Positions 1 through 64,000 of a DNA stretch of 64,000 nucleotides are shown here, in pieces. Below the pieces are notes generated by a model. That model saw nothing but the letters and a program-made list of their open reading frames with translations, did no database searches and was not told the DNA's origin. The translations under genes were made by a program, and so were the position numbers. How positions within the stretch are numbered: position 1 is the stretch's first letter; every line of letters starts with the position of its first letter. The DNA comes from an uncultured Ignavibacteria bacterium (GTDB lineage: Bacteria; Zixibacteria; MSB-5A5; SM1-73): NCBI GenBank assembly GCA_964580215.1, contig CAZOJT010000009.1, positions 15,991-79,990 of the forward strand. The letters are read 5' to 3'.

Positions 1-269
1 CCGGCGACCCTCCTTAGATTCGTCTCTATTTTCAGATATGACTGAGGTTATTCATTTCGTTCAAAGTTTGGTCTGTGTCTTTCTTGTGCGGTATCATCCC
101 TCTCATCCAGAACGGTTGAAAAGTCTTTTTGAGCTTTTCGATTCTTTGAGCAGTCACATGTGGATTGAAAGGGAGTTTACCTTTCAAACTTTGTTTTTTT
201 GGTTTTTCGTCGGTTAACCGCAGGAAGTTATCCATAATTGCTCCTTTGTGTATCACACACATACGGATT

Positions 270-2138
270 TTATTTCAAAAGAATCATCTTGTTGGTCTTC
301 TCAAAACCCTCAGTAGAAAGCTGGTAAAAGTAAATTCCGCTTGAAACAGGACTTCCCTGCTGATTGGTGCCGTCCCAAGTTATCGTATAAATTCCTCTTT
401 TTTGTTCTTGATCCACTAAGGTTTGAGTCTTTTGTCCTAAGACGTTAAAGATCTCCAGCTTGATGTGTCCATCCTGGGGAACAAAATATTCGATCTCAGT
501 TATGGGATTGAAGGGATTGGGATAGTTCTGTTTTAGCTCATAATTTGAAGGCAGATTTTCTGTCAATTCTTCTCCGACATCTGCCGGGCTGACAAAAAAG
601 TCGCAGGTCATGATAGGACCCGAATTAGAGATGTCCTCCACTGCTACATAGGTTTCCGTTTCCGCATAGCTGTGGCTGTTGGGAGTAGAGCTTCCGTTGA
701 ATATCCTCCGATCCAGACTTCCGGGATAAGGATCGTTCGAGTAATCTACATAGCCAAAGGGAACAGTCGATTCTAACTCCCATAATCCGTCAGATTGCTC
801 TAAAGCCACCTTATAGTGGCCTTGCGTAGTATGTCCCGGATACCATTCATCATCGTTTGCTCCATAATCACCGATGCTCTCATCCACATGCCAGATCAAA
901 AGCCCATGATAGGGGAGTGCCGAATCGTAGCCTGTCTTCTGTCTGTTTACTACAAGAAAGTATTCACTTAGTGGGGAACCAGAGGTCCAGAGCTTGTAGA
1001 CGACAGGAGAGTTCTCAATGGCTGGAATCTCTATTCCGCTGGTGTTGCTGGTAACCACGGTGGCAGACACGTATCCCAATCTGGTCATACACCAGGCATC
1101 CGGATGGGCAGGGGAGCTACCCAGATAACCGTTCCAGCTTCCCCCAGCCATCAGGCTCCATTGTCCTATTCCGTATGAACTGTAATCTGTGTCGTAAAGG
1201 TCGGGCAGTCCAAAAACATGACCTAACTCATGACAGTAAACTCCGCAGGTCATGTCATAATACGATAGCCAGTATTCCGGCTGCATGGTATATTCCCATA
1301 CCCTCACCCCATCCTTTAGGTTGGATGTGGACCAAGACCAGGTGACCCCCCATTTATGTGACCAGATGTGGTTGGGATTTTGGGTCAATTCCGCCCCCTG
1401 ACCCGCGTGGACCACGATCAGAGCATCCACGTATCCATCAAAATCGTTGTCGTATTGGGAGAAATCCACAACCGGGTCCACAAGATCCGCCAGATCCTCC
1501 ACCAGTTTTTGGCAATTTCGAGGATAGCTTCCCAGTCCGTGCTCTCCGTCAACGTAATATGCATACGTCTCCGGAGCAGTATTCCAACCGGTGGTAGAAG
1601 GTAGATTGACCGTAATAATATCCAGCGCTCCGTAAGAAACCTCTTGATAATAGTGGCGCACACACCCCTGTTGGTTTTCAAAGATCAAAGTGTCGAAAAA
1701 TGATCCATTGACTGAAGAAGAATTATCCGAAAATTCCACCAGGAGGACTAAAACTTTGTATTCTCCCACCGGACCAGTGCCGGCAGGATAGGTTTCGCTT
1801 ATAGGATGCAGGCTGGGTTGATCAATCCCGGTCTCCTGCATAAATTGGGGACTAAGAAGATGCTCTGGCACAGAAACCTCCCCCAATCTCATCTTATTTT
1901 CCAGATCCGGATGAGGTGGCATGGCAAAGGATTTAAAACTTGTCACAGCTAATAAGAACATAACCAAAAATATGCGTAATAGGAGATTCAAAGCAGGTTT
2001 GACGGTATCGATGCTGGAAGTGCGAAGCTTGAAACTAAAATGAGTAACTGTCGAGGTTCGAGATTCAAGTATCGAGCCTCCATACGAGTTTCGCCAACGA
2101 TAGCCGAGCTTCGAGCAAATTTCATCTTCATTTCTCAT
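270..2138 (-). CDS. M6-family (immune inhibitor A-like) zinc metalloprotease with T9SS (Por) C-terminal sorting domain
   Basis: HEXXH motif HELGHVFGLPDLYD. C-terminus KQNYPNPFNP...IYFYQL...KMILLK is a classic type-A Por_Secre_tail. A hydrophobic signal-like segment lies near residue 60, so the true start may be internal or non-ATG. Confidence 0.75.
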   Translation of the reverse strand: MRNEDEICSKLGYRWRNSYGGSILESRTSTVTHFSFKLRTSSIDTVKPALNLLLRIFLVMFLLAVTSFKSFAMPPHPDLENKMRLGEVSVPEHLLSPQFMQETGIDQPSLHPISETYPAGTGPVGEYKVLVLLVEFSDNSSSVNGSFFDTLIFENQQGCVRHYYQEVSYGALDIITVNLPSTTGWNTAPETYAYYVDGEHGLGSYPRNCQKLVEDLADLVDPVVDFSQYDNDFDGYVDALIVVHAGQGAELTQNPNHIWSHKWGVTWSWSTSNLKDGVRVWEYTMQPEYWLSYYDMTCGVYCHELGHVFGLPDLYDTDYSSYGIGQWSLMAGGSWNGYLGSSPAHPDAWCMTRLGYVSATVVTSNTSGIEIPAIENSPVVYKLWTSGSPLSEYFLVVNRQKTGYDSALPYHGLLIWHVDESIGDYGANDDEWYPGHTTQGHYKVALEQSDGLWELESTVPFGYVDYSNDPYPGSLDRRIFNGSSTPNSHSYAETETYVAVEDISNSGPIMTCDFFVSPADVGEELTENLPSNYELKQNYPNPFNPITEIEYFVPQDGHIKLEIFNVLGQKTQTLVDQEQKRGIYTITWDGTNQQGSPVSSGIYFYQLSTEGFEKTNKMILLK

Positions 2139-2387
2139 CTTTTCCTCCCCTTTTTCGATCCAAATATCTTAGAAACCATCAAAGACTTCAGCCAAATCAG
2201 CTAATTGCAGGAGCTATCCTCAGGTATTTTTAGGTGGTGTCCCGAACCGAATCGGGCTCGGGACGCCACCCGACCTGAGATCCGGAGAGTTATTTCTTAG
2301 TCTTTCTTCGGGTAGTCACTCTCTTTCTCCGGGTAGTGGTCTTGCGAGTGTTTCTGGTTTTCCGCATTCGTATCACCCCCTTTTTGT

Positions 2388-3635
2388 TTAGAAGTGGAAG
2401 CCATTGGAGATGGCTAAATTAATTCCCTTGCTTCTGGTGGGCCACAATCCTTTTTGAACAGCTATGCCAATGTCCAGATGATATGCACCTAGATTGAATC
2501 CCAGTCCATTGGCAACGGTCACACCTTCATTTCCTCCTATCGAGATGCCACCCCGCACATCCAACCAGTTCAAAAGTCCATATTCTGCTCCAAGAGAAAC
2601 TCTCAACTTTTTGGATACGCCCATCCCCTTTTTGAAACCCTGTTTTAGATCAAAAGCCCAAAGCGACCTTTTACCCTGATAGGCCACTCCCACATGTATG
2701 AGTGTGGGCATGTGGGTGATAAAGGGATCAATCTCTTCGGTATAAGAATGTTCCGTGACCAAGGAATCCACATCAAAGTTCTCCGCTAAAAGTGAGTCTA
2801 TTTGCACCTGATATCCTCTTTTTTCAGTCTTTTGATCCCATTTGATTCGGTTTATCAGATTGATAAATGACAAGCCGAAGATCCAGTTTTCCTTATATTT
2901 GAAAGCCAGCCCAAAGTCCAACCCATATCCCTTTCCACCTTCAGCCGACTGGAGGACGAAATCACCTTCCCCAGTTACTCCGGTCTCTAAAGCGAAGACT
3001 TCACCTTCTGCTTCTTTCACCTTTTGATAGATCAATCCTCGGATGTACCTTGTATTTATTCCACACAAAATTTCTTTTCCCTCTTTTTTCCAAAGGGATC
3101 TACCATAGGAAAGCCCCACATCCACCGAGGCGAAAGCTTCTCCATCCGAGCCGGAGAAAAGTATGGTATCGTTGATTTCATTTCCGAAAAAGAGAACATG
3201 AATTGGGTCTTTGGGAAGGAGAAGATCAGATGTCCCTCTTCCTGAAACGGTGAAAGCGAAATTCCCCCAAGAGATGCCCAGAGCTGAAACATCAACATTC
3301 AATGAAAGGTTTAACCCTTCTTCGGGGATCAAATTCAAAATGGTCTGCTTGTCCTCAGAAGTAAGAAACTCACCATTGTATTGGTTATACTGCTTAAGAT
3401 TGAAGCTATTGTTGTATACATTTATACTTAAAGAAAATAGCATGAGGTTTTTTTCTGAGCCTTTTGAAAATCCCAAGTTGGCAGGATTCCAGAAGACCGA
3501 CTCCACTCCCCGGGCGATCTGAGTATAAGCTCCCGCCATTCCCATACTTCTGCCCGAGGATAACCCGAAGGCGAAAAGCGGCTGACCGGTGAGCAAAGTT
3601 AAACTAAGTGTCAGAATAAATAATTTAAACCTCAT
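2388..3635 (-). CDS. outer-membrane beta-barrel protein, PorV/FadL-like
   Basis: Signal peptide. N-terminal motif GRSMGMAGAYTQIARGVESVFWNPANL is typical of PorV/FadL-like OMPs. Ends in an aromatic residue (…NGFHF). It sits between a large secreted protein and a T9SS cargo gene. Confidence 0.45.
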   Translation of the reverse strand: MRFKLFILTLSLTLLTGQPLFAFGLSSGRSMGMAGAYTQIARGVESVFWNPANLGFSKGSEKNLMLFSLSINVYNNSFNLKQYNQYNGEFLTSEDKQTILNLIPEEGLNLSLNVDVSALGISWGNFAFTVSGRGTSDLLLPKDPIHVLFFGNEINDTILFSGSDGEAFASVDVGLSYGRSLWKKEGKEILCGINTRYIRGLIYQKVKEAEGEVFALETGVTGEGDFVLQSAEGGKGYGLDFGLAFKYKENWIFGLSFINLINRIKWDQKTEKRGYQVQIDSLLAENFDVDSLVTEHSYTEEIDPFITHMPTLIHVGVAYQGKRSLWAFDLKQGFKKGMGVSKKLRVSLGAEYGLLNWLDVRGGISIGGNEGVTVANGLGFNLGAYHLDIGIAVQKGLWPTRSKGINLAISNGFHF

Positions 3636-3640
3636 CTTTT

Positions 3641-5686
3641 TTATTCCTTTTTGTTCTTCACATCCAACTCTAAATAAGAGGTTATCTTTATGAAGTCTGC
3701 CGCGGAAGCCTTAATCGTTTGTCCATTAGTCCCCGGAAAATCAATGTATCCCGCCATGTAAAATGGTAAACTCGTAAATACCTGAAGCTCCTGGTGAGTT
3801 ACATTTATCTCGGTTTGAGAGGAATTTGATTCCTTCACAGAACCATCATAGTTTAGCTCCCCTCCCGGAATATTCACCGGACCGATGACCACATCCGGAT
3901 TGGAAAAGAGATCTTCCCGGTTCCGGGAGAAAAATATCTTTGCTTCTGCCTCCAAGGGGAGGTGGCTTTCCATTTTTAAGATCACCTTGCCGAAGTTGAT
4001 CTGATCCTCGATCAATTCCTTCACATCATCGTCCACCTCATCGGAGTCTTTATCTATCTGCACCTGACAGGAGTCCAGAATCAACTCCCAAGGAGAGCTA
4101 ACTATTATTTTGCCAAAGAAGAAATCCTCCTCACCAACTATATCGAAAGATTGACCATCTCCGCAGATGATTTCTCCTGTAACGGTGAGGGTCTGAGGAA
4201 CCGGATTTAAGAGGGATTCCAACTGATCTTCGAAGATGGAGGTGACTGCGGTTCCAAAAGGACCGCTTGCTTCAATCTCTGCCTGAAGGCTAAGATTTTG
4301 TCCTTTCTCCCCAAGGATCGTCACAGACAAATTAGCTGGAAGATCGACACCGTTATGAATTTCCAGATTCAAGCTGGCATTGGTTAGATGTGCCGATTCA
4401 AAACCCGGAGGAATTTCGAGTTGACGGGTGATCTGCTCTATCTCCACCCGGGTCGACTCAATTATTCCGCAAACTTGGCTAAAGACTATCTCTGAAACAA
4501 TTATATCCACACTGACTGAATCTGAAGAGTTAAAGTCAATCAAACCCCCTTCTGATCCGGGCGACCAAACCTTCGTCTGGCCTCTAACCTGGTTCCCTTC
4601 CACCGGTCTGAAGGTGTATCCATCCAGAACCAGACTGATATCAAAATGGCCGGAAGCTGGCAGGTAGCGCACCACAGATAAGATCTGGTCATCCTTTTCT
4701 AATTCCGGAAAGTCTACTTGCACATCCGCCCCTAACTTGATGAAATTGTGCAGACTCAAAAGAACTTTTCCACTTTTGATCCGGGCACTGTCGATAATGC
4801 TATTGGTAGGAAGGGATATCGTTTCCTCTTTGGATAAATCAAAAGAAGGAACTTTAGCTGTTCCTTGGATAACTTTTAAACTATCCAGGCTGAAATCTAA
4901 AAGCAGATATTTGTCCTCCAGAGATTGAATTTCTCCACCAGGAGTGGATGCCTTAATTTGAAGTCCCAATCGGTTGGAGAATGTTTTGTCAATAAAGATT
5001 ACGTCTTGGGTATTTGAGTCACAATCATCGATCCCATGGGGGGAAGTTATGGTATGCAAAGTATCCTGGAAGCTTCGATCGATTATCTTGATCTGAACGA
5101 AATTAAGATCCAAGCCCAGTTGGTTTCTCACCGTTAAAGTGGCGAAAGCTTCTTTAACCATAACCTGCGAGAAGGTGGAGAAAGTATCAAGATCCTCTTC
5201 TATGGTGGCGCTACAAGGCGGTACGTAACCAGGTGGCCCATCGTAGAATTTCGTTACACAAAATTCCATCTTTCGGGATTCCGAAGTGTGAATGTTTATG
5301 ATTCCCAGCGTGTCCTTAAAGTTGACAGAAGTGGAATCACAGCGCAACTTGTCCACCAATTTGATTGTGTCCAACTCCTCCTCAAAATAGAAGACAGGAT
5401 TTCCCAGACTGTCGAGTTTAAGGTATGGTTCATCTATTTTATCTATTAAGGTTTCCATGTCGTAATACCTGTTTACCAGCGGCACACTTAACTTCACATT
5501 CCAGGTGGGGGCAGCGGGCTTGTTTATGGAACACTGGAGGATCAGAAAAGAGAAAAAAGCAATCAAAAGTAATGCCCGGAATGAAAACCGAAGTTTGATC
5601 CTTTTTCCAGGTTCTATGGGTCCTGCGATATGAACCGTATGGTTCACACCTGCGGACTTCTTATTAGAAATCATCCTGCTCCTCAA
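3641..5686 (-). CDS. large secreted/membrane-anchored hypothetical protein (681 aa)
   Basis: Long ORF with an N-terminal hydrophobic anchor (LLLIAFFSFLILQCS). Only 5 bp separate it from the downstream OMP gene. No recognisable catalytic motif. Confidence 0.5.
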   Translation of the reverse strand: MRSRMISNKKSAGVNHTVHIAGPIEPGKRIKLRFSFRALLLIAFFSFLILQCSINKPAAPTWNVKLSVPLVNRYYDMETLIDKIDEPYLKLDSLGNPVFYFEEELDTIKLVDKLRCDSTSVNFKDTLGIINIHTSESRKMEFCVTKFYDGPPGYVPPCSATIEEDLDTFSTFSQVMVKEAFATLTVRNQLGLDLNFVQIKIIDRSFQDTLHTITSPHGIDDCDSNTQDVIFIDKTFSNRLGLQIKASTPGGEIQSLEDKYLLLDFSLDSLKVIQGTAKVPSFDLSKEETISLPTNSIIDSARIKSGKVLLSLHNFIKLGADVQVDFPELEKDDQILSVVRYLPASGHFDISLVLDGYTFRPVEGNQVRGQTKVWSPGSEGGLIDFNSSDSVSVDIIVSEIVFSQVCGIIESTRVEIEQITRQLEIPPGFESAHLTNASLNLEIHNGVDLPANLSVTILGEKGQNLSLQAEIEASGPFGTAVTSIFEDQLESLLNPVPQTLTVTGEIICGDGQSFDIVGEEDFFFGKIIVSSPWELILDSCQVQIDKDSDEVDDDVKELIEDQINFGKVILKMESHLPLEAEAKIFFSRNREDLFSNPDVVIGPVNIPGGELNYDGSVKESNSSQTEINVTHQELQVFTSLPFYMAGYIDFPGTNGQTIKASAADFIKITSYLELDVKNKKE

Positions 5687-5766
5687 GTGTGAAATAATTA
5701 CCTATCTTTATGTCCAGTTAGAGTGAAAATTCATAGCTTGGTTTTGTTACCAAAAGTTTTTGAGAG

Positions 5767-5889
5767 CTCTGAAAAAGTTATTTTTGCGGGGTTGGGAGCC
5801 CCGCCTACGCGGGTCTAAGTCATTGTTATTTAATACCCAACCGCGTAGGGCGGGCTCTTAGCCCGCCGAACCCTGGCACTTTTTCAGAG
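5767..5889. repeat. MITE-like element copy A (CTCTGAAAAAG...CTTTTTCAGAG ends, internal CCCGCCTACGCGGG/CCGCGTAGGGCGGG hairpin)
   Basis: About 85% identical to the second copy at 34117-34234. Has terminal inverted repeats and internal long inverted repeats. Confidence 0.7.
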
Positions 5890-6740
5890 ACCTCTTTTTG
5901 GGAACGAATCCTGTAGGGGGCTTAAACAATCATAGGCAATTGGTGTGCCGAAGTGAGATAGAGCTTGAGAAATTGATTTAAGTGTTTCGGCTAACTCTTT
6001 TCCTGATTGTTGATTAGCAAAGACAACGTAAAGAGGAAGAAGGTTAAAGAAACTTTCAAAAATTAGGCGAACTTGTGGGATTTCTTCAACAACCTATGGG
6101 CGACAATCCAACTTTCTCGTTTTACCTAATTTAGGTTATAGACAGAGAGTCAAAAAGGGTTTAGGGGATTTATTAAGTTACTTGTTCCTATGTTTTGCTC
6201 TGGCGAGATAAGAGTTATTGCTCGAGGATAATTCTTCGATTTTATTAAAAGATTTCGCTTCAAACCAAAAATCCTGACGTTATTTTTTTATTTTTTTCTC
6301 TTGACAAGAGAGTAATTCGAGGTAAATTACTTTTGAATAACATACATAGTTGATGCTCTTTGAGGATTGGAATCTACTGCAAACCTATAATAAATAATGG
6401 GAATGCACAATTTGTTCGGTTGTTAGAGCCATTCATATTCTTAGCAGGGATTATATAGGAAAGCAAGTTTGTTTTAGAAGATCTGAGGCAGTATTATGTA
6501 GGGACAGGGCTTGTCCCTGTCCTAACTTTAAGAAGGACAGCCACAAGGGCTGTCCCTACGACAATCTTTTTCAGCGAAAATTAAAGTAATTGGTTTTACC
6601 CGTTTAGTTAAGTAAAAAGTTATTTTAAAAATGTTTAGTTATATAAGGGGTATATTGCGCCCTTTTCTCGTTCGTTTTAAGTTGTTGAAATTCAAGGAAT
6701 TAACTCGAACCCTTTATTCTTTCAAAGGAGGCGTAAAACA

Positions 6741-8480
6741 ATGAAATCAGCCAAACTATGTGTTTTGATGGTGGGGCTTTTTTTGCTTCTTGGCTCAACA
6801 TTTGGCGGGGTTGATCAAGCTTTTGCGCAACATGAATTCATTCGTGGGGATGCAGATGGTGATTGCCTGGTGGGCTTTAATGATATGGCTTACCTTGACG
6901 GGTATTTGTATCATGGCTGTCCGGACCCTCCGTGCATGGATGCTGGCGATGCTAATGACGATGGAGTCGTAGATTTAGGGGATATGCTCCACCTGATTAA
7001 TTACTTGTTTAAGGGTGGTTCTGAGCCCCCTCCGCCTTTTCCCGAACCAGGTACCGATCCGACCCCGGATGGCTTGGATTGTTTAGCAGAGTGCGTTCCA
7101 CTTCCCCCCGACCCTGTGGATTTTCTGATTGCAGGAGATGCATCAGTATGTGAAGAAACTGAGGTGGTTGTCTCCATAACTGCTGAGAATAGTGAAGCTT
7201 TGTATGGATATCAGATTTTTTTACAGTATGATGAAAATATCTTGGAGGCAACAGATGTGGAGATAAGCGGGACGCTGGATCCAGATGTATTTGAATACAT
7301 CATATATGTTGCTGGAGAGGTTGAAATTGTGTGTATAGTTGATTGCGACGAGGCGGAGAATATACCAGCGGGTACGAATGAATTGGTAGAGATCACATTT
7401 TCAGTAGATCCGGAGGCTCCCCCGGGAGCAACATCCCTGGATTTGAACAATGTGATAGCAGTACCTTTCAGAGGCAATCTTTTCACCTATGCCGGAGGTA
7501 AGGTTTATCCTAATTTGACTGACGGTAATTTTACTGTCGTACCTAACGTGTCCATCGCCTCAGTTACTGACGTAGGCAACGATCAGGGTAGACAAGTCAG
7601 AGTCAACTGGAATCGCTCTTGTTATGATCTTGTGGGTTCGCCGGTTACCATCACCGAATATGGCATCTGGAGAAGGATCGACGATGACAAAGCTCATGGT
7701 CAAAGCGAGGAAATTTTCCCATCTTATTCAGGAATGCTTGATGTGGGCCGGGATTATCCTCCGGGTGATTGGGATTTCATTAAGACCGTTCCGGCGCGGG
7801 GTGAGGAAACTTACAATACCGTATGTCCCACCTTAGGCGATTACACTGAAGAACAAGGCATCTACTGGTCGGTCTTTTTTGTCTCCGCCATGACCTCTGA
7901 TCCTTTAATCTACTATGACTCTAATCCAGAAAGCGGTTATTCCGAGGATAACATTCCGCCTCTGCCAATTCAGGATTTCAACCTCGATCCCAACTCCTGG
8001 TTTACCCTGGAATGGACTGTTCCGGGCGAATATGTGGGAGAGCAACCCATCGCCACCTATAATATTAGATATAGCACCACCCCGGTTGGTGCTGACACTC
8101 AGGCTTGGTGGGATGATGCAGAGGCTTGTGCTGGTGAAGGATTCTTCAATCTCATAGTAGGAGAGGAGGACAGCCTTCAGGTGTCAATGGAAAGTTCCTG
8201 TCATCCTGAGTGCTATTTTGCCATCAAAGGTTTGGACAGCCGACCAAATGTTTCGGGAATTTCCAACATCGTTCATTTCCTGTGTGGTGATGCTAAGAGC
8301 GATGGAGTGGTGGACCTTGGTGATGTGCTCCATGTGATCAATTACCTGTACAAAGGTGGACCTCCTCCTGAACCCATGTCAGCCGGAGACGCCACCTGCG
8401 ACGGGGTAATTGATTTAGGTGATCTGCTGCATCTAATCAATTATCTCTATAAAGGTGGGCCACCACCGTGTGGTTCATAA
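6741..8480 (+). CDS. secreted protein with N- and C-terminal dockerin-like Ca-binding repeat pairs and a central cohesin-like beta domain
   Basis: Signal peptide. Repeated D-x-D/N-x-D-G-x-V/I-D-L-G-D-x-L-H-x-I-N-Y-L-x-K-G-G segments occur at residues ~35-95 and ~515-575. An SD (aaggagg) precedes the ATG. Confidence 0.7.
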   Translation: MKSAKLCVLMVGLFLLLGSTFGGVDQAFAQHEFIRGDADGDCLVGFNDMAYLDGYLYHGCPDPPCMDAGDANDDGVVDLGDMLHLINYLFKGGSEPPPPFPEPGTDPTPDGLDCLAECVPLPPDPVDFLIAGDASVCEETEVVVSITAENSEALYGYQIFLQYDENILEATDVEISGTLDPDVFEYIIYVAGEVEIVCIVDCDEAENIPAGTNELVEITFSVDPEAPPGATSLDLNNVIAVPFRGNLFTYAGGKVYPNLTDGNFTVVPNVSIASVTDVGNDQGRQVRVNWNRSCYDLVGSPVTITEYGIWRRIDDDKAHGQSEEIFPSYSGMLDVGRDYPPGDWDFIKTVPARGEETYNTVCPTLGDYTEEQGIYWSVFFVSAMTSDPLIYYDSNPESGYSEDNIPPLPIQDFNLDPNSWFTLEWTVPGEYVGEQPIATYNIRYSTTPVGADTQAWWDDAEACAGEGFFNLIVGEEDSLQVSMESSCHPECYFAIKGLDSRPNVSGISNIVHFLCGDAKSDGVVDLGDVLHVINYLYKGGPPPEPMSAGDATCDGVIDLGDLLHLINYLYKGGPPPCGS

Positions 8481-8496
8481 GCATCTTAAACTCAGA

Positions 8497-8540
8497 AGAG
8501 GTGGGTTCCCGCCAATGTGGGACACCCACCTCTTTTTATT
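8497..8540 (+). terminator. rho-independent terminator after the dockerin gene
   Basis: agaggtgggt...acccacctct stem followed by TTTTTATT. Confidence 0.6.
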
Positions 8541-8852
8541 GTCTGTTTGTAGTTGCCCCATTCATGGGGCGTGTTTAGCTCAATAAATTGAGCAACTACA
8601 TTTACCCCCAGATCGGACAGGAATTGCACCTCTGTCCGCCCAGACGGGCGGTCGTCTGACCGGATAGAGGGGTGGGGGTACAACCCCCGCCCCAACAAGG
8701 GCTCAATAAATTGAGCAACGACATTTATCCGATTGTAATTACAAATTCCTTCAGATCATAACAACACTGTTTTCCGGATATAGGAGCTTACAATCCATTT
8801 CCATCTTTCTCTCTGAAGAAATAGTTTTCTAAAAAAAACAGAAAGAATTAAC

Positions 8853-8881
8853 TTGACAACCCTAGGTGAGCTTGTTATTTA
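8853..8881 (+). promoter_or_regulatory. candidate sigma70 promoter of the nuo operon
   Basis: TTGACA, 17-nt spacer, TATTTA, lying ~25 nt upstream of the nuoA start region. Confidence 0.35.
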
Positions 8882-9282
8882 TTTCACAAACTTTTGAAGG
8901 AATGGATATGTTTGAAGTCTATTTTCCAATTTTTGTTTTGATATTTGTGGTGACCGGGATGGCGCTTGTGATTTTGGCTTTTTCCTATTTGTTCGGAAGA
9001 AGGGTTCCCACCAAAGATAAGCTTTCCACCTATGAGTGTGGGAAACAACCCATCGAGGATGCCAGAGGAAGATTCTCGGTGAAATTTTATTTAATCGCAA
9101 TCCTCTTCATCATCTTTGATATAGAGGTGGTGTTTCTGTATCCCTGGGCGGTTATTTACAGAAAGCTTGGCCTTTTCGGCTTGATAGAGATGGGAATCTT
9201 TCTTTTGATCCTTCTGGTAGGATATTTTTACATAATCAAAAAGGGTGCGTTGAAATGGGAGGAGAGTGAAGAGGTTAGTTAA
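8866..9282 (+). CDS. nuoA: NADH-quinone oxidoreductase subunit A
   Basis: Three TM helices and conserved motifs YECG, FD(I/V)E, FLYPWA. The true start is probably at 8905 or 8911. Confidence 0.85.
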   Translation: MSLLFISQTFEGMDMFEVYFPIFVLIFVVTGMALVILAFSYLFGRRVPTKDKLSTYECGKQPIEDARGRFSVKFYLIAILFIIFDIEVVFLYPWAVIYRKLGLFGLIEMGIFLLILLVGYFYIIKKGALKWEESEEVS

Positions 9283-9480
9283 TACAAAAGCAAGGAATAA
9301 GTTTACTTACCCCTTATCCTCCCAGACGAGCAGTCGCTCCCGTCTGGGGGTCTCCGTAACTCTCTCCCGCAAGGGGAGAGGGGACTTCCCAGACGAGTCT
9401 CCGTCATAAATTTTCCCCTCCCTCGATGGAAGGGGGTGAGGGGAAGGGTGATTATGTCAGTTTATTTAATTGGTTCGTTA
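9283..9480. repeat. REP/MITE-like palindromic element (CCCCTCACC...CTCTCCCGCAAGGGGAGAGG...GGGGTGAGGGG family)
   Basis: Shares a ~150-bp consensus with 16397-16550. Contains nested palindromes (cccagacg…cgtctggg). The ORF track's N-terminal extension of nuoB is a translation of this repeat. Confidence 0.6.
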
Positions 9481-9497
9481 TCGTAAGGCAGAAAAAA

Positions 9498-9983
9498 ATG
9501 GGATTGGAAGAACATATACCAAGAGGTATTCTTTTGACCACCGTAGAAAAAGCGGTTAACTGGTCGAGAAAATCTTCTGTATGGCCACTGGGTTTCGGCT
9601 TAGCCTGCTGTGCCATAGAGATGATGGCAACTGCCGCCTCTCGTTTTGATATATCGCGTTTCGGAATGGAGGTCTTCAGATCCTCCCCCCGTCAAGCGGA
9701 TTTGATGATCGTGGCAGGTCGGGTTTCCAATAAGATGGCTCCCGTGGTTCGACTGCTTTATGAACAGATGTCTGAGCCCAAGTGGGTGATCGCCATGGGC
9801 GCTTGTGCATCCAGCGGAGGAGTGTTTAACAATTATGCTATCGTTCAAGGTGTAGACAAAATCATCCCGGTGGATATCTATATCCCCGGATGTCCTCCCA
9901 GGCCAGAACAGTTGTTAGAAGGGATCATGAAATTGCATAAGAAAATAGAGAAGGAGTCATTGAGAAAAAGGTCAACGGATTGA
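9498..9983 (+). CDS. nuoB: NADH-quinone oxidoreductase subunit B (20 kDa, Fe-S N2)
   Basis: CCxxE…GxCxxxGG…CPP cysteine motifs. The start has been moved to the internal Met past the repeat. Confidence 0.9.
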
Positions 9984-10082
9984 GCGGATGGGTCAACGGA
10001 TTAAACGGATTGAACGGATGAGGTCAACGGATCGAGCGGATGGAACGGATAAGTCAACGGATGAAACGGATTGAACGGATGT
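9970..10082. repeat. tandem array of GGTCAACGGAT/TRARCGGAT units
   Basis: About 10 imperfect units, directly visible. The array starts inside the last codons of nuoB. Confidence 0.8.
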
Positions 10083-10118
10083 GATGCGGGCTGTTAGAAA
10101 GTTACAGGGAGAGTTGAG

Positions 10119-10619
10119 TTGGAAAATCCAATATTGACAAAATTAAAGGAGAAATTTTCAGAGTCGATTCTGGAGGTTGCTGAATTTCGAGGGGAATTGA
10201 CTATTGTAGTGAGAAGAGAAGACATTGTTTCCCTCTGTACCTTCTTACGGGATGAGCCGGAGCTTGCCTTCAATTTTCTTTCTGATCTTTGTGGAGTTGA
10301 TCGTCTCGGAAGACAGCCAAGATTCGACGTAAACTATCACCTCTACTCCTTAGATAAGAATCATCGATTGAGATTGAAAGTAAAAGTGGAGGAAGGGGAA
10401 AGCGTGCCTTCAGTTACCTCTGTCTGGAGCACAGCAAACTGGCATGAAAGAGAGGTATTCGACCTTTTTGGAATAAGGTTCGACAATCATCCGGACTTAA
10501 GAAGAATAGTGATGCCCGAAGACTGGGAGGGTCACCCCTTAAGAAAGGATTTTCCTTTGACCAGAGAGGAAGTGATGTTCACTCATAACAAAATTCTTCC
10601 TCCGAAGATAATAAAATAA
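10119..10619 (+). CDS. nuoC: NADH-quinone oxidoreductase subunit C (30 kDa)
   Basis: NuoC motifs (ANWHEREVFDLFGI). Confidence 0.85.
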   Translation: MENPILTKLKEKFSESILEVAEFRGELTIVVRREDIVSLCTFLRDEPELAFNFLSDLCGVDRLGRQPRFDVNYHLYSLDKNHRLRLKVKVEEGESVPSVTSVWSTANWHEREVFDLFGIRFDNHPDLRRIVMPEDWEGHPLRKDFPLTREEVMFTHNKILPPKIIK

Positions 10620-10682
10620 GATATGGAAGTGGCTTTTGTTATACACGAGGGTTCTTAGAAGTGATTTTTTTGAGTTATTATT

Positions 10683-10800
10683 TTGGAGTGTCAAGCTTTA
10701 GCTTGACCTTTTAGGTTCCTGGAAAATAAATAGACTTTTCTTGGCCCCGCTAAAGCGGGACACTCCAATTTCCACTCTCTAAAAACTTTTTCAGGAACCT
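10683..10800. repeat. MITE-like element with GGAGTGTC...GACACTCC termini
   Basis: ttggagtgtcaagctttagcttgacc…ccccgctaaagcgggacactccaa, plus flanking aggttcctggaaaa/tttttcaggaacct inverted repeats. Family members are at 12585, 55397, 58464, 61666 and 63441. Confidence 0.6.
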
Positions 10801-10830
10801 CATACACCAATCTTTGATAAAGGATTAAAT

Positions 10831-12033
10831 TTGAAACCAGAGGCTTTGAACAGAATTGAAAAAATCGGCACCAACACCATGGTACTGAATATGGGTCCTC
10901 AGCATCCCGCCACTCACGGTGTCTTGAGGGTGATCCTGGAGTTGGATGGCGAAACCGTGATCAAAGCTACACCGGACATAGGCTATTTGCATACTGGCAT
11001 TGAGAAGACCATGGAAAACAAGACCTATGCTCAGGTGATTCCTCTCACAGACAGGATGGATTATGTGGCATCGCTTTCCAATAACTTGGCTTACCTTCTA
11101 TCTGTGGAAAAGCTTTTGGACATTCAAGTTCCCCCAAAAGCACAGTTCGTCAGGGTGCTTTTGACCGAGCTGACCCGAATTGCCAGCCATTTAGTCTGGG
11201 TCGGTTCTCATGCCCACGATATAGGCGCCATGAGTATGCTTCTGTATGCTTTCCGGGAGAGAGAAAAGCTTCTGGACATATTTGAACTTGTCTCCGGGCA
11301 GAGAATGATGACCTCCTATTTCAGAATCGGTGGGCTGGCTCAGGATGTCCCGGACGGATTTGAACCCAAAGTCAGGGAAGTTTTAGATACCTTTCCAGAC
11401 AGGATAAATGATTACGAAAATCTTTTGACTAAAAACCGCATCTGGCTTAATCGAACTGTGGGGGTAGGAAAGATCTCTGCAAATGATGCCATCAACTGTG
11501 GTGTTTCAGGTCCCATTTTGCGAGCCTGCGGAGTGAAGTGGGATATCAGAAAATCCAATCCCTATTCCGGTTATGACAGGTTCGAATTTGATATACCTGC
11601 CGGAAAAAATGGAGACGTTTATGATCGTTATTTAGTCCGGCTGGAGGAGATGAAGCAAAGCTTAAGAATAGTGGGACAGGCTTTGGATGGAATTCCAGAG
11701 GGAGATTTTGTTGCCCGGATTCCCGGAGTGGTGCTTCCTCCCAAGGAGGAGGTTCTCTCCAACATTGAAGCTTTGATATTTCAATTCAAATTGGTAGTGG
11801 AAGGATTTTGCCCACCGGTGGGGGAAGTTTATCACTCCATCGAATCTCCCAAGGGAGAGTTGGGCTACTATATCGTCTCAGACGGGTCAAACAAACCCTA
11901 TCGAGTTAGAGTGAGGCCTCCCTGTTTTGTCAACTTAAGTGCTCTCCCCAAAATGATCGAAGGAAGGCTGATTGCTGACGTGGTGGCGGTCATCGGAAGC
12001 ATTGATATTGTGTTGGGTGAAGTGGATAGGTAA
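10831..12033 (+). CDS. nuoD: NADH-quinone oxidoreductase subunit D (49 kDa)
   Basis: Motifs NMGPQHPATHGVLR and RIASHL; full length. Confidence 0.9.
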   Translation: MKPEALNRIEKIGTNTMVLNMGPQHPATHGVLRVILELDGETVIKATPDIGYLHTGIEKTMENKTYAQVIPLTDRMDYVASLSNNLAYLLSVEKLLDIQVPPKAQFVRVLLTELTRIASHLVWVGSHAHDIGAMSMLLYAFREREKLLDIFELVSGQRMMTSYFRIGGLAQDVPDGFEPKVREVLDTFPDRINDYENLLTKNRIWLNRTVGVGKISANDAINCGVSGPILRACGVKWDIRKSNPYSGYDRFEFDIPAGKNGDVYDRYLVRLEEMKQSLRIVGQALDGIPEGDFVARIPGVVLPPKEEVLSNIEALIFQFKLVVEGFCPPVGEVYHSIESPKGELGYYIVSDGSNKPYRVRVRPPCFVNLSALPKMIEGRLIADVVAVIGSIDIVLGEVDR

Positions 12034-12036
12034 AAA

Positions 12037-12074
12037 GGTTTACGGTTTGAGGTTCAAGGTTCAAGGTTTAAGGT
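12037..12074. repeat. GGTTYAAG heptamer/octamer tandem repeat
   Basis: ggtttacggtttgaggttcaaggttcaaggtttaagg lies immediately 5' of the nuoE start. Confidence 0.7.
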
Positions 12075-12082
12075 AAGATGAT

Positions 12083-12562
12083 ATGCTGAGTGAATCTGCT
12101 AAAAAGAGGATTGCTGAGTTAAAAGAGAAATTTCCGGAAAGAAAGTCTGCCATCCTTCCGGCCATGCACGTGGTGCTGGAGGAGATCGGTTTTTATAATC
12201 GAGATATTCTAAAACAGGTAGCAGGGCTTCTTGATCTAAGTGAGATGGAGGTGGCTGAGGTCGTTTCCTTTTATACCTATTTCCCCAAGCAGGGAGTGGG
12301 CAAATATCACATACAGGTGTGTTCAAATGTCTCATGCATGCTTTTGGGAGCAGAACAACTTTTGAGCTACCTGGAGGAGAAGCTAAAGATAAAAGTTGGG
12401 GAAACCACCCCGGATGGTCTTTTTACTTTGTCCGAAGTGGAATGTCTGGGCTCTTGTGGCACGGCTCCGGTGATGCAGATAAACCAGACCTATTATGAAA
12501 ATCTGACCAGAGTCAAGGTGGATAGAATAATTAAGGATTTGAGAAAACAGAAAGAAATATGA
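12083..12562 (+). CDS. nuoE: NADH-quinone oxidoreductase subunit E (24 kDa, 2Fe-2S)
   Basis: Thioredoxin-like fold with Cys motifs CxxxxC…CLGxC. Confidence 0.9.
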   Translation: MLSESAKKRIAELKEKFPERKSAILPAMHVVLEEIGFYNRDILKQVAGLLDLSEMEVAEVVSFYTYFPKQGVGKYHIQVCSNVSCMLLGAEQLLSYLEEKLKIKVGETTPDGLFTLSEVECLGSCGTAPVMQINQTYYENLTRVKVDRIIKDLRKQKEI

Positions 12563-12584
12563 GACAGATTTCAGCTTAGTTGTG

Positions 12585-12668
12585 CTGGAGTGTCCCGCTT
12601 TAGCGGGACCAACAAAATCTTGAAATACAAAAGACTCTTTTGAGTCCACCTAAAGGTGGACACTCCAG
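12585..12668. repeat. MITE-like element with GGAGTGTC...GACACTCC termini
   Basis: ctggagtgtcccgctttagcgggacc…ccacctaaaggtggacactccag. Confidence 0.6.
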
Positions 12669-12695
12669 TTTACCTTCTCTAAGGTTTTTTTAGGG

Positions 12696-13991
12696 ATGGG
12701 TGAGAAAATAATGGAAAAGATTTTGTTTAAATATATAGATGTTCCAGACCAATACAAGATCGACACCTACATCCGAAATGGTGGCTATCGGGCTCTGCCC
12801 AAAGCTTTGAAAGAACATACCCCAAATGAGTTGATTGAGATGGTAAAAAAATCAGGCTTGCGGGGAAGGGGAGGGGCTGGTTTTCCTGCTGGACTCAAAT
12901 GGAGCTTTGTTCCCAAAGACTCACCCAAGCCCAGGTTTTTGCTATGTAACGCAGATGAAGGGGAGCCGGGCACATTCAAAGACCGGGCTTTGATCGAAAA
13001 TGATCCTCACCAATTGTTGGAGGGGATCATCATCGCCTCTTACGCCATAGGAGCGCACCGGGCTTTCATTTACATCCGGGGAGAATTTTATTTCGGAGCC
13101 AAGAGATTAGAGAAGGCTATACGCGAGTGTTATCAAAAAGGATACCTGGGAAAAAACATTTTGGGAGCAGGCTTTGATCTGGATGTGGATGTATACAGAG
13201 GAGGAGGAGCATACATCTGCGGAGAAGAGACCTCTTTGATGGAATCGGTTGAGGGGGGAAGGGCAAATCCCCGACTGAAGCCACCTTTTCCCGCCTCGGT
13301 AGGACTTTACAGAAATCCTACGGTGATCAATAACGTGGAAACTCTGTCAAATGTTCCTCATATCGTGTTGAATGGAGCAGAATGGTTTGCAAATATCGGT
13401 GAACCCAAAAGCACCGGCACAAAGATATTTTCCCTTTCCGGTCACGTAAATAAACCTGGCAATTACGAACTTCCCATGGGTGTTACTTTAAGGGAGTTGA
13501 TTTTTGAGCATGGCGGAGGCATAAAAGATAATCGCCAACTGAAAGCTGTAATACCGGGCGGAGTATCCACCCCGGTTTTGACCGCTGACCTTCTGGATGT
13601 GAAGATGGATTTTGAATCCCTTTATGAAGCCGGGTCGCTTTTAGGATCCGGAGCCACCATTGTGATGGACGAGACTACCTGTATGGTAAAGGTGGCTTAT
13701 CGTATATCCAAATTCTTTGAGCATGAGTCTTGTGGCAAATGTGTTCCCTGCAGAGAGGGAACCAGGTGGATCAGACAGATCATGGAGAGGATTGAAAACG
13801 GAAAAGGGAGAGAACAGGATCTGGATCTTCTTCGAGACATCTGCGCCAATATAGCCGGGAATACGGTCTGCCCGATGGGTGATGCCGCGGTGGTTCCTGT
13901 CACCAGTACCATAGAGAAGTTCCGGGATGAGTATGAGTATCACATAAAGAACAAAAAATGTATGGTGGATTTGGGGGCAAGATTTGTATGA
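12696..13991 (+). CDS. nuoF: NADH-quinone oxidoreductase subunit F (51 kDa, FMN/NADH-binding)
   Basis: GRGGAGFP glycine-rich motif and 4Fe-4S motif ESCGKCVPCREG. Confidence 0.9.
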   Translation: MGEKIMEKILFKYIDVPDQYKIDTYIRNGGYRALPKALKEHTPNELIEMVKKSGLRGRGGAGFPAGLKWSFVPKDSPKPRFLLCNADEGEPGTFKDRALIENDPHQLLEGIIIASYAIGAHRAFIYIRGEFYFGAKRLEKAIRECYQKGYLGKNILGAGFDLDVDVYRGGGAYICGEETSLMESVEGGRANPRLKPPFPASVGLYRNPTVINNVETLSNVPHIVLNGAEWFANIGEPKSTGTKIFSLSGHVNKPGNYELPMGVTLRELIFEHGGGIKDNRQLKAVIPGGVSTPVLTADLLDVKMDFESLYEAGSLLGSGATIVMDETTCMVKVAYRISKFFEHESCGKCVPCREGTRWIRQIMERIENGKGREQDLDLLRDICANIAGNTVCPMGDAAVVPVTSTIEKFRDEYEYHIKNKKCMVDLGARFV

Positions 13992-13994
13992 AGA

Positions 13995-14087
13995 GGTCAA
14001 CGGATGGGTCAACGGATTAAACGGATTAAGCGGATGGGTCAGCGGATTGAACGGATGGGTCAACGGATGAAGCGGATTAAGCGGATG
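13995..14087. repeat. tandem array of GGTCAACGGAT/TRARCGGAT units
   Basis: About 8 units between nuoF and nuoG. Confidence 0.8.
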
Positions 14088-14103
14088 AAGTGATCAAGAT
14101 AAT

Positions 14104-16350
14104 ATGGTGACCTTAACCATAGATGGAAAAAAGGTAATAGTGGAGGAGGGGATCACTATCCTTAAGGCGGCGGGAAAACTGGGGATAGAGATTCCCACCT
14201 TCTGCTTTCACGATAAGCTGGAGCCGGTGGGCGCCTGTCGAATGTGTCTGGTGGAGGTGGAGGAGATGGGGAAACTTCAGGTTGCTTGTGCTACCCCAGT
14301 CTCTGAGGGAATGGTAGTAAAAACTGATACTCCCCAGGTGAGAGCCGCCAGAAAGGGTGTTTTGGAGTTTCTACTTATTAATCACCCATTGGATTGTCCT
14401 GTCTGTGATAAGGGGGGAGAATGTGAACTTCAAAATTTGGTGTTCAAATATGGCTCAGATAAAAGCAGATATGTAGAGGAAAAAAGAAGATTTTCGGTCG
14501 ATCCCAAATCCAAGTATGATGATCTACCTGTCGGATCGCAGATAATAAGAAATATGAATCGTTGCATCCTGTGCCGCAAGTGCGTTCGATTTATAACTGA
14601 GATCGCCGGGGAAACTGACCTGGGAACCTTTGGGCGAGGGTCAAGATCAGAGATAAACGTCTTACCGGATATTCCGGTTGACAATCCCTATTCGGGAAAT
14701 GTGGTGGAAATCTGTCCGGTGGGTGCTTTGACTTCAAAATCCTTCAGATATAAAGTGCGGGTTTGGCAGACTGAAGTCACGTCTTCAATCTGCCCTCTTT
14801 GTGGCGATGGTTGTAACATTAAGCTATGGACAAAGGATGATAAAATTTACCGCATCACTTCTCGAAGGAATGATTTGGTGGATGAGGGATTTTTATGCGA
14901 TAAGGGCAGATTCGGATTCGAGTTCGTCAATCATCCTGACAGGTTGAAGCATCCTTTAATAAAGAAAAATGGAAAACTTTCACCTGCGGATTGGGACGAG
15001 GCGATCGAATTGGTGGCTTTAAAGCTAAGAAACATAAAGGAGCAATCTGGTGCAGATTCTCTGGCTGGAGTGGGTTCATCAAAATTCACCAATGAGGAGA
15101 ACTACATCTTGCAGAAATTCTTCAGAGTGGTGCTGGGAACTAATAACATCGATCATCGAGTCAATTCAAAACGTCTTCTGCCCAGCCCTAATTTTAAAGC
15201 TAAAAATCAAATTTATAGCATGACCAATTCTATAAGTGAGATCGAGAAGGCGAAGCTGATTTTTGTCTTGGGCTGTGATCTACAAAAGGAACATCCTATA
15301 ATAACCCTGAGAGTGATAAAATCAGTCAGGAAAGGCAATGCTCTGATTTTGGCAAATTCAGAAAGCTCCCGCTTGAATAGATTCGCCCAGGATGAGCTAA
15401 TTTACAAGAAGGGAACCGAGTTGGATTTGTTAAATGGAGTAACAAGTGAGATCATAGAGGAAAAACTATTTGATGCTGATAAGATGGGTCTCTTTGAAAA
15501 CGAGATGCAGAAGCTACGAGAGAAAGTCCAGCCATTTGACAGCAAAAAAGTTTCGCAGACAACCGGGATTTCTTCAGACAAAATCAGAAGCTTGGCTCAT
15601 GCGCTAACAAGAGTTGAAAGCATCATGATTCTTTGTGGCAGAGAAATAATTACTCATCCGCAAAACGCTAAGATAATCGACTCTCTGTATGATCTTTTGC
15701 ATTTGACCGGACACCAGGATAAAGACGGTTGCGGGGTCAATCTACTGGGGGAGGATTGCAATTCCCAGGGAGCTTTGGATTGCGGGGTTTTGCCGGATAG
15801 GCTTCCGGGCTATATCGACGTTTCGGATGAAGCTTTGCGAAAAAAGGTTGAACAAATCTGGAATGCTGAAGTTCCAGATAAGCCGGGGCTTGATTTTAAT
15901 TCCATGTTGGAAGGAATTAATCAAGGGAGGATCAAGGCAATGTATATCGCAGGTGCAGACCCGGTGAGTGAATATCCGGACAGAGACTACGTAAAAGGTG
16001 CACTCAAAAGGCTTGATTTTCTGGTGGTTCAGGACATCTTCTTAACCGAGACTGCCAAGTTAGCCCATGCGGTTTTGCCCGGAGCCTCTTTTGCTGAAAA
16101 AGACGGGACCTTCACCAACGTGGAGAGAAGGGTTCAAAAACTCAAGAAAGCATTCAATCCTTTAGCAAATTGTAGGGCTGATTGGTATATCATCTGTATG
16201 TTAGCCCAAGCCATGGGATACGATTTTGATCACACCTCAGCCGGGCAAATTTTCGAAGAGTTAGTCAAGGTCTCGCCCATTTATTCAAAAATAGACTGGG
16301 AAGATTTAGGTGAATCGGGAAAACAATGGGAAATTGAGAAAGGTATATGA
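14104..16350 (+). CDS. nuoG: NADH-quinone oxidoreductase subunit G (75 kDa, molybdopterin-like)
   Basis: N-terminal 2Fe-2S and 4Fe-4S Cys clusters (CRMC, HPLDCPVCDKGGEC, CILCRKC), then a molybdopterin-oxidoreductase-like domain. Confidence 0.9.
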   Translation: MVTLTIDGKKVIVEEGITILKAAGKLGIEIPTFCFHDKLEPVGACRMCLVEVEEMGKLQVACATPVSEGMVVKTDTPQVRAARKGVLEFLLINHPLDCPVCDKGGECELQNLVFKYGSDKSRYVEEKRRFSVDPKSKYDDLPVGSQIIRNMNRCILCRKCVRFITEIAGETDLGTFGRGSRSEINVLPDIPVDNPYSGNVVEICPVGALTSKSFRYKVRVWQTEVTSSICPLCGDGCNIKLWTKDDKIYRITSRRNDLVDEGFLCDKGRFGFEFVNHPDRLKHPLIKKNGKLSPADWDEAIELVALKLRNIKEQSGADSLAGVGSSKFTNEENYILQKFFRVVLGTNNIDHRVNSKRLLPSPNFKAKNQIYSMTNSISEIEKAKLIFVLGCDLQKEHPIITLRVIKSVRKGNALILANSESSRLNRFAQDELIYKKGTELDLLNGVTSEIIEEKLFDADKMGLFENEMQKLREKVQPFDSKKVSQTTGISSDKIRSLAHALTRVESIMILCGREIITHPQNAKIIDSLYDLLHLTGHQDKDGCGVNLLGEDCNSQGALDCGVLPDRLPGYIDVSDEALRKKVEQIWNAEVPDKPGLDFNSMLEGINQGRIKAMYIAGADPVSEYPDRDYVKGALKRLDFLVVQDIFLTETAKLAHAVLPGASFAEKDGTFTNVERRVQKLKKAFNPLANCRADWYIICMLAQAMGYDFDHTSAGQIFEELVKVSPIYSKIDWEDLGESGKQWEIEKGI

Positions 16351-16396
16351 TTGAGATTATGAAAACTAAGATGGCTATCAACAATAAAAGAACCTT

Positions 16397-16550
16397 TTTA
16401 ATACAAAAGCAAGAAATAAATTTATATACCCCTCACCCTAACCCTCTCCCACAAGGGGAGAGGGAACTTCATAAATTTCCCCCTCCCTTGATGGGAGGGG
16501 GTGAGGGGGAGGGTGATTATGTCAATTTATTTAATTCGTTTACTATAGTT
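16397..16550. repeat. REP/MITE-like palindromic element (same family as 9283-9480) plus gtcgggattttgtaatcccgac hairpin
   Basis: Near-identical blocks atacaaaagcaag…cccctcaccc and …gggggtgagggg-agggtgattatgtca-tttatttaatt. Confidence 0.6.
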
Positions 16551-16649
16551 ATGTCGGGATTTTGTAATCCCGACACAAGCTTGGGCTTCGGGAATACAAA
16601 TTCCCGAAGCAACAAGGAGCCTGTGGTTTCATAGTGATTCGGGGAAAGC

Positions 16650-17633
16650 ATGTTAGCATTTATCATTATTACCTTGATTAAAGTCGCACTGGTTCTGGTT
16701 GTTTTTCTACTGTTGATTGCTTACCTGACCTGGCTGGAAAGGAAACTTTTGGGTCATTTTCAGGTGAGATTGGGTCCCATGCGGGTGGGACCTCATGGTC
16801 TTCTTCAGCCCATCGCAGACGGTGTAAAACTTCTTTTTAAAGAAGACATAGTTCCAGCGAATGTGCATAAATTCATCTATAATTTGGCTCCTGTTTTGAC
16901 CTTTATCCCTGCCTTGATAATTGTGGCAGTCATCCCCTTCGGATCTGGGATAAAACTTCTGGGATACGAAGTCGATATGGTGATCTCCAACTTCAATATG
17001 GGAATACTTTACGTACTTGCGGTCAGCTCTTTGGGGGTATACGGACTGGTTTTAGCTGGCTGGTCCTCCAACAACAAATATTCGCTTCTGGGAGGCTTGA
17101 GGTCTTCCGCCCAGATGATCAGCTATGAAGTATCCTTAGGTCTTTCCCTGATTGGGGTTTTGATGATTGCCGGTTCTTTAAGCTTGGTTGACATAGTGAA
17201 CGCACAGGATAAGTTTTTCAACTGGTTTATTTTCCGCCAACCGCTGGGATTTCTCCTGTATCTTATCTGTGCCATTGCCGAGACCAACCGTGCTCCTTTT
17301 GATCTCCCCGAGGCGGAAAATGAACTGGTGGCAGGATATATGACCGAGTATTCGTCCATGAAGTTCGCCATGTTCTTCTTAGGAGAGTATGGCAACATGA
17401 TAAATGTCTCTGCCTTGGCGACCACTCTGTTTTTGGGCGGGTGGCATGGTCCGTTTTTGCCGCCGGTGGTCTGGTTTCTGATAAAGATGGTTTTGTTTCT
17501 CTTTTTCTACATCTGGATAAGAGCCACACTGCCAAGATTCAGATATGATCAGTTGATGAATTTCGGATGGAAGGTATTGCTACCTCTGGCGCTCCTTAAT
17601 ATTTTCGTCACGGCGGTGATAATGATATTGTAA
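16650..17633 (+). CDS. nuoH: NADH-quinone oxidoreductase subunit H
   Basis: 8-TM protein with NuoH signature motifs ([11 protein letters not shown]). Confidence 0.9.
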
Positions 17634-17637
17634 AAAA

Positions 17638-17702
17638 AGTTCAAAAGTTCAAAGGTTAAAAAGTTCAAGCGTTTAATGGTTCAAAGGTTCAATGGTTCAA
17701 TT
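17638..17702. repeat. GGTTCAA-type heptamer tandem repeat
   Basis: gttcaaaagttcaaaggttaaaaagttcaagcgtttaatggttcaaaggttcaatggttcaa. It overlaps the annotated nuoI start. Confidence 0.7.
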
Positions 17703-18158
17703 ATGTTTGATGTTTTGAAAACCATATTCTGGGCGATTCCTAGAGGTTTGTCGGTCACTTTCAAATATCTGCTTTCCCGACCGACTACGGTAAGATATCC
17801 AGAGCAGAAGCTGACACTTTCTCCGCGGTATAGAGGTCTACACTATCTGGAAAGAAACGAGGATGGGTCGGAGAGGTGCGTCTGCTGTGGGCTCTGTGCC
17901 GCCACCTGTCCCTCCGGGTGCATATACATGGAGCCGGCAGAAAACGAATTTGGTGAAAGATATGCTAAAGTGTATGAGATAAATGAACTCAGATGTATAT
18001 TCTGCGGATATTGCCAGGAAGCCTGTCCCAAGGAGGCGATTTTCTTAGGAAAGGAATACGAATTCTCCAATGACAGACGGGAGAAGTTGATATACACCAA
18101 AGAAGATCTGTTGGTGCCTTTGGACAAAAAGGGTCAACGGATTGGTCAACGGATGTAA
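17676..18158 (+). CDS. nuoI: NADH-quinone oxidoreductase subunit I (2x4Fe-4S ferredoxin)
   Basis: Two CxxCxxCxxxCP motifs. The start may be at 17703. The 3' codons are encoded by the GGTCAACGGAT repeat. Confidence 0.9.
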   Translation: MVQRFNGSIMFDVLKTIFWAIPRGLSVTFKYLLSRPTTVRYPEQKLTLSPRYRGLHYLERNEDGSERCVCCGLCAATCPSGCIYMEPAENEFGERYAKVYEINELRCIFCGYCQEACPKEAIFLGKEYEFSNDRREKLIYTKEDLLVPLDKKGQRIGQRM

Positions 18159-18194
18159 CGGATTGGTCAACGGATGTAACGGATTAAACGGATA
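18132..18194. repeat. tandem array of GGTCAACGGAT units
   Basis: ggtcaacggattggtcaacggatgtaacggattggtcaacggatgtaacggattaaacggat. Confidence 0.8.
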
Positions 18195-18199
18195 GGAAG

Positions 18200-18706
18200 A
18201 TGGAGATTTTGATCTTTTCCATAGTGGCGGTGGTTGCGGTTGCCTGTTCTATTTTGGTGATTAGCCAGAGAAGCCCAGTGGCAAGCGCACTCTTTCTGAT
18301 AGCCACCATGGCAAGCTTAGCCATACTCTTTTTGTTATTGAACGCTCCGTTCTTGGCGGCAATCCAGATCATAGTTTATGCCGGTGCCATCATGGTCTTG
18401 TTCCTGTTTGTTATCATGCTTTTGAATCTGAGGAGGGACGAATTCGGTCCGGAGAAAAGAAAAGCTCAGCGATTTTTTGCTATTCTGTTCGTCTTTCTAC
18501 TTCTGATCGGAATGGCAACCGTTATTGAGGTGGGAGTTTTTGGTTCTAAATCAGCCGAAGATGTTTCCGAGTCTGCCATTCCCGCTGGGGTTGAGCCTTT
18601 GGCTCAACTTCTTTTCACCAAATATCTTTTTCCGTTTGAGTTGGCGTCGGTTTTGCTTTTGGTGGCAATTGTGGGTGCCATAGTTATGGCAAAAAGGAAA
18701 TTATGA
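18200..18706 (+). CDS. nuoJ: NADH-quinone oxidoreductase subunit J
   Basis: 5-TM small subunit lying in the J position. Confidence 0.85.
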   Translation: MEILIFSIVAVVAVACSILVISQRSPVASALFLIATMASLAILFLLLNAPFLAAIQIIVYAGAIMVLFLFVIMLLNLRRDEFGPEKRKAQRFFAILFVFLLLIGMATVIEVGVFGSKSAEDVSESAIPAGVEPLAQLLFTKYLFPFELASVLLLVAIVGAIVMAKRKL

Positions 18707-18807
18707 AAACTTAATCTGGGATAAATGGTTCATATACCGCAGAGCCGTGAAGGCTCTGCTACGCGATATTCGGTAAGAAAGAAAAGAATCAATTCAGGGT
18801 AAAAGCA

Positions 18808-19110
18808 ATGGTTTCTTCATCTCCATATTTAATACTGAGTGCGGTGATTTTCGCCATCGGCGTTCTGGGAGTTTTAGTCAGGCGAAACATTTTGATCATG
18901 TTTATGTCCATCGAGCTGATGCTGAATGCGGTTAATTTAGCATTTGTGGCCTTATCCAGACAGTTGGGTTCTCTGGATGGTCAGGTGGTTGTGTTTTTAG
19001 TGATGACCGTGGCGGCGGCAGAAGCCGCGGTGGGATTGGCAATAATCATATGTTTGTTTAGGAATAAAAAAAGCGTTAATGTTGATGACTTCAACTTGAT
19101 GAAATGGTAA
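18808..19110 (+). CDS. nuoK: NADH-quinone oxidoreductase subunit K
   Basis: 100 aa, 3 TM, conserved EAAVGLA motif. Confidence 0.9.
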
Positions 19111-19193
19111 GCTGTCCACAGTCCTCAGTCCACTGTCCATGGTTAAAAGCCTTAGCTGTGGACTGTCGACGGTGGGCTGTGGACGATTAAAAA

Positions 19194-21140
19194 ATGAACT
19201 ACGTTTATTTAGTTCCATTATTTCCTCTGATCGGTTTTTTGGTCAACGGAATTTTAGCCCTCACTTTGAAAGCTTTTCCTGAGGAGAAAAGTTCAGGCAA
19301 AAGCTTGGTGAGCTGGATAGGTTGCACCTCTGTGGGTTTGTCCTTTTTGACCTCCATGGTCATATTCTTTCAGCTTTCGGCTCTGCCAGCAGGGGAGAGG
19401 GTGGTGCAAAAGATTGCCTTCCCCTGGATTTTGTCCGGAAAGTTTCATATCGACGTTGGCTTTCTGCTTGATCCTCTCTCATCAGTTATGATCTTGGTGG
19501 TTTCCGGAGTGGGATTTTTCATTCATCTCTACTCCATCGGTTACATGGAAGAGGATAAAGGATATGCCCGGTATTTTTCATTTCTGAATCTTTTCACATT
19601 CTTCATGCTCACTCTGGTCCTATCCAACAATTTCCTCTTGCTTTATCTGGGATGGGAAGGGGTGGGCTTGTGCTCCTATCTTTTGATCGGCTTCTGGTAT
19701 GAGAAGAAGAGCGCCGCAGACGCAGGAAAGAAGGCTTTCATCGTCAACAGAATCGGAGACTTCGGTTTCGCACTGGGAGTGATGTTGGTTTTCTGGACTT
19801 TCGGAAGTTTGAATTTCACCGAAGTTTTTGAGAATGCACCGCACGTCTTGGCTCTTGGAGGAGGATTGGTCACCGCCATCACCTTACTTTTGTTCATGGG
19901 AGCCACCGGCAAATCCGCCCAGCTACCACTTTATGTATGGCTTCCTGACGCCATGGAGGGTCCTACTCCTGTCTCAGCGTTGATTCATGCTGCCACCATG
20001 GTAACAGCGGGAGTATATATGGTGGCAAGGTGCCATGCGCTCTTTCTTCTGGCTCCGATCTCCATGGGAGTGGTGGCTGTAATCGGGGCGGCAACCGCCA
20101 TATATGCCGCATCCATCGGTCTGGTGCAAAATGATATTAAAAGAGTATTAGCATATTCCACCATCAGCCAGTTAGGATATATGTTTTTAGCTTGCGGAGT
20201 GGGAGCCTTCGCTTCTGGGATATTCCATCTCATGACCCATGCATTCTTTAAAGCTTTGCTGTTTCTGTCCGCTGGCGCGGTTATGCATGCCTTGGCCGGC
20301 GAGTTAAATATGCAGAAGATGGGCGGCTTGAAGAAATATATACCCATCACCTTCTGGTGTTTTCTTGCCGGAACTTTGGCTATCTCCGGGATTCCTCTGT
20401 TCTCCGGATTCTTCAGCAAAGATGAAATTCTGTGGAAAGCATTCTCCAGCCCTCACGGTCATTTCCTGCTCTGGCTGGTGGGGGTGATCACTGCGGGACT
20501 GACCGCATTCTACATGTTCAGATTGGTCTTTTTGACCTTTTTGGGAAAATCCAGAGTGGATCCAGAAGTCCAGGCTCATATTCACGAAGCTCCGAAATCC
20601 ATGACCATCTCTCTGGTGGTCTTAGCCGTGCTTTCGGTTATCGGAGGCTATGTGGGAATTCCTCATTCCTTAGGAGGATCGAACAGATTCGAAGGATTTT
20701 TGTCCTCCGTATTTGAGCAAAGTCATTCTACTACTCACCCTACCACTCACACGATGTCTACTGAGTATCTTTTGATGATTATCTCCATAGTGGTGGTGAT
20801 AATTGGCATTCTTGTTGCCCATCGATTTTACATCCAGAATGTGAAGATTCCAAAAAAACTGGCGGAAAAATACAAAACCCCCTATCGGATTTTGTTCAAC
20901 AAATATTATGTGGATGAACTCTATGCTAAAGTTTTTGTAAATCCTCTTTTGAGTCTGGCTTTGTTGTTGTGGAAGCAATTTGATGTTTTGGTGATAGATG
21001 GTATAGCCAATGGGATTGCCTCTGTGGTCAAGGGATTAGGCACGGTTATAAGAAAAACCCAGACCGGCTATCTGCGCAATTACGGTCTCTCCTTGCTTTT
21101 GGGAACAATTTTGATCTTGTTCTATTTTATCTTTCGGTGA
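19194..21140 (+). CDS. nuoL: NADH-quinone oxidoreductase subunit L
   Basis: 648-aa antiporter-like subunit with a long C-terminal amphipathic arm. Confidence 0.9.
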
Positions 21141-21144
21141 GATA

Positions 21145-22707
21145 ATGATGGATACCTGGATTTTAACCATACTTACGTTTTTCCCGCTTCTGGGAGTTTT
21201 GATATTACTTCTTATCGATAGAAGCAGGCACGGTGCCATTAAAATAGTTGCCTTTATCCTCTCTTTGTTGAATGCCATATTCTCCCTTTATATTTATTTC
21301 AATTTCGCCCCTGAATCGTCAGCTATGCAATTCTCAGTTAACAAGGCATGGATTGAGAGTCTGGGGATAAACTATCATCTGGGAATTGACGGAATCAGCC
21401 TGTTTTTAGTTCTCCTGACCACGCTCCTTACTCCTTTAGCTATTCTTTCATCCTGGTCTGCCATCACCGAGAAGGTAAAGGGTTACTACATTTCCATGCT
21501 GTTTCTGGAAACCGGAATGATCGGGGTTTTCGTCTCTTTGGATCTGTTCTTATTCTACGTTTTCTGGGAACTCATGCTTATCCCCATGTATTTTCTGATA
21601 GGTGTCTGGGGCGGGCCCAGAAGAATATATGCCACCATCAAATTTGTCCTCTTCACCATGACCGGTTCCCTTTTGATGCTGGTGGCGATTTTAGTCTTGT
21701 ATTTCATGAACCATAGTTTCACCGGCACGTATACCTTTAACCTCCTGGAGATAAATAATCTTCCTATTCCCTTGGGAGCACAATTCTGGTTGTTTTTTGC
21801 CTTTGCCTTAGCTTTCGCCATAAAGGTTCCCATGTTTCCGTTTCACACCTGGCTTCCTGATGCACACGTGGAGGCTCCCACTGCTGGCTCGGTTATCTTA
21901 GCCGGGGTTTTGCTTAAGATGGGAACGTATGGTTTCCTGAGGTTCTGTCTCCCCCTGTTTCCTAATATGTTTATAGATTATGTCCCGCTTTTCTCCATTT
22001 TGGCGATAATTGGCATCATCTACGGTGCTCTGGTCTGTATAAGACAGGAGGATGTGAAGAGCCTGATAGCGTTCTCATCAGTCAGCCATCTGGGCTTTGT
22101 GATGCTGGGACTTTTTGCCCTCAATATTCAAGGAATGGAAGGGGGCATACTTCAGATGATCAATCACGGCATCTCCACCGGAGCATTGTTCTTGATCGTG
22201 GGGATGATATATGAGCGAAGACACACCCGGCTGATTTCCGATTTTGGGGGTGTGTCGAAGAAAATGCCTGTCTTTGCCGCTTTCTTTATGATAGTTACCC
22301 TTTCCTCCATCGGGCTTCCCGGAACCAATGGCTTCGTGGGAGAATTTACCATTCTTCTGGGAACGTTTAAATCCAACGTGGTTTATGCAGTGTTAGGGGC
22401 GGTTGGGATCATCTTAGCCGCAATATACATGCTATGGATGTATCAACGCGTCATGTTCGGAAAAATCACCAAGCCGGAAAATGAGAAATTGAAGGATTTG
22501 AACTTAAGAGAAAAGATAGTTTTAATACCGTTGATTCTGGCAATTTTCTGGATCGGCATTTATCCCAATCCGTTCTTTAACAAAATAGAACCCTCAGTCA
22601 AAACTCTTATAGAGAATGCAAAGATAAAATACGAGAAAAATCAGCTTTTTGAGGAAAGCTTGACTATAGATTCCCAACAGATGAAGCGGATGAAACAGAT
22701 GGAGTGA
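21145..22707 (+). CDS. nuoM: NADH-quinone oxidoreductase subunit M
   Basis: Antiporter-like subunit ([11 protein letters not shown] motif). Confidence 0.9.
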
Positions 22708-22811
22708 AGAAAGTCAGGAGTAAGAATTAAGACGGAAAAGTAATGAGAGACCAAATGATCATCTATGTCAGTAAAAATCTGGAAGCCGAAGATAGATTGG
22801 GAGAGATTTAG

Positions 22812-24266
22812 ATGGATTGGATCATGCCAGCAGTTAATTTCAAATTGATTTTGCCAGAGATCATTCTCTGTGTCTTTGCTATTTTCATACTGGTTCTGGA
22901 TCCCTTTCTTTCCAGAGATAGAAAGATTTTAACTGCTCATCTGGCTTGGATAGCCATCGTGTTATCCTTTCTGGCGAACTTGAGTCTCTGGGATTTTCAA
23001 GATACAACTTTCAGCCAAATGTTTTTGGTGGACAATTACGCCACCTTCTTTAAATTCATCTTCCTTACCGGATCGTTTCTGATCATCTTTGCCTCCATGA
23101 ATTATCTTAAAAGGGAAGAGATTTTACATGGAGAATACTTCAGTTTGATTTTGTTCTCCACCTTGGGCATGATGCTTTTAGCATCCGGCTTTGATCTGAT
23201 TGTAATCTTCTTAGGACTGGAGATCATGTCGATTTCCCTTTACGTGTTGGCTGGGTTCAAAAGAAGCGATCTAAACTCCAACGAAGCTTCCTTGAAATAC
23301 TTCTTGATGGGGGCATTTGCCACCGGCTTTTTGCTTTATGGAATTGTCATGATTTACGGAAGCGTGGGAAGCACTAACTTGGAACAGATAATCAAAAGCA
23401 TCGCCTTTGGTGAAGCCGGTCCAAATCTTTTAATCTGGGCTGGTGCGGGATTGCTATTGGTGGGCTTCGGATTCAAGATAGCTTCAGTTCCTTTTCACAT
23501 GTGGGTGCCGGACGTGTATCAGGGAGCTCCCACTCCGGTGACCGCCTTTATCTCCGCCGGTCCCAAGGCGGCTGGATTTGCGGCACTCTTGAGAGTATTT
23601 CTCTTTTCCTTCGTTACCATAAAGCTGGATTGGACCGTGATCGTCTGGATCATGGCGGCTTTGACCATGACCGTGGGCAACATCATTGCCATTGCCCAGT
23701 CTGATATAAAAAGAATGCTGGCATATTCATCTATCGCTCATGCCGGATACGTGCTTGTGGCGTTGGTGGCTGGTGGGGAGACTGGAATCTCCAGCGCGCT
23801 GTTTTATCTCTTAGCTTACACCTTTATGAACATCGGAGCTTTCACCGTGGTGATTGCGCTGGGAAAGAAGGGTCAGGAGAACACCGGTTTGGACGATTAT
23901 TCTGGATTGGGCACCAGATCTCCTCTTTTGGCTGTTCTGATGACGGTCTTTATGTTTTCCCTGGCAGGATTCCCTCCCACCGCTGGATTCATGGGAAAAT
24001 TCTATGTTTTCAGCGCGGCAGTGAAATCAGGATTTGTGGGATTGGTTATAATCGGAGTGCTGAACAGTCTGATCTCGGTTTATTACTACTTGAGAGTGGT
24101 GGTCATCATGTTCATGCACCCACCACAGCCTGAGGCGCAAAGAGTACCATTAGCTTTTGGCGCCGCTCTGGTTTTGTTGATCTCCATCTGGGGGGTTCTA
24201 CAGATGGGCATATTCCCCGACAGCCTACTTAGCCTGGCTCAAGCCTCGGTTTCATCCATATTTTAG
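22812..24266 (+). CDS. nuoN: NADH-quinone oxidoreductase subunit N
   Basis: Antiporter-like subunit in the last operon position. Confidence 0.85.
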   Translation: MDWIMPAVNFKLILPEIILCVFAIFILVLDPFLSRDRKILTAHLAWIAIVLSFLANLSLWDFQDTTFSQMFLVDNYATFFKFIFLTGSFLIIFASMNYLKREEILHGEYFSLILFSTLGMMLLASGFDLIVIFLGLEIMSISLYVLAGFKRSDLNSNEASLKYFLMGAFATGFLLYGIVMIYGSVGSTNLEQIIKSIAFGEAGPNLLIWAGAGLLLVGFGFKIASVPFHMWVPDVYQGAPTPVTAFISAGPKAAGFAALLRVFLFSFVTIKLDWTVIVWIMAALTMTVGNIIAIAQSDIKRMLAYSSIAHAGYVLVALVAGGETGISSALFYLLAYTFMNIGAFTVVIALGKKGQENTGLDDYSGLGTRSPLLAVLMTVFMFSLAGFPPTAGFMGKFYVFSAAVKSGFVGLVIIGVLNSLISVYYYLRVVVIMFMHPPQPEAQRVPLAFGAALVLLISIWGVLQMGIFPDSLLSLAQASVSSIF

Positions 24267-24382
24267 TTCTCAATCTCTCACAGCTGATTAACTGGATTAA
24301 GCTGATCAGTTATTATGAATATCTGTTTAATCCGATCAATCTGCTGTGAATTTTCTTTGCCGAGCAAAACTGTCTATTGTCA

Positions 24383-24609
24383 CCCTCTCCTTACCCCTCC
24401 CATCAAGGGATGAGGCTGTGTGTTTCCCTCTCCCCTGCGGGGAGAGGGATAAAGGGTGAGGGGGAAAGGAAGGAAAAAGAACAAGGAAAAAATGAATAAA
24501 CCCCTCACCTCAGTCCTGCGAAGCATGCATATGCATCTCCCCAGAGGGGAGAGGAAGAGGAAATTCCCTCTCCTCTGGGGAGAGAGAGACAAAGGGTGAG
24601 GGGGGAGAT
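24383..24609. repeat. cluster of CCCCTCACC/GGAGAGG REP-like palindromes plus gcgaagcatgcatatgcatc palindrome
   Basis: Several nested G/C-rich inverted repeats in the convergent nuoN/activase intergenic region. The overlapping ORF 24380..24694 is a translation artefact. Confidence 0.6.
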
Positions 24610-24688
24610 TTAAGACCAGACAAATAAAACGGACAGCCACGAGGGCTGTCCCTATGCTAGTGATTGAGTCCGAGCACCAAAGCAGACC

Positions 24689-24717
24689 GGTCAACGGATT
24701 AAGCGGATTGAACGGAT
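24689..24717. repeat. short GGTCAACGGAT-type tandem array
   Basis: ggtcaacggattaagcggattgaacggat. Confidence 0.6.
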
Positions 24718-24759
24718 AAAAGAAAATAATCTATTGTATCCGTTTCATCCGATGACGGT

Positions 24760-27700
24760 TTAAGATTTTCTTCTCTGGAAATCTCTGGCTTGATGCATGA
24801 AAGCTTCCAGGCGGGTGATCTCGTTGGCATCCTCCTGCCCTTCGTAGACTAAGTTGAGCCAGGGGAAGTTGCCAAAGTCCTCCCTGAGTTTCTTTGACAT
24901 GGCAGTGACAACGGTTCCGGGCATACAGGTGAAGGGCATAGTGTTCACTACTCCGGAAAGATCCTGGTTTATGTAGTCGATGGCTTTTCCAATGGATAAT
25001 ATGGCTTCTCCTCCAAATGACTCATGCAGATAAGGACTGGCAAGCTTCAGCACATCTTCGGTTTTAGGTTCGTGACATTCCAGAATGGAACCTTCCAACC
25101 GTTTCTCCAATTGGTGCTCTTTTCTTCTCTGTACCCAGTAAGTGAGCCATCCCTTCACGTACTCTTTGTATCTTCTCTCCAAGAGACTCTGTCTTTTGTA
25201 CATGTAACTGGTGTAGTTGATCCATTCACCCATGCCTGTCACCCAAGCTTCCCCTCCCAAAGTCTCGATCTTTCTCACCAGGTTGTTGTTGGAAAATCTG
25301 TTCGACCGTATATAAATCTCACCCACAACCCCAATGATGGGTTTTCTTTGTTCGCCATTTTTTTTGATTTTGGCGAACATATCCCTTGCCCAGGTGAGTA
25401 TTTCCTCGATGTCTCCTTTGGAAGCTGTGGTCTTGGATAACTGCTCTAAACACAACTGGTAAACCCGATCAGTTTCCCCTTTGTTCTTTTCGTAAGGTCT
25501 GGTCTGATGCAGAAGCTTTATCAGAAGATCTGTTGTTACCATGCTCTTCCAGGCTAATTTGCGGAAGTCACCATCAAGATTTGAGACGGTGGAGTAGCCA
25601 TCCTCGGAATCGGGGGAGATGATGGGAACGTTCGAATATCCCAACTCATCTAAGATCACACGCTGTAGGTTATGATATTCACCGAACCGACAGGGTCCAT
25701 GTGCCTGGGGCATAAAAAAGGCAATCCTTTCAGGTTTTATTCCCGGTTTTCTTAGGAGTTTCAAAAGATCGCCAGTGGTCAGAATGAAGGGATAGCACTC
25801 CTTTCCAGAGGTGAATTTTCTCCCCAGTGTGAGAGTGTCTTCATCCGACCGATCCATAACATAAGCCTCCAGCCCACAGGCGTTCAAGGCGGCTTTAAAG
25901 GCATAAGCGTGATCACACATATTGGGGATATATAAAGTTCTATGGTTCTCAGAAGCGGTGAATTTGTATCTGGGAAGCTCTAATTTTTTCTTTCTTGGCG
26001 GTTGGTATTTCTTCAAGCTGTCTAAGAATGCCTCACATCGGGTGATAACTCCTGCATCGGCTGAGTGTTCATCCAACTCGATCAATAAGAAAGGTTTTCC
26101 AGATAGATTCTTTTTAAAGAAGTGAGTGATAAAAGAATCGGGACCACAGCCGAAATTAGATATATATAAACCAAAAAGTTTTTTGTGATCTCTTAGGATC
26201 TCCGATGCGGCTAAGATATTCTGTCCATATTTCCAGTATATATTGGGGAGATGATCCTTTTTGATTTGGGGATCATGGCAAAAGAAATCCATGGGGATGG
26301 CTAACATCCCTAAATCTGCAAGTTTTTTGGGGATATTTAAGCTAATCCCGGGATCACAGGTATTGTAAGGCCTTCCCACAATTACCAGAGCCTTTTGATC
26401 TTCTTTTAGGCTCTGCAAGACTTCCTTTCCTTTCAAAGTAAGTCTTCTGTAAAACTCCTCCTGACATCTTTCCGCCTTCAGCATGGCCTTCTTTATCTGG
26501 CTCTTTCTTCTCTTCAATTCTTTTCCCAGTTTAGTGAGCGTTCTTAGAAGAATGTTTCTATCCAATTGAAAGTAGACCGGGAAAGAAAGCAGTCGGGTGG
26601 GATAGTCGTCTAAATTTATGGCGGCTTTAATCAGGTAGGGCAAAGACTGAACATAGGGACAGGCATAATTTTCCTTGTTGTGGTTATCCTCCTTTTTCAT
26701 GTCTATCAAGCTGGGGAGAAAAATGTAGTCTAACTTTTTCTTTAGAAGATTTAGAACATGACCATGCGCTACCTTGACCGGAAAACAGGTGTCTGAGAGA
26801 ACCTGTTCTGTACCCTGGCGAATTATCTGTTTGTTGGTGGGATCGGAGAGCACCACCTCAAAACCCAACTCCTCAAAGAAGGTCGCCCAGTAGGGAAAGA
26901 ACTCATGGAAGAAAAGACATAGAGGAATGCCGACCTTTTTTTTCTCTCCCTGGTTTGAATCTGAATTAGAATGTGAAGTTACAAATTCCTTATGAATGTG
27001 GAAAAGTATTCTCTCCCTTTCTTTGAAAAGATCGGGGAGGGTTGATTTTTTTGATTTTCTTTTGGTGTCATATTTTTCGCAACGGCTCCCGTAGAAAAGA
27101 GACGGCTCACCTTCCACCCTTACTTCTTTTATCTCACAGTGATTGGGGCAATCTGGACATATAAAGGTGGAAATAGAGTACTGTTTTTCAGAAAGATCGA
27201 ATCCCTTAAACTTGCTTTTGCCACCTTTATATTCCTCCATAGCCAAAATAGCGGCGCCTATGGCTCCAGTTACATCATGATGAGGAGGAACTGTAATCTT
27301 TTTTCCGGTTACCATCTCGAAAGCCGCCACCACTGCTTTGTTCCATGCCACCCCACCCTGGAAAAAGATATAGTTGCCCACCCTTTTATCACCCATCACC
27401 TTGTTCAGATAGTTATAAACGATGGAATAAGCCAGCCCTGCCACCAGATCCTCTTTAGGCACGCCGGATTGCTGATGCGCCACCAGATCCGATTCCATAA
27501 AGACGGTACAGCGTTCCCCGCAGTTGACCGGGCGTTTCGATTTAAGCGCCAGATCTCCGAATTCTTCCTCGATATTGATGTTAAGCTTTTCTGCCTGCTC
27601 CTGCAAGAAAGACCCGGTTCCAGCCGCACACACCTTGTTCATTTCAAAATCTATAACCGCTCCATCCTGCAGGCTGATGTATTTTGAATCCTGTCCTCCG

Positions 27701-28977
27701 ATCTCAAATATGGTATCCACCTTCGGATCGATGCTAACTGCGGCGACAGCCTGAGCGGTGATCTCGTTATGCACCACGTCTGCCCCCACAAAATCTCCGG
27801 TTAGGTATCTTCCTGATCCAGTGGTTCCCGTACCCAGAATATTTACCTTATCTTTAATCTGGTCGCCCACTATCTTCAGCCCACGCTTCACTGCCTCGAT
27901 GGGACGTCCCTCGGTCATAAGATAAATTCGAGAGATCACATTTTTGTCCTTATCTATTGCCACCACATTGGTGGATAAAGAACCTACATCAATTCCCAGG
28001 AAAGCATCGATTTTATCTTCATGTGGCACGTGATGATTTTTGGTGATCTCATAATATTTATTCTCTGGGAAAGCAAACACTAAAGGCTCTTTCCCCTTGT
28101 GTTCTATCCGGGGAGAAGCTAAGTATTCATTCAGCCTCTCTAAGCCCAGAAAAGGAATATCCGCCTTCTCTGTTCCCATGATGGTCAAACCTGCCCCAAC
28201 AGCTCCCATCTCCTTAAAGAATTGTGGAATTAACAACTCTCCTTCGGAGAGTCCAAATACGCTTTCAAAAGCCCTTCTTACCCCTAAGTTAGCGGCAACT
28301 CCACCCTGAAAAGAGATGGGCTTTTGGATCTTTTTCCCCTTGACGATGGAGCCTTTGAAGTTTCGTGCCATGGCAAAACATAATCCGGCAACGATATCAT
28401 AGTCCGGGGTGGCAATCTGCTGAAGGTGAATCATGTCCGATTTGGCAAAGACGCTGCATCTTCCGGCAATGCGAGGGGGATTCTTTGATTTCAGTGCCAA
28501 CTTTCCAAATTCATCCTCGATGGAGATCTTCAGCCGTTTGGCTTGCTGATCCAAAAATGATCCGGTGCCGGCGGCACAGAGCGTATTCATGGAGAAATCC
28601 TCCAGCACCGGAGCTTTGGAGCCGTCATCCTGACGCAACAGAATCAGCTTGGAGTCCTCTCCCCCCATCTCAATTATGGTTCGCACCTCCGGAGTTAAAA
28701 AGCCGGTGGCTTTTGCCTGGGCGATCACCTCGTTTACGAAGCTTCCCCCTAAGATGGAATTTATCAACTTTCCGCCGGTGCCAGTGGCGGCTAAAGATTT
28801 TATATCATCCGGATTGAATTTTTCAAAAAGATCCTCTAAGATGCCTTTTAAAGTAGGAAGTGGTTGCCCTGTAGATCTCTGGTAATAAGATCGAAGTATC
28901 TCCCTCTCAGATGAGAGAAGCACCACCTTCACGCTGACTGATCCTATATCAATGCCCAAATAGAGATTCTTATTCAT
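24760..28977 (-). CDS. fusion protein with two BadF/BadG/BcrA/BcrD-type CoA-substrate-specific enzyme activase ATPase domains and a 2-hydroxyacyl-CoA dehydratase (HgdB/D-like) C-terminal region, 1405 aa
   Basis: N-terminus LYLGIDIGSVSVKVVLL and a second copy FLGIDVGSLSTNVVAID with AAGTGSFL motifs. The C-terminal half is dehydratase-like. Confidence 0.8.
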   Translation of the reverse strand: MNKNLYLGIDIGSVSVKVVLLSSEREILRSYYQRSTGQPLPTLKGILEDLFEKFNPDDIKSLAATGTGGKLINSILGGSFVNEVIAQAKATGFLTPEVRTIIEMGGEDSKLILLRQDDGSKAPVLEDFSMNTLCAAGTGSFLDQQAKRLKISIEDEFGKLALKSKNPPRIAGRCSVFAKSDMIHLQQIATPDYDIVAGLCFAMARNFKGSIVKGKKIQKPISFQGGVAANLGVRRAFESVFGLSEGELLIPQFFKEMGAVGAGLTIMGTEKADIPFLGLERLNEYLASPRIEHKGKEPLVFAFPENKYYEITKNHHVPHEDKIDAFLGIDVGSLSTNVVAIDKDKNVISRIYLMTEGRPIEAVKRGLKIVGDQIKDKVNILGTGTTGSGRYLTGDFVGADVVHNEITAQAVAAVSIDPKVDTIFEIGGQDSKYISLQDGAVIDFEMNKVCAAGTGSFLQEQAEKLNINIEEEFGDLALKSKRPVNCGERCTVFMESDLVAHQQSGVPKEDLVAGLAYSIVYNYLNKVMGDKRVGNYIFFQGGVAWNKAVVAAFEMVTGKKITVPPHHDVTGAIGAAILAMEEYKGGKSKFKGFDLSEKQYSISTFICPDCPNHCEIKEVRVEGEPSLFYGSRCEKYDTKRKSKKSTLPDLFKERERILFHIHKEFVTSHSNSDSNQGEKKKVGIPLCLFFHEFFPYWATFFEELGFEVVLSDPTNKQIIRQGTEQVLSDTCFPVKVAHGHVLNLLKKKLDYIFLPSLIDMKKEDNHNKENYACPYVQSLPYLIKAAINLDDYPTRLLSFPVYFQLDRNILLRTLTKLGKELKRRKSQIKKAMLKAERCQEEFYRRLTLKGKEVLQSLKEDQKALVIVGRPYNTCDPGISLNIPKKLADLGMLAIPMDFFCHDPQIKKDHLPNIYWKYGQNILAASEILRDHKKLFGLYISNFGCGPDSFITHFFKKNLSGKPFLLIELDEHSADAGVITRCEAFLDSLKKYQPPRKKKLELPRYKFTASENHRTLYIPNMCDHAYAFKAALNACGLEAYVMDRSDEDTLTLGRKFTSGKECYPFILTTGDLLKLLRKPGIKPERIAFFMPQAHGPCRFGEYHNLQRVILDELGYSNVPIISPDSEDGYSTVSNLDGDFRKLAWKSMVTTDLLIKLLHQTRPYEKNKGETDRVYQLCLEQLSKTTASKGDIEEILTWARDMFAKIKKNGEQRKPIIGVVGEIYIRSNRFSNNNLVRKIETLGGEAWVTGMGEWINYTSYMYKRQSLLERRYKEYVKGWLTYWVQRRKEHQLEKRLEGSILECHEPKTEDVLKLASPYLHESFGGEAILSIGKAIDYINQDLSGVVNTMPFTCMPGTVVTAMSKKLREDFGNFPWLNLVYEGQEDANEITRLEAFMHQARDFQRRKS

Positions 28978-29249
28978 TTTTTTGAAGAGTATGAGTCGGG
29001 TTTTCAGTCCATTGAAAATTTGATTTCGGGCATTCTCCTCTCCCTATCAAAAATTTGACATATTATATAGTTTAAAATTCAAATTGTAAAGGATTATTTT
29101 TAGAAAGAATTCAAAAGAAGTTTGGTCAACGGATGAAACGGAAGACATGGATTTTCATCTTTTCATCTGTTCAATCTGTTAGCGCCGTCTCATATTTGTT
29201 AGTTTCATAACTTTGGCAGATAAAATTAATTGGGAGGACAGCGCCAAAG

Positions 29250-29880
29250 AAGAGAAGTGACCCCTGCAGATGGAAATAATGGTTTCCATGCGAAGCATTC
29301 ATACGAATCTCTGCCAGAGTTATTATATCAGGAGAATAATTCCCTTTCCCCTGAGGGGAGATGCGTATGCATGTGCGTATGCACTCATACGAGCTTCGCA
29401 GGGAAAGGTTGAAAATCCCGCCAGAGGTGTGAACCGTATGGTTCACTCCAGAGGCGGGGGTGAGGGGGAAAGAAGATAAACAGAAGGGGGAAAGCCAATG
29501 CCCCCTCACCTTAGTCCTCTCCCCCAAGGGGAGAGGATGTTGCCCCGACGGGCACCCGTCCGGGTGGAACCAACGTATGGGAATAAAAAATGGATGTAGA
29601 ATCCGTCTGTATATGTTATTAAGGAGAGCATATAATTGTTTACATCCCCCCTTTAGAAAGGGGGGGGGATTTGAAACTTGAAAAATTCCCCTAAATCCCC
29701 CTTTGCTAAAGGGGGATGCGTATGCATTCATACGAATTTCAAGTCAAGCCCAAAACAGGTGGGGGAGAAAAAATCAATGCGAAGCTCGTATGAGTGCATA
29801 CGCACATTCATACGAATAATAAGGTGTAAACTGTTTCCTGCTCCCCTTAGTAACTTCAAAACCATAAAGACCAACTAACA
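29250..29880. repeat. non-coding repeat island
   Basis: Contains four or more copies of the TGCGTATGCATTCATACGAAT-type palindrome (29290, 29363, 29716, 29778), a TGAACCGTATGGTTCA palindrome, CCCCTCACC/GGAGAGG elements and CCCCCTTT...AAAGGGGG hairpins. The ORFs called here are artefacts. Confidence 0.6.
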
Positions 29881-29981
29881 ATTATGGGACACCTCCCATC
29901 TGTTTAATCTGTTGGGATATTTATTTTCAATTCAAAAAATATTTGCCAAAAGATTTTTAAATTGTATCTTATCTAATAAAG

Positions 29982-30914
29982 TTGGGGCAGGGGTTTGGCC
30001 CCTGCCCCAACTTGAGGATACCTCGTATGCCCCTTAAAGCGCTTCTGCTTATTTTGGTCTCAGCCCTACTTCAAGCCTCCTTGAATCTTTTGATAAAGGG
30101 AAGCGAAAGAAAAGTCGCCTTTGTTGCCGGGGCATCTTTAATCAGTTTCATCCTCTACTTCCCGCTTTTTATGTGGGGACGAAGCTTCTTAGGGGAATCC
30201 AGCTACCCGGCAAGTCTCTGGTCGTGGATTGGTATTTTAGCCTGCGGAGGGACAGGTGCGGTCTACTACATATTCATAGGAAAAGCTTATGACAAAGTAG
30301 ACCTCTCTGTGGTCTTTCCGGTAACTCGTAGCTTTGGACCAATATTCATCTTGATCTTCGCTTTAATCCTGTTGAATGAAAAGGTGTCCTATCTGGGGTT
30401 TTTAGGTATTTTGATTACCGTCTTCGGCTCTTATGTGATTCATCTTCCTTCTTTTAAGCTTTCCCATCTTTCATTACCTTTCAAAGCATTCAAAAGCAAG
30501 CCTTTTCTCTTCTCAATGGCGGCGGGAGCGTGCACTGCCACGTATTCGCTGATAAACAAAAAGAACCTGGAGACAGTGGAGCCATTCATCTTGTATTATC
30601 TAATAATTGGCTTCATGACTTTGTTTTTGGTGATCTCTCTTCTGTTAAAAAAGAAAGGGAAACAAATCAGAGAGGAATTTAAGCACAACATAAAAGGTCT
30701 TTTCCTGATGGGACTTTTTGGCTTCATCAGCGCCGCTCTGTTTCTCTATGCTTTGCAGATGAGCAAGGTCAGCTATCTGGGGGCGGCAAGAAATATAAGC
30801 ATAGTTTTCGGAGTGATTCTGGGAAACTTCTTTCTCCAAGAAGGATATGGAAAGATGAGATTTTTTGCCTCCCTTTTGATCTTTACTGGAATATTTCTGC
30901 TTTCTGTGAGTTAA
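29982..30914 (+). CDS. EamA/DMT-family 10-TM transporter
   Basis: Two similar 5-TM halves. The start is probably at ~30027 (MPLKALLL), after the GGGGCAGGGGTTTGGCCCCTGCCCC hairpin. Confidence 0.7.
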   Translation: MGQGFGPCPNLRIPRMPLKALLLILVSALLQASLNLLIKGSERKVAFVAGASLISFILYFPLFMWGRSFLGESSYPASLWSWIGILACGGTGAVYYIFIGKAYDKVDLSVVFPVTRSFGPIFILIFALILLNEKVSYLGFLGILITVFGSYVIHLPSFKLSHLSLPFKAFKSKPFLFSMAAGACTATYSLINKKNLETVEPFILYYLIIGFMTLFLVISLLLKKKGKQIREEFKHNIKGLFLMGLFGFISAALFLYALQMSKVSYLGAARNISIVFGVILGNFFLQEGYGKMRFFASLLIFTGIFLLSVS

Positions 30915-30926
30915 ATTTAGGTGGAA

Positions 30927-30956
30927 GCCAGAACCTAACTTAAGGTAGGTTCTGGC
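30927..30956 (+). terminator. hairpin gccagaacctaacttaaggtaggttctggc (weak U-tract)
   Basis: 11-bp stem. Near-identical hairpin occurs again at 34996. Confidence 0.4.
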
Positions 30957-31222
30957 TTTAGACGCCTTTGGGGTTTCCCAAGACCGAAAAAGTATTATAC
31001 TTCTATTATCTTCTGCACAATTTTCTTTTCCATCCGAACAAATTTTGTGCGAAACAAAAAACAAAAGAAAAATTGGTTTACTATGGCGAATATTCTAATC
31101 GTTTGATATTTGGTTAGTTAGAACATCCAGTTAACCTTAAACATTAAGTCATCGAGTTTGGCACAAAGCTTGCTTTGATAATGGAAAGGATTATTAGGAA
31201 AGTTAGTTAGAAATATGGAGGT

Positions 31223-32050
31223 GTGAAAATGAAAAAAGTTTTTTTAATTTTGATCTTTCTATTTGGGTCGGTTTTCATTTTCGGCGGTTGTGAAGAGGAG
31301 GTCTATATAGTTCGATCGGATTGTACCCCTCCTTCGATGCCGAAAGGAGTTTATAGTATCACCGCGGATGAGGCGGTCTGGTTGTTCTGGGAAGCGAACG
31401 ATGAGAAAGATTTGGCCGGATACAGAATTTACAGGAAGACAAATCCAAACTCAAACAAATATTACCACCTTGCCACGGTAGACACTTCAGCCTATATTGA
31501 CTACAATGTAAAAAATGGAAACACTTATTACTATGGAGTAACTGCCTTCGACTATGATAGAAATGAGAGCGATTTTTCAGATGTGGCTTTTGACACCCCC
31601 AGACCGGAGGGATTCGATTGGAGGCTATATGATCATTTTTATAAACCCTCTCTTTCCGGTTTTGATTTCTCTGAAGAAGAGGTCCTGCACTGGCTGGATT
31701 CTGACGCAGATGTTTACTTGGAATACGATGATTATCTGGAAACTTTCTTTTTGTGCGTGGCGGACAGCATCACGGACATTCAGGATTTCGGTTACACAGA
31801 TCACTTAGATGATGTGGACTGGTCACCATCAGATGGGTGGTCTAAGGTTGGCTGGGTAGAGGTGGTAGAGGGACATTCCTACATAGTCTGGACTGCGGAT
31901 GATCATTATGCTAAACTCAGGGTAGGAGAAATTATTGGCAACACCAAGATATATTTTGACTGGGCGTATCAAATAGATGGGGGAAATCAGGAGCTTGCTC
32001 CCAGACCACCTCATAGAGAGAATTATCTGAGGGTGGCTGTGAAAAGATAG
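31223..32050 (+). CDS. lipoprotein with N-terminal fibronectin type III-like domain
   Basis: Lipobox (FGGC). YRIYRK…YYYGVTAFD is an FN3-like pattern. An SD (ggagg) precedes the start. Confidence 0.6.
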   Translation: MKMKKVFLILIFLFGSVFIFGGCEEEVYIVRSDCTPPSMPKGVYSITADEAVWLFWEANDEKDLAGYRIYRKTNPNSNKYYHLATVDTSAYIDYNVKNGNTYYYGVTAFDYDRNESDFSDVAFDTPRPEGFDWRLYDHFYKPSLSGFDFSEEEVLHWLDSDADVYLEYDDYLETFFLCVADSITDIQDFGYTDHLDDVDWSPSDGWSKVGWVEVVEGHSYIVWTADDHYAKLRVGEIIGNTKIYFDWAYQIDGGNQELAPRPPHRENYLRVAVKR

Positions 32051-32087
32051 AGTCAAGGGTCAAGAGTCAAGGGTCAAGGGTCAAGGG
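32050..32087. repeat. GGGTCAAG octamer tandem repeat
   Basis: gagtcaagggtcaagagtcaagggtcaagggtcaaggg. Confidence 0.7.
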
Positions 32088-32208
32088 AAAGAGATACATG
32101 AGAAAAAAGAGACTTAGAGTTAAATCAAATGAATGACGGATTGATCGGGTGAGAATATCAATCAAAAAGATAACCGCCCATCTGGGCGACAAAAAGGGAG
32201 TGAGTAAG

Positions 32209-33660
32209 ATGTTGAAAATAACCAGATTGATAAGGCTTGTTTTAATTTTCAGTTTATGTTTTTCCGCAAGCTTATTTTGGGGGATAAGAAGCTTTGCCGA
32301 AGTAACCGGAGGCATGGTCCATGATTATGATGACTCTTACGGGGTGAAACATCGGGTCATCTCCGATCCCTATTTGGATGTGGAGGTTTGGGTGGATAAG
32401 GGGGAGGGAGCCACTTACTATCCGGGTGAGGATATAAAAATCTATTTCCAAGCTTCGCGCGACTGCTACTTGGTGATCTATAACATAGATGCCAGAGGAT
32501 ATGTCCATCTACTCTACCCGTATGATTCAGCAGACGATTATTATGTTGAGGGTGGAAGGGTCTATAGAATCCCGGATAGGTTTGATGATTACGATCTGAC
32601 CGTAAACGGACCCAGCGGAGTGGAATATATCCAGGCAGTGGCAAGCTTGGAGCCTTTAGTTCTTCCCAACTTCCCTGGTGAATATTCGTATGAGGGTGAA
32701 ATATACGCATACCAACTGGATGGAGAGGATCCATTTGAATTCATGGCGGAGATAAATGCTGAAATCGCACCTTATGATTATGCCTCCGATGTCTGTATAT
32801 TTAGCGTAGACTACCAATACCCTAAGTGGTATTACTGGCCCCGGGTGGTATACGTGGATCGGCCGGTTGACATATATTGGGGGGGCGTTTATTTCGATTA
32901 TCCCTGGGGCGTGGAGGTATGGATTGACGGAGTCTTCTATGGAATCACCCCTATAACCATTCCGGCACTGGTGGTGGGAAGGCATTACGTAAGCTTCTGG
33001 TTTCATGGATGCTGGATCTGGAGAGACTGGTTTCGGGTGAGACGAGATTGCACCATAAGAGTATGGGCTGACTGTCACGATAGATACAGATATGTGAAGG
33101 AGAGGTTTGTAGAAAAAAGCTACCGGGCGGAGAAAGCTAAAAGAAGAAGGGGAGCTGGGGATATGGGTGGATTGGTGAAACCGGTTCGACATGTGGAGAA
33201 GGGAAGAAAAGCTTTAGCTGAGGTTTCACGTATCAAGAAAGAAAAGGAATTCAGAAAGGAACCGTCGGTAAAGCGAAGGGGACTTAAGGATCGTCCTGCT
33301 CCCTCACGCATAACCGCTAAACCAAAACCGAGCAAGATAGATAAAATCACCAGGGCTAAAAGCATCCGGAGGTCTTCGCCTTCCGAAAAAGCTACTTCCA
33401 TGGATAAAAGAAAGGCAAGAGCAAAGAAAATAATATCAATGGGTAAAACGTCAAAAAAGATAGTGAGAGATAATAAGCTTAACCGCCCAAATCAGCCATC
33501 AAAGGTAACGCAGAAGATGCGGAAAAGCGAAAGCTCAAAACCAAAGATTAGTAAGGCAAAAATAAGCAACAGAGAAAAAAGAGTGTCAAAATCAGCTGGC
33601 GTCAGGAAAACGCATGTCAAGGAGACAAGGGATAGCAAGCCGGGGAAGAGAAGAAGATAA
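32209..33660 (+). CDS. secreted DUF4384-like + PEGA-like domain protein with ~200-aa K/R/S-rich basic C-terminal tail
   Basis: The start was chosen at MLKITRLIRLV (signal peptide, SD agggag). YYPGEDIKIYFQASRDCYLVIYNIDARGYVHLLYP resembles DUF4384. The tail is extremely basic and of low complexity. Confidence 0.6.
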   Translation: MLKITRLIRLVLIFSLCFSASLFWGIRSFAEVTGGMVHDYDDSYGVKHRVISDPYLDVEVWVDKGEGATYYPGEDIKIYFQASRDCYLVIYNIDARGYVHLLYPYDSADDYYVEGGRVYRIPDRFDDYDLTVNGPSGVEYIQAVASLEPLVLPNFPGEYSYEGEIYAYQLDGEDPFEFMAEINAEIAPYDYASDVCIFSVDYQYPKWYYWPRVVYVDRPVDIYWGGVYFDYPWGVEVWIDGVFYGITPITIPALVVGRHYVSFWFHGCWIWRDWFRVRRDCTIRVWADCHDRYRYVKERFVEKSYRAEKAKRRRGAGDMGGLVKPVRHVEKGRKALAEVSRIKKEKEFRKEPSVKRRGLKDRPAPSRITAKPKPSKIDKITRAKSIRRSSPSEKATSMDKRKARAKKIISMGKTSKKIVRDNKLNRPNQPSKVTQKMRKSESSKPKISKAKISNREKRVSKSAGVRKTHVKETRDSKPGKRRR

Positions 33661-33941
33661 TGATTCCCTTGCTTTCCGGTGGTGTTCTTCACCAGGGAGA
33701 CAAACGGCGGGTGAGGAACACCCGCCTGAACAGGGGAGGGATAAGCAAACTTTTTACCATTTGTTGTTGCCCAATTTATTCGCAGTATCTTGAGATTGGG
33801 CTTTTCACAGGCTGGATCACCCTACCTTTGGCAGGGGATTTTCAATAAATCGAGCAACTACGGAGAAAAGGGATTCTTAAAAAAAGCTCAATATCAGTTT
33901 GAACATCACCAAAATTAAAAAAATGGAGTCTTGCTGGAAAT

Positions 33942-33968
33942 TTGACAATATGATGAGTGACATATAAT
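33942..33968 (+). promoter_or_regulatory. sigma70-like promoter (TTGACA-15nt-TATAAT)
   Basis: Consensus hexamers with a short spacer; no obvious CDS immediately downstream. Confidence 0.4.
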
Positions 33969-34116
33969 AGAATTTTTCACAACGGAAGGAAAGGGGTAGC
34001 CGCAGATCAATTGACTTCCTATGGATCCATATGGACAAATGAGCTTTAGTCTGCGAGGAAGGGATGCAATGTTTAGGAAATTCTCCAAGAGGGTGTGTCA
34101 AGTAAATTGTGTGAGA

Positions 34117-34234
34117 GTTCTGAAAAAGTCATTTTTGCGGGGCTGGGAGCCCCGCCTACGCGGGACTAAGTTATTTAATACCCAACCGCGTAGGACCCGC
34201 CTCGGGCAGGCCAAACCCTGGCATTTCTTCAGAG
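34117..34234. repeat. MITE-like element copy B (CTCTGAAAAAG...CTTTTTCAGAG family)
   Basis: About 85% identical to 5767-5889. Confidence 0.7.
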
Positions 34235-34272
34235 ATATCTGTGTAAATTTGTTTTTTTGAATGAGTAAACTG

Positions 34273-34300
34273 TTGACAAGTGGCGCAGTTAGGCTATATT
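34273..34300 (+). promoter_or_regulatory. sigma70-like promoter (TTGACA-16nt-TATATT) for the K-rich protein gene
   Basis: Hexamers lie ~85 nt upstream of the start. Confidence 0.4.
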
Positions 34301-34385
34301 AAATTAGCCATTCTAAATTATGGCTTAAGGTTTTCGGTTAACCGTGATATTGCTCAAAAAATATTACTGATGAGAGGTGAGAGAG

Positions 34386-34937
34386 ATGAAGAAGATTTTT
34401 GTCGTTTTTGTGTGTATCCTGACCACCGTGGCTTTTCTTTCTTCGGCTTCTGCCATCGACCGAAGTTCCAAAAGCAACAGTTCAGATACGAAAGAGAAGC
34501 CAACCAAGATTAAAGAGATCAAAGAAAAAAAGACCACCAAGGAAAAGGCTGGAACGGTTACCTCCTCAAAGGAGGGTGTCCAGAAAAGGGAAGACAAAGA
34601 CGCGGTTGCGCCCAAAGAATCATCAAAGAAAATCAAGGGGTGGTTTAAGACAAAAAAGAGCAAGGAGAAATATGATTATTTCATAGATAGAAACAATAAT
34701 GGCATTGATGATCGGTTAGAAAGGGACGTAAAGGCAAGAAGCATAAAAAAGCAAGAACCTCTTAAGAAGCAAGAGACCATTAAGAAGCGGCCTTCTGTCC
34801 CTGCAGAAAAAGCGCCGGCAAAAGTGAGCCCCTCCATCAAAACGCCGAAAAAAGTAAAGGAAACAAAGGTAAGCGAACAGAAAAAAGAGACAAAAGTAAA
34901 GAAGACTGAGAAGAAGAGAGAAGGAGACAAAAGATAA
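34386..34937 (+). CDS. secreted lysine/glutamate-rich low-complexity protein
   Basis: Signal peptide, then K/E/T-rich sequence. One EF-hand-like loop (DRNNNGIDDRLE). Confidence 0.55.
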   Translation: MKKIFVVFVCILTTVAFLSSASAIDRSSKSNSSDTKEKPTKIKEIKEKKTTKEKAGTVTSSKEGVQKREDKDAVAPKESSKKIKGWFKTKKSKEKYDYFIDRNNNGIDDRLERDVKARSIKKQEPLKKQETIKKRPSVPAEKAPAKVSPSIKTPKKVKETKVSEQKKETKVKKTEKKREGDKR

Positions 34938-34995
34938 TTTCTGGTTTATAAGACCTTAGCCAACATATCATCCAAATTGGTTAATAGAAGCAAAA

Positions 34996-35032
34996 GCCAG
35001 AACCTAACTTAAGTTAGGCTCTGGCTTTTTTT
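34996..35032 (+). terminator. rho-independent terminator
   Basis: gccagaacctaacttaagttaggctctggc stem followed by TTTTTTT. Confidence 0.65.
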
Positions 35033-35244
35033 GATGTGCTTTTCTGAAAAAACATGTTTTTAATCACTGCTTGGTGAGATATTATCATCCCCAGCCTTTC
35101 GGAACCCAAAAACAGACGAAATCTTTTGCCAGCAAAGGTTAAGAATCATAAATTTTCTCCCGATTAGTATTTTATGGATGAAAGTATGTGCATTAAGGGA
35201 GAGGTCTGTGTTTAGGGATTTAACCCTCAAGTTCATTTCTGAGC

Positions 35245-36447
35245 ATGAACGTTAAAACTAAAGAAGTGGGGCTTACCGGAAATCTGCGGACGGTTTCTTT
35301 ATCCGACCTGCTACAGTTGATCAGTGCGGCTGGAAAGACGGGAATGCTTCTGATCTCCCGGGATGACCAGAAAAGAGAGATATATTTCATGAAGGGAAAT
35401 ATCATCTACGCCTCCTCCTCGGGAAACGAAGATGAGCTTTTAGGAAATCTTGTTCTAAGGAGGAGGAAGATTCTCGAGCCAGATCTTAAGAGAGCTTTAA
35501 GCCTTCAGAAGCTGACCCGGAAAAGATTGGGCGCCATCCTCCTGGAGATGGGGGTTTTAACCAAAGAGGAGTTGATAGAATGCTTACAATATCAGATAGA
35601 GGAGATAATTTATAACCTGTTTGGCTGGAATTCAGGCGAGTTCATCTTTTACGAGGGGAGGTTGCCACCGGCAGACCAAATCACCACCCAGCTCAATACC
35701 ATGAACGTGATCATGGAGGGATCAAGGAGGATCGATGAATGGATACAAATCCAAAAAATTCTTCCGCCTGATGACGTGAAACTTCAGATGGTAAAAAATC
35801 CCAGGATAAAGTCGAGCACAGTGACCATGCCTGTAAATGACATACAGCTACTTCCCTTCATCGATGGAGAGAGAACCATCTCCGAGCTTTTGCAGGTAAG
35901 CCCTTTGAGCGAATTTTACACACGCAAGGCGTTATATAACCTGATCACTTCTGGCTTGGTTGAGGCAGGGGAGAAAAAAAAGATAAGAAAACAAGAGACG
36001 AACGGAGAGAAGCTCCTTTTGTATGTGATGATCAAACTATACTCTCAGTCCTATCAGACCATTGAGAAAATGGCCTCCCAAAAGTTGGGAGAGGGAGCCA
36101 AGAGGATTTTAAAGAGATGTTTTGACGCTCAAAAGTCTTTAAACCCTCTCTTGAGTAAACTGGAAAGCTCTGAGAATTTCTTAGACTTTCGCCATCTGGA
36201 AAACTCGGTAAATAAAATCCGTCAGCCCATCCGATTTCACAAGCTGATGGATGGATTAAATGATCTGCTTTTAGAATTCTTGAGATCTATCTCCAGAAGT
36301 TTGGGAAGAAACTTAACCAGGCAGGTTATCTCTCAGATCAAGAAGGAGACAGCCCAGGTGGTAGCTGAGCAGAGATGGATTGCAAAAGAGTATGAGTTGG
36401 AAGAAGAGCTTTTGAAAACTCTAAAGAAAAGCCAGCGATGTTTATAG
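35245..36447 (+). CDS. DUF4388 (PatA-N-like) domain protein with T2SSE_N/GspII-like helical repeat
   Basis: N-terminus LSDLLQLISAAGKTGMLLISRDDQKREIYFMKGNIIYASS resembles DUF4388. KRLGAILLEMGVLTKEELIECLQ resembles the PilB/GspE N-terminal domain motif. Confidence 0.65.
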   Translation: MNVKTKEVGLTGNLRTVSLSDLLQLISAAGKTGMLLISRDDQKREIYFMKGNIIYASSSGNEDELLGNLVLRRRKILEPDLKRALSLQKLTRKRLGAILLEMGVLTKEELIECLQYQIEEIIYNLFGWNSGEFIFYEGRLPPADQITTQLNTMNVIMEGSRRIDEWIQIQKILPPDDVKLQMVKNPRIKSSTVTMPVNDIQLLPFIDGERTISELLQVSPLSEFYTRKALYNLITSGLVEAGEKKKIRKQETNGEKLLLYVMIKLYSQSYQTIEKMASQKLGEGAKRILKRCFDAQKSLNPLLSKLESSENFLDFRHLENSVNKIRQPIRFHKLMDGLNDLLLEFLRSISRSLGRNLTRQVISQIKKETAQVVAEQRWIAKEYELEEELLKTLKKSQRCL

Positions 36448-36878
36448 AAAAACTTCATAAGTTCTTGAAAGGAAATATAAGTAGAAAACTAACCTGTGTT
36501 ATCAGCTTCTGGTTGGTATTTTTTTCTGCACAGGTCTCCTTCGCCTATGAAAGTGCCGATATTTTCCGGGCGGAGATTCGAGGCTCCGGCTCTTTATCGG
36601 TTCTTTCAGCACTTTTTGATATTTTGCTTCTGGTGGGGGCGTTTGCCTGTTTTCTTATCTCGGTGAGAGTTAAATCATTCTTAAAAGATGGGGAGCTGGC
36701 TTCCGGATGGACTCTTTTTTCGCTCTCCTTTGTCCTTTTGTTTGTGGCTCAGCTTCTTAGCTTTTCTTTAAGCGTTGGTCTTCTGAATATCTCCCCCAAC
36801 ATAATCTCCTCACTTCGTGTTTTGTTTATCCTTTTTTTAGCTTCTGGTATTTACTTTATGAAAAAAGTCCTGAGTTGA
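36438..36878 (+). CDS. small 4-TM membrane protein
   Basis: Overlaps the upstream stop by 10 nt (translational coupling); hydrophobic segments. Confidence 0.5.
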   Translation: MFIEKLHKFLKGNISRKLTCVISFWLVFFSAQVSFAYESADIFRAEIRGSGSLSVLSALFDILLLVGAFACFLISVRVKSFLKDGELASGWTLFSLSFVLLFVAQLLSFSLSVGLLNISPNIISSLRVLFILFLASGIYFMKKVLS

Positions 36879-37138
36879 TCTGACACCTTTAAGTTTATCA
36901 GTCTTATGAACTTTCGGATTTCTCTCAAGCCCAGAAAGTAAGGGGACTTAGCCCCATTTTTTCAACCACCAAAGTTAAGTAACCGAATTTGACTGTCGAT
37001 AAACCTATTAGTTAAATCTTAAGGGTCTTCGGATTTGTCTTAAAACATCTATCCCGGGGAATCGCATCTTTGTCGGAGGTGAATTTTTGTAGCATCTGTG
37101 GTTTAGGGGGGGAAGTGTAGCTTAAGCTGAGAGGATTT

Positions 37139-37987
37139 ATGCAGCCAACTGTACAGTTGGATGAAAGAATCTCCAAATGTGAGGAGATTTTAGCTCACAA
37201 TCCCGAATCCATGATTTTTGCGGCCCTATCGGATGCCTATCGTAAGAAGGGAGATTTGGCTAAAGCGTTTCATGCCTGCACTCGAGGTTTAAAGCTTCAT
37301 CCCGATTACGGTCCCGGACATCTGGTGATGGCAAAGATCAACATGGAAAGAGGAATGTATTCCGAGGCGGAAAAGGAGCTTGCTCTGGCGGTTCAGGCAG
37401 ATGGCAAAACCAGAGCCACCGAGCTTCTTCTGGCTCAGATTCTCATGAAGAAAGATCAAATAAAAGATGCCAAAAAGATCTTAGAAAAGCTCAAAGCCAC
37501 TGATCCGGAAAATGAGGTGGTGGGCGAGCTTCTGAAGTCTATAAAGCAAAAAGCGGATTTCGGCAGGATCCATGGGACCGACAAGCCGGGCTACGATGTG
37601 ATGACGGTGCAGGAACGCTGGCATATAGAGAAGGTGGTGGATCTTAAAGACGGGGTGCATTATTTGAAATCCCTGCCGGACGTATTGGGGGCGTTGGTGG
37701 TAGGAGAGGATGGATTGGTGCTGGAGAGCAGGCTAAACCCCAATTTTAAAAAAGAGCGAATCGGGGCAATCGCCACTTGCATCACCCAATGTGTGAAAGA
37801 TGGGGTAGGTGGGATAGGGTTTGGAGAATATGAACAGGTCTTGATAGAGACGGAAAACCTTGAGTTTTGGATAATGAAATTCAACAACCAAGCTTTTGTA
37901 TTGTGTTGTGCCCCAGAAGCCAATCTGGGAGCTTTAAAGATAAGAGTGGGTGAGCTTCTGGAACACCTCTCCAGAAACCTTGAATAA
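37139..37987 (+). CDS. TPR repeat + Roadblock/LC7 domain fusion protein
   Basis: N-terminal TPR-like helices. C-terminal LGALVVGEDGLVLESRL…FWIMKFNNQAFVLCCAPEANLGALKIRV is the Roadblock/LC7 pattern. Confidence 0.7.
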   Translation: MQPTVQLDERISKCEEILAHNPESMIFAALSDAYRKKGDLAKAFHACTRGLKLHPDYGPGHLVMAKINMERGMYSEAEKELALAVQADGKTRATELLLAQILMKKDQIKDAKKILEKLKATDPENEVVGELLKSIKQKADFGRIHGTDKPGYDVMTVQERWHIEKVVDLKDGVHYLKSLPDVLGALVVGEDGLVLESRLNPNFKKERIGAIATCITQCVKDGVGGIGFGEYEQVLIETENLEFWIMKFNNQAFVLCCAPEANLGALKIRVGELLEHLSRNLE

Positions 37988-37999
37988 GAGGGAGGTAAG

Positions 38000-38929
38000 G
38001 TGAATTCTGATTACAGAGGGGAGTTGAGAGGAGTTCTTTTGGTCTCCTTTTTTATCATGGTGGTTCCACTGATATTCTTCCCCAGGGATTTCGGGCTGAA
38101 ATTGGATTGGTCGCTCTTTTTGCTTTTCGCTTTTGAGTTGGGCTGGTATATGCTGATCCTGTTTGTCATGTTTTCCAAAGCATCAGCTCCAAAGGTGTTT
38201 CTATTTGGCCTGTTGACTCTGGGCTATCGAATTGGCTTGGGCATTGGATTTGGTATACTTCTTCTGGTTATGTTTCCTTTGTCTTTATCCTCCTCGCTTC
38301 AGTTGGGAATCTGTCAATATATGCCGGCTTTTCTTCTTCAAGCTTTGATGTCTCCATTTGTGCTCAAATCACTTTTTGAATCCTCTATGGGGAAAACAAA
38401 AAAAGCTGAAGAGACGCCAATGGAGTTTGAGCGAAGGGTTGCAGAACCCCTTCCTTCTTCTTTTACTCCTGAAATATCAAAAGAGAGGTTAGATGGCAGA
38501 AGATCAATTCCCTCACAAAAGGAGATTAAGGTGGCAGGAGAAGACAAATTAGAAAACATTTTGCACTACCTGAGAGAGTATGCCGGAGTGAAGGCGGCTA
38601 TTCTGGTGGATCAAGAGGGTTTGGTGGTGGCGAAAGATTCTTTATCCGATTATGATCCGGAGAAGGTTGCCTCCTTCGCTCGGTGCTTGAAGGAGACGAA
38701 TGACCAAATACTTCACAAGATGGGAGAGAAGACCTCGGAACGAATTGGAATTTATACCCCGGATATGTGGATATGCTTAAATCAGATAGAAGGCTTCACA
38801 TTGGTGGTGGTGTCCGATCGCCGCACGGATGAGTTGCTTTCGGTTCGAATATTACAGTCCACCGGAATGATAAAGAAAATTCTTTCCGAGAGGTACCAGC
38901 AAAATATCCTAAAAGTTGTGGAGGCATGA
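38000..38929 (+). CDS. membrane-anchored (4-TM) Roadblock/LC7 domain protein
   Basis: N-terminal TM helices. C-terminal AAILVDQEGLVVAKDS…FTLVVVSDRRTDELLSVRI is a Roadblock fold. Confidence 0.65.
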   Translation: MNSDYRGELRGVLLVSFFIMVVPLIFFPRDFGLKLDWSLFLLFAFELGWYMLILFVMFSKASAPKVFLFGLLTLGYRIGLGIGFGILLLVMFPLSLSSSLQLGICQYMPAFLLQALMSPFVLKSLFESSMGKTKKAEETPMEFERRVAEPLPSSFTPEISKERLDGRRSIPSQKEIKVAGEDKLENILHYLREYAGVKAAILVDQEGLVVAKDSLSDYDPEKVASFARCLKETNDQILHKMGEKTSERIGIYTPDMWICLNQIEGFTLVVVSDRRTDELLSVRILQSTGMIKKILSERYQQNILKVVEA

Positions 38930-39281
38930 TATGTATAAAATATTGGAAGAGCTGAACAAAACTACCGGGATCAACGGCAGCATGGTAGTAGGAGAGGACG
39001 GCATCGTGATCGCCGCTGATTTAAATACCCAGCTTCAAGACGAGGCAGTGGGGGCTTTGGCGGCTTCCATCGTCAGCACGGTCAAGAAGTCGATGGAACG
39101 CCTTTCCAATGAGGATTTAAAACAGATAACCGTGGAGGCCGGCAAAGGCAAGTTATTTTTTACCGAAGTGGGGATAGGCATCCTGGCGGTCACCACGGAT
39201 TCTCAGGTAAATGTGGGGCTGGTTCGGCTGGAGATAAAAAATGCGGCGGAAAAAATAAAGCTTGCCCGAAAGTCCGCCTGA
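38916..39281 (+). CDS. Roadblock/LC7 domain protein (MglB paralogue, MglC-like)
   Basis: 121 aa: INGSMVVGEDGIVIAADL…ILAVTTDSQVNVGLVRLEI. Overlaps the upstream gene by 14 nt. Confidence 0.7.
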   Translation: MWRHDMYKILEELNKTTGINGSMVVGEDGIVIAADLNTQLQDEAVGALAASIVSTVKKSMERLSNEDLKQITVEAGKGKLFFTEVGIGILAVTTDSQVNVGLVRLEIKNAAEKIKLARKSA

Positions 39282-39313
39282 GACAGTCTGAAGTTGCCAA
39301 ATGGAGACAAAAG

Positions 39314-40300
39314 ATGGCATCTATAAATTATGCCTTCAAGGAGATCTCGTGTAAGATAGTTTTCTACGGTCCCGGACTTTCCGGAAAAACCACCAACCTC
39401 CAATACGTTCATCAAAAGATCCCGCCTCAGACCAGAGGGAACTTGATCTCTTTAGCCACTGATCAGGACAGAACCCTTTATTTTGATTTTCTTCCAGTGG
39501 ACATCGGCAAGATACATGGGTTTTCCACCAAGTTTCAGCTTTACACCGTCCCCGGGCAGGTGTATTACAATGCTACCAGAAAGCTGGTCTTAAGAGGTGT
39601 GGATGGTTTGGTCTTCGTGGCAGACTCCCAAAAATCCAAAATGGATGAGAACATGGAAAGCTTTCAGAATCTGGTGGAAAATCTGTCAGAATACGGATAC
39701 GACATAGACAAGATTCCTTTAGTGTTTCAATATAACAAAAGAGACTTTCCTGACATCAGCTCGTTGGAGGAACTAGGGAAAGCATTAAACCCTGAGGGGC
39801 TTCCCTACTTTGAAGCGGTTGCCACCAAAGGGATAGGTGTATTTGATGTCCTGAAGTGTATCAGCAAATTGGTCTTGGATCAAGCCAAACGTAGACAACT
39901 CTTTCCGGAAAGGGAGATTGAAACCGAGGAGGTTGAAAAAGCGCCGGCTTTGCTGAGTCTCTCCCAGATGCCGCAAACTGAGCAAATGGCAGAAGCTTTG
40001 AACTCCTCAACCCCTGTTGAGAACTTGACCCAAGAGGCGGTAACCACCATCACCCAAAAGAAACCTGAGCCTCCAGCAGAGGAGATAACCCCAAAGCCAC
40101 AAGATACCCACAAAGAAACAAAACCCGAAATCGAGTTGGATATAGGAGAAATCGCCGAGAAAGAAAAGGTGAAGATGGATCAGATTCCCTCCAGGGAGAG
40201 CCCCACCATAATAAGCTGGTCAGCCGGAAAATCCGGCAAAAAGACCAAATCGAAAGGATTCTTTTTATGGCGCTTTGTGAATAAACTTTTCAATAGATAG
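39314..40300 (+). CDS. mglA: MglA-family Ras-like GTPase with ~130-aa C-terminal extension
   Basis: Residues 1-195 align to Myxococcus MglA at roughly 60-65% identity: P-loop GPGLSGKTT, switch I DRTLYFDF (Arg finger), TVPGQ (catalytic Gln), NKRD. The extension is an acidic/Pro-rich linker ending in the basic amphipathic tail KSGKKTKSKGFFLWRFVNKLFNR. Confidence 0.85.
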   Translation: MASINYAFKEISCKIVFYGPGLSGKTTNLQYVHQKIPPQTRGNLISLATDQDRTLYFDFLPVDIGKIHGFSTKFQLYTVPGQVYYNATRKLVLRGVDGLVFVADSQKSKMDENMESFQNLVENLSEYGYDIDKIPLVFQYNKRDFPDISSLEELGKALNPEGLPYFEAVATKGIGVFDVLKCISKLVLDQAKRRQLFPEREIETEEVEKAPALLSLSQMPQTEQMAEALNSSTPVENLTQEAVTTITQKKPEPPAEEITPKPQDTHKETKPEIELDIGEIAEKEKVKMDQIPSRESPTIISWSAGKSGKKTKSKGFFLWRFVNKLFNR

Positions 40301-40309
40301 AGCGGAGGT

Positions 40310-40822
40310 GTGAAATTGAGACAGGAGGATCTGGTAATCTATGAGGAGCAGATCGAAAAGATAGAGAAAGCTCTGAGCAGGTTAATCGAGGATGCACAAG
40401 CCAAGTGTGTGCTCCTGGTGGACAAGGATGGCCATTTGATCACTCGTCAGGGTTTCACTCAATCTTTGGATACCACTGCCCTGGCGGCGCTTTTAGCTGG
40501 AAGCTTTGCCTCCACCCGAGAGATTGCCCGTCTGGTGGGAGAGCCGGAGTTTTCCGTTCTTTTCCATCAGGGCAAGAAGGATCATATTCATATCACTCTG
40601 GTGGGGGAAAGGACCATTCTGGCGGTCGTCTTTGATGATCGAACCACCATCGGCATGGTTCGGCTTTATGCTAAAGAGGCTACTGAAAATCTGGGAAAGG
40701 TTTTCTCTTCTGCCAACCGTCAGGACCGCCAAACTGAAGAGGAGAAGAAAACCGACTTAGATTCAGAGTTTTCGACTTCTTTAGAAAACAGGCTGGATGA
40801 TATCTTTTCTGAGCAATCCTGA
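40310..40822 (+). CDS. mglB: MglB (Roadblock/LC7 GAP of MglA)
   Basis: Aligns along its full length with M. xanthus MglB (VLLVDKDGHLI…DTTALAAL…GMVRLYAKEA…DDIFSE). Confidence 0.8.
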   Translation: MKLRQEDLVIYEEQIEKIEKALSRLIEDAQAKCVLLVDKDGHLITRQGFTQSLDTTALAALLAGSFASTREIARLVGEPEFSVLFHQGKKDHIHITLVGERTILAVVFDDRTTIGMVRLYAKEATENLGKVFSSANRQDRQTEEEKKTDLDSEFSTSLENRLDDIFSEQS

Positions 40823-40969
40823 TGGAGGATATCTCAAAAGTCCGAGAAAGGGAAGTTTTCAAAAGTGTATCATCGGGTTGAGCAGAGAAAGTGTGAACAC
40901 ATCTGAGAAACAACAAAATGAGCAGTCTCATCATATAGAGTGACCTTAAGTGAGATTCTGAGTTTTTAG

Positions 40970-42670
40970 GTGAAAGTTATGTCAAGCGAATTAGGAGAAA
41001 TGCTGGTTAAGGCAGGCAAGATATCGGGGGAACAGCTTACCCAGGCTTTGGACTTACAAAAAACCAACAAGGAGAAGTTAGGGGATATTCTGATTAAGAC
41101 GGGAGCCCTCTCCAGTGAGGAGGATCTCTCAGAATTTATCGGTAGGCAGTTAAATATTGGCGCTTTGAGGCTATCTGATATCGAGTTGAATCCAGAGGTG
41201 GTGAAGATGATTCCCCCAGACATTGCCAGAAAGTTCAACGTCATGGCCGTCGGCAAGCTGGGCAAGACTTTGATAGTAGCTATTTCGGATCCTAATAACA
41301 TTTACGTTTTAGACGCCATAAAGTTTATCACTGGATGCGCGGTTCAGCCGGTTATCAGCCCGGAGAAAGCCATCCAGAAGGCGATAGATACCTATTATCG
41401 GGATGCCGCAGGAATCGACCAGATACTTAAGGGACTGAAAGAAGGGGACCTGGAGGTGATTGAGGAGAGCGATGAGGTTCCCACCGAGCAGGACCTAATA
41501 TCCCAGGTGCAGGATAAACCTTTAGTCAAGCTGGTGGATTCCATCATCGGCGATGCCATCCGAAGAGGTTGTTCGGACATTCACATAGAAACCTATGAAA
41601 AAAGAATAAGGGTCAGATCCAGATTGGATGGAAATTTGCAAGAGATGTCTCCCCTACCTTTCAAATATCGTGCCGCTATCGTTTCCAGGATAAAGATAAT
41701 GGCGGATTTAGACATCTCTGAGAGAAGATTGCCTCAGGATGGCAGGATAAAGGTGAAGTTCGGTGATCGGGCAGTGGATCTAAGAGTATCCGTTCTTCCC
41801 ACCATATTTGGGGAGAAGGTGGTGATGCGAATTCTGGATCCGGGGAGCGTTAACGTCGATTTAACAAAATTAGGTTTCCCGCAACACTCTCTTAAGAAGT
41901 TCGAAAAAACCATCCACCTTCCCTACGGCATGATCCTGGTGACTGGTCCCACCGGAAGTGGGAAAACCACCACCCTCTATTCTGCCTTAAAACAGATTAA
42001 CACCACGGATATCAATATAATGACCGCCGAAGATCCGGTGGAGTTCAATTTCGAGGGAATAAATCAGGTGGCGGTGAAAAGCGAGATCGGACTGACCTTT
42101 GCCGCTTCTTTAAGGTCGTTTTTGAGGCAGGACCCGGACGTAATCATGGTAGGAGAGATCAGGGATACCGAGACCGCAGAGATCGCGGTGAGAGCCGCCT
42201 TAACCGGACATTTGGTCTTCTCCACCCTGCATACCAACGATGCTCCCAGCACCATCGACCGGTTGATCGATATGGACATTCCCAACTACCTGGTGGCTTC
42301 CTGTGTCAGGTTGATCATGGCTCAAAGGATGGTGCGCAAGATCTGCCCTAATTGTAAACACCAGGTTCAAATTCCCTCAGAGACCCTCCAGATGCTGGGA
42401 CTTGTTGACAACGAAATCAAAGGTCTCAAAGTTTATGAAGGGAAGGGTTGTTCGGAATGCAATAATACCGGCTATTCAGGAAGAACCGGTATTTTTGAGG
42501 TGATGCCCATGACTCCTGCAATTGAAAGGATGATAGTTTCCAGAGCCTCCAGCGCGGAGATAAGGCAACAGGCTATAACCGAGGGCATGCTCACTTTAAG
42601 AGTTGCCGCTTTGGATAAGTTAAAGCAAGGCGTTACCACTGTAGAAGAGGTTTTAGCAGTAACTGCTTGA
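40970..42670 (+). CDS. pilB: type IV pilus assembly ATPase PilB
   Basis: T2SSE_N domain, Walker A GPTGSGKTT, Asp box, tetracysteine motif CPNC…CSEC. Confidence 0.9.
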   Translation: MKVMSSELGEMLVKAGKISGEQLTQALDLQKTNKEKLGDILIKTGALSSEEDLSEFIGRQLNIGALRLSDIELNPEVVKMIPPDIARKFNVMAVGKLGKTLIVAISDPNNIYVLDAIKFITGCAVQPVISPEKAIQKAIDTYYRDAAGIDQILKGLKEGDLEVIEESDEVPTEQDLISQVQDKPLVKLVDSIIGDAIRRGCSDIHIETYEKRIRVRSRLDGNLQEMSPLPFKYRAAIVSRIKIMADLDISERRLPQDGRIKVKFGDRAVDLRVSVLPTIFGEKVVMRILDPGSVNVDLTKLGFPQHSLKKFEKTIHLPYGMILVTGPTGSGKTTTLYSALKQINTTDINIMTAEDPVEFNFEGINQVAVKSEIGLTFAASLRSFLRQDPDVIMVGEIRDTETAEIAVRAALTGHLVFSTLHTNDAPSTIDRLIDMDIPNYLVASCVRLIMAQRMVRKICPNCKHQVQIPSETLQMLGLVDNEIKGLKVYEGKGCSECNNTGYSGRTGIFEVMPMTPAIERMIVSRASSAEIRQQAITEGMLTLRVAALDKLKQGVTTVEEVLAVTA

Positions 42671-42801
42671 CCATATCAAAAGAGTTAAAAGGACATGGAG
42701 GGAAACAAAAGGCCGGTTTAAGAATCAAATTCCCAAGTCGATAATATATAAGGGAACTTTTTACCTTAAGATCTGGGATAAAGAAAAAACAGGAGCAAAA
42801 G

Positions 42802-43896
42802 ATGGTCACCTTACGGGAACTCTTGGAATTAATCGTGAAGAAGAATGCCTCCGACCTTCATTTAACTGTGGGTTCGCCACCCCGGTTGAGAATAGATGGA
42901 AAGCTGGTCAAAACCGATTTTGATATTTTAACCGCAGAGGGGACCAAAAAGCTGGCTTACAGCATAATGAATGAGAAGCAGAGGCAGAAATTTGAGGAGA
43001 AAAGCGAACTTGACCTTTCCTTTGGGATTGAAAACTTGAGCAGATTCAGGTGTAACGTTTTTATGCAGAGGGGGAATGTGGCGGTAGCTATAAGACAGAT
43101 CCCTTTCCGCATCCCCAGTTTCGAGGAGTTAGGCATACCCAAGGTGGTAGCCGAGTTGGCTGAGTTGCCCCGGGGTTTGGTGCTGATAACCGGACCCACC
43201 GGAAGCGGAAAATCCACCAGCTTAGCCGCCCTGATCAATAAGGTAAACCAGGAAAGATACTGTCACATCCTGACGGTGGAGGATCCCATCGAGTATCTTC
43301 ATCGGCACAATTGTTCACTGATCAACCAGAGGGAGGTTTATGCCGATACCCAGTCCTTTGCCAGTGCTTTAAAATACGCCCTAAGAGAGGATCCGGATGT
43401 GGTTTTAGTGGGAGAGATGAGAGATTTAGAAACCATGGAAGCCACCTTAAACATCTCCGAGACCGGACATTTAGCCTTTGCCACACTGCATACCAACTCC
43501 TGTGCCGAGTCGATTAACAGAATCATCGACGTGTTTCCCAGCAATCAGCAGGAGCAGGTTCGGGTTACCGTCTCCTTCGTTTTGCAGGCGGTGATAAGCC
43601 AGCAGTTGATCCCCCAAATAGGAGGAGGGAGGGTGTTGGCTTTGGAGATCATGATCTGCACACCGGCCATCAGGGCATTAATCCGGGATGATAAGATTCA
43701 TCAGATCTATAGCCTGATGCAGGCGGGACAGAAGTATGGCATGAGGACTATGAATCAATCTTTAGCCGAGCTTTATCTGAAACATAAAATCACCCTGGGT
43801 GACGCTATGGGAAGAAGCTCAAATGTGCAGGAGCTGAATGAGCTTTTAGCTAGAAAATCTGAGATAAGCCGGCAACGGCGTACAGCTGGAGTATAA
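42802..43896 (+). CDS. pilT: twitching motility retraction ATPase PilT
   Basis: N-terminal ASDLHLTVGSPPRLRIDG, Walker A GPTGSGKST, AIRALIRD motif. Confidence 0.9.
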   Translation: MVTLRELLELIVKKNASDLHLTVGSPPRLRIDGKLVKTDFDILTAEGTKKLAYSIMNEKQRQKFEEKSELDLSFGIENLSRFRCNVFMQRGNVAVAIRQIPFRIPSFEELGIPKVVAELAELPRGLVLITGPTGSGKSTSLAALINKVNQERYCHILTVEDPIEYLHRHNCSLINQREVYADTQSFASALKYALREDPDVVLVGEMRDLETMEATLNISETGHLAFATLHTNSCAESINRIIDVFPSNQQEQVRVTVSFVLQAVISQQLIPQIGGGRVLALEIMICTPAIRALIRDDKIHQIYSLMQAGQKYGMRTMNQSLAELYLKHKITLGDAMGRSSNVQELNELLARKSEISRQRRTAGV

Positions 43897-44040
43897 TTCG
43901 CAGGAGTGAAATTAAGGAAAACTCAAAACAAAAGCATAACTTTTCAGATAGCGCAGACATTTACTCTAAGAAGCCTGATTAGGCTCTTGTGGAGAGAATC
44001 GGGCTTTAGGGGTGACAGTTTCTGAGGGAAGGAGGTTAAA

Positions 44041-45240
44041 TTGCCAGTTTTCACCTATAAGGGAAGGACATTAGGGGGAACTCAAGTTACAGGTGAGTTG
44101 AAGGTAAAAAACCGGGCTGAGTTGGAAAGGATCCTGCGGAGCAAAAAGGTTTTAGTGTCTCAGGTCTCCACCAAGCCTTCTCAGATAAGCATAAGAATCG
44201 GCACCGGAATAAAGAAGGTGCATATCTCCCGATTCACCCGGCAATTCGCCACCATGATCGGAGCCGGACTCCCCATGGTCCAATGTCTGGAGATATTATC
44301 CCAGCAGATGGAATCAGCAGAACTGAGAAGGGTCGTCGGCGAGATAAAGGAAAGCGTGCAGGCAGGTACCACCTTGTCAGAAGCCTTAGCCCGACACAAA
44401 AAGGTCTTTGATGATCTTTATGTTAATATGGTGGACGCGGGTGAGATCGGAGGAGCTTTAGACACCATTCTGGTTCGACTGGCCATTTACCGGGAAAAGG
44501 CAGATGCTCTGGTGCGTAAGGTAAAAGGAGCCTTAATCTATCCGGCGGTGGTGATGACCGTAGCTATCGGAGTCACCTTCATCATGTTGACTTACATAGT
44601 TCCCGTCTTTGCCAAGATGTTTTCCGGTCTGGGCGCGGAGTTACCTGCCCCCACTCAGTTCATTCTGTCTTTGAGTGCATTCATCCGAGGCAATATCTTA
44701 ACCGGAGTAGTTCTGTTGGTCCTTTTGATCATCGCATATAAATTTTATTCAAGGACCGATAAAGGCAGATACAATATTGATTACCTGAAGTTGCGAATTC
44801 CGCTTATTGGGGATTTGATAAGGAAGAGTTCCATCGCAAGATTTTCGCGCACACTGGGAACCTTGATCTCCTCAGGAGTTTCCATTCTGGATGCGCTGGA
44901 CATCACCGCCCGCGCATCGGGCAATCGGGTGATACATGATGCCATAAAAAAATCGGTTCTCTCCATCGCAGAAGGAGAAACCATAACCCAGCCTTTGAAG
45001 CAGTGTGGAGTCTTTCCTCCCATGGTTACCCAGATGATCTCAGTGGGAGAAAAAACCGGAGGGCTGGATGAGATGCTTTCCAAGATTGCCGACTTCTATG
45101 ATGAGGAGGTGGACGCCGCCGTGGCGGCTTTAACCTCCGTCATTGAGCCGGTGATCATAGTTTTCATGGGAGTGGTGATCGGAGGAATCTTGATAGCCAT
45201 GTACCTCCCTATGTTCGATATTATTGGAAAGATAAGCTAA
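44041..45240 (+). CDS. pilC: type IV pilus platform protein PilC (GspF family)
   Basis: Two T2SF repeats; 3 TM. Confidence 0.85.
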   Translation: MPVFTYKGRTLGGTQVTGELKVKNRAELERILRSKKVLVSQVSTKPSQISIRIGTGIKKVHISRFTRQFATMIGAGLPMVQCLEILSQQMESAELRRVVGEIKESVQAGTTLSEALARHKKVFDDLYVNMVDAGEIGGALDTILVRLAIYREKADALVRKVKGALIYPAVVMTVAIGVTFIMLTYIVPVFAKMFSGLGAELPAPTQFILSLSAFIRGNILTGVVLLVLLIIAYKFYSRTDKGRYNIDYLKLRIPLIGDLIRKSSIARFSRTLGTLISSGVSILDALDITARASGNRVIHDAIKKSVLSIAEGETITQPLKQCGVFPPMVTQMISVGEKTGGLDEMLSKIADFYDEEVDAAVAALTSVIEPVIIVFMGVVIGGILIAMYLPMFDIIGKIS

Positions 45241-45296
45241 ATTATATCCAACAAGTTTGACTGAAGCGGAGAGATAAGATTTAGAATTGTTCATGC

Positions 45297-45331
45297 ACCA
45301 CTGTGCTTTTTGGCAGTGGTGTAAATTTTTA
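45297..45331 (+). terminator. hairpin caccactg…cagtggtg followed by T-rich tract
   Basis: 8-bp stem downstream of pilC. Confidence 0.45.
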
Positions 45332-45727
45332 AGCCTTTCCTTGGTTTTAAAATCTAAGATTATAGAGCTTACAACTTTTATTGAGTTACGCGTGAGCAAT
45401 GGAAAATCTTTCTTTTCTCCTTTAATCCCCCTTTGGTATGAACCATATGGTTCATACCTTTGTCCCCCTTTATAAAAGGGGGATTGAGGGGGATTATAAA
45501 AAAGAGGAGATTGTGGTCGATGAAAAATTTTTCCGTTACTTATACGGAGATCAGTAATTACAAAGTCAAGTGAGCTTAATAAGGCAATCGATCAGAACCG
45601 TACGTTACTGCCATTTCGTCCATGAAAAGAAAAAGTAAGGCGAAAAAAACATTACAGTTTTGCTTTCTGATAAGACGCAACCTTATGAGTGAGTCGGTAT
45701 TTTAAAGAAAAGCCCAAATCAGGTTAG

Positions 45728-47497
45728 ATGCAGATGGATGTGAACAAATCAGAACTCTCTTATTCTAAAATCCCCTGGCTTCTTTTGTCACGCCTCTCCA
45801 TATTTATTCTGTTGTTGATAATTGTGGTTCTCTTTTTCCATGTGCCGGATTTTCTGGTGCTGCCCTTCACCATTTACTCTTTTGTAACCCTATCTCTTCT
45901 TTTGCTCATTGCGTTCGACCAGAGACGAACTCAAAAGCTACTATTTAATGCCGTAGTGATTTTGCAACTCATCTTGGAGATTGTAGTCGAGACCGGGGTG
46001 GTTTATCATACCGGTGGCATAGACAGTCCCTTCGCCATTCTTTTTATTTTGACCATCCTCTCCGCCAGCCTGATTTATCGATTGATCGGAAGTGTGCTTT
46101 TGGCTGGTTTATCCAGCCTGGCTTATGTTTCTATTCTCTGGTTTGAGGGAGGATTGGAATTTTCCTTCAAAAGCCTACTTTTGATTAGCGATGCCTCATT
46201 TTATGAGGCTTTTCTTTACATCTGCACCTTCTTTCTGGTGGCTTTTATAAGTGGCTATCTATCGGAAAAATTGAAAGTGAAAAGGGAAGAGTTGTGGAGT
46301 GCTTCTCTGGAGTTAAGCAAGATTAAAACGGATACGGACGATATACTAAGGCATCTGAAAAGCGGTCTGATAACCGTCGACACCTGGGGAAGAATCGTTT
46401 ATTTTAACCGGGCGGCAGAGGAGATACTGGGATATTCTGAAGTGGAGGTGAAAGGGAAAGATTGCCGGGACGTGTTCAAGCAAAGAATGCCCCAACTGGC
46501 GGAAAAAATATTTCAACCGATAAAATTCAACCAGGAGGATTCGAGGGGTCTCCTGCATATCGAAGGTAAAAACAACCGAAAGATTCCCATCGGGATAAGC
46601 ACATCCATTCTGAGAGATAGAGAAAAGGGAGCGAGGGGAGTGATCGCCATATTTCAAGATATCACCGAGGTGATGAAATTGGAGGAAAGACTCAGGATGG
46701 CCGACAGATTGGCCGCAGTGGGTGAACTCTCAGCCGGGATCGCTCATGAGATACGGAATCCTTTAGCCTCCATCTCCGGGTCGGTGGAAGTTTTAAAGGG
46801 GGAGCTTTCCTTGGCCGAGGAGGATCGAAGACTTTTGGATTTGATTATCAAAGAGAGCGGAAGGCTGAATCGGATTCTGACAGATTTCTTAGAATATGCT
46901 CGTATCGGTCCTTCGATGTTGAGCAAGGTGGAGTTAGTCCGTATTTTAGATGATGTTATAGAGATCGCTAAGAAGCATCCGTCTTTTGAAGAAAATATCT
47001 CAATAAAGAAAATCTTCTCTTCAGATGTCCGATATGTTTTAGGTGAAGAGAATCAGATAAAGCAGATATTTCTAAACCTTTTAGTAAATGCCATGGAATC
47101 AATGGAAGTCAGGTGGGGAGAGATATTGATAACTGACCGGACCTTAAATCAATTAGATCAATTTTACTTTACCCAGGAGGAGCCGGAGGAATCGGAATGG
47201 ATTGCTGTTGCCATCGCTGATCAAGGAAAAGGAATGACCGAGGAACAGAAGGAAAAAGTTTTTTCGCCATTTTATTCCACCAAAAAGAATGGCACCGGTC
47301 TGGGACTGTCGATAGTGCAGAGATTGATAAACAATCTGGGTGGAAGAATAGAATTTCGCAGTCAGCCGGGCAAAGGCTCTGTATTTGTACTTTATCTACA
47401 GAAATATGTGAAAAGGAAAGCCAGGTTATCTCAAACGGTTCACATCGCAAATTTAGCAGACTTAGATGTTTGCACTCCAGAACTTCGGCAAACATAA
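45728..47497 (+). CDS. membrane sensor histidine kinase (PilS/NtrB-like; 6-TM, PAS, HisKA, HATPase_c)
   Basis: H-box AGIAHEIRNPLASI; G boxes GTGLGLSIV and GKGSVF; PAS-like segment. Confidence 0.8.
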   Translation: MQMDVNKSELSYSKIPWLLLSRLSIFILLLIIVVLFFHVPDFLVLPFTIYSFVTLSLLLLIAFDQRRTQKLLFNAVVILQLILEIVVETGVVYHTGGIDSPFAILFILTILSASLIYRLIGSVLLAGLSSLAYVSILWFEGGLEFSFKSLLLISDASFYEAFLYICTFFLVAFISGYLSEKLKVKREELWSASLELSKIKTDTDDILRHLKSGLITVDTWGRIVYFNRAAEEILGYSEVEVKGKDCRDVFKQRMPQLAEKIFQPIKFNQEDSRGLLHIEGKNNRKIPIGISTSILRDREKGARGVIAIFQDITEVMKLEERLRMADRLAAVGELSAGIAHEIRNPLASISGSVEVLKGELSLAEEDRRLLDLIIKESGRLNRILTDFLEYARIGPSMLSKVELVRILDDVIEIAKKHPSFEENISIKKIFSSDVRYVLGEENQIKQIFLNLLVNAMESMEVRWGEILITDRTLNQLDQFYFTQEEPEESEWIAVAIADQGKGMTEEQKEKVFSPFYSTKKNGTGLGLSIVQRLINNLGGRIEFRSQPGKGSVFVLYLQKYVKRKARLSQTVHIANLADLDVCTPELRQT

Positions 47498-47615
47498 ATG
47501 CCTGCACTTCAAATTTCTTAGAAAACTACTTTTTGAAAGACGATGTAAATCCAGTTTGACAAAGAAACAATGGTGGTCCTCCGCCTGCTGCGATCCCAGA
47601 TGATCGAAACTCATA

Positions 47616-47645
47616 GCCGCCCACTTCAGGGCGGTTATTTTTTTC
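47616..47645 (+). terminator. rho-independent terminator
   Basis: gccgccc…gggcggt stem followed by TATTTTTTT. Confidence 0.5.
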
Positions 47646-47756
47646 AGATTCTGCTTGGAAATTGGCAAAATCCGGTTATATTAAATTAGAGAACACGGAA
47701 AACTCTAAATATAACTCAGGCGTTTTATGGCAATTCCGATTTTTGGGAAAATAACC

Positions 47757-48698
47757 ATGAAAAAGTTTTTGATTCTCTGCTCATTGATTTTTACCCTGTT
47801 TATCTCAAATCCCCTACAAGCAAGAATCATCCACGTGCCTGCTGATTTCTCCACCATTCAGGCGGGCATCAACGGTGCAGTCGATGGCGATACGGTCTTG
47901 GTGGCAAGAGGACATTACTACGAAAGGATAAATTTTGCCGGTACTGCCATCTTAGTTGCCAGCAATTTTATTTTTGATAATGACACAACCACCATCGATT
48001 CCACTGTCATTGACGGTGAAAATACTGGTACTGTAGTCGTATTTCCGGGATCAGCCTCAACTCTTCAAGGATTCACTATCACTAACGGATATTCAACGGA
48101 GGGTGAAAGAACCTACGGCTGGTCTGGTAAGTCTATAATTACCAACAATATCATGACTGGCGACTATGCCAATTACGCGGATGCCGAAATTCACCGTGAG
48201 GATGGCCCACCTGTGATAACGAACAATATTATCATTGGTAACGATGGTGATGGAATCTACTGTAAAGGTTACGTGCCGAAAATCACCAAGAATACCACAT
48301 CAAACAACTTCACTGCCCCTGGCGGAGGAATCTCCTGCTGGTCCGTTACCCCCACAATCAAACATAATGTCGTAACAAATAACTCTGGTAATGGTATCTA
48401 CTGCGAAACATCTTCACCTACAATTGACAGCAACAATGTAATTAACAATGGTGGTAGTGGAATCCGTTGCGAGGAGTTCTCCTCGCCCACCATCGGTAGT
48501 AATGCTATTCTCAGCAACTCATTTGGTGGGATCTATTGCAGGGAATATTCGTCGCCTACCATCATCAACAATACTATAATCGATAACTCTACCGAAATTG
48601 AGCGTGGTGGAATCTTCTGCCAGTGGGGTTCCTCTTTAAAGACACTTAGTCATTTATTTTGGACCATTTGTGTCTGTCATTTAAATATAACAAATTAA
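47757..48698 (+). pseudogene. right-handed parallel beta-helix (PbH1) repeat protein, apparently 3'-truncated
   Basis: Signal peptide, then ~6 PbH1 repeats (NNIIIGNDGDGIYC, NNSGNGIYCE, NNGGSGIRCE). The ORF ends in non-homologous residues and is followed by ~430 bp of repeat-rich non-coding DNA. No C-terminal sorting domain is present. Confidence 0.45.
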
Positions 48699-49074
48699 TA
48701 AAATCCAATCAAGAAATTTATCACATTTGTAGAGACCAAATACAAATCATACACTTTTTGAGAAAAAGATTAGGCAACACCCAAGAGAGAAGATATGCGT
48801 ATGCATTCATACGAATCTTTCCCTCCTCTGGAGTCTCTTTTTTCTCAATTAGATTAAACTCCTCCGGGGGGAGATGTCCATTGTTTTTTTATCTCATCCC
48901 GCCAAAGGCGGGACTCCTCTGCCCTCAATCTTTGACCTCCATCTTTTCCACCCCGCCTGTCAATCTTGGCGGACAGGCAATCCGCTACCTCCTTTTTTCC
49001 ATTTCTTCCATAAACCAACAGGTCAGTTGACTCAAATGAGGGGATACCATCTCCCTTCCTTTTCCCACAAATTC

Positions 49075-49159
49075 CCACCTTTTTGCTTGACTTTTTTGTA
49101 CCTTGGGGTTAATTTATATGGAGCGATTGGTTTAAGTAATTAAATAGGAGGATTCCAAA
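49075..49159 (+). promoter_or_regulatory. duplicated promoter/5' UTR of the BNR genes (second copy at 51075-51158)
   Basis: Near-identical 85-nt blocks containing TTGACT and an AGGAGG SD precede both genes. Confidence 0.4.
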
Positions 49160-51031
49160 ATGTTAAACAAAGGGCTTGGTTTGATCCTGATGGTATTAAT
49201 GATGGCTGGGTTTGTATTTATCAGTTGTAGCAAAAAATCGACCAAACATGAACCACCCCCAAACCATGCCCCGCAAGGCTGGTTCTGGCAAAATCCTCTG
49301 CCTCAGGGAAATGACCTTAGAAGTGTTTGTTTTACAGACGCCAATACCGGCTGGGCAGTAGGAGCTGATGGCACAATCCTACACACCACCAATGGTGGAA
49401 GCAATTGGAATGGACAGAATTCTGGAACTTCGAATTGGCTTGAGAGTGTCTATTTTACAGATGCCAATACTGGGTGGGCAGTAGGAGAGGCTGGCACAAT
49501 CTTACACACCACCGACGGAGGAAGTAGCTGGAATCGTCAGAGTTCTGGAACTTCAAATGTTCTTTATAGTGTCTATTTTACAGATGCCAATACCGGCTGG
49601 GCAGTAGGATACCCTGGCACAATCTTACACACCACCGATGGTGGAAGCGATTGGAATGCTCAGAATTCTGGAACTTCAAATTGGTTTTATAGTGTCTATT
49701 TTACAGATGCCAATACTGGCTGGGCAGTAGGATACTCTGGTACAATCGTACACACCACCGATGGTGGAAGCAATTGGAATTCTCAAACCTCTGGAACTTC
49801 ACATTACCTTGAAAGTGTCTATTTTGCGGATGCCAATACTGGCTGGGCAGTAGGAGATGATGGCACAATCTCACACACCACCAATGGAGGAAACAGCTGG
49901 TATGCTCAGAGTTCTGGAACCTCACACGGGCTTCTTAGTGTCTGTTTCACAGATGCCAATACCGGCTGGGCAGTAGGATGGGATGGCACAATCTTACACA
50001 CCACCGATGGTGGAAGCAACTGGAATGCTCAAACCTCTGGAACTACTTCAGATTACCTTGCAGGTGTCTATTTTACAGATGCCAACACTGGCTGGGCAGT
50101 AGGAATGCGTGGCACAATGTTACACACCACCGATGGAGGAAGCAGTTGGAATACTCAGAGTTCTGGAACTTTTAAATCCCTTGAAAGTGTCCATTTTACA
50201 GACGCCAATACCGGCTGGGCAGTAGGATGGGATGGCACAATCTTACACACCACCGATGGAGGAAGCAACTGGAATCTTCAAAGTTGTGGAACCACATCGG
50301 ATCTTAGTAGTGTGTATTTCACAGATGGCAATACTGGCTGGGCAGTAGGAGGTTGGGGCGGGATCGGCACAATCCGACACACCACCGATGGAGGAAGCAA
50401 CTGGAATGCTCAAACCTCTGGAGCTTCACATTACCTTGCAAGTGTCTATTTTACGGATGCCAATACCGGCTGGGTAGTAGGATCTGGTGGCACAATCTTA
50501 CACACCACCGATGGAGGAAGCAACTGGAATGCTCAAGCCTCTGGAACTTCACATTACCTTGAAAGTGTCTATTTTGCGGATGCCAATAACGGCTGGGTAG
50601 TAGGATGGGATGGCACAATCTTGCATACCACCGATGGAGGAAGCAAGTGGAATCCTCAACCTTCTGGAACTTCACGGGACCTTCATAGTGTCTATTTTAC
50701 AGATCCCGATACCGGCTGGGCAGTAGGGGATGGTGGCACAATCTTACGCGCCACTCGTGGTGGTGGAAGCAATTGGCATGCTCAGGATTCTAAAACCACC
50801 AGTCGCCTTAACAGCGTGCATTTCACAGATGCCAATACTGGCTGGGTAGTAGCTGAGGATGGACAAATCGTACACACCACCTCTGGTGGATACAACTGGA
50901 GTCACCAGAATTCTAAAACCGGTTGGGACCTTTACAGCTTGCATTTCACAGATGCCAATACCGGCTGGGCAGTAGGAAGGTATGGGACAATCTTGCACAC
51001 TACAACAGGAGGCGAAACTTCTGGGGAATAA
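49160..51031 (+). CDS. BNR/Ycf48-like lipoprotein, ~15 tandem ~38-aa propeller blades (double beta-propeller), paralogue A
   Basis: Lipoprotein signal (FISC). Repeats follow FTDANTGWAVG..GTILHTTDGGSNWN.Q.SGTS..L.SVY, with BNR/Asp-box TDGGSNW. Confidence 0.8.
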   Translation: MLNKGLGLILMVLMMAGFVFISCSKKSTKHEPPPNHAPQGWFWQNPLPQGNDLRSVCFTDANTGWAVGADGTILHTTNGGSNWNGQNSGTSNWLESVYFTDANTGWAVGEAGTILHTTDGGSSWNRQSSGTSNVLYSVYFTDANTGWAVGYPGTILHTTDGGSDWNAQNSGTSNWFYSVYFTDANTGWAVGYSGTIVHTTDGGSNWNSQTSGTSHYLESVYFADANTGWAVGDDGTISHTTNGGNSWYAQSSGTSHGLLSVCFTDANTGWAVGWDGTILHTTDGGSNWNAQTSGTTSDYLAGVYFTDANTGWAVGMRGTMLHTTDGGSSWNTQSSGTFKSLESVHFTDANTGWAVGWDGTILHTTDGGSNWNLQSCGTTSDLSSVYFTDGNTGWAVGGWGGIGTIRHTTDGGSNWNAQTSGASHYLASVYFTDANTGWVVGSGGTILHTTDGGSNWNAQASGTSHYLESVYFADANNGWVVGWDGTILHTTDGGSKWNPQPSGTSRDLHSVYFTDPDTGWAVGDGGTILRATRGGGSNWHAQDSKTTSRLNSVHFTDANTGWVVAEDGQIVHTTSGGYNWSHQNSKTGWDLYSLHFTDANTGWAVGRYGTILHTTTGGETSGE

Positions 51032-51158
51032 GAGCATGATAGCCATTTTTCGGTTTGCTCGCTTGGAGGATTCCCACCTTATTGCTTGACTTTTTTGTAT
51101 CTTGGGGTTAATTTATATGGAGCGATTGGTTTAAGTAATTAAATAGGAGGATTCCAAA

Positions 51159-53033
51159 ATGTTAAACAAAGGGCTTGGTTTGATCCTGATGGTATTAATG
51201 ATGGCTGGGTTTGTATTTATCAGTTGCAGCAAAAAATCGACCAAACATGAACCACCCCCAAACCCTGCCCCGCAAGGCTGGTTCTGGCAAAATCCTCTGC
51301 CTCAGGGAAATACCCTTAGAAGTGTCTGTTTTACAGACGCTAATACTGGCTGGGCAGTAGGAAGTAGTGGCACAATCTTACACACCACCGATGGAGGAAG
51401 CAACTGGAATGCTCAAACCTCTGGAAATGGGGATTACCTTTATAGTGTCTATTTTACAGATGCCAATACCGGCTGGGCAGTAGGGGGGGAGGAGGCGGAT
51501 GAGGAGTATGGCACAATCTTACACACCACCGATGGTGGAAGCAGCTGGAATGCTCAAACTTCTGGAACCTCATATGACCTTCTTAGTGTCTATTTTACAG
51601 ATGCCAATACCGGCTGGGCAGTAGGAGACTATGGTACAATCTTACACACCACCGATGGAGGAAACAACTGGAATCCTCAACCTTCTGGAACTTCATGTAA
51701 CCTTAACAGTGTGTATTTTACAGATGCCAATACCGGCTGGGCAGTAGGATGGGATGGCAAAATCTTACACACCACCGATGGAGGAAGCAACTGGAATCCT
51801 CAAACCTCTGGAACCTCACACGACCTTTTAAGTGTCTATTTTACAGATGCCAATACCGGCTGGGCAGTAGGATGGGATGGCACAATCTTACACACCACCG
51901 ATGGGGGAAGCAACTGGAATCTTCAAAGTTCTGGAACTGGAGAGCGGCTTCAGAGTGTGTATTTCACAGATGCCAATACTGGCTGGGCAGTAGGAGTGCG
52001 TGGCACAATCTTACACACCACCGATGGAGGAAGCAACTGGAATCCTCAAACCTCTGGAACCTCACACGACCTTTTAAGTGTCTATTTTACAGATGCCAAT
52101 ACCGGCTGGGCAGTAGGATGGGCTGGCACAATCTTACACACCACCGATGGAGGAAGCAACTGGAATGCTCAGAGTTCTGGAACTTCAAAGGGGCTTTATA
52201 GTGTCTATTTTACACATGCCAATACCGGCTGGGCAGTAGGATACTCTGGCACAATCTTACACACCACCGATGGAGGAAGCAACTGGAACACTCAAAGTTC
52301 TGGAACTTCAACTTACCTTTATAGTGTCTATTTTACAGATGCCAATGCCGGCTGGGCAGTAGGATACTCTGGCACAATCTTACACACCACCGCTGGAGGA
52401 AGCAACTGGAATGCTCAAACTTCTGGAACTTCAAAGAGGCTTTTAAGTGTCTATTTTACAGATGTCAATACCGGCTGGGCAGTAGGATACTCTGGTACAA
52501 TCTTACACACCACCAATGGAGGAAACAGCTGGTATGCTCAGAGTTCTGGAACCTCACCCGGGCTTCTTAGTGTCTGTTTTACAGATGCCAATACCGGCTG
52601 GGCAGTAGGATGGGATGGCACAATCTTGCATACCACCGATGGAGGAAGCAACTGGAATCCTCAAACTTCAGGAACTTCATATGGCCTTTATAGTGTCTAT
52701 TTTACAGATGCCAATACCGGCTGGGCAGTAGGAGGGGGTGGCACAATCTTACACACTCACGATGGTGGAAGCAACTGGAATGCTCAACCTTCTGGAACCT
52801 CAGATGACCTTAACAGTGTCTATTTTACAGATGCCAATACCGGCTGGGCAGTAGGAGATGATGGCACAATCTCACACACCACCAATGGAGGAAACAGCTG
52901 GTATGCTCAGAGTTCTGGAACCTCACACGGGCTTCTTAGTGTCTGTTTTACAGATGCCAATACCGGCTGGGCAGTAGGAAGTGGTGGCACAATCTTGCAT
53001 ACCACAACTGGAGGCAAAACTTCTGGGGACTAA
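51159..53033 (+). CDS. BNR/Ycf48-like lipoprotein, paralogue B (tandem duplicate)
   Basis: The first ~280 nt, including the signal peptide, are near-identical to paralogue A. After that the two diverge at variable blade positions. Confidence 0.8.
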   Translation: MLNKGLGLILMVLMMAGFVFISCSKKSTKHEPPPNPAPQGWFWQNPLPQGNTLRSVCFTDANTGWAVGSSGTILHTTDGGSNWNAQTSGNGDYLYSVYFTDANTGWAVGGEEADEEYGTILHTTDGGSSWNAQTSGTSYDLLSVYFTDANTGWAVGDYGTILHTTDGGNNWNPQPSGTSCNLNSVYFTDANTGWAVGWDGKILHTTDGGSNWNPQTSGTSHDLLSVYFTDANTGWAVGWDGTILHTTDGGSNWNLQSSGTGERLQSVYFTDANTGWAVGVRGTILHTTDGGSNWNPQTSGTSHDLLSVYFTDANTGWAVGWAGTILHTTDGGSNWNAQSSGTSKGLYSVYFTHANTGWAVGYSGTILHTTDGGSNWNTQSSGTSTYLYSVYFTDANAGWAVGYSGTILHTTAGGSNWNAQTSGTSKRLLSVYFTDVNTGWAVGYSGTILHTTNGGNSWYAQSSGTSPGLLSVCFTDANTGWAVGWDGTILHTTDGGSNWNPQTSGTSYGLYSVYFTDANTGWAVGGGGTILHTHDGGSNWNAQPSGTSDDLNSVYFTDANTGWAVGDDGTISHTTNGGNSWYAQSSGTSHGLLSVCFTDANTGWAVGSGGTILHTTTGGKTSGD

Positions 53034-53067
53034 GACCAGGACTACTCAATCATCCAGGAATTTCAGC

Positions 53068-53202
53068 CTGTCTGAGAACTACCCTGATCCATTCAATCCT
53101 CAGACAGCCATCCAGTGCACTTTAGCTAAACGAAGCAAAGTCACCCTCAAGGTTTATGATTTATTGGGTCAGGAAATCAGGCTGTGTTTCAGGTTGGGAT
53201 AA
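53068..53202 (+). pseudogene. orphan, out-of-frame and 3'-truncated T9SS C-terminal sorting domain remnant
   Basis: Encodes LSENYPDPFNPQTAIQCTLAKRSKVTLKVYDLLGQEIR, then terminates early. It is in the +1 frame relative to BNR-B and lies after that gene's stop codon. Confidence 0.6.
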
Positions 53203-53227
53203 CAATATGCCAACACAACAAATCACA

Positions 53228-53257
53228 AAAAAATCAGGGTGGAGTTGAAGCTCCACC
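53228..53257 (-). terminator. rho-independent terminator of atpC (minus strand)
   Basis: gggtggag…ctccaccc stem; the minus strand reads hairpin + TTTTTTT. Confidence 0.5.
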
Positions 53258-53291
53258 CCTACAATCTTTAATTCGCACCAAGAATTTCTGT

Positions 53292-53708
53292 TTATTCCTG
53301 TTGACCCATTTGGATAGCTTCACAAAGACGGCATCTGTTCTCTGCTCGATGCAAAGCCGTCAGAGCACGGGGAATGTCGATTTCCTTCTCCTTTGATCTC
53401 AACCTTTGCCTGGCTCGCTCCAAAGCTTTCTTGGCTCTTTCGTAATCTATGTCATCAACGAATTCAATGGAATGTGCTAAAATAGTTACCTGGTTCTTAA
53501 ACACCTCCATGAAGCCACCACCGATGGCAAAGAACAACTCCTGATTTTTGTCATCTTTTACCGTGAGCTTGCCCGGAACCAAAGCGGTGATCAAAGGAGC
53601 ATGATCGGTTAGAACCCCCAGGTATCCTTCAGAGCCGGGAGCGATGAGGGAGACCACGTCATCTTCATAAAATATTTTCTCTGGCGTTACGATAGTCAGC
53701 AGATACAT
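53292..53708 (-). CDS. atpC: F1 ATP synthase epsilon subunit
   Basis: 138 aa with a beta-sandwich N-terminus and helical C-terminus pattern, in the last position of the atp operon. Confidence 0.85.
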   Translation of the reverse strand: MYLLTIVTPEKIFYEDDVVSLIAPGSEGYLGVLTDHAPLITALVPGKLTVKDDKNQELFFAIGGGFMEVFKNQVTILAHSIEFVDDIDYERAKKALERARQRLRSKEKEIDIPRALTALHRAENRCRLCEAIQMGQQE

Positions 53709-53915
53709 GTTATTTGACTTTCTTTCGCCCCGCCAAAGGCGGGACAGCTACCATTTTTGCCGCGTGGTGAAAATCAGTTTATAGGGCGGGATGAATTCCC
53801 GCCCCTATGGGGGGTATTCGTTTATCATCTCCTACGTATCCTGCGGACATAGGGCAGGGCATTCAGCCCTGCCAATAAGATATTTAACCGGTCCCTGAAA
53901 GTTTACAAACCAATT

Positions 53916-55355
<1,440 letters not shown>

Positions 55356-55396
55356 TCAAGTTACGTCTTTTGAAAAAATACCTGGGAAAAAAGAAT

Positions 55397-55745
55397 CTGG
55401 AGTGTTCACCTTTAGGTGAACTATGTTTAGGTGAACCCATGCAAAAGTTCGTTATCTTCAAGCGGTTTTCCACAGGATCCATAGAGCAAGTTAAGCTAAA
55501 GGGATTGGTGAAAGAGTGCCTTACACGCTTTAATCGGCGAGAAGTGATCGTAGGGACAGCCCTTGCTTCGCACTGAGTGCGCTCAGCACGTAGTGTGGCT
55601 GTCCTCCTTAGAGTTAGGACAGGGACAAGCCCTGTCCCTACGTAAGAACTTCTCCACAAAATCGCTTTTTCAACAACCCCTAAAGATTGACACTCCAGCA
55701 AACCTCTCCACATCTGACTTTTTCAGAACTCTTTAAGTGATCTTT
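55397..55745. repeat. composite repeat block between atpD and atpG
   Basis: GGAGTGTTCACCTTTAGGTGAAC … GACACTCCAGC ends enclose a nested GTAGGGACAG…CTGTCCCTAC palindrome family. Ends with a CTTTTTCAGA motif. Confidence 0.5.
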
Positions 55746-55775
55746 CCTGAAATTTATCCTTTATTTCTATTCTAT

Positions 55776-56639
55776 CTATCCTTTCAAAGCTTCCGCTCCT
55801 GTGGTGATCTCCAGCATCTCCTTGGTGATGGATGCCTGTCTCAGTTTGTTCATGACCAGGGTGAGATGCTCCATCATCTCCTCAGCATTTTGGGTTGCCG
55901 CACCCATGGAGATCATGCGAGAACTATGCTCTGAGGCAAAAGACTCCGCTACAGCCATCTGAACCCGGGTCATACAATAGTTGGGTAGGAGGCTTGAAAA
56001 AATCTTTTGCGGATCAGGCTCGAAAATATAATCCACGAAACCTTCCTTACCTTCATCCTTGACGTGACTTTCTATGTTAAGAAACTTCACGGTAGTAACC
56101 TTATAAGTAACCGCGGAGAGGAATCTGGTGTAGATAAAATGGATCCCGTCTACCTCTTTCGAAAGGAAGAGGTTGACTAAATCATTGGTGATATTCTTGA
56201 CCTGTGCCAGATTCAAGTCCCCTCCCAGACCCAGATATTTCAGTCTGATCTCCCAGGGTTTTTTCAAATAATAAGTATATCCCTTCCTACCGATGATCGT
56301 TAAAACCACCTTGTCTTTTTCGAATTCTTTTAAAAATTTGTCTGCTTCATGTATGACGTTGTGATTATAAGACCCGCATAATCCCCGATCTGAGGTGACT
56401 ACTACCAATCCCACCTTCTTCACCTCCCTTTTCTCGAAGAGAGGATGAGTAAGTGTAGCGGTTGCTTGAGTCAGATTATCCAGCATGGCGTGCATCTTGG
56501 AAGCATAGGGACGGGATGATTCCACCCTGGTTTGAGCCTTTCTCAACTTTGCCGCCGCCACCATCTCCATGGCTTTGGTGATCTGCTGAGTTCCCTGAAC
56601 GCTTCTTATTCTTCTTCTTAAATCTCTTAGGGTTGCCAT
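55776..56639 (-). CDS. atpG: F1 ATP synthase gamma subunit
   Basis: N-terminus MATLRDLRRRIRSVQGTQQITKAMEMVAAAKLRKAQ. Confidence 0.9.
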   Translation of the reverse strand: MATLRDLRRRIRSVQGTQQITKAMEMVAAAKLRKAQTRVESSRPYASKMHAMLDNLTQATATLTHPLFEKREVKKVGLVVVTSDRGLCGSYNHNVIHEADKFLKEFEKDKVVLTIIGRKGYTYYLKKPWEIRLKYLGLGGDLNLAQVKNITNDLVNLFLSKEVDGIHFIYTRFLSAVTYKVTTVKFLNIESHVKDEGKEGFVDYIFEPDPQKIFSSLLPNYCMTRVQMAVAESFASEHSSRMISMGAATQNAEEMMEHLTLVMNKLRQASITKEMLEITTGAEALKG

Positions 56640-56827
56640 GTTGTTATTACCCCCTCACCCTTTCCCTCTCCCCCAGGGGAGAGGGGATAGCTTCATAGAG
56701 GATGCGGCTACCTCTTTACCTTGTCGTTTAATGAGCGCATTTTGGTAGCCGCAGGTCATTTGACTCAAATGAGCTTCAGCCTGCGTTTTGGGTTTTTAAT
56801 CCATACGAGGATTCTAAATTTCGACCG

Positions 56828-58363
56828 TCAAGCCTTTGACTCATTATGTCCGAGCTTGGCTTTAAATCCTTCTTTAAATTTTTTTATAGCTTCGTTTAAT
56901 TTTTTCTCTGTGTTCTCATCTAAATTTTTGCTGGTGGCGATGGTGTGCCCCACGTCCGGATACTCTTTTTCCATGAAGGGATAAAATTCCTCTTCAAATT
57001 TCTTTACCGCTTCTACGGGAAGATCATCCAGATAACCATGCGTGGCGACGTAAATTATCATCACCTGTTTTTCCACCGACATGGGCACATATTGTCCCTG
57101 TTTTAAAATCTCCACGGTCCTTTCGCCACGGACAAGATAAGCTTTAGTAGCTTTATCCAACTCTGTTCCAAACTGAGTGAAGGCGGCCAGCTCACGATAT
57201 TGCGCCAGATCAAGCCGGAGCCTTCCTGCCACCTTTCTCATAGCCTTCACCTGAGCTTTTCCTCCAACCCGTGACACAGATATGCCCACGTTGATGGCTG
57301 GTCTCACCCCGGCGTAAAATAGGTCTGTTTCCAGATAAATCTGTCCATCGGTGATAGAGATAACATTGGTGGGGATGTAAGCGGTTACGTCTCCAGCTTG
57401 GATTTCAACAATCGGTATGGCAGTGAGGGAACCGCTTCCCAGCTCGTCACACAATTTCGCCGCCCTCTCCAAAAGTCGGGAGTGGAGGTAAAAAATATCA
57501 CCCGGAAAAGCTTCTCTTCCCGGTGGACGTCTTAAAAGCAGGGACATCTGGCGATAGGCTTGGGCATGTTTGGTTAAATCATCGTAGAATACCACCACAT
57601 GCTTTCCATTATACAAAAATTCTTCCCCCATAGCACAACCGGCATAGGGAGCGATATATTGAAGAGGTGCAGGTTCGTCAGCGGTAGCTACAACCACAGT
57701 GGTATACTCCATAGCTTGATGATCTTCAAGCGTCTTTATCAGTTGAGCCACAGTGGAGGCTTTTTGTCCTATAGCGACATATATGCAATAAAGATCAGTA
57801 TCCTTCTGGTTGAGTATTGTATCCACCATCAAAGCGGTCTTTCCGGTCTGTCGATCTCCGATTATGAGTTCTCTCTGTCCTCTGCCTATGGGTATCATGG
57901 AATCGATGGCTTTAAGTCCGGTCTGAACTGGCTCATTTACCGGTCTCCGCTGAACCACATTGGGTGCCCTCCCCTCAATGGGGCGGAACTTTTTGGCGAC
58001 GATGGGACCTTTTCCATCCAGAGGCTGACCCAGAGCATTCACCACCCTCCCTATCAGGGCCTCTCCCACCGGCACCGAGGCAATCTTTCCCGTTCGGGTG
58101 ACCCGGTCTCCTTCCTTGATCTCATCATACGGACCCAGGATGGCGGCGCCAACATTGTCCTCCTCCAAATTGAGTATCATCCCGGTCACATCGTTGGGGA
58201 ATTTGATCAATTCGCTCATCATAGCATCTTCCAAACCCCAGATGCGGGCAATCCCATCCCCCACCTGCAGCACCGTCCCCACACTCTCCATCTTCAGTTT
58301 GGTCTCGTATTTCTCGATCTCCTTCTGGATAATTGAGCTTACCTCTTCCGGATTCAAAGGCAT
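56828..58363 (-). CDS. atpA: F1 ATP synthase alpha subunit
   Basis: P-loop GDRQTGKT; 511 aa. Confidence 0.95.
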
Positions 58364-58463
58364 AAAGAAGCTCCCTCCGTTGTTTTTTATATTATTTCTT
58401 TTTCAAAAATCCTGGTTTCCTACTGTTTAAGAGGTCTCAGAAAAACCGCAAGGATAAAAGAAT

Positions 58464-58830
58464 TTGGAGTGTCCCGCTTCCTTCGACAAGCTCAGGACGG
58501 TGAGCAAAGTCGAACCGTTAGCGGGACCATGTAAAAGTTCGTTGTCTTTTCCCCGCCAAAGGCGGGGATCCTGAGGACAGGAGGTTTTCCGCAGGTCAGT
58601 TGTTCATTTGAGTCCATAGGAACTCAAATGAGGTCCATAGGACAGGTCAAGCTAAAGGAACTGTTGAAAAACCTTATTGGCAGGGCTAAATGCCCTGCCC
58701 TATGGATGATAGGTTATTGTCGCTCATAGAGGCGGGAATTTATCCCGCCTCAAAGTTTGGCTTTTTCAACAAGCCCTAAAGTTTGACACTCCAGCAAAAC
58801 CTCTCCCCATTTGACTTTTTCAGAGCTCTC
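58464..58830. repeat. composite repeat block between atpA and atpH
   Basis: GGAGTGTCCCGC… and …GACACTCCAGCAAAACCTCTCC…CTTTTTCAGAGCTC ends enclose the CCCCGCCAAAGGCGGGG hairpin, a CCGCAGGTCAGTTG…CTCAAATGAG element and a GGCAGGGC…GCCCTGCC palindrome. Confidence 0.5.
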
Positions 58831-58882
58831 TTTAAAAAATGTTGACATAACTTTTTGTTTTATTATGAGGATGATTGACCCA

Positions 58883-59431
58883 CTAATATACCCGTAGTGT
58901 TGTCATTTGTTCCTTCAGTTGATTTAATTGATACCGGATGCTTCTGTCTATTATCTTATCACCCAGGATAACCACGATGCCACCTAACAGATGGGGATCT
59001 ATCTCAAGCTTTATCTCCACCTTTTTGCCTGTGTTTTTTTCCAACTCCTGCCTGATCTGATCCACCAGAGCTTGGTCTACACCGCGGGCGGTGATCAGGC
59101 GAGCTTCAACTATGCCTTGATCCTCCTTGAGCAGTCGCTGAAACTCCTCCGCCATGGACAGAAAATATTGGATTCTGTGCTTGCTTACCACCAGCATTAA
59201 AAATGATAACAAAGCCTCCGAAACCTGTGGCTTGAAGGTAGAGTTGAGAAGTTCTTTTTTGTCTTTCTCCAGCACCTGGGGAGACTCAAGGAAGTTTTTA
59301 AGAAGTGGATTTTTCCTCAGAAGATTGGAGAGTGCTTCCAGATCGTGGGAAATGCTTTCTATCTGATTGGTCCTCTTGGCGGTGCGGAAAAGGGCGGTGG
59401 CATATTTTATGGCGACTTTTGACTCTATCAT
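58883..59431 (-). CDS. atpH: F1 ATP synthase delta subunit (OSCP)
   Basis: 182-aa helical protein between atpF and atpA; overlaps the atpF stop. Confidence 0.8.
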   Translation of the reverse strand: MIESKVAIKYATALFRTAKRTNQIESISHDLEALSNLLRKNPLLKNFLESPQVLEKDKKELLNSTFKPQVSEALLSFLMLVVSKHRIQYFLSMAEEFQRLLKEDQGIVEARLITARGVDQALVDQIRQELEKNTGKKVEIKLEIDPHLLGGIVVILGDKIIDRSIRYQLNQLKEQMTTLRVY

Positions 59432-59928
59432 TTAAAGCCTTCAACCTTTCCCTTCTTCATTTCATCCACAAACTGAGCGACCAGCCGTCGATCCTTTTCT
59501 TGATCCAGTTTCTCCTGAATGAGCTTTTCTGCCAGATGCAGGGTCATGTTGACCACATCGTCTCGCAGTTGAACCTTGGCTTTATCTAAATCCCTTTGGA
59601 TATCCTCCCTGGTTCTGGTGACGATCTGTTTGGCTTCCCCTCTGGCGTTCTCTTTTATTTCATTTGCCAGCTTCTGTCCATCTCTGGCCGCCTCCTGGAT
59701 TTTCGCCCGGGCAAGAGAGTCGATCTCCTTAAGCTTGGTCTGATAATCGGAGTAAAGCTTCTCCGTTTTTTTTCTCTCTTTCTCGATGCTGTCAAATTCC
59801 CCTTTTATCTTACTTCTTCTCTCCTCAAGCATGGAGAGAAGCGGTTTCCAGGCAAACTTTTTCAGGATTATGACAGCTATCACAAATCCAATAATGTGGG
59901 TGATAATCTGACCGAATTCAAGACCCAT
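59428..59928 (-). CDS. atpF: Fo ATP synthase b subunit
   Basis: Single N-terminal TM helix followed by a long charged coiled coil. Confidence 0.85.
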   Translation of the reverse strand: MGLEFGQIITHIIGFVIAVIILKKFAWKPLLSMLEERRSKIKGEFDSIEKERKKTEKLYSDYQTKLKEIDSLARAKIQEAARDGQKLANEIKENARGEAKQIVTRTREDIQRDLDKAKVQLRDDVVNMTLHLAEKLIQEKLDQEKDRRLVAQFVDEMKKGKVEGFK

Positions 59929-60003
59929 AGAGAAACCTCTGTCCGCGGTCCGCCATCCACAGACCGCCGACTAAGAAAGTGATATGTTTCTCGATCTTCC
60001 CTC

Positions 60004-60237
60004 TTAAGAGATCTTGCCCTGCAATACAAACACGGTGACAAGAGCATAGATGGTGAGCGCCTCGATCAGAGCACACCCGATTATCATTCCCAACTGAATC
60101 TTTGCCGCCGCCTCCGGCTGTCGTCCCATAGCCTCCATGGCAGCAGAGACTGCCCGACCCAGCCCAAAGGCAGACCCTATGGCGGCGATGGCTAAGCCCA
60201 AGGGAAGAAATATAGCTAAAGCAGTTTGGTAAGTCAT
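60004..60237 (-). CDS. atpE: Fo ATP synthase c subunit
   Basis: 77-aa hairpin of two TM helices with a conserved carboxylate (…CALIEAL…). An SD (gaaggagg) precedes the start. Confidence 0.9.
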   Translation of the reverse strand: MTYQTALAIFLPLGLAIAAIGSAFGLGRAVSAAMEAMGRQPEAAAKIQLGMIIGCALIEALTIYALVTVFVLQGKIS

Positions 60238-60254
60238 CTAACCTCCTTCATAAA

Positions 60255-60296
60255 AGGTTCAAAGGTTCAAAAGTTCAAGAGTTCAATGTTCCTCGT
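60255..60296. repeat. GGTTCAA heptamer tandem repeat (atpB-atpE spacer)
   Basis: aggttcaaaggttcaaaagttcaagagttcaatgttcc. Confidence 0.7.
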
Positions 60297-61092
60297 GTGG
60301 CAACATTAGAGAAAAATATATGGTTGAAAGCAAAGTGAAAACCAAAGCCTGAATGGCTCCGGTTAACAAAGCCAAAAATAAAAAAGGTAACTGAAAAGGT
60401 ATGCCCACAGGCAGATGGATAAAGCCTAAAGCGCTCACCCCTAATCCCACAAACACGGTGATCAAAACGTCCTCACCGGTGATGTTGCCGAAAAGTCGAA
60501 GAGACAGGCTCAACGGCTTTGCCAGCTCCTCTATTATGTGAATGGGTATGTTGATGGGGACCAAAAGCCAGGTGACCACATCCTGGGGGTCACCCGCCAT
60601 ATGTCTGAGATAGCCTACAAGTCCCAGGTTTCTTATGCCAGTATACTGCACATAGAAAAACACGCAAAGCGCCAAAGAGACAGTGGTATTGAGATTAGAG
60701 GTGGGCGATTTCATCCCGGGAATCAACCCGAAAAAGTTCATGCAAAGAATGTATATAAAAAGTGTTCCCAAAAAGGGGGTGAATCTTCTGCCCTGAGGTC
60801 CCAAGATCCCGCATACGAAATTGTCCAGCGCCTCCACCACCATCTCAACTAAATTTTGTAATCTCCCCGGCAGGATGGATCTTTTCCGATAAACCAGATA
60901 CGCCACCAGACACAGCATGATCACAACCATCCAGGAGAAGATCACATTCTCCCAGTGATGCAGAAATCCGACGAAAGCTACCTCCCCAAACTTATGATAA
61001 AGAAAGGTGATAAAATTTGGAAGTTCCGGTGCGCCCTCCCGGGCTTTCTCCGCTGCGTGTTTGGCTAATTCTTCAGTTAACATTAAGTTCAA
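60283..61092 (-). CDS. atpB: Fo ATP synthase a subunit
   Basis: Multi-TM protein with the conserved Arg-containing helix (LSLRLFGNI). Confidence 0.9.
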   Translation of the reverse strand: MNLMLTEELAKHAAEKAREGAPELPNFITFLYHKFGEVAFVGFLHHWENVIFSWMVVIMLCLVAYLVYRKRSILPGRLQNLVEMVVEALDNFVCGILGPQGRRFTPFLGTLFIYILCMNFFGLIPGMKSPTSNLNTTVSLALCVFFYVQYTGIRNLGLVGYLRHMAGDPQDVVTWLLVPINIPIHIIEELAKPLSLSLRLFGNITGEDVLITVFVGLGVSALGFIHLPVGIPFQLPFLFLALLTGAIQALVFTLLSTIYFSLMLPHEEH

Positions 61093-61149
61093 AGGTAACC
61101 ATTCCCTTTCTAAAAGATTGCTTTCCGCTCCTTAGCGAGCGGATTAAGA

Positions 61150-61182
61150 TTTAACCTTAAACCTTAGACCTTAAACCTTAAC
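61150..61182. repeat. AACCTTA/GGTTTAA heptamer tandem repeat (atpI-atpB spacer)
   Basis: tttaaccttaaaccttagaccttaaaccttaac. Confidence 0.6.
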
Positions 61183-61609
61183 TCCCTCCCGTCTTTTGAT
61201 CCCTGACCTGATTGGTTGAAGCCGTTTTCTTCTTCTCGTTTGAATCCAATGAGAGAACCCATCTTCCCAGAGCTTTCAAGAACATCACCACAAATAAGAG
61301 AGTGAATCCTGAAAGCAAACTAATGGCGGGGAAATAATTTATTCTTAACAGAAGATAGCCAGCCGCATACAGCAAGGGGAATTTAACCAGAGCTATTGCG
61401 ATGATTTTGCCTTTCCTGATCTCTTTGCCGGGCGAGAAGACTTCGGTGATCAGGTGGGTCAAGAACAGAAGATTTAAACATCCCCAAACAGTTCCCGCCA
61501 GAATACCCGCTCCAAATTGGAAACGATAATAAACGGTGACGAAAAGAAAACCCAAAACTGCTAACACCAGCGAGGTTTTTATCACTCTGTGAATAAATTC
61601 TACACCCAT
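61178..61609 (-). CDS. atpI: ATP synthase protein I (AtpI-like, 4 TM)
   Basis: Small hydrophobic protein immediately upstream of atpB. The start was placed at the internal ATG, because the annotated TTG-initiated N-terminus runs into a repeat. Confidence 0.55.
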   Translation of the reverse strand: MGVEFIHRVIKTSLVLAVLGFLFVTVYYRFQFGAGILAGTVWGCLNLLFLTHLITEVFSPGKEIRKGKIIAIALVKFPLLYAAGYLLLRINYFPAISLLSGFTLLFVVMFLKALGRWVLSLDSNEKKKTASTNQVRDQKTGGS

Positions 61610-61665
61610 AGTCAAAAATCCGGTTTTCTTAAAGGTCTGTAAAAAGCCACTGTAAAAGGGCAAAT

Positions 61666-61755
61666 TGGAGTGTTCACCTTTAGGTGAACCAGGTCAAGCT
61701 AAAGCTTGACACTCCAGCAAGGCCTTTTCAATTTGTTTTTTTTCAGAGCTCTTTA
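61666..61755. repeat. MITE-like element (GGAGTGTTCACCTTTAGGTGAACC…TCAAGCTAAAGCTTGACACTCCAGC…TTTTTTCAGAGCTC)
   Basis: Three consecutive hairpins flanked by GGAGTGT/ACACTCC. Confidence 0.6.
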
Positions 61756-61986
61756 TTATTTTGTTTGACTTGCCTTTTTGATTAGATTGTAAACTCCTTT
61801 TCCCGCCGCTGCTAATCCCAAGCATGTGAAAACGATCATCAGGTATGGGTCTGTACCCAGCTTCTTATCCAGGAATTTTCCGATCAACACTCCCAATATA
61901 GCTGCCACCATCATTAGTATAGGGATAGTGGTCAAAATCCCCATCTGACGGTAAGTCGAATACTTATCATCCTTTTTTTTGTTCAC
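61756..61986 (-). CDS. atpZ: AtpZ/AtpR-like small membrane protein (putative F-ATPase-associated subunit)
   Basis: 76 aa, 2 TM, in the first position of the atp operon. Confidence 0.55.
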   Translation of the reverse strand: MNKKKDDKYSTYRQMGILTTIPILMMVAAILGVLIGKFLDKKLGTDPYLMIVFTCLGLAAAGKGVYNLIKKASQTK

Positions 61987-62226
61987 GCTGTGAGAGTGCT
62001 CATTTTTTCTTCATTCGCCCAGCTTTTTGTCAAACAGAGCTTGCTCCTAAAGGTTTTTTATTATAATACCTCATATAAATCAAGTCAAGCATTTTTAGAA
62101 ACGCTTTTCTCCATAAACTGTGGTTTTCGAGGAATAAGGAGGTGAGGTGTTAATATCGCTTGTATTCTGCGAACTTACGAAAAACTTCGTCAATAGATAA
62201 ACAAACCCAATTGACAGTTAAGCGTT

Positions 62227-63312
62227 TTAAGAACGAGGTTTTTGGCGCTTGAAACCTTCTCGATCGAAGCGCTCGGCTGTTGCTTTTATCAATATGGGCC
62301 AGGCAATGGTGGCATCACAGAGCACCTCTGCCCACATTCCCCCCTCTTTTTTGGGGAGAAATTTTCCCCAGGAGACACCTTCGCTATAGGTGCATCCGGA
62401 AAGTCCACCCCAGTGCACAGGCTCCGGGCAGATTCTAACTCCGTATTTGAAACGATTCAATTCAGTTCCCTCACCGAACCTGCGATAGATAGCCTCCAGA
62501 TAAGGGGCCACCTGTTGGCTCCAATTTCTGGGAACCCCTCCCCCGATGGTGAAAATTCCGGTGTGCTTTGCCTGTTTGATTCTTCTGGCATAATCCTCTA
62601 AGTCAAGGAAGGGATCAAAACGAAGGGGAACTTTCCCTTGTTTTTGCCTTATCCGATTATAGATGGCGAAATCCAAGCCGAGCTCTGAGTCGGTGAAAGC
62701 GGGAATGTAGACCGGCACCCCTTTCTCCCAAGCACTCTTAAGAATTCCTTGCCCTTTCTCGTTTTTGGAGAGATACTCTCCCACTTTCTCTAAAAGTTGA
62801 AAACTTGAACAAGGAACCTGAGGATCTATTTCCTCCCAAATTTTGTCCAGAATCAGCCCGGTGTCAGTAAGATTTCTCTCAGCCTCGATGGTGTCGTAAA
62901 CCCGATTGTATCCATGTTTGAAAAGCTGGGTATCATTCCAGTTTCCCTCATATTTAAAGTGAGCGGCGCCCACATTTTCCACCAGACCGTGCATAACCAA
63001 GGCTCCGGTGGAAACCACGGCATCCAAAAAACCCCGATCGATCATCTCACATAAAACCAATCCCATCTTAGCCATGGTCATGGCTCCCGAGAAGGTGCCC
63101 ACGATGAAACATTCGGGATCTTTTAACATGGAGGTATACACTTCTAAAGCCTCACCCAAGTTTCTTGCCCCAAAAGCGGTATCCGCCATCTGAACCAGCA
63201 ATTCTTCGAAGCTAGTTACCTGTGAGAGATCCAGAGCCCGCAGAGGCTTGAGCCCATGAGTAAAGCCGTCCCCAAAATCATCAAGTTTTCTTATTTTCTC
63301 ATTCTCACTCAT
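62227..63312 (-). CDS. deoxyhypusine synthase-like (homospermidine synthase family) protein
   Basis: Full-length DHS-family protein (~360 aa) with a typical N-terminal region and glycine-rich NAD-binding segments. Confidence 0.75.
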   Translation of the reverse strand: MSENEKIRKLDDFGDGFTHGLKPLRALDLSQVTSFEELLVQMADTAFGARNLGEALEVYTSMLKDPECFIVGTFSGAMTMAKMGLVLCEMIDRGFLDAVVSTGALVMHGLVENVGAAHFKYEGNWNDTQLFKHGYNRVYDTIEAERNLTDTGLILDKIWEEIDPQVPCSSFQLLEKVGEYLSKNEKGQGILKSAWEKGVPVYIPAFTDSELGLDFAIYNRIRQKQGKVPLRFDPFLDLEDYARRIKQAKHTGIFTIGGGVPRNWSQQVAPYLEAIYRRFGEGTELNRFKYGVRICPEPVHWGGLSGCTYSEGVSWGKFLPKKEGGMWAEVLCDATIAWPILIKATAERFDREGFKRQKPRS

Positions 63313-63440
63313 TGCTATCGGGAATCACTTTTTAGTTTATTGGATATTGATTTTTTGCACCGTCCGAAAAATCTTTTCTATTATAGCCCACCTCATTTGT
63401 TAAGTCAAGATATTTCTGTGAGGTCTCTGAAGAACTACTT

Positions 63441-63478
63441 TAAAGGGCAAATTGGAGTGTTCACCTTTAGGTGGACCA
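63441..63478. repeat. partial copy (5' half) of the GGAGTGTTCACCTTTAGGTG MITE
   Basis: aaagggcaaattggagtgttcacctttaggtggacc is almost identical to 61651-61690. Confidence 0.4.
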
Positions 63479-64000
63479 GTAGAAATCTAATGTAGCGGGA
63501 ACCTTTAGGTCCCCATCATGGAAGGTCGAAATTCTTCTGAGGTAGAAGTGCATAATATGAGGTCAATCAAAATTAGAAATGAAGTTGAAGATAGGGGAGA
63601 GGTTTAAATCGATTACGATTGAAATATTATTGCTTCTTGTATTTTCAATGGAACGAATTCTGTGCCCGCCAGGTCCCCTGACCTGGCGGGAGCTGTCTGT
63701 CGGGTCGGGGACCCGGCAGGCACAGGGAAACGAAGAGGGAAGAATGTTTCATTTTTTATGCAAAATTCAATAATTCTCGAGGTTGAGAAGAAACTAAAAA
63801 AGAGGATAGTCAGTTGAGCAGTAAAAGCGAGGAACTCTCTTACTCAACTTGCTATCCTCGGAAGGATGGTTAAAAATTTCCTGCCCTGATTTTTTTATCG
63901 GCAATCTGTGCAATTTCTTAACAACTGAAATCTGTCTGCCTTCACCCCCCCCAAGGTCTTTATCCTTCTATCAATTTTACTAAGACCTTCCGACTGCGTG

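Follow-up and report, generated by a model that had tools for sequence, protein, structure and literature searches.

Both kinds of repeat described here, short tandem repeats and small mobile palindromes, are already known from other bacteria. The closest described kinds are heptameric simple-sequence repeats (STRR, TAACTGA, and GGGNATC) for the tandem arrays, and REP and MITE elements for a younger, palindromic layer. In Neisseria, DUS uptake sequences occur in terminators. Among the long simple repeats of prokaryotes, heptamers are the most frequent, which, according to the account of Mrazek (2007) given in PMC4679880, is attributed to polymerase slippage. The GGGNATC repeats, whose positional rules match those found here, showed no detectable regulatory role (PMC4692102).

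The window, i.e., the whole 64,000-nt stretch of DNA that was analyzed, carries nuoA-N on the + strand (8866-24266) and atpZ-I-B-E-F-H-A-G-D-C on the minus strand (53292-61986), both identified by Pfam. The host of both operons is an uncultured sediment bacterium. Genes were called crudely as longest ORFs, fold z-scores compare a gap sequence with shuffles (200 for nuoB-C), and what was read out directly is how the elements are built, placed, and oriented, how far they are conserved and enriched, and how their folding differs between the strands. A sequence-only reading had placed a structured repeat of a different family in every nuo gap. Repeats or hairpins are present in 11 of the 13 gaps, the exceptions being nuoL-M (4 nt) and nuoM-N (104 nt; no recognisable repeat and no structure, fold z +0.6), and the variety was overstated, as five families recur and one hairpin is single-copy. 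The elements in and behind the nuo operon are as follows:

9322..9382, no strand assigned: two REP-like palindromes in the nuoA-B gap (z -3.3)
9970..10085, + strand: nuoB-C array of 11 AACGGAT units of 9 or 12 nt (z +1.85)
10683..10768, no strand assigned: nuoC-D MITE, 86 nt, ends TTGGAGTGTC / GACACTCCAA (z -3.7)
12035..12074, + strand: nuoD-E array of AAGGTTY 7-mers, 5.7 copies (z -0.73)
12585..12668, no strand assigned: nuoE-F MITE, 84 nt, ends CTGGAGTGTC / GACACTCCAG (z -4.5)
13995..14090, + strand: nuoF-G array of 9 AACGGAT units, from 3 nt past the nuoF stop (z -0.03)
16442..16610, no strand assigned: four palindromes in the nuoG-H gap (z -8.85)
17634..17700, + strand: nuoH-I array of AAAGGTTC-type 8-mers, 8 copies (z -0.04)
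18132..18193, + strand: nuoI-J array of 6 AACGGAT units (z -0.52)
18739..18759, + strand: nuoJ-K hairpin GCAGAGCC-GTGAA-GGCTCTGC (gap z -2.9)
19113..19185, + strand: nuoK-L hairpin, four GTCCACA-type paired with four TGTGGAC-type heptamers (MFE -43.7, z -7.0)
22676..22701, + strand: array-like 9-mers AACAGATGA, 2.9 copies, coding for the last residues of NuoM (frame worked out from sequence)
24426..24759, no strand assigned: region downstream of nuoN with REP-like palindromes and an AACGGAT array (from sequence)

These contents fall into two unrelated layers, old tandem arrays and young MITE and REP-like elements. Among the nuo gaps, only those with MITEs, REP-like palindromes, or hairpins are structured (z -2.9 to -8.85), whereas the five tandem-array gaps fold no better than shuffles (z +1.85 to -0.73; in nuoB-C, the fold is matched or bettered by 198 of 200 shuffles), and the arrays are not the stem-loops they had been taken for. 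The atp gaps measure 92, 85, 45, 75, (overlap), 519, 188, 432, and 207 nt. Their supposed enlargement to 200-520 bp applies to four of the eight non-overlapping gaps and not to the rest; that they are likewise filled held for all eight, which are occupied by arrays, MITEs, or REP-like palindromes:

61667..61717, minus strand: minimal MITE copy of ~50 nt (GCTGGAGTGTCAAGC..GGTGAACACTCCAAT) in the atpZ-atpI gap (from sequence)
61153..61181, minus strand: atpI-B array of GGTTTAA-type 7-mers, 4 copies, from the atpI stop (from sequence)
60253..60286, + strand: atpB-E array of AAAGGTTC 8-mers, 4 copies (repeat family D17)
59929..60003, minus strand: atpE-F gap, GCGGACN heptamers (59940-59953) within a hairpin (sense-favoured fold)
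58464..58794, no strand assigned: long MITE variant of 331 nt with nested palindromes in the atpH-A gap (519 nt; strand-symmetric folding)
56664..56685, no strand assigned: REP-like palindrome CCCTCTCCCC..GGGGAGAGGG, with other hairpins, in the atpA-G gap (188 nt; from sequence)
55397..55698, no strand assigned: long MITE variant of 302 nt with nested palindromes in the atpG-D gap (432 nt; from sequence)
53729..53872, no strand assigned: palindromes CCCGCCAAAGGCGGG and GCAGGGC..GCCCTGC in the atpD-C gap (207 nt; from sequence)

Short-read contigs do break near repeats, and positions 20702 and 24459 of the window mark the ends of contigs retrieved through exact-protein look-up. It is nevertheless extremely unlikely that metagenome assembly or binning produced the gaps by joining chimeric pieces or collapsing repeats, since four separate samples, three of them JGI metagenomes and the fourth a Logan run, yielded contigs that match the window at 100% identity over 1.7-14 kb and span most gaps, and the corresponding gaps hold arrays in independent MAGs from related species.

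The relatives used for comparison (Zixibacteria) were L001 and L002, with ~84% protein identity to the window, and L003, with 80%. The MITE end CTGGAGTGTC occurs 13 times in the window with at most one mismatch (2.9 expected), and the MITEs of nuoC-D and nuoE-F and the REP-like palindromes of nuoA-B and nuoG-H are where the earlier reading had put them. The nuoA-B palindromes (CCAGACG..CGTCTGG at 9322-9347 and CTCTCTCCC..GGGAGAGGG at 9360-9382) lie in a gap that measures 143 nt by longest ORF, or 215 nt when JGI's gene call is used, and that folds at least as well in antisense as in sense (-59.0 vs -49.3); relatives have a second nuoB gene at this position. The four palindromes of the 299-nt nuoG-H gap are CCCTCTCCC..GGGAGAGGG (16442-16464), CCCTCCC..GGGAGGG (16481-16499), TGTCGGGAT..ATCCCGACA (16552-16575), and GCTTCGGGAAT..ATTCCCGAAGC (16585-16610), and a 95-codon ORF over them (16347-16634) has no Pfam match. 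This gap is 6 nt long in L001 and contains an inserted small ORF in L002 and L003, flanked in L003 by CGGGAAT..ATTCCCG palindromes. The nuoC-D MITE has two internal hairpins with CTTTAG loops; in L001 and L002, the nuoC-D gap is 35 nt without the element, and nuoE overlaps nuoF, leaving no E-F gap. In the atp operon, the ORF upstream of the minimal MITE copy matches ATPase_gene1 (Pfam), an ORF over the atpG-D variant (55351-55713) has no Pfam match, and both atpD-C palindromes recur in the atpH-A gap. In L177, the MITE family occupies another of the atp gaps, and further copies occur in unrelated contigs. MITE and REP gaps fold equally on either strand, as expected for DNA palindromes. Judged by the orthologous L001 and L002 gaps, which are without them, the MITEs and the REP-like palindromes represent insertions specific to this lineage, which bears out the suggestion of active repeat proliferation.

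The arrays of the older layer are organized differently. An AACGGAT unit consists of the core plus two variable bases and has a length of 9 or 12 nt; CGGAT cores are spaced by 9 nt 210 times, by 12 nt 25 times, and otherwise 7 times, and the core is near-invariant, with 92% and 76% A at the two leading A positions (its CGGAT part being fixed by the search pattern in these statistics). The nuoB-C array begins within the last nuoB codons (..TCA ACG GAT TGA), and the nuoI-J array starts within nuoI (..CGG ATG TAA) and stops 6 nt short of the start of nuoJ. Past the end of nuoN, REP-like palindromes (24426-24448, 24566-24588, and 24631-24651) are accompanied by an AACGGAT array (24689-24717) that faces inverted units (ATCCGTTTCATCCG) adjoining the stop of a convergent gene. 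The GTTCAA-type 7/8-mer arrays run with transcription in some gaps and against it in others: written on the + strand, the atpB-E array is reverse-complementary to the sense strand of atp and thus opposite to the nuoH-I array. The latter spans the nuoH stop to 25 nt within nuoI, the nuoD-E array begins 1 nt past the nuoD stop, and the atpI-B gap folds with -24.3 in sense and -15.2 in antisense. In metagenome contigs, the 7/8-mer families show a weak G>C bias (26/41).

Arrays of matching family or period class are present in most corresponding gaps of L001 and L002 and in part in L003. AACGGAT units were found in nuoB-C (at least five in L002; three in L001 at the nuoB 3' end, within an extended nuoB ORF overlapping nuoC), in nuoF-G (L001, 252-nt gap; L002, 157-nt gap), and at the nuoI end (L001, L002, and L003). 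The nuoD-E gap has 7-mer arrays in L001 (GTTCAAA, 6 copies) and L002 (AGAGTCT, 6 copies), and the nuoH-I gap has seven copies of AAGGGTTC in L001 and is absent from L002. Identity to relatives at 4-fold sites is 0.50 and 0.45, at which neutral sequence should have drifted, yet the AACGGAT consensus is unchanged in other genera at 50% identity. Across 80 species, which are not phylogenetically independent, 70 of 250 gaps inside nuo contain arrays, compared with 10 of 141 co-directional gaps flanking it (odds ratio 5.1, p = 2e-7; 6-10 for size-matched gaps). In these species, the first array of a gap starts at a median of 9 nt past the stop, and lone arrays have more G than C on the sense strand in 51 cases vs 17.

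At least 119 metagenome stretches, ranging in GC content from 0.34 to 0.66, also contain AACGGAT arrays, and a variant with an ACGGAT core is present in L007. Context was analyzed for 63 arrays, taken from the window, from L001-L003, and from the first 80 of these stretches. Only 8 of the 63 lie within crude ORFs, although the DNA is ~82% coding. Between co-directional genes, 30 arrays are sense and 6 antisense; 34 of the 41 with a same-sense upstream gene start at -33 to +56 nt from its stop, and 9 of these 34 overlap the stop codon. The arrays are not special to bioenergetic operons: genes that precede them in the metagenome contigs include polA, queA, mnmG, DNA ligase (ATP-dependent, in three contigs), kinase, and TPR genes. 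They are scarce between divergent genes. In L177 and L153, an AACGGAT array follows atpE.

Such strand preference could also arise if the arrays functioned in the DNA, as iteron-like double-stranded sites or as polar chromosome-organizing or uptake-type sequences whose bias follows replication. The + strand carries all 15 window matches of GGTCAACGGAT with at most one mismatch (0.96 expected), of which the one at 29124 is flanked by minus-strand genes, GC skew is positive throughout that part of the window, and direct and inverted pairs past gene ends resemble the Neisseria uptake sequences. However, a period of 9 bp does not stay in register with the turns of the DNA helix, the arrays track a same-sense upstream stop within a few bases, their orientation follows the gene strand in contigs whose replication direction is not known, and in L177, where the atp operon lies on the minus strand, the array has the operon's sense. 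RNA is likewise suggested by the G·U asymmetry seen in related hairpins, and a DNA-level function is improbable.

These hairpins are built from GYGGACN heptamers paired with an inverted copy. The nuoK-L hairpin is consequently not unique, as had been claimed for it and for the nuoJ-K hairpin, of which no second copy was found in the window or any fetched locus (the nuoJ-K gap is 18 nt in L001 and L002). The nuoK-L hairpin has no U-tract behind it, folds with -43.7 in sense vs -31.7 in antisense (5 vs 0 G·U pairs), and corresponds to hairpins of 81-83 nt in L001-L003; the alignment of the four sequences contains just two compensatory pairs. For the atpE-F hairpin the values are -30.0 and -21.2, and the same place in L177 and L153 has GCGGAC heptamers with the array past the atpE stop. 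Among repeat-stem hairpins, the sense strand is the stabler in 19 of 26, with 67 vs 37 G·U pairs, a marginal difference in stability (Wilcoxon p = 0.10). No intrinsic terminators were detected at hairpins.

A less probable explanation is that all repeats, arrays included, are neutral by-products, with slippage-prone simple repeats and selfish palindromes piling up where insertions are harmless, between a stop codon that has just been passed and the ribosome-binding site that follows, and with orientation and C-poverty reflecting the purging of variants that form Rho-loading sites or terminators and no recognition in trans. The highly variable array length with occasional loss, the unrelated functions of the upstream genes, and the precedents of slippage-derived heptamers and GGGNATC repeats agree with this, as does the scarcity between divergent genes, which promoter avoidance would give. 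But drift at 50% (and 33%) 4-fold identity should erase a 7-nt consensus, and AACGGAT is retained in L001-L003 and across contigs of widely differing GC content; nor would tolerance alone predict the 5-10-fold nuo excess over size-matched neighbouring co-directional gaps, the 97% spacing of 9 or 12 nt, or the sense-favouring G·U pairs. The earlier suggestion of selection for RNA elements gains in part from conservation, sense orientation, enrichment, and sense-favoured hairpins, and fails for the lone arrays as stem-loops.

We accordingly favor, with a probability of roughly 0.55, two independent layers: old arrays selected in the mRNA and young selfish MITE and REP-like elements. The latter, CTGGAGTGTC-ended MITEs and several REP-like palindrome families, would act at the DNA level, would have inserted in this lineage only into the permissive sites that the arrays use, and are probably tolerated because their hairpins are without terminator tails. 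The older layer would comprise short-period tandem arrays (AACGGAT plus two variable bases, GTTCAA-type 7/8-mers, and GYGGACN 7-mers) beginning at or a few bases past the upstream cistron's stop, with the AACGGAT arrays on the transcribed strand. From the sequences we infer transcription through the gaps, growth and shrinkage of arrays by replication slippage, and whatever protein partner and effect on translation or decay they may have. Since arrays are retained in most corresponding gaps across genera and the AACGGAT core is constant, they are taken as mRNA parts under selection; since the nuoH-I gap is lost in L002, and even L001 and L002 diverge strongly in the copy number and internal composition of their arrays, any function would be dispensable or merely modulatory. 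A lone array would form a single-stranded, C-poor spacer separating cistrons and may serve as a platform for ribosomes or an RNA-binding protein, for which a search yielded no candidate. An array with its inverted copy, as in nuoK-L and atpE-F, would fold into a long RNA hairpin without a U-tract, most plausibly a barrier to 3' exonucleases, and by blocking these it may partition the long transcript so that its parts differ in stability.

The window holds a complete nuo operon and an atp operon, both confirmed by Pfam, and repeats of several families lie in the gaps between their genes. Each gap was read directly, and Tandem Repeats Finder as well as repeat and motif searches were applied to the window.

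Repeat contents of the nuo and atp gaps in the window
8866–24266, + strand: nuo operon, 14 genes, nuoA to nuoN
nuoA-B and nuoG-H: REP-like palindromes
nuoB-C, nuoF-G and nuoI-J: AACGGAT arrays of 11, 9 and 6 units, respectively
nuoC-D and nuoE-F: MITEs of 84–86 nt with the ends CTGGAGTGTC/GACACTCCAG
nuoD-E and nuoH-I: GGTTCAA-type arrays of 7/8-mers
nuoJ-K and nuoK-L: hairpins
53292–61986, minus strand: atp operon, ten genes, atpZ-I-B-E-F-H-A-G-D-C
between atpZ and atpI: minimal MITE
after atpI and after atpB: tandem arrays
before atpF: heptamers within a hairpin
atpH-A (519 nt) and atpG-D (432 nt): long nested MITE variants
atpA-G and atpD-C: palindromes

The sequence-only reading had placed a structured repeat of a different family in every nuo gap and had extended this to the atp operon. 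Its list of nuo elements is essentially right and the atp operon is likewise filled with repeats, but the observation, although real, was overstated. Eleven of the 13 nuo gaps are occupied, as the nuoL-M gap has only 4 nt and the nuoM-N gap (104 nt) holds nothing recognisable, and the term "structured" is wrong for five of these eleven, namely the tandem-array gaps, when their folding is compared with that of shuffled sequences. The hairpins in nuoJ-K and nuoK-L are both present, but the latter is not unique: its arms consist of four GTCCACA-type and four TGTGGAC-type heptamers, and the GYGGAC heptamer recurs in several gaps of relatives and, within the window, ahead of atpF. The tandem arrays have periods of 7, 8, 9 or 12 nt and 3–11 copies (Tandem Repeats Finder), and the window contains 15 matches to GGTCAACGGAT (0.96 expected) and 13 to CTGGAGTGTC (2.9 expected). 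At 22676–22701, array-like 9-mers (AACAGATGA) code for the ten C-terminal residues of NuoM and are read in the one stop-free frame of the unit. Contigs with 100% identity to the window exist in four separate samples, namely the JGI metagenomes 3300031651, 3300031554 and 3300031650 and the Logan run SRR9700625, so that the gap contents are no assembly accident and an assembly artefact is effectively excluded as their explanation.

Some of the repeat-filled gaps also contain open reading frames. That at 16347–16634 (95 codons, no Pfam match, a gene in the JGI annotation) lies over four palindromes in the nuoG-H gap; that at 55351–55713, again without Pfam match, and that at 24380–24694 are also situated over palindromic repeats, and the three span 95–120 codons. 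In practical terms, gene callers make ORFs without family match out of repeat-filled gaps.

The closest species-representative genomes are Zixibacteria MAGs (NuoH 82–84% identical, 84% protein identity over the whole operon). A syntenic nuo operon is present in the related Zixibacteria loci L001 and L002, and a third locus, L003, covers only nuoG-L. AACGGAT arrays occur in both L001 and L002 at the 3′ end of nuoB or in the nuoB-C gap, in nuoF-G and at the end of nuoI, the last of these positions also being occupied in L003. Both L001 and L002 have 7-mer arrays in nuoD-E; in nuoH-I, an 8-mer array is found in L001 and the gap is absent from L002. The nuoK-L hairpin (81–83 nt) is present in all three loci, where its units read CGTCCGC/GCGGAC. 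In L001 and L002, the nuoC-D gap comprises 35 nt without a MITE, nuoE and nuoF overlap, and nuoJ-K measures 18 nt; nuoG-H has 6 nt in L001. A corresponding picture was obtained for the atp operon: in two relatives' loci, L177 (AtpA 89% identical) and L153, the atpE stop is immediately followed by an AACGGAT array, and GCGGAC heptamers precede atpF. The MITE family of the window also occurs there, with the MITE located in atpA-G (L177) and not in the gaps that it occupies in the window, and so do REP-like palindromes. Arrays at the same locus that differ in copy number were thus found in gaps of the window and L001–L003 and in atpE-F of L177 and L153. This gap-by-gap comparison of both operons shows that the arrays are old and positionally fixed and that the MITE and REP elements are recent arrivals.

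The age of the arrays can be set against neutral divergence. At 4-fold degenerate sites, the window has an identity of 0.50 to L001/L002 and of 0.33 to the locus L007; the corresponding value for L001 against L002 is 0.78. At an identity of 0.50 the 7-nt consensus AACGGAT should be lost if it were unconstrained, yet the unit is unchanged. The main alternative to a retained function, that the arrays are purely tolerated while purifying selection removes harmful variants, would account for their variability and for the loss in L002 but leaves unexplained that the consensus is kept at 50% neutral identity; it is regarded as possible, though rather doubtful.

Other differences from the relatives concern gene content. 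Between nuoA and nuoB, L001 (2720–3236) and L002 (2507–3018) contain a second complete nuoB-like gene (Oxidored_q6, E = 1e-29), where the window has REP-like palindromes alone. Homologous small ORFs are situated in the nuoG-H gap of L002 (9505–9948, 147 aa) and L003 (1149–1664, 171 aa), of which only that of L003 gives a weak GIY-YIG match (E = 3e-4, just under Pfam's cut-off). Since the ORF inserted in L003 is flanked by CGGGAAT..ATTCCCG palindromes resembling those at 16552–16610 of the window, the nuoG-H gap looks like an insertion hotspot.

The elements of the young layer have the features of known types of mobile or repetitive DNA. Five copies of the MITE (about 50, 84, 86, 302 and 331 nt) are present in the window, and nine further copies were located in other contigs, mainly between co-directional genes. 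The element combines 10-nt terminal inverted repeats and small size with a lack of coding capacity, and each copy folds as one long hairpin, the long copies containing other, nested palindromes. Its presence is polymorphic (35-nt nuoC-D gap and nuoE-F overlap in L001/L002, copy in atpA-G of L177), and the flanks (ATTTT/AATTT and GTG/TTT) exhibit no consistent target-site duplication. The five CTGGAGTGTC copies of the window are without exception located in gaps of nuo or atp, which in one 64-kb sample is suggestive and may reflect either a target preference or a small-sample effect. Six palindrome families were searched for in the window, of which five yielded 2–7 copies and the sixth a single full copy; the copies are located in intergenic DNA, in ORFs without Pfam match or, in one case, in the ORF at 48659–49030, and are imperfect multi-copy palindromes of 20–40 nt outside genes as in REP/BIME elements. 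Like the REP/BIME sequences of enterobacteria and pseudomonads, they are extragenic palindromes of 20–35 nt belonging to several families, clustered after gene ends, inside operons and several to a gap; they differ in being of unrelated sequence and lineage-specific. Correia elements of Neisseria and Nezha elements of cyanobacteria are MITEs that insert between co-transcribed genes, and the MITEs of the window share with them short size, terminal inverted repeats, hairpin formation, multiple copies and empty orthologous sites. The palindromes and MITEs resemble REP/BIME and Correia-type elements in form. Newbury and colleagues are said to have reported in 1987 that REPs between malE and malF of E. 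coli stabilise the upstream mRNA segment, which is the function that the sequence-only reading had envisaged.

Repeats are unevenly distributed over the rest of the window. The cluster encoding a type IV pilus ATPase, an MglA-like GTPase and Roadblock proteins (37139–45240, Pfam) provides an internal contrast, as its gaps are all free of recognisable repeats; the remaining co-directional gaps are mixed, several containing palindrome families or a GTCAAGG array and others being empty. The latter array, outside both operons, consists of five heptamers (32052–32087) beginning 1 nt past the stop of the gene at 31223–32050. The palindrome CCAGAACCTAACTTAAGTTAGGTTCTGG follows two window genes (30928–30955 and 34997–35024), in one case with a T-run directly after it; in L003 the nuoJ-K gap is taken up by a close variant (3901–3963), so that the family is shared across genera. 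Two tandem paralogues at 49031–53033 (623 and 624 aa, YCF48/BNR-like) are built of about 30 copies of a 123-nt unit, and the regions upstream of them are duplicates of each other (96% identity). Neither tRNA or tmRNA genes nor matches to Rfam 15 at gathering thresholds were detected in the whole window. The cumulative GC skew peaks at about 50–52 kb, and near 53 kb genes on the + strand give way to genes on the − strand (convergent), a pattern compatible with a nearby replication terminus or merely with a local gene-strand effect. That all 15 window matches to GGTCAACGGAT are on the + strand, where the GC skew is positive, would agree with a DNA-level role tied to replication, an explanation considered improbable.

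To trace the AACGGAT family beyond nuo, JGI metagenome contigs were scanned for a 21-nt array pattern, which returned at least 119 stretches from many samples, with a GC content of 0.34–0.66 among the matched stretches listed. From the window, L001–L003 and the first 80 metagenome loci, 63 arrays of at least three units were kept and placed relative to crude longest-ORF gene calls. Only 8 of the 63 fall within these crude ORFs, compared with about 82% of the DNA being coding. Between co-directional genes, 30 arrays have the sense and 6 the antisense orientation, some of the latter being the second arm of an inverted pair. A same-sense upstream gene is present for 41 arrays, 34 of which start between −33 and +56 nt from its stop (median near +10), and nine arrays overlap the stop codon so that the gene ends inside the array (e.g., nuoB, ..TCA ACG GAT TGA). 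The distance to the next start is broad (3–433 nt). Successive CGGAT cores are spaced by 9 nt (210 times), 12 nt (25 times) or other distances (7 times), with 97% multiples of three; the AACGGAT core is near-invariant and the two bases following it are variable. Pairs of direct and inverted arrays form hairpins after gene ends, including one downstream of nuoN in the window. The 7/8-mer arrays in metagenome contigs exhibit only a weak strand composition bias.

The genes upstream of the arrays in the metagenome contigs are functionally unrelated, comprising polA, queA, mnmG, a histidine kinase, TPR proteins, cinA, a lipid A acyltransferase and others, besides an ATP-dependent DNA ligase in three contigs, and this mixture rules out a bioenergetic specificity of the arrays. 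AT-rich arrays are found even in the high-GC contigs L102, L115, L125, L133, L196 and L203 (GC 0.64–0.66), and in several high-GC contigs an array in either orientation stands directly before a Shine-Dalgarno sequence or start codon. Several simple roles of the unit were rejected. The frame CGG ATK RAA stays open through 9- and 12-nt units, which rules out three-frame stops; Rho-loading and Hfq (ARN)n sites do not agree with the C-poor composition and the lack of fit to ARN, respectively; and a canonical G-quadruplex would need four or more G3+ tracts, whereas the units have GG tracts only and GGG appears solely in the GGGTCA variant.

The occurrence of arrays in nuo operons was surveyed in 80 species-representative loci fetched via NuoH, using crude gene calls and including related genomes that are not independent observations. 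Period-7/8 arrays lie between nuo cistrons in many of them, including Acidobacteria, NC10/Methylomirabilota and Zixibacteria, and were recorded in nuoD-E (23 of 55 loci), nuoE-F (18/59), nuoF-G (18/62), nuoG-H (17/75) and nuoK-L (14/75). Among co-directional gaps of at least 25 nt, an array is carried by 70 of 250 nuo-internal gaps and by 10 of 141 gaps flanking nuo at these loci (odds ratio 5.1, Fisher p = 2.4e-7; odds ratio 6–10 for size-matched gaps). The first array of a gap begins at a median of 9 nt past the upstream stop. Of the 129 period-7–9 arrays in nuo gaps, 57 share their gap with an inverted partner, which results in a repeat-stem hairpin; in the 72 lone arrays, G exceeds C on the sense strand in 51 and the reverse holds in 17. 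Repeat-stem hairpins were seen in L018, L028, L032, L037, L045–L047, L062, L066–L068, L070, L071 and L074 (Acidobacteria, NC10 and others), with arms of about four tandem 7-/8-mers each, such as TGATTGT ×3.4 facing CAATCAA ×4.4; the unit sequence differs by lineage and the architecture is constant.

Folding separates the two kinds of gap content in the window. Gaps with MITEs, REP-like palindromes or hairpins fold far better than dinucleotide shuffles (z = −3.3 for nuoA-B, −3.7 for C-D, −4.5 for E-F, −8.85 for G-H, −2.9 for J-K and −7.0 for K-L). The tandem-array gaps fold no better than shuffles (z = −0.7 for D-E, −0.03 for F-G, −0.04 for H-I and −0.5 for I-J), and the B-C array (z = +1.85) is matched or surpassed in folding by 198 of 200 shuffles; the five array gaps, if anything, avoid structure.

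A hairpin selected as RNA can keep G·U pairs, which appear as A·C mismatches on the opposite strand. This comparison of sense and antisense folds was preferred because duplication of inverted arms could mimic covariation; an alignment of four sequences provided only two compensatory pairs for the nuoK-L hairpin. In 26 repeat-stem hairpins of nuo gaps, the sense strand is more stable in 19, which is marginal (paired Wilcoxon p = 0.10), with 67 G·U pairs on the sense and 37 on the antisense strand. The sense strand is also favoured for nuoK-L (−43.7 versus −31.7 kcal/mol; 5 versus 0 G·U pairs), atpE-F (−30.0 versus −21.2 kcal/mol) and atpI-B (−24.3 versus −15.2 kcal/mol). In the MITE and REP gaps the strands are symmetric or the antisense strand is slightly favoured. 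Such a pattern would be expected if the heptamer hairpins are selected as RNA and the mobile elements are palindromes at the DNA level. Mere tolerance leaves this G·U asymmetry unexplained, as it does the 9/12-nt spacing and the excess inside nuo. Internal termination and internal promoters were dropped as explanations, since a consensus scan of 8400–24900 revealed no excess of terminators or promoters (26 terminator-like sites versus 18.3 ± 4.3 expected, none of them at the nuoK-L and nuoJ-K hairpins) and no U-tract at any intercistronic hairpin; the nuoK-L and nuoJ-K hairpins lack the T-run of an intrinsic terminator.

STRR-like repeats are defined as head-to-tail units of 5–11 nt that exceed the length expected by chance, and the arrays belong to this kind; they behave as published for heptamer-type simple repeats (STRR, GGGNATC, TAACTGA and Nostoc heptamers). 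They have in common 7–9-nt units in 3–11 copies, a strongly non-coding location, scarcity between divergent genes, occurrence at the same gene pairs in relatives with big length changes, inverted pairs able to form stem-loops, and neighbour genes of mixed function. The GGGNATC repeats of Xanthomonas and Nostoc begin 0–50 bp past the stop on the coding strand, sometimes overlapping it; they are scarce between divergent genes, recur at the same gene pairs in relatives with large length changes, and no function was identified for them (Rehm et al., 2015; PMC4692102). The quadruplex case made for GGGNATC rests on G3+ tracts, in place of which AACGGAT units have GG. TAACTGA repeats of Beggiatoaceae, cyanobacteria and Bacteroidetes lie mostly just upstream of starts, with S1, Csp or CsrA-type proteins proposed as readers (MacGregor, 2015; PMC4679880), whereas the window arrays track the upstream stop. 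The GTTCAAA/AAAGTTC units of the window resemble the TTTTGAA/TTCAAAA heptamers near starts in Nostoc, which had effects in reporter assays and whose partner was not identified there (bioRxiv 10.1101/2022.06.06.494920). Compared with these known repeats, the distinguishing features are nonamer and dodecamer units with a fixed 7-nt core, near-exclusive spacing in multiples of three, a Zixibacteria-like host lineage, the range of contig GC content, and the excess inside nuo operons. The literature search found no paper tying Zixibacteria to such repeats, and in the literature on heptamer-type repeats no mention was found of an excess inside nuo operons across phyla.

The arrays also bear a likeness to the RNA targets of CsrA/RsmA (CsrB/RsmZ type), TRAP and HutP, being single-stranded with many A-N-GGA motifs (ACGGAU) at 9–12-nt intervals. 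GUCAACGGAUGU agrees in 9 of 12 positions with RUACARGGAUGU, which we take to be the CsrA SELEX consensus. Unlike in CsrA-binding RNAs, the array motifs are not in hairpin loops and belong to operon mRNA after stops, not to a dedicated small RNA. A search for CsrA, Hfq, RRM-type Rbp and CspA in all DNA collected matched only a CsrA in an unrelated Eisenbacteria locus, and no csrA was found in the array-bearing DNA collected (window, relatives' loci and metagenome contigs, none of them a full genome). The CsrA likeness is a lead and does not establish membership.

The sequence-only reading had proposed either selected RNA elements or a proliferation of repeats, which was partly right, on different grounds for each of the two layers. 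The arrays abut stops, AACGGAT arrays are sense-oriented, lone arrays are unstructured and C-poor, and array position and AACGGAT unit are conserved; together with the nuo enrichment and the sense-strand signature of the heptamer hairpins, these observations are best accommodated if the arrays are retained as RNA spacer elements, to which a probability of roughly 55% is assigned. As spacer elements they would be transcribed within the operon mRNA, and they would expand and contract by replication slippage, as suggested by the large differences between L001 and L002 and by the published view of heptamer repeats. A lone array would keep the RNA after the stop single-stranded and C-poor, so that Rho loading would be hindered and the following start would stay accessible. 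A fixed 7-nt core repeated at a strict 9/12-nt period points to a reader of the array, most simply a multimeric RNA-binding protein. Direct and inverted arrays would together form long hairpins without terminator tails that block 3′ exonucleases, and, on the model of the REPs in malEFG of E. coli, such a barrier could make the nuoA-K and nuoL-N segments differ in stability. The MITE and REP layer would be selfish DNA inserted at these same permissive positions. A bolder and distinctly speculative extension, which we consider unlikely as a whole, is that AACGGAU(KR) arrays are a cis-acting RNA code for a putative multimeric TRAP/HutP/CsrA-like reader that coordinates re-initiation or segmental decay of long operon mRNAs, common to many sediment and soil bacteria with a GC content of 0.34–0.66, and that the repeat-stem nuo hairpins of Acidobacteria, NC10 and Zixibacteria are a related convergent device.

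The mobile-element layer is ordinary; the conserved arrays abutting stops and the excess inside nuo are a testable regularity that calls for an explanation. What heptamer-type repeats do beside bacterial genes has been an open question since the cyanobacterial STRRs were described. Comparative handles on it are now provided by a single well-defined unit that persists in genomes differing widely in base composition, by arrays with a fixed place in corresponding gaps of an essential and universally recognisable operon, and by a 5–10-fold excess inside nuo among 80 species together with the sense-strand G·U signature of the hairpins. Transcripts are predicted to end at the hairpins, the nonamer to be bound by a protein, and subunit stoichiometry to be affected.

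Follow-up and report, generated by a model that had tools for sequence, protein, structure and literature searches.

A candidate small-GTPase switch encoded ahead of type IVa pilus motor genes in Zixibacteria

The locus described here raises the question of whether a small-GTPase switch that is encoded directly ahead of the genes for a type IVa pilus motor also controls that motor. The contig that carries it comes from the uncultured Zixibacteria (FCB group), and by the window we mean the whole 64-kb stretch of DNA that was analysed. A preliminary description of this DNA had placed it in a T9SS-bearing lineage that was unlikely to be myxobacterial, and this agrees with the source lineage and with a T9SS-sorted protein encoded at 270-2138 of the window. 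Eleven co-directional genes had also been proposed; all 11 open reading frames of the block (35245-47497) were found on the + strand, and the identities given to them proved correct by profile and sequence searches, the small membrane protein being the one without a family match. The genes stand in the order listed, from the PATAN gene to pilS, together with the hairpins within and around the block.

34992-35035, + strand: intrinsic terminator of the gene upstream, marking the module's 5' boundary
35245-36447, + strand: PATAN (DUF4388/PatA_N) protein, 400 aa (DUF4388, E 1e-34, profile over aa 11-166)
36438-36878, + strand: small membrane protein, 146 aa, with about four hydrophobic segments
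37139-37987, + strand: TPR-Roadblock fusion, 282 aa (TPR_19 and Robl_LC7, 29.1 bits, cutoff 23)
38000-38929, + strand: membrane-anchored Roadblock protein, 309 aa (Robl_LC7, 25.7 bits, cutoff 23)
38931-39281, + strand: stand-alone Roadblock protein, 116 aa (Robl_LC7, E 2.7e-14)
39314-40300, + strand: long MglA, 328 aa (E 6e-79 to M. xanthus MglA, PDB 6h17)
40310-40822, + strand: MglB, Roadblock GTPase-activating protein, 168-170 aa (Robl_LC7, E 6e-15)
40970-42670, + strand: PilB, type IVa pilus extension ATPase (TIGR02538, 722.5 bits, cutoff 675.65)
42802-43896, + strand: PilT, pilus retraction ATPase (TIGR01420, 489 bits, cutoff 319)
44041-45240, + strand: PilC, inner-membrane platform protein (two T2SSF domains, E 5.5e-65)
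45294-45323, + strand: terminator-like hairpin with an 11-bp stem, between pilC and pilS
45728-47497, + strand: PilS-type sensor histidine kinase (6TM_PilS, PAS, HisKA and HATPase_c)
47613-47645, + strand: intrinsic terminator, 3' boundary of the module

MglA, MglB and their predicted partners

Judged by its sequence signature (Arg finger, catalytic Gln and TVPGQ motif), the GTPase is a bona fide MglA, as had been claimed, and belongs to group 1. The G domain (aa 1-193, nt 39314-39892) is identical to M. xanthus MglA at 117 of 193 positions, and the resulting 60.6% lies within the 60-65% first estimated. Residues R53, T54, T78 and Q82 are kept. Beyond the G domain the protein continues for 135 aa, as a Pro/Glu/Thr-rich linker (aa 194-294) that varies in length and sequence among homologues and a conserved tail (aa 295-328, nt 40196-40297), whose end, KGFFLWRFVNKLFNR (nt 40253-40297), is a putative membrane-targeting helix, basic and amphipathic. 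The segment LWRFVNKLFNR in this tail has the highest 11-residue hydrophobic moment of the protein (0.85), and the basic and hydrophobic character of the tail is kept in all 120 of the 120 closest homologue clusters. Orthologue tails include GFFKRLFG and, at locus L013, GFLKRLFG. The membrane-targeting sequence of E. coli MinD is KGFLKRLFGG, whose core is identical to the L013 sequence and nearly matched by GFFKRLFG. The C-terminal tail is thus a putative MinD-type membrane-targeting sequence. The AF2 model of full-length MglA is poor (pLDDT 43) and lends no structural support to the tail helix. This extension with its MinD-like tail and the reversed gene order, mglA lying upstream of mglB, are features that go beyond the first description.

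The layout resembles MinD and FtsA in having an NTPase domain and, C-terminal to it, a short amphipathic helix of basic character and, by analogy, Ras, Rho and Rab proteins in its succession of G domain, variable linker and (here putative) basic membrane anchor. However, this MglA lacks a lipidation motif and, apart from the tail, is not homologous to MinD, in which the tail follows the ATPase domain directly and no linker of at least 100 aa intervenes.

MglB matches M. xanthus MglB (6izw_B) over aa 7-168 with an E value of 9e-38, and its C-terminal segment aligns with the counterpart in that protein; the match to NF052242 (E 1.3e-26) is under the narrow equivalog cutoff of that model. The preliminary description had counted four Roadblock proteins in addition to MglB, whereas there are three, making four Roadblock-domain proteins in total. 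Robl_LC7 profiles recovered the expected fold in all three of the reading frames within 37139-39281. Roadblock domains generally pair as dimers. In the TPR-Roadblock fusion, TPR helices (aa 4-144) and a disordered linker (142-157) precede the Roadblock domain (169-281), and this C-terminal domain was recognised by hhalign against the short Roadblock protein (99.2%) and MglB (95.2%). Its AF2 model (pLDDT 86.8) has an alpha-beta-beta-alpha-beta-beta-beta-alpha fold, for which the best Foldseek matches were an Asgard Roadblock protein (target-normalised TM-score 0.85), MglB and LAMTOR2. The membrane-anchored protein has about four TM helices in aa 9-104, kept in orthologues, and these are followed after a variable linker by a Roadblock domain (approximately aa 181-300) that aligned with MglB over 122 columns (hhalign 84.5%, E 7e-6). 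The short Roadblock protein probably starts at the ATG at 38931, giving the 116 aa found by gene callers, while the mechanical reading frame opens at 38916. Searched against the PDB, it matched Asgard Roadblock proteins, CvnB and MglB best, and it aligned with MglB at 95.9% by hhalign.

The PATAN protein has no receiver domain, and its C-terminal half is helical and uncharacterised. The PATAN domain is interrupted by an insertion of four helices (aa 65-120, nt 35437-35604) that is MshEN-like: it aligns with MshE residues 9-64 (PDB 5htl, E 0.003), and aa 66-117 match the c-di-GMP motif of the MshE type (NF053729, 43.6 bits, cutoff 38). In the window protein the second 24-residue MshEN motif is canonical and the first lacks the leading Arg. 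Among orthologues the motif is mostly degenerate, the leading Arg being missing and the Gly of motif 2 often gone. The small membrane protein encoded at 36438-36878 had no match in family profile searches; its N-terminus resembles a signal peptide, it has three TM helices, and its LKGGELSxxW loop is conserved. An orthologue occupies the same position in related loci.

Pilus genes and transcript boundaries

PilB was also identified by T2SSE (E 1e-139) and has an MshEN motif for c-di-GMP near its N-terminus (aa 8-60; NF053729, 53.8 bits, cutoff 38); orthologue N-termini indicate the ATG at 40979 as its likely true start. The PilC models scored 487 and 424 bits, under their equivalog cutoffs of 700. 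The pilS gene follows pilC in most related loci and is missing in L004, and there is no response regulator gene after pilS at the locus. Because pilA, pilMNOPQ and pilR are all absent from the 64-kb window, the module is not self-contained, contrary to what had been proposed.

Strong terminator hairpins stand on both sides of the block. The upstream one (hairpin 34992-35029) has a 17-bp stem followed by a U7 run (UUUUUUU), and the fold of 34938-35087 gave a z of -3.45; the downstream one has a 10-bp stem with 6 GC pairs, also followed by a U7 run (z = -2.86). The hairpin between pilC and pilS (z = -2.26) has a weak U-tract, AAAUUUUUAAG, as its tail and may be an internal transcript end. The tight spacing described earlier does not hold throughout the block, in which intergenic gaps of 260, 147, 131, 144 and 487 bp occur. 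Given these gaps of 130-490 bp and the terminator-like hairpin after pilC, the single transcriptional unit first suggested is to be taken as no more than a possibility.

Distribution of the block

We surveyed 80 mglA loci, which were the best matches by similarity to the query, so that frequencies derived from them are rough. At least 15 further loci (L004-L017 and L050), from samples and genomes independent of one another, keep these genes in the same order between differing flanks (aldehyde dehydrogenase, ZapA/RNase Y, ComEC, dockerin or ATP synthase genes); across the loci that keep the block, the accessory proteins diverge to 20-40% identity. The preliminary description had allowed for an arrangement peculiar to this contig, such as a misassembly, and a chimeric contig joining a GTPase block to pil genes would have been an explanation of this kind. 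It has practically no likelihood, because the block recurs in order at loci with different flanks; it was also found on independent assemblies from JGI and Logan samples, in the 2.56-Mb closed Zixibacteria genome CP070839.1 and in at least 11 species-level GTDB genomes, and GC content is level throughout the region. As read from the sequences, this is a conserved zixibacterial module in which a complete small-GTPase switch is predicted right ahead of type IVa pilus motor genes.

Among the matches listed, approximately 68 other species-level mglA loci have no pilB, pilT or pilC within 10 kb and carry only mglB-mglA; they belong to Myxococcota, Gemmatimonadota, Nitrospirota, Acidobacteriota, Planctomycetota, Fibrobacterota and others. 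That mglBA stands apart from pil genes elsewhere, as had been stated for myxobacteria, Bdellovibrio and Thermus, was seen in the myxobacterial and bdellovibrio-like loci among these matches, in a sample without Thermus. Reduced blocks with PATAN, TPR/Roadblock, long MglA and MglB genes, and without pil genes, occur in Planctomycetota, Fibrobacterota and Longimicrobium-like MAGs. One unrelated MAG (L066) has the order MglA-PATAN-PilM-PilN-PilO-(PilP)-PilQ-PilB-PilT-PilC, an independent second architecture which suggests that the linkage of MglA and PATAN to the pilus arose more than once.

Possible function and comparison with known systems

The reading that we favour, with some reserve, is that the block encodes a membrane-tethered MglA/MglB switch that would use Roadblock and PATAN proteins as adaptors to control PilB, PilT and PilC. 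MglA would be held at the cytoplasmic membrane by its basic amphipathic helix on the flexible linker, with MglB governing its cycling between GTP and GDP, and the extra Roadblock proteins would dimerise and serve MglA as a scaffold or co-regulator attached to the membrane, a role comparable with that of MglC/RomY in Myxococcus or of Ragulator towards the Rag GTPases. With the TPR protein, the PATAN protein or both as adaptors, MglA-GTP could then act on the pilus motor and so decide at which place or time PilC is engaged by PilB for extension and not by PilT for retraction. The TPR proteins SgmX and Bd2492 are known MglA effectors. The MshEN motif of PilB would probably provide an input for c-di-GMP, as may the insertion in the PATAN protein; the output may be the choice of a pole, as in M. 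xanthus, or plain on/off gating. Experimental work elsewhere has found that MglA-GTP stimulates T4P formation through the TPR protein SgmX (PMC7519303, PMC7668184), that PATAN proteins are among the candidate T4aP regulators considered with SopA in an M. xanthus SgmX study (PMC11580455), and that a Synechocystis PATAN domain binds PilB1 and the PilC N-terminal domain, is membrane-localised and redirects pilus activity at the membrane (10.1101/2021.06.11.447907).

A front-rear polarity oscillator like that of M. xanthus, in which MglA and MglB would pick the pole with active pili and switch it from one pole to the other, is the specific form of the polarity switch first proposed; it is possible by analogy and seems to us rather doubtful. 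This is exactly the role of MglA/MglB in M. xanthus (PMC2910265, PMC2907295), whose polarity network includes extra Roadblock paralogues such as MglC (PMC4719450), and the MglA and MglB of the block are close to their M. xanthus homologues with catalytic residues kept. The two systems share a group-1 MglA with intrinsic Arg finger, a Roadblock GAP, additional Roadblock paralogues, a switch-associated TPR protein and type IVa pili as functional target, putatively so here. However, the window shows neither RomR/RomX nor chemosensory genes of the Frz type, and no match specific to MglC, RomY or SgmX, and an MglA tethered to the membrane on a flexible linker, as predicted here, is unlike the soluble, pole-hopping MglA of 195 aa. 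The block also differs from M. xanthus in having mglA before mglB, TPR repeats fused to a Roadblock domain, a Roadblock protein integral to the membrane and a PATAN protein, the whole set being contiguous with pilB-pilT-pilC-pilS; in the Myxococcota among the loci listed, mglBA stands alone. No feature of the sequence separates spatial from temporal control. It is less probable still that the two gene sets are uncoupled, the block serving gliding or T9SS-linked motility, division or envelope biogenesis and its adjacency to pilBTC being an inherited accident. The reduced blocks free of pil genes and the promoter-sized gaps ahead of pilB, pilT and pilC would fit such a view, as would the fact that M. 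xanthus MglA also governs gliding and other processes, but the adjacency persists at the low accessory-protein identities noted above despite the reshuffling of both flanks, the unrelated L066 lineage has MglA-PATAN heading a pilMNOPQ-pilBTC cluster, and PATAN and TPR proteins have documented links to PilB/PilC and MglA.

The favoured reading, a membrane-tethered switch acting on the pilus motor, has partial parallels in other systems. Cyanobacterial PatA-type (PATAN-REC) regulators of the T4P motor, such as PixG and PixE, likewise associate a PATAN protein with PilB/PilC; here, in contrast, the PATAN protein has the MshEN-like insertion and its own C-terminal half in place of a receiver domain, and is paired with a small GTPase, not with a chemotaxis-like phosphorelay. 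Several Roadblock proteins and a membrane anchor serving a small GTPase, as putatively found here, recall Ragulator-Rag (LAMTOR), and the Roadblock domains of the block match LAMTOR2 in sequence-profile and fold searches. This MglA, however, has no Roadblock domain of its own, the evolutionary tie is the shared fold only, and the resemblance is an architectural analogy. A precedent lies in the linkage of PATAN with MglB/MglA already noted by Makarova et al. 2006 (cited in PMC4316618): in these surveys PATAN, Roadblock/MglB and MglA genes occur together, group-1 neighbourhoods are said to 'vary widely', and there is no mention of pil genes, TPR-Roadblock, TM-Roadblock or a C-terminal extension. 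The 2014 genome set of PMC4316618 was without Zixibacteria, and it included an F. succinogenes MglA of 313 aa whose gene precedes mglB (Wuichet and Sogaard-Andersen 2014, PMC4316618).

Gene content and transcription of the mglA-pil block

Profile searches identified eleven co-directional ORFs on the + strand at window 35245-47497, matching each of the genes and family identities claimed in the preliminary description. The number of Roadblock proteins, given there as MglB plus four, was revised to a total of four with MglB included.

Genes of the eleven-gene module (window coordinates)
35245-36447, +, PATAN/DUF4388 protein (E 1e-34)
36438-36878, +, 146-aa protein with four hydrophobic segments
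37139-37987, +, fusion of TPR and Roadblock domains
38000-38929, +, TM-Roadblock protein: about four TM helices, with the Roadblock domain at the C-terminus
38916-39281, +, short Roadblock protein, start probably at 38931
39314-40300, +, MglA, 328 aa
40310-40822, +, MglB
40970-42670, +, PilB (TIGR02538, 722.5 bits versus a cutoff of 675.65)
42802-43896, +, PilT (TIGR01420, 489.2 bits versus a cutoff of 319.1)
44041-45240, +, PilC, two T2SSF domain stretches
45728-47497, +, PilS-type kinase (6TM_PilS, PAS, HisKA and HATPase)

No family was found by profile search for the 146-aa protein. The profile searches detected no receiver domain in the product of the first gene, which is therefore a PATAN protein and not a PatA-type response regulator. 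PilB, PilT and PilC make up a type IVa pilus (T4aP) motor set, the first two scoring above their NCBIfam cutoffs and PilC having two T2SSF stretches; the window PilC scores below the 700-bit cutoffs of the PilC equivalog models. The last gene has the kinase architecture of a PilS-PilR pair without an adjacent response regulator gene, and is followed 3' by the genes for a beta-helix protein and for BNR-repeat proteins, beyond which lies the ATP synthase operon. None of the window ORFs has a pilin-like N-terminus, and pilA, pilMNOPQ and pilR were not found within the window; the module is therefore not self-contained, contrary to what had been proposed.

The genes had also been described as tightly spaced within a single transcriptional unit. 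The spacing is indeed tight where neighbouring genes overlap or are separated by 9-32 nt, and is not at the gaps of 260, 147, 131, 144 and 487 nt. Two hairpins with runs of U bracket the block, and another is found after pilC.

Hairpins in and around the block (window coordinates)
about 34992-35035, +, strong hairpin ending in a U7 tail, 3' of the preceding gene (z = -3.45)
45294-45323, +, 11-bp hairpin with a weak U-tract after pilC (z = -2.26)
47613-47645, +, hairpin with a U7 run after pilS (z = -2.86)

A small GC hairpin with a U6 run also lies in the 260-nt gap 5' of the TPR-Roadblock gene, and RNA folding of the mglB-pilB, pilB-pilT and pilT-pilC gaps is not significant (z = 0.94, 0.34 and -1.51). 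A sigma-70 promoter scan gave 15 matches, no more than the 17.9 expected in shuffled sequence, and FCB-group promoters differ from this type anyway. No RNA family was found by Rfam at window 34000-49000. This arrangement would fit one to four transcripts, and pilS may be transcribed separately.

The Roadblock folds claimed for 37139-39281 were recovered in all three proteins by Pfam (29.1, 25.7 and 53.1 bits versus a cutoff of 23) and by profile-profile comparison with hhalign, and in the TPR-Roadblock protein by AF2 and Foldseek as well. With hhalign, the C-terminal domain of the TPR-Roadblock protein gave 99.2% versus the short Roadblock protein and 95.2% versus MglB, the TM-anchored protein 84.5% versus MglB over 122 columns, and the short Roadblock protein a probability of 95.9% versus MglB; the TPR-Roadblock and short Roadblock proteins are the two whose Roadblock domains are most alike. 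A full-length TPR-Roadblock alignment (5 sequences) gave no match to MglB because the TPR half dominates; when the comparison was limited to the C-terminal domain, taken from 15 orthologues, the result was 95-99%. AF2 modelled the TPR-Roadblock protein (pLDDT 86.8) as TPR helices joined by a disordered linker to a domain of alpha-beta-beta-alpha-beta-beta-beta-alpha topology, and the best Foldseek neighbours of this model were Asgard Roadblock proteins, M. xanthus MglB and LAMTOR2. PDB searches with the short Roadblock protein and the TPR-Roadblock profile returned no chain named MglC at E <= 1, in a PDB set that may lack MglC. MglB itself matched Robl_LC7 (E 6e-15), M. xanthus MglB (E 9e-38 over aa 7-168, C-terminal segment included) and T. 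thermophilus MglB (E 1.5e-17). Since it scored 93.6 bits versus a cutoff of 200 with the NCBIfam Thermus-type MglB equivalog, it is other than this narrow subtype.

Recurrence of the block and its host lineage

An arrangement seen on one contig only might have been a misassembly. However, the module was found on independent assemblies of the same population, in the closed 2.56-Mb Zixibacteria genome CP070839.1 (locus L004, the closest relative), in metagenomic contigs with MglA 55-70% identical, and in at least 11 species-level GTDB loci among the best 80 from a scan with the MglA alignment. Wherever the contig was long enough, tblastn and custom orthologue HMMs recovered all eleven genes in unchanged order, with the exception of pilS in L004. 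Identity of the accessory proteins goes down to 20-40% between module loci and the flanks vary by locus, an upstream 186-aa gene being common only to the window and L004. This recurrence across independent sources, with diverged proteins and differing flanks, refutes misassembly; the finding is real and conserved, and is no artefact. The flanking genes (those for the 186-aa, DUF4384/PEGA, beta-helix and BNR proteins) were considered as module members and rejected, the 186-aa protein being shared with L004 alone.

Variation or damage within the module was observed in three of its loci. At L004:14658-17475, PilC is called short (316-360 aa) and a 588-aa TPR protein is found in place of pilS. The PATAN gene is split at L005:6247-7417 (81-aa and 292-aa ORFs) and pilB at L016:11758-13448 (149-aa and 445-aa ORFs); frameshifts or sequencing errors may account for these differences.

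The window also has operons for complex I and for ATP synthase and a gene for a T9SS-sorted peptidase, and therefore represents ordinary chromosome. The suggestion that the lineage is other than a myxobacterium agrees with the homology searches: for both MglA and the TPR-Roadblock protein, the close homologues with a named source, among the matches listed, all belong to candidate division Zixibacteria. Five of the module MAGs are labelled Ignavibacteria (L011, L012, L015, L016 and L050) and one Terriglobales (L009, DATKKH010000158.1). These loci are scattered among Zixibacteria-labelled MAGs in a tree built from MglB, Roadblock and MglA, and the 2014 MglA table (PMC4316618) has no entry for Ignavibacterium or Melioribacter. 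Given the intermixed tree and the named Zixibacterial homologues, we rejected Ignavibacteria as a second host phylum; we assign the module to Zixibacteria and regard the other labels as doubtful. The placement of these loci suggests mislabelled or mis-binned MAGs, and the Terriglobales-labelled contig was probably mis-binned.

The 80 species-level loci are the best matches ranked by similarity to the query, and represent a survey and not a census. In the roughly 68 remaining loci, which include Myxococcota (Cystobacter, Sorangium), Bdellovibrio-like, Desulfuromonadota, Nitrospirota, Acidobacteriota, Gemmatimonadota, Planctomycetota and Fibrobacterota representatives, no pilB, pilT or pilC was found within 10 kb, with one exception. 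The profiles find only mglB -> mglA in these loci, with PATAN and extra Roadblock genes too in some phyla. That mglA and mglB lie apart from the pil genes in myxobacteria and Bdellovibrio, as had been stated, thus holds within 10 kb for the sampled Myxococcota and Bdellovibrio-like loci. The exception is L066:8905-19484, from an unrelated high-GC MAG ('uncultured bacterium SRP068000_co4_104'), where a tight co-directional cluster encodes MglA (202 aa), PATAN (238 aa), PilM, PilN, PilO, a 222-aa protein at the PilP position, the PilQ secretin, PilB, PilT and PilC. No mglB was detected in this cluster, and a PASTA Ser/Thr kinase is found upstream of it. It therefore seems that MglA/PATAN and pilus genes became associated on at least two occasions, each time in a different arrangement. 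In the 2014 small-GTPase survey, group-1 MglA neighbourhoods are said to 'vary widely', with occasional PATAN genes and pilus genes unmentioned (PMC4316618), and we found no report of MglA in Zixibacteria among the open-access papers searched.

Two loci, labelled Longimicrobium or Gemmatimonadota (L059:1-4659 and L060:1-5584), encode PATAN, TPR-Roadblock-like, Roadblock and MglB proteins and an MglA of about 208 aa, with mglB before mglA. Both contigs end too early to show what follows the mglA block.

A long MglA with a conserved C-terminal tail

The window protein had been called a bona fide MglA, about 60-65% identical to that of M. xanthus and with the Arg finger and catalytic Gln conserved, and the alignments bear this out. 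Its alignment to M. xanthus MglA is free of gaps (E 6e-79, 117/193 = 60.6% identity), and its P-loop, GPGLSGKTT at aa 19-27, fits GxxxxGK[ST]. The Arg finger R53-T54 (D52-R53-T54) is kept, and is invariant in two alignments of MglA homologues (A2 and A8). The G3 motif reads L76-Y-T78-V-P-G-Q82, that is TVPGQ with Thr for Asp and the catalytic Gln, a feature of group-1 MglA as defined in PMC4316618. mglB adjoins mglA across a 9-nt gap. Group-1 MglA is a single domain of about 195 aa and the window protein has 328 aa. The 135-aa C-terminal extension is kept in all close homologues (267-476 aa), which makes the window MglA a long variant of the family.

In alignments this MglA has three parts: an invariant G domain, a linker highly variable in length and sequence and rich in Glu, Pro and Thr, and a conserved tail with the consensus ESPTIISWSA..KK..KGFFLWRxxKKLxNR. 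A basic and hydrophobic tail is present in 120/120 of the closest homologue clusters, whose proteins are 267-404 aa long, and the more distant module loci have tails such as KKRGFFKRLFGLK, KKQGFFKRLFGIK and KKKKGFFLFRLFGKK. The tail of one module locus, L013, is NKPGFLKRLFGNK, in which GFLKRLFG exactly matches the core of the E. coli MinD membrane-targeting sequence, KGFLKRLFGG (PMC5471200). The 11-residue segment LWRFVNKLFNR of the window protein has a higher helical hydrophobic moment than any other in this MglA. From these features we infer that the tail is a putative MinD-type amphipathic membrane anchor. An AF2 model of full-length MglA (49 homologues; pLDDT 43) was poor even in the G domain and is uninformative on the tail. 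The preliminary description overlooked this long and probably membrane-tethered form, and among the open-access papers searched we found none discussing a membrane anchor on MglA; the F. succinogenes protein is listed at 313 aa, with no comment, in the 2014 table (PMC4316618).

Long MglAs were also found in other phyla. Some in Fibrobacterota end in KRKGFFAWLFGKR, and those of Planctomycetota end in a genuine hydrophobic TM helix. A neighbour-joining tree of G domains, without support values, places the long MglAs (from Zixibacteria, Fibrobacterota and Planctomycetota, with one Sumerlaeota sequence) apart from the 192-198-aa forms. Loci with the long form have mglA before mglB, and in most of them PATAN is encoded upstream.

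The Planctomycetota proteins (L043, L056, L057, L071 and L074) are 321-345 aa long with a TM-like C-terminal helix, for example LVLMIAVGAVIVGTIGFLVLNYL, and are encoded at about 10001 in each of these loci except L056, where the position is 7017. On the 5' side of mglA are genes for a giant PATAN protein (1050-1380 aa), a TPR-like one (about 365 aa) and a short Roadblock one, and on the 3' side is mglB, with no pil genes nearby. The Fibrobacterota/Chitinivibrionales proteins (L022, L024, L026 and L031) are 292-461 aa long, with mglA -> mglB and PATAN upstream; some of their tails are MinD-like, as in L024 (KRKGFFAWLFGKR), and others are not, that of the Fibrobacter sp. sequence in L031 among them.

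A possible route from MglA to the pilus motor

An MglA/MglB switch tied to type IV pili (T4P) is already known, as is the association of PATAN with Roadblock proteins. Compared with the described MglA/MglB systems, the module differs in being contiguous with pilB-pilT-pilC-pilS across the phylum, in having a long MglA with an apparent membrane anchor, and in including a TPR-Roadblock fusion and an integral-membrane Roadblock protein. In the most likely mechanism, the tail would hold MglA at the inner membrane on a flexible tether, where MglB would switch it off. Roadblock domains dimerise, and the TPR-Roadblock, TM-Roadblock and free Roadblock proteins may do so among themselves, their dimers serving as a membrane-attached platform or co-regulator. 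MglA-GTP would act on PilB/PilC through the TPR and PATAN adaptors, with pole selection or on/off gating as the output. We propose this route on precedents that include two from M. xanthus: MglA-GTP stimulates T4P through the TPR protein SgmX (PMC7519303, PMC7668184), and PATAN proteins were considered, along with SopA, among the candidate T4aP regulators in the SgmX study (PMC11580455).

A signal from c-di-GMP would probably enter via the MshEN motif of PilB, whose N-terminus scored 53.8 bits with NF053729 (MshE-type c-di-GMP motif) versus a cutoff of 38. It may enter also via an insertion in the PATAN protein at aa 66-117, which scored 43.6 bits with the same model and aligns with MshE residues 9-64. 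In this insertion motif 2 is canonical and motif 1 is without its Arg and central Gly, and in most orthologues the MshEN-like motif is more degenerate still. A relaxed MshEN regular expression (PMC5013675) matches the window PATAN protein (position 94), and almost no orthologues or PilB N-termini. Binding of c-di-GMP by the PATAN protein is uncertain on these sequence comparisons.

A more far-reaching reading is tentative, and we give it rather less than an even chance. It holds that these proteins form a distinct 'long MglA' subfamily with a Ras-like layout, anchored by a MinD-like sequence in Zixibacteria and some Fibrobacterota or by a tail-anchor TM in Planctomycetota, and that in Zixibacteria a Ragulator-like Roadblock scaffold and the PATAN adaptor switch the T4P motor directly. 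If true, this would provide a minimal, genetically compact MglA -> PilB/PilC route that is reconstitutable and could explain pilus activation by MglA-GTP. To our knowledge, the chain from MglA-GTP to T4P in M. xanthus is known only up to the TPR protein SgmX and polar recruitment factors. The presumed players are encoded beside the motor genes and conserved across the phylum, and therefore give a short candidate list for reconstitution: the GTPase, its GTPase-activating protein, three Roadblock partners, the TPR module, the PATAN adaptor and the c-di-GMP-binding motifs. Eukaryotic Ras, Rho and Rab proteins have the same layout as the long MglA (G domain, hypervariable linker and C-terminal membrane anchor), and in Rab GTPases tethering to membranes through a C-terminal extension is proposed to date from eukaryogenesis (PMC10933270). 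Bacterial anchors on Ras-family GTPases, whether amphipathic helix or TM, would show an independent origin of the same design.

Other genes of the window were also noted. Upstream of the module, window 32149-34937 encodes two lysine-rich proteins: a 503-aa DUF4384/PEGA protein whose C-terminal half is very basic and of low complexity, and a 186-aa Lys/Glu-rich protein with a signal-like N-terminus, the sole one of the pair in common with L004. A single protein at 6741-8480 has cohesin and type I dockerin domains, and a dockerin protein is also found upstream of the module in L006. On the - strand, 24760-28977 encodes a 1405-aa fusion of two BcrAD_BadFG ATPase and two DUF2229 domains (CoA-enzyme-activase type). 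Downstream, a right-handed beta-helix (NosD-like) ORF at 47727-48698 ends in an unusual hydrophobic stretch, and a 123-aa ORF (48659-49030) overlaps it in another frame; 47727-49030 may represent a frameshifted or truncated gene that has lost a C-terminal (perhaps T9SS-type) domain. The two adjacent proteins of about 623 aa at 49160-53033 consist almost wholly of Ycf48/BNR-like repeats (PSII_BNR, 8 and 12 stretches), with a highly regular repeat unit, FTDANTGWAVG..GTILHTTDGGSNWN.

Follow-up and report, generated by a model that had tools for sequence, protein, structure and literature searches.

Two consecutive genes of an uncultured Zixibacteria genome encode proteins in which a Roadblock domain is joined to an N-terminal partner, a TPR domain in the first (TPR-Roadblock) and a four-helix membrane domain in the second (TM-Roadblock). 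[quoted passage not shown] The arrangement suggests that a known bacterial polarity module exists here in a membrane-tethered form not described so far. In the window, the 64,000-nucleotide stretch of DNA that was analysed, the two genes occupy positions 37139-38929, and this span consists of exactly two consecutive open reading frames on the + strand (37139-37987 and 38000-38929). We found no paper treating Zixibacteria together with MglA, and nothing relevant on Zixibacteria and type IV pili. The features referred to below are as follows.

35245..36447, + strand: PATAN (DUF4388) protein, 400 aa, first gene of the conserved module (DUF4388 119.5 bits)
36438..36878, + strand: small membrane protein, 146 aa (relatives 120-146 aa), from hydropathy and synteny
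36879..37138, no strand assigned: intergenic region, ~260 bp, conserved in an alignment of 10 loci
37139-37987, + strand: TPR-Roadblock protein, 282 aa, ATG start
37139..37573, + strand: TPR domain, residues 1-145, read as capping helix, three TPR pairs and solvating helix
37607..37987, + strand: Roadblock domain of the TPR protein, residues 157-282 plus stop codon
38000-38929, + strand: TM-Roadblock protein, 309 aa, GTG start behind GGGAGG
38000..38386, + strand: four-helix membrane domain, residues 1-129, from hydropathy and AlphaFold2 (AF2)
38387..38536, + strand: disordered linker, about 50 residues, variable (pLDDT 27-37, mean pairwise identity 21%)
38537..38929, + strand: Roadblock domain of the TM protein, residues 180-309 plus stop codon
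38931..39281, + strand: stand-alone Roadblock protein, 116 aa, ATG at 38931 behind GGAGG (Robl_LC7 53 bits)
39314..40300, + strand: MglA orthologue, 328 aa, GTPase domain at residues 1-193
40310..40822, + strand: MglB orthologue, 170 aa including a C-terminal tail (Robl_LC7 55 bits)
40970-42670, + strand: pilB, with MshEN domain (63 bits)
42802-43896, + strand: pilT
44041-45240, + strand: pilC (T2SSF 217 bits)
45728..47497, + strand: PilS-like sensor histidine kinase (Pfam 6TM_PilS, PAS, HisKA, HATPase_c)

TPR repeats had been named as the N-terminal partner of the first Roadblock domain in a preliminary description of this DNA, and the assignment holds. The Pfam models TPR_19 (49.5 bits), TPR_2 (36.8), TPR_14 (35.9) and TPR_8 all score above their cut-offs, and the AF2 model, computed like the others for a single chain with homologue alignments, has a mean pLDDT of 86 and eight helices across residues 3-145 (pLDDT about 88-96 in the TPR helices). 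We interpret these helices as three TPR pairs flanked by a cap and a solvating helix. Matches by sequence in the PDB are consensus TPR proteins, OGT, Hop TPR1, SGTA and RPAP3. The TPR domain is the most conserved portion of the protein, with a mean pairwise identity within the family of 66% vs 51% for the Roadblock part, and contains many invariant residues, e.g. R35, Y57, G58, G60, N68, R71 and E76-E78. In the model it is followed by a disordered stretch (residues 143-154) and an alpha-beta-beta-alpha-beta-beta-beta-alpha arrangement at 157-279, within which residues 176-253 match Robl_LC7 (Roadblock/LC7 superfamily, Pfam PF03259) with 29.1 bits (E 8.5e-7; curated gathering cut-off 23 bits). 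Foldseek comparison of this model with the PDB returned the Asgard Roadblock protein 7yh1 as top match (E 6e-8, target TM-score 0.87, rmsd 1.4), and MglB and LAMTOR2 are among the further matches. NCBIfam holds no model for the TPR-Roadblock or the TM-Roadblock protein, and its closest TPR models score far under their cut-offs for the former (PilW 25 bits vs 154, GltE 25 vs 225). The protein is cytoplasmic, and the predicted structure confirms a three-repeat TPR with a C-terminal Roadblock domain.

The second protein begins with the four-helix anchor that had been proposed for it. Its hydropathy profile shows hydrophobic segments at residues 9-27, 39-57 and 66-96 and a weaker one around 100-125, and the AF2 model (mean pLDDT 72) places helices at 3-26, 39-57, 63-91 and 96-121. 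Mean identity of this domain is 55%, and an alignment of 30 homologues shows conserved polar or aromatic residues inside the helices (E46, W49, Y50, Y76, R77) and conserved prolines; no Pfam family matched it. K60, K65 and a lysine-rich stretch after helix 4 fit an N-in/C-in topology, so that the Roadblock domain would, by the positive-inside rule, face the cytoplasm. Residues 132-180 are disordered in the model, and at 180-308 the Roadblock topology of the TPR-Roadblock protein recurs. Here residues 185-271 match Robl_LC7 (25.7 bits, E 9.5e-6), the top Foldseek match in the PDB is M. xanthus MglB (6hjm, E 8e-9, target TM-score 0.86, rmsd 1.9), and a profile of the homologues matches the Asgard Roadblock protein 7f8f (E 1.2e-5). 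The model supports an inner-membrane protein of four helices, a flexible tether of ~50 residues and a Roadblock domain. In both fused proteins the N-terminal and Roadblock domains are conserved and the linkers variable, which argues that both halves are under selection.

A Roadblock domain at both C-termini had been claimed from the letters of the DNA, with structure prediction or profile searches put forward as the analyses that could overturn it. The claim withstood these analyses: Robl_LC7 is above cut-off in both, AF2 gives the Roadblock fold for both, and Foldseek aligns both domains with Asgard Roadblock, MglB, CvnB-like and LAMTOR2 chains at target TM-scores of 0.79-0.88 (for LAMTOR2, 0.8-0.88 at E 1e-5 to 1e-7). 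A chance or annotation artefact, i.e. weak Pfam matches on unrelated reading frames or frame-shifted or merged genes, could be suspected from Robl_LC7 scores just 3-6 bits over the gathering cut-off and from the single sequence of the TM protein, with which no Roadblock chain was found in the PDB. Against it stand confident AF2 models, which Foldseek aligns with many Roadblock structures at E-values of 1e-7 to 1e-9, the profile match to 7f8f, and architectures kept full-length in the fetched loci and in >100 clusters at 50% identity. This evidence of fold and conservation refutes the artefact, and we give it practically no credence.

The third Roadblock protein follows immediately; a mechanical list of reading frames begins it at TTG 38916 in place of the ATG at 38931. 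It is the best conserved of the three Roadblock paralogues other than MglB, with 71-90% identity over 20 loci (tblastn) and 56-63% in the most divergent lineages. The best 120 matches of a homology search with this family are all Zixibacteria orthologues. Its profile is nearest to the Asgard Roadblock protein 7yh1 (E 5.5e-15) and reaches MglB only at 7e-4; it also matches CvnB5 (3leq, E 2.5e-5). An identification as MglC was not supported, as no PDB chain of that name was found by sequence or profile at E<=1.

Comparison by hhalign groups the three extra Roadblock domains with one another (96-98.6% probability, E 3e-9 to 7e-16) and much less with MglB (0.7-87%). The 116-aa protein aligns with the TPR-fused domain at 98.6% and with the TM-fused domain at 96%; against the operon's own MglB family, the TPR-fused domain reaches 0.7% and the TM-fused domain 34%, values that do not indicate MglB orthology. 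Judged from their sequences, the three are paralogues of one another and distinct from MglB. A64 and G68 of M. xanthus MglB lie, we assume, in helix 2 on the face that contacts MglA, and their substitution presumably abolishes the GAP activity of MglB. In an alignment of low identity (13-23%, register uncertain) the corresponding positions are Q/D in the TPR protein and E/Q in the TM protein, and the paralogues overall carry bulky or charged residues there (S/K, Q/D, E/Q). For this reason they probably do not bind MglA in the manner of MglB.

MglA and MglB of the cluster are, by sequence comparison, true orthologues of the Myxococcus proteins: residues 1-193 of MglA match M. xanthus MglA at E 6e-79 and residues 7-168 of MglB match M. 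xanthus MglB (6izw_B) at E 9e-38. The MglA protein continues into a long tail, consisting of a variable acidic and proline-rich region, a conserved PTIISWSAGK motif, a polybasic stretch and an amphipathic helix, GFFLWRFVNKLFNR, encoded at 40256-40297 (hydrophobic moment 0.59). The polybasic stretch and the helix are conserved in all lineages (tails compared from 24 related loci), and the tail is a probable membrane-targeting element.

The gene order was compared in 28 related loci that were fetched and one further locus available as a gene table, some of which end at contig edges. The order is PATAN protein, small membrane protein, TPR-Roadblock, TM-Roadblock, 116-aa Roadblock, MglA, MglB, PilB, PilT, PilC, PilS, and it is kept in all related loci examined as far as the contigs reach, in twenty loci (L001-L020) and in the divergent lineages L021-L025 and L028 alike; the exception is L001, where pilT and pilC are not behind pilB. 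The frames of the two fused proteins show protein-level conservation in every fetched locus reaching them, down to 37-48% identity. In every locus examined mglA and mglB stand between the Roadblock trio and pilB, and among these loci the trio was never found without mglA/mglB. The pilus motor genes at 40970..45240, which score 466 and 156 bits with Pfam T2SSE, are syntenic in relatives, and the PilS-like kinase is kept downstream of pilC. The preliminary description's link between a GTPase module and type IV pili is thus borne out at the genomic level, the Roadblock genes directly preceding mglA/mglB orthologues and pilB-pilT-pilC in a conserved order. Membership in one operon implies a shared function, not direct contact. 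In the divergent lineages the module sits after comEC, so the pili could serve DNA uptake and not motility or polarity. Among the window reading frames scanned, neither pilM/N/O/P/Q nor RomR, RomX or Frz genes were seen.

A search for the TM-Roadblock family among 1.84e9 representative proteins gave 247 matches at E<=1e-3, of which the best 150 were inspected. Every member with an organism name is from Zixibacteria among the matches listed, and the family is essentially confined to this operon and this phylum. In one Zixibacteria clade, which includes the complete genome CP070742.1, the same operon slot holds a TM-Roadblock orthologue of 147-151 aa without the membrane domain. In L026 and L028 this gene begins 13-15 nt after the TPR-Roadblock stop, a spacing that excludes truncation by gene calling and shows that the TM-less forms are real. 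A single loss of the membrane domain seems to account for this clade, whose operon implies that covalent anchoring is not essential to the module. Two other short matches with non-ATG starts, outside this clade, are probably fragments. Both proteins had been called Rosetta-stone fusions, a term for cases in which each fused part is a separate gene elsewhere. In this strict sense the idea is supported only in part. For the TM protein it stood for one part, as the Roadblock domain occurs alone in the anchor-less clade; a free gene for the membrane domain was not seen among the best 150 of the 247 matches, and the one TM-only match examined (P0365) is cut by a contig end. On the architecture of Robl_LC7 proteins the literature search yielded Wuichet & Sogaard-Andersen 2014, who describe Roadblock proteins of a single domain or fused to receivers.

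The first gene of the module, a neighbour of the two fused genes and not one of them, holds the same position in every related locus extending so far. Its product has no receiver domain, its C-terminal ~230 residues are without an assigned family, and residues ~65-117 contain an MshE-type tandem c-di-GMP-binding motif (NCBIfam NF053729, 43.6 bits vs a cut-off of 38). In Synechocystis the binding partners of the PATAN domain are PilB1 and PilC, the latter contacted at its N-terminus, and the domain is located at the membrane (bioRxiv 10.1101/2021.06.11.447907); PATAN genes also occur near mglA/mglB genes (PMC4316618). By analogy with the Synechocystis contacts, the PATAN protein is a candidate for a more direct link to the pilus motor than either fused Roadblock protein. 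It shares the PATAN domain with PixE/PixG, which regulate the pilus motor of cyanobacteria, and differs from these in lacking the receiver and carrying the c-di-GMP motif.

We favour a reading, to which we would give an even chance, in which the TPR-Roadblock and TM-Roadblock proteins serve as accessory Roadblock subunits in an MglA/MglB switch that is specific to Zixibacteria and governs the type IV pilus motor. Roadblock domains form homo- or heterodimers via the edge of the beta-sheet and helix 2. The accessory subunits would scaffold MglA/MglB at the inner membrane beside the pilus motor, in an MglC-like or Ragulator-like manner. The three paralogues would most likely pair mutually and bind to the MglB dimer or to MglA, because Roadblock domains function in dimeric form and such dimers stack on one another, as in MglC2:(MglB2)2 and Ragulator. 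The membrane domain would fix the scaffold to the cytoplasmic membrane, where it would come together with the GTPase, since the tail of MglA is itself a probable membrane-targeting element. The conserved TPR groove may recruit a conserved partner, with MglA-GTP (as for SgmX), PilB, PilT and the PATAN protein as candidates, and direct contact with PilB and PilC would most likely be made by the PATAN/c-di-GMP protein. As its output, the switch would set the site or the timing of pilus extension or retraction.

That each fused protein instead regulates MglA directly, as an extra GAP, co-GAP or exchange factor built as an MglB-like homodimer, with the TPR or membrane domain merely placing the activity (a cytosolic vs a membrane-bound GAP), seems to us unlikely. 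The genes do lie directly upstream of mglA, and the best structural matches of the TM-Roadblock domain are MglB chains, including those in MglA complexes (6izw, 6h5b). However, the profiles are near the 116-aa paralogue and far from MglB (0.7% and 34%), the presumed MglA contacts A64 and G68 are replaced by Q/D and E/Q, and the operon already encodes a true MglB. Roadblock proteins are widely implicated in GTPase regulation (PMC4316618, PMC10329633), but the extra Roadblock protein of Myxococcus, MglC, binds MglB and RomR, not MglA (PMC10329633).

We consider it quite improbable that the fused proteins act on pili independently of MglA, as factors that assemble or align the inner-membrane platform or as parts of a competence pilus, with Roadblock serving as a dimerisation module only. 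The cluster runs directly into pilB-pilT-pilC-pilS and follows comEC in the divergent lineages, pilM/N/O/P/Q were not seen among the window reading frames scanned, and three-repeat TPR modules are generic peptide binders, as in the PDB matches Hop TPR1, SGTA and RPAP3. On the other side, mglA/mglB separate the trio from pilB in every locus examined, the trio never occurs there without them, and we know of no pilus assembly protein with a Roadblock fold.

A switch with accessory Roadblock subunits resembles the Myxococcus MglA/MglB/MglC module (with RomR-RomX and RomY) in combining MglA/MglB orthologues with one or more extra Roadblock partners beside MglB. In M. xanthus MglC2:(MglB2)2 stacks under the control of MglA-GTP and the outputs include type IV pilus polarity (PMC10329633, PMC7519303). 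The Zixibacteria module differs in having three extra Roadblock paralogues vs one, two of them carrying a TPR or a four-helix membrane domain, in the long MglA tail with its probable membrane-targeting helix, in the placement of all genes in one cluster with pilBTC, and in paralogues without a detectable sequence match to PDB chains named MglC.

The preliminary description had pointed to a Bdellovibrio TPR protein that bridges MglA to the pilus machinery. The TPR protein Bd2492 has MglA and RomR as binding partners at the invasive pole (PMC3983030), and the M. xanthus TPR protein SgmX binds MglA-GTP and positions PilB (PMC7519303); both work with MglA and promote type IV pilus formation, as the TPR-Roadblock protein might. 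The parallel with Bd2492 is an analogy only, and SgmX is the better precedent (PMC7519303). The abstracts of these sources describe neither with a Roadblock domain, whereas in Zixibacteria three repeats are fused to one.

The Streptomyces conservon is a complex associated with the membrane, in which the Roadblock protein CvnB is joined by CvnD, a GTPase of the MglA family, and by the membrane protein CvnA (PMC4316618, PMC13343842). There, however, the membrane component CvnA is a separate histidine-kinase-like sensor and neither a TPR protein nor a link to pili is present; the Zixibacteria Roadblock proteins, for their part, have no attached kinase domain.

A likeness to Ragulator had also been noted, and we regard it as functional analogy, not as orthology shown. 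The operon contains components of the Ragulator type, namely four proteins with a Roadblock domain, one membrane anchor and a GTPase whose tail is a probable membrane-targeting element, and with Ragulator (LAMTOR1-5) and Rag it shares several paralogous Roadblock domains, a membrane anchor and a small GTPase; these components may assemble here as well. In eukaryotes the Roadblock subunits build a scaffold that keeps the small GTPase at a membrane. Ragulator and Rag are arranged as LAMTOR2/3-LAMTOR4/5-RagA/C, and the anchor p18/LAMTOR1, which wraps the Roadblock dimers, is a separate, lipidated, non-Roadblock protein (PMC5680233), unlike the polytopic bundle fused to Roadblock here. Rag GTPases carry their own Roadblock domains and MglA does not. 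The stacking of MglC on MglB, regulated by MglA-GTP, has itself been found to resemble Ragulator (PMC10329633). It is conceivable, though doubtful, that the Zixibacteria proteins form a bacterial counterpart of Rag-Ragulator, in which the membrane-embedded TM-Roadblock protein, the TPR-Roadblock protein and the 116-aa protein stack on the MglB dimer and receive a membrane-tethered MglA. MglA would then be held by its hypervariable linker, polybasic stretch and amphipathic helix, like a eukaryotic Ras/Rho C-terminus. Gating of the PilB/PilT motor would depend on the nucleotide state of MglA and on c-di-GMP, for which the PATAN protein and PilB would be the sensors. In that case, layered scaffolds of Roadblock domains that serve small GTPases and are anchored in a membrane would not be an invention of eukaryotes or archaea.

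MglA/MglB is the model of a Ras-like switch that sets bacterial cell polarity. To our knowledge, Myxococcus is the only case in which the physical attachment of this switch to the envelope and to the pilus motor has been worked out; it proceeds there via the soluble adaptors RomR, MglC, SgmX and FrzS. The cluster represents a natural alternative design, with a membrane-embedded Roadblock protein, a Roadblock protein with a peptide-binding TPR and a GTPase with a probable membrane tail, encoded together with the pilus motor that they presumably control. It broadens the comparison of bacterial Roadblock-GTPase systems with eukaryotic Rag-Ragulator and provides candidate proteins for reconstitution, each of <330 residues. 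Zixibacteria are uncultured, and any experimental test would therefore need a heterologous host.

The small membrane protein encoded behind the PATAN gene starts with a signal-peptide-like segment and contains about three hydrophobic helices, and no Pfam or NCBIfam match was found for it. It is not a split-off copy of the TM domain, as BLASTP returned nothing and hhalign a probability of 0.3%. The intergenic region that follows had no Rfam match over its 260 bp, excluding a known RNA element of that collection, and a scan with sigma-70 and terminator consensus sequences gave nothing significant on the + strand and no better result than shuffled sequence. Its alignment shows a short GC hairpin with a T-run and then the invariant blocks AAGTTAAG and TGTCGATAAA..TAGT, and the region may combine a terminator with a promoter or operator that serves the Roadblock-mglAB unit.

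Exactly two consecutive open reading frames, both on the forward strand, occupy positions 37139–38929. They lie within the following gene cluster.

35245–36447, +, PATAN/DUF4388 protein
36438–36878, +, 146-aa membrane protein of no known family
37139–37987, +, TPR-Roadblock, 282 aa
38000–38929, +, TM-Roadblock, 309 aa, GTG start, ribosome-binding site GGGAGG upstream
38931–39281, +, 116-aa Roadblock protein
39314–40300, +, small GTPase MglA
39893–40300, +, MglA tail (residues 194–328), acidic/proline-rich and variable, with a helix at 40256–40297
40310–40822, +, 170-aa Roadblock protein, MglB
40970–42670, +, PilB
42802–43896, +, PilT
44041–45240, +, PilC
45728–47497, +, PilS-like kinase

Several TPR models matched TPR-Roadblock above curated Pfam cut-offs, and its residues 176–253 matched Robl_LC7 (29.1 bits, cut-off 23). 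The sole Pfam match of TM-Roadblock was Robl_LC7 (residues 185–271; 25.7 bits), while its N-terminal 125 residues include four hydrophobic segments, three of them strong and the fourth weaker. Because these Pfam scores are modest, the fold was checked directly by structure prediction, preceded by alignment of collected homologues (28 sequences for TPR-Roadblock, 30 for TM-Roadblock). In the TPR-Roadblock model (pLDDT 86), residues 3–145 comprise three TPR helix pairs between a capping and a solvating helix; a short disordered stretch and an alpha-beta-beta-alpha-beta-beta-beta-alpha domain (residues 157–279) follow. In that of TM-Roadblock (pLDDT 72), helices 3–26, 39–57, 63–91 and 96–121 are followed by a disordered linker (132–180) and a domain of the same Roadblock topology (180–308). 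Foldseek searches of the PDB returned the Asgard Roadblock protein 7yh1 as nearest to the C-terminal domain of TPR-Roadblock (E 6e-8, target TM-score 0.87), which also resembles MglB and LAMTOR2; for TM-Roadblock, M. xanthus MglB 6hjm was nearest (E 8e-9, target TM-score 0.86, rmsd 1.9 Å). The C-termini thus adopt the fold whose absence had been named as grounds for refuting the preliminary description. Profile and fold alike assign both proteins to the Roadblock superfamily, and TPR-Roadblock to the TPR family as well; neither qualifies as MglB. The preliminary description of two consecutive Roadblock fusions, one with TPR repeats and one with a four-helix membrane domain (seen in hydropathy and model), is correct and well above chance. 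That the Roadblock features are an artefact has a negligible probability, being excluded by the predicted structures with Foldseek, by the conserved loci and by the HMMER search described below. In TM-Roadblock, the lysines of loop 2 and those following helix 4 fit an N-in/C-in four-helix topology, which would place its Roadblock domain in the cytoplasm.

The four Roadblock domains of the cluster were compared by profile-profile alignment.

Table. Profile-profile comparison of Roadblock domains (pair; probability; E-value)
116-aa protein vs TPR-fused domain; 98.6%; 7e-16
TPR-fused vs TM-fused domain; 97.5%; 5e-12
116-aa protein vs TM-fused domain; 96%; 3e-9
116-aa protein vs MglB; 87%; 4e-6
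TM-fused domain vs MglB; 34%; 4e-4
TPR-fused domain vs MglB; 0.7%; 0.08

On these scores, the operon contains one MglB plus a trio of generic Roadblock domains that are paralogues of one another; two of the three gained extra domains. The 116-aa protein is the best conserved of the three non-MglB paralogues (71–90% identity in 20 loci, 56–63% in the most divergent lineages). Its family profile is nearest to Asgard Roadblock proteins (7yh1, E 5.5e-15) and also matches CvnB5, with bacterial MglB only at 7e-4; neither sequence nor profile matched a PDB chain named MglC.

In both fused proteins the added domain is conserved about equally with the Roadblock domain, or more. Mean identity in TPR-Roadblock is 66% for the TPR part versus 51% for the Roadblock part, with 38% in the linker; the corresponding values for TM-Roadblock are 55%, 61% and 21%. 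Purifying selection therefore acts on both halves of each protein. Many residues of the TPR domain are invariant (R35, Y57, G58, G60, N68, R71, E76–E78), and the membrane helices keep prolines and the polar or aromatic residues E46, W49, Y50, Y76 and R77, which suggests specific contacts and not a merely passive anchor.

Comparison with the M. xanthus proteins identifies the GTPase as a true orthologue of MglA (residues 1–193, E 6e-79) and the 170-aa protein as one of MglB (E 9e-38). The cluster is part of the core chromosome, with housekeeping genes on either side, those of complex I upstream and those of ATP synthase downstream. All named homologues of the two fused proteins come from candidate division Zixibacteria. 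With one genome scanned per species, 18 loci were found; some carry the label 'uncultured Ignavibacteria' in third-party assemblies, yet their matches share 53–77% identity with the window protein. Between the PATAN gene and pilS, gene order did not differ among the first 20 loci compared, and the fused genes strictly co-occur with mglA-mglB-pilBTC. At the genomic level, the proposed link of the Roadblock genes to the GTPase module and to pili of type IV is strong.

An exhaustive HMMER search of 1.84 billion representative proteins with the TM-Roadblock profile returned only 247 proteins at E≤1e-3 and 103 at E≤1e-30. Among the best 150 of the 247 matches, about 100 are full-length proteins of 296–356 aa with TM and Roadblock parts. 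Even the most divergent of these (100–120 bits) belong to the same operon, which often comes immediately behind comEC, and those with a named organism are Zixibacteria; thus, as far as this search shows, the family is phylum-wide and phylum-restricted. In six of the loci fetched for comparison (L001, L021–L024, L028) the module directly follows comEC (DUF4131 + Competence), while the window has other genes upstream. Possibly the pili of the comEC-linked divergent lineages serve DNA uptake.

At least 14 representatives of 133–156 aa (most 147–151) among the same best 150 matches consist of the Roadblock part alone, with natural N-termini. Two such genes for a soluble protein (L026:578–1024, and L028:10001–10447 of the complete Zixibacteria genome CP070742.1) lie between TPR-Roadblock and a ~112-aa Roadblock gene, the slot otherwise taken by TM-Roadblock, starting only 13–15 nt after the upstream stop codon. 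In a neighbour-joining tree of Roadblock domains, midpoint-rooted and without support values, the 14 proteins group in a single, exclusive clade nested within the TM-bearing ones, which weakly suggests that the anchor was lost once; in this clade it is dispensable. The membrane domain was not seen as a separate gene among these 150 matches, the one TM-only match examined being a contig-end fragment. The idea of a Rosetta-stone fusion is accordingly weak in its strict sense: the Roadblock part does occur alone, in one clade, but the membrane domain was not seen alone among those matches.

How might these proteins act? Roadblock domains would form dimers that stack on further Roadblock dimers, as in the MglC-MglB stacking that its authors liken to Rag-Ragulator (PMC10329633); in Ragulator itself, lipidated p18 holds two Roadblock heterodimers at the lysosome (PMC5680233). 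By analogy, the three paralogues would pair mutually and then dock on MglB or MglA, the four-helix domain would anchor the assembly at the inner membrane, and the TPR groove would recruit a conserved partner. Precedents for the last step are SgmX of Myxococcus, a TPR protein linking MglA to PilB (PMC7519303), and Bd2492 of Bdellovibrio, which binds MglA (PMC3983030). We give this model an even chance. The connection of the GTPase to envelope and pilus proposed beforehand is partly supported, any physical contact in it being putative.

That the fused proteins are instead direct GAPs or exchange factors of MglA is unlikely. At the helix-2 positions of M. xanthus MglB A64/G68, which we take to have a role in docking on MglA, the trio has S/K, Q/D and E/Q in a low-identity alignment, and this speaks weakly against MglB-like docking on MglA. 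An action on pilus or competence machinery without MglA, with which the comEC neighbourhood is consistent, is slightly less probable still.

Two further elements of the operon point the same way as the membrane-fixed Roadblock assembly. The C-terminal tail of MglA is variable (110–250 residues across relatives, 135 in the window) and ends with a conserved PTIISWSAGK motif, a polybasic stretch and an amphipathic helix, in the window KSGKKTKSKGFFLWRFVNKLFNR (= GFFLWRFVNKLFNR; hydrophobic moment 0.59). Every Zixibacteria lineage examined, the TM-less one included, retains the polybasic and amphipathic ending (e.g. KKRGFFKRLFGIK, KNKRKKFGLLGMFKKSNK), which is probably a membrane-targeting sequence and recalls the hypervariable region in Ras and Rho of eukaryotes. 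Residues ~65–117 of the PATAN protein match an MshE-type c-di-GMP motif (NCBIfam NF053729, 43.6 bits, cut-off 38), the second 24-mer of which, RLGAILLEMGVLTKEELIECLQYQ, presumably agrees with the published consensus; the C-terminal ~230 residues of the protein matched no family. PilB of the cluster likewise has an MshEN domain. In Synechocystis a PATAN domain binds PilB1 and PilC (bioRxiv 10.1101/2021.06.11.447907), and the PATAN protein, rather than the TPR domain, may therefore be the direct bridge to the motor.

A large census of prokaryotic MglB homologues recorded PATAN genes near mglA, and only single-domain Roadblock proteins and receiver-Roadblock fusions (PMC4316618). Our literature search found no paper connecting Zixibacteria with MglA, and public annotation calls both families 'roadblock/LC7 domain-containing' or 'hypothetical'. 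Described here is an MglA/MglB module with three Roadblock paralogues and covalent membrane and TPR attachments, joined to pilus motor genes.

Relatives share the gene for the small membrane protein (36438–36878; product there 120–146 aa), always placed between those for PATAN and TPR-Roadblock. The N-terminus of this protein resembles a signal peptide, and hydropathy indicates about three helices; relatedness to the membrane domain of TM-Roadblock was considered and rejected, no homology being found. The length and part of the sequence of the following intergenic region (36879–37138, ~260 bp) are conserved in 10 loci; it contains a short GC hairpin and T-run, then the invariant blocks AAGTTAAG and TGTCGATAAA..TAGT. 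It had no Rfam match and may be a terminator plus promoter or operator, with two transcription units in the module as the result. Shortly before the module, both on the + strand, lie genes for a 503-aa DUF4384 protein with a weak PEGA match and a long lysine/arginine-rich tail at its end (32149–33660) and for a lysine/glutamate-rich, low-complexity protein of 186 aa with a signal-peptide-like start, which matched no family (34377–34937). Two adjoining proteins of 623–624 aa (49160–53033), encoded downstream of both the pilS-like kinase and a protein of beta-helix/NosD-like type, consist of YCF48-like BNR/Asp-box repeats (PSII_BNR, 262 and 373 bits).
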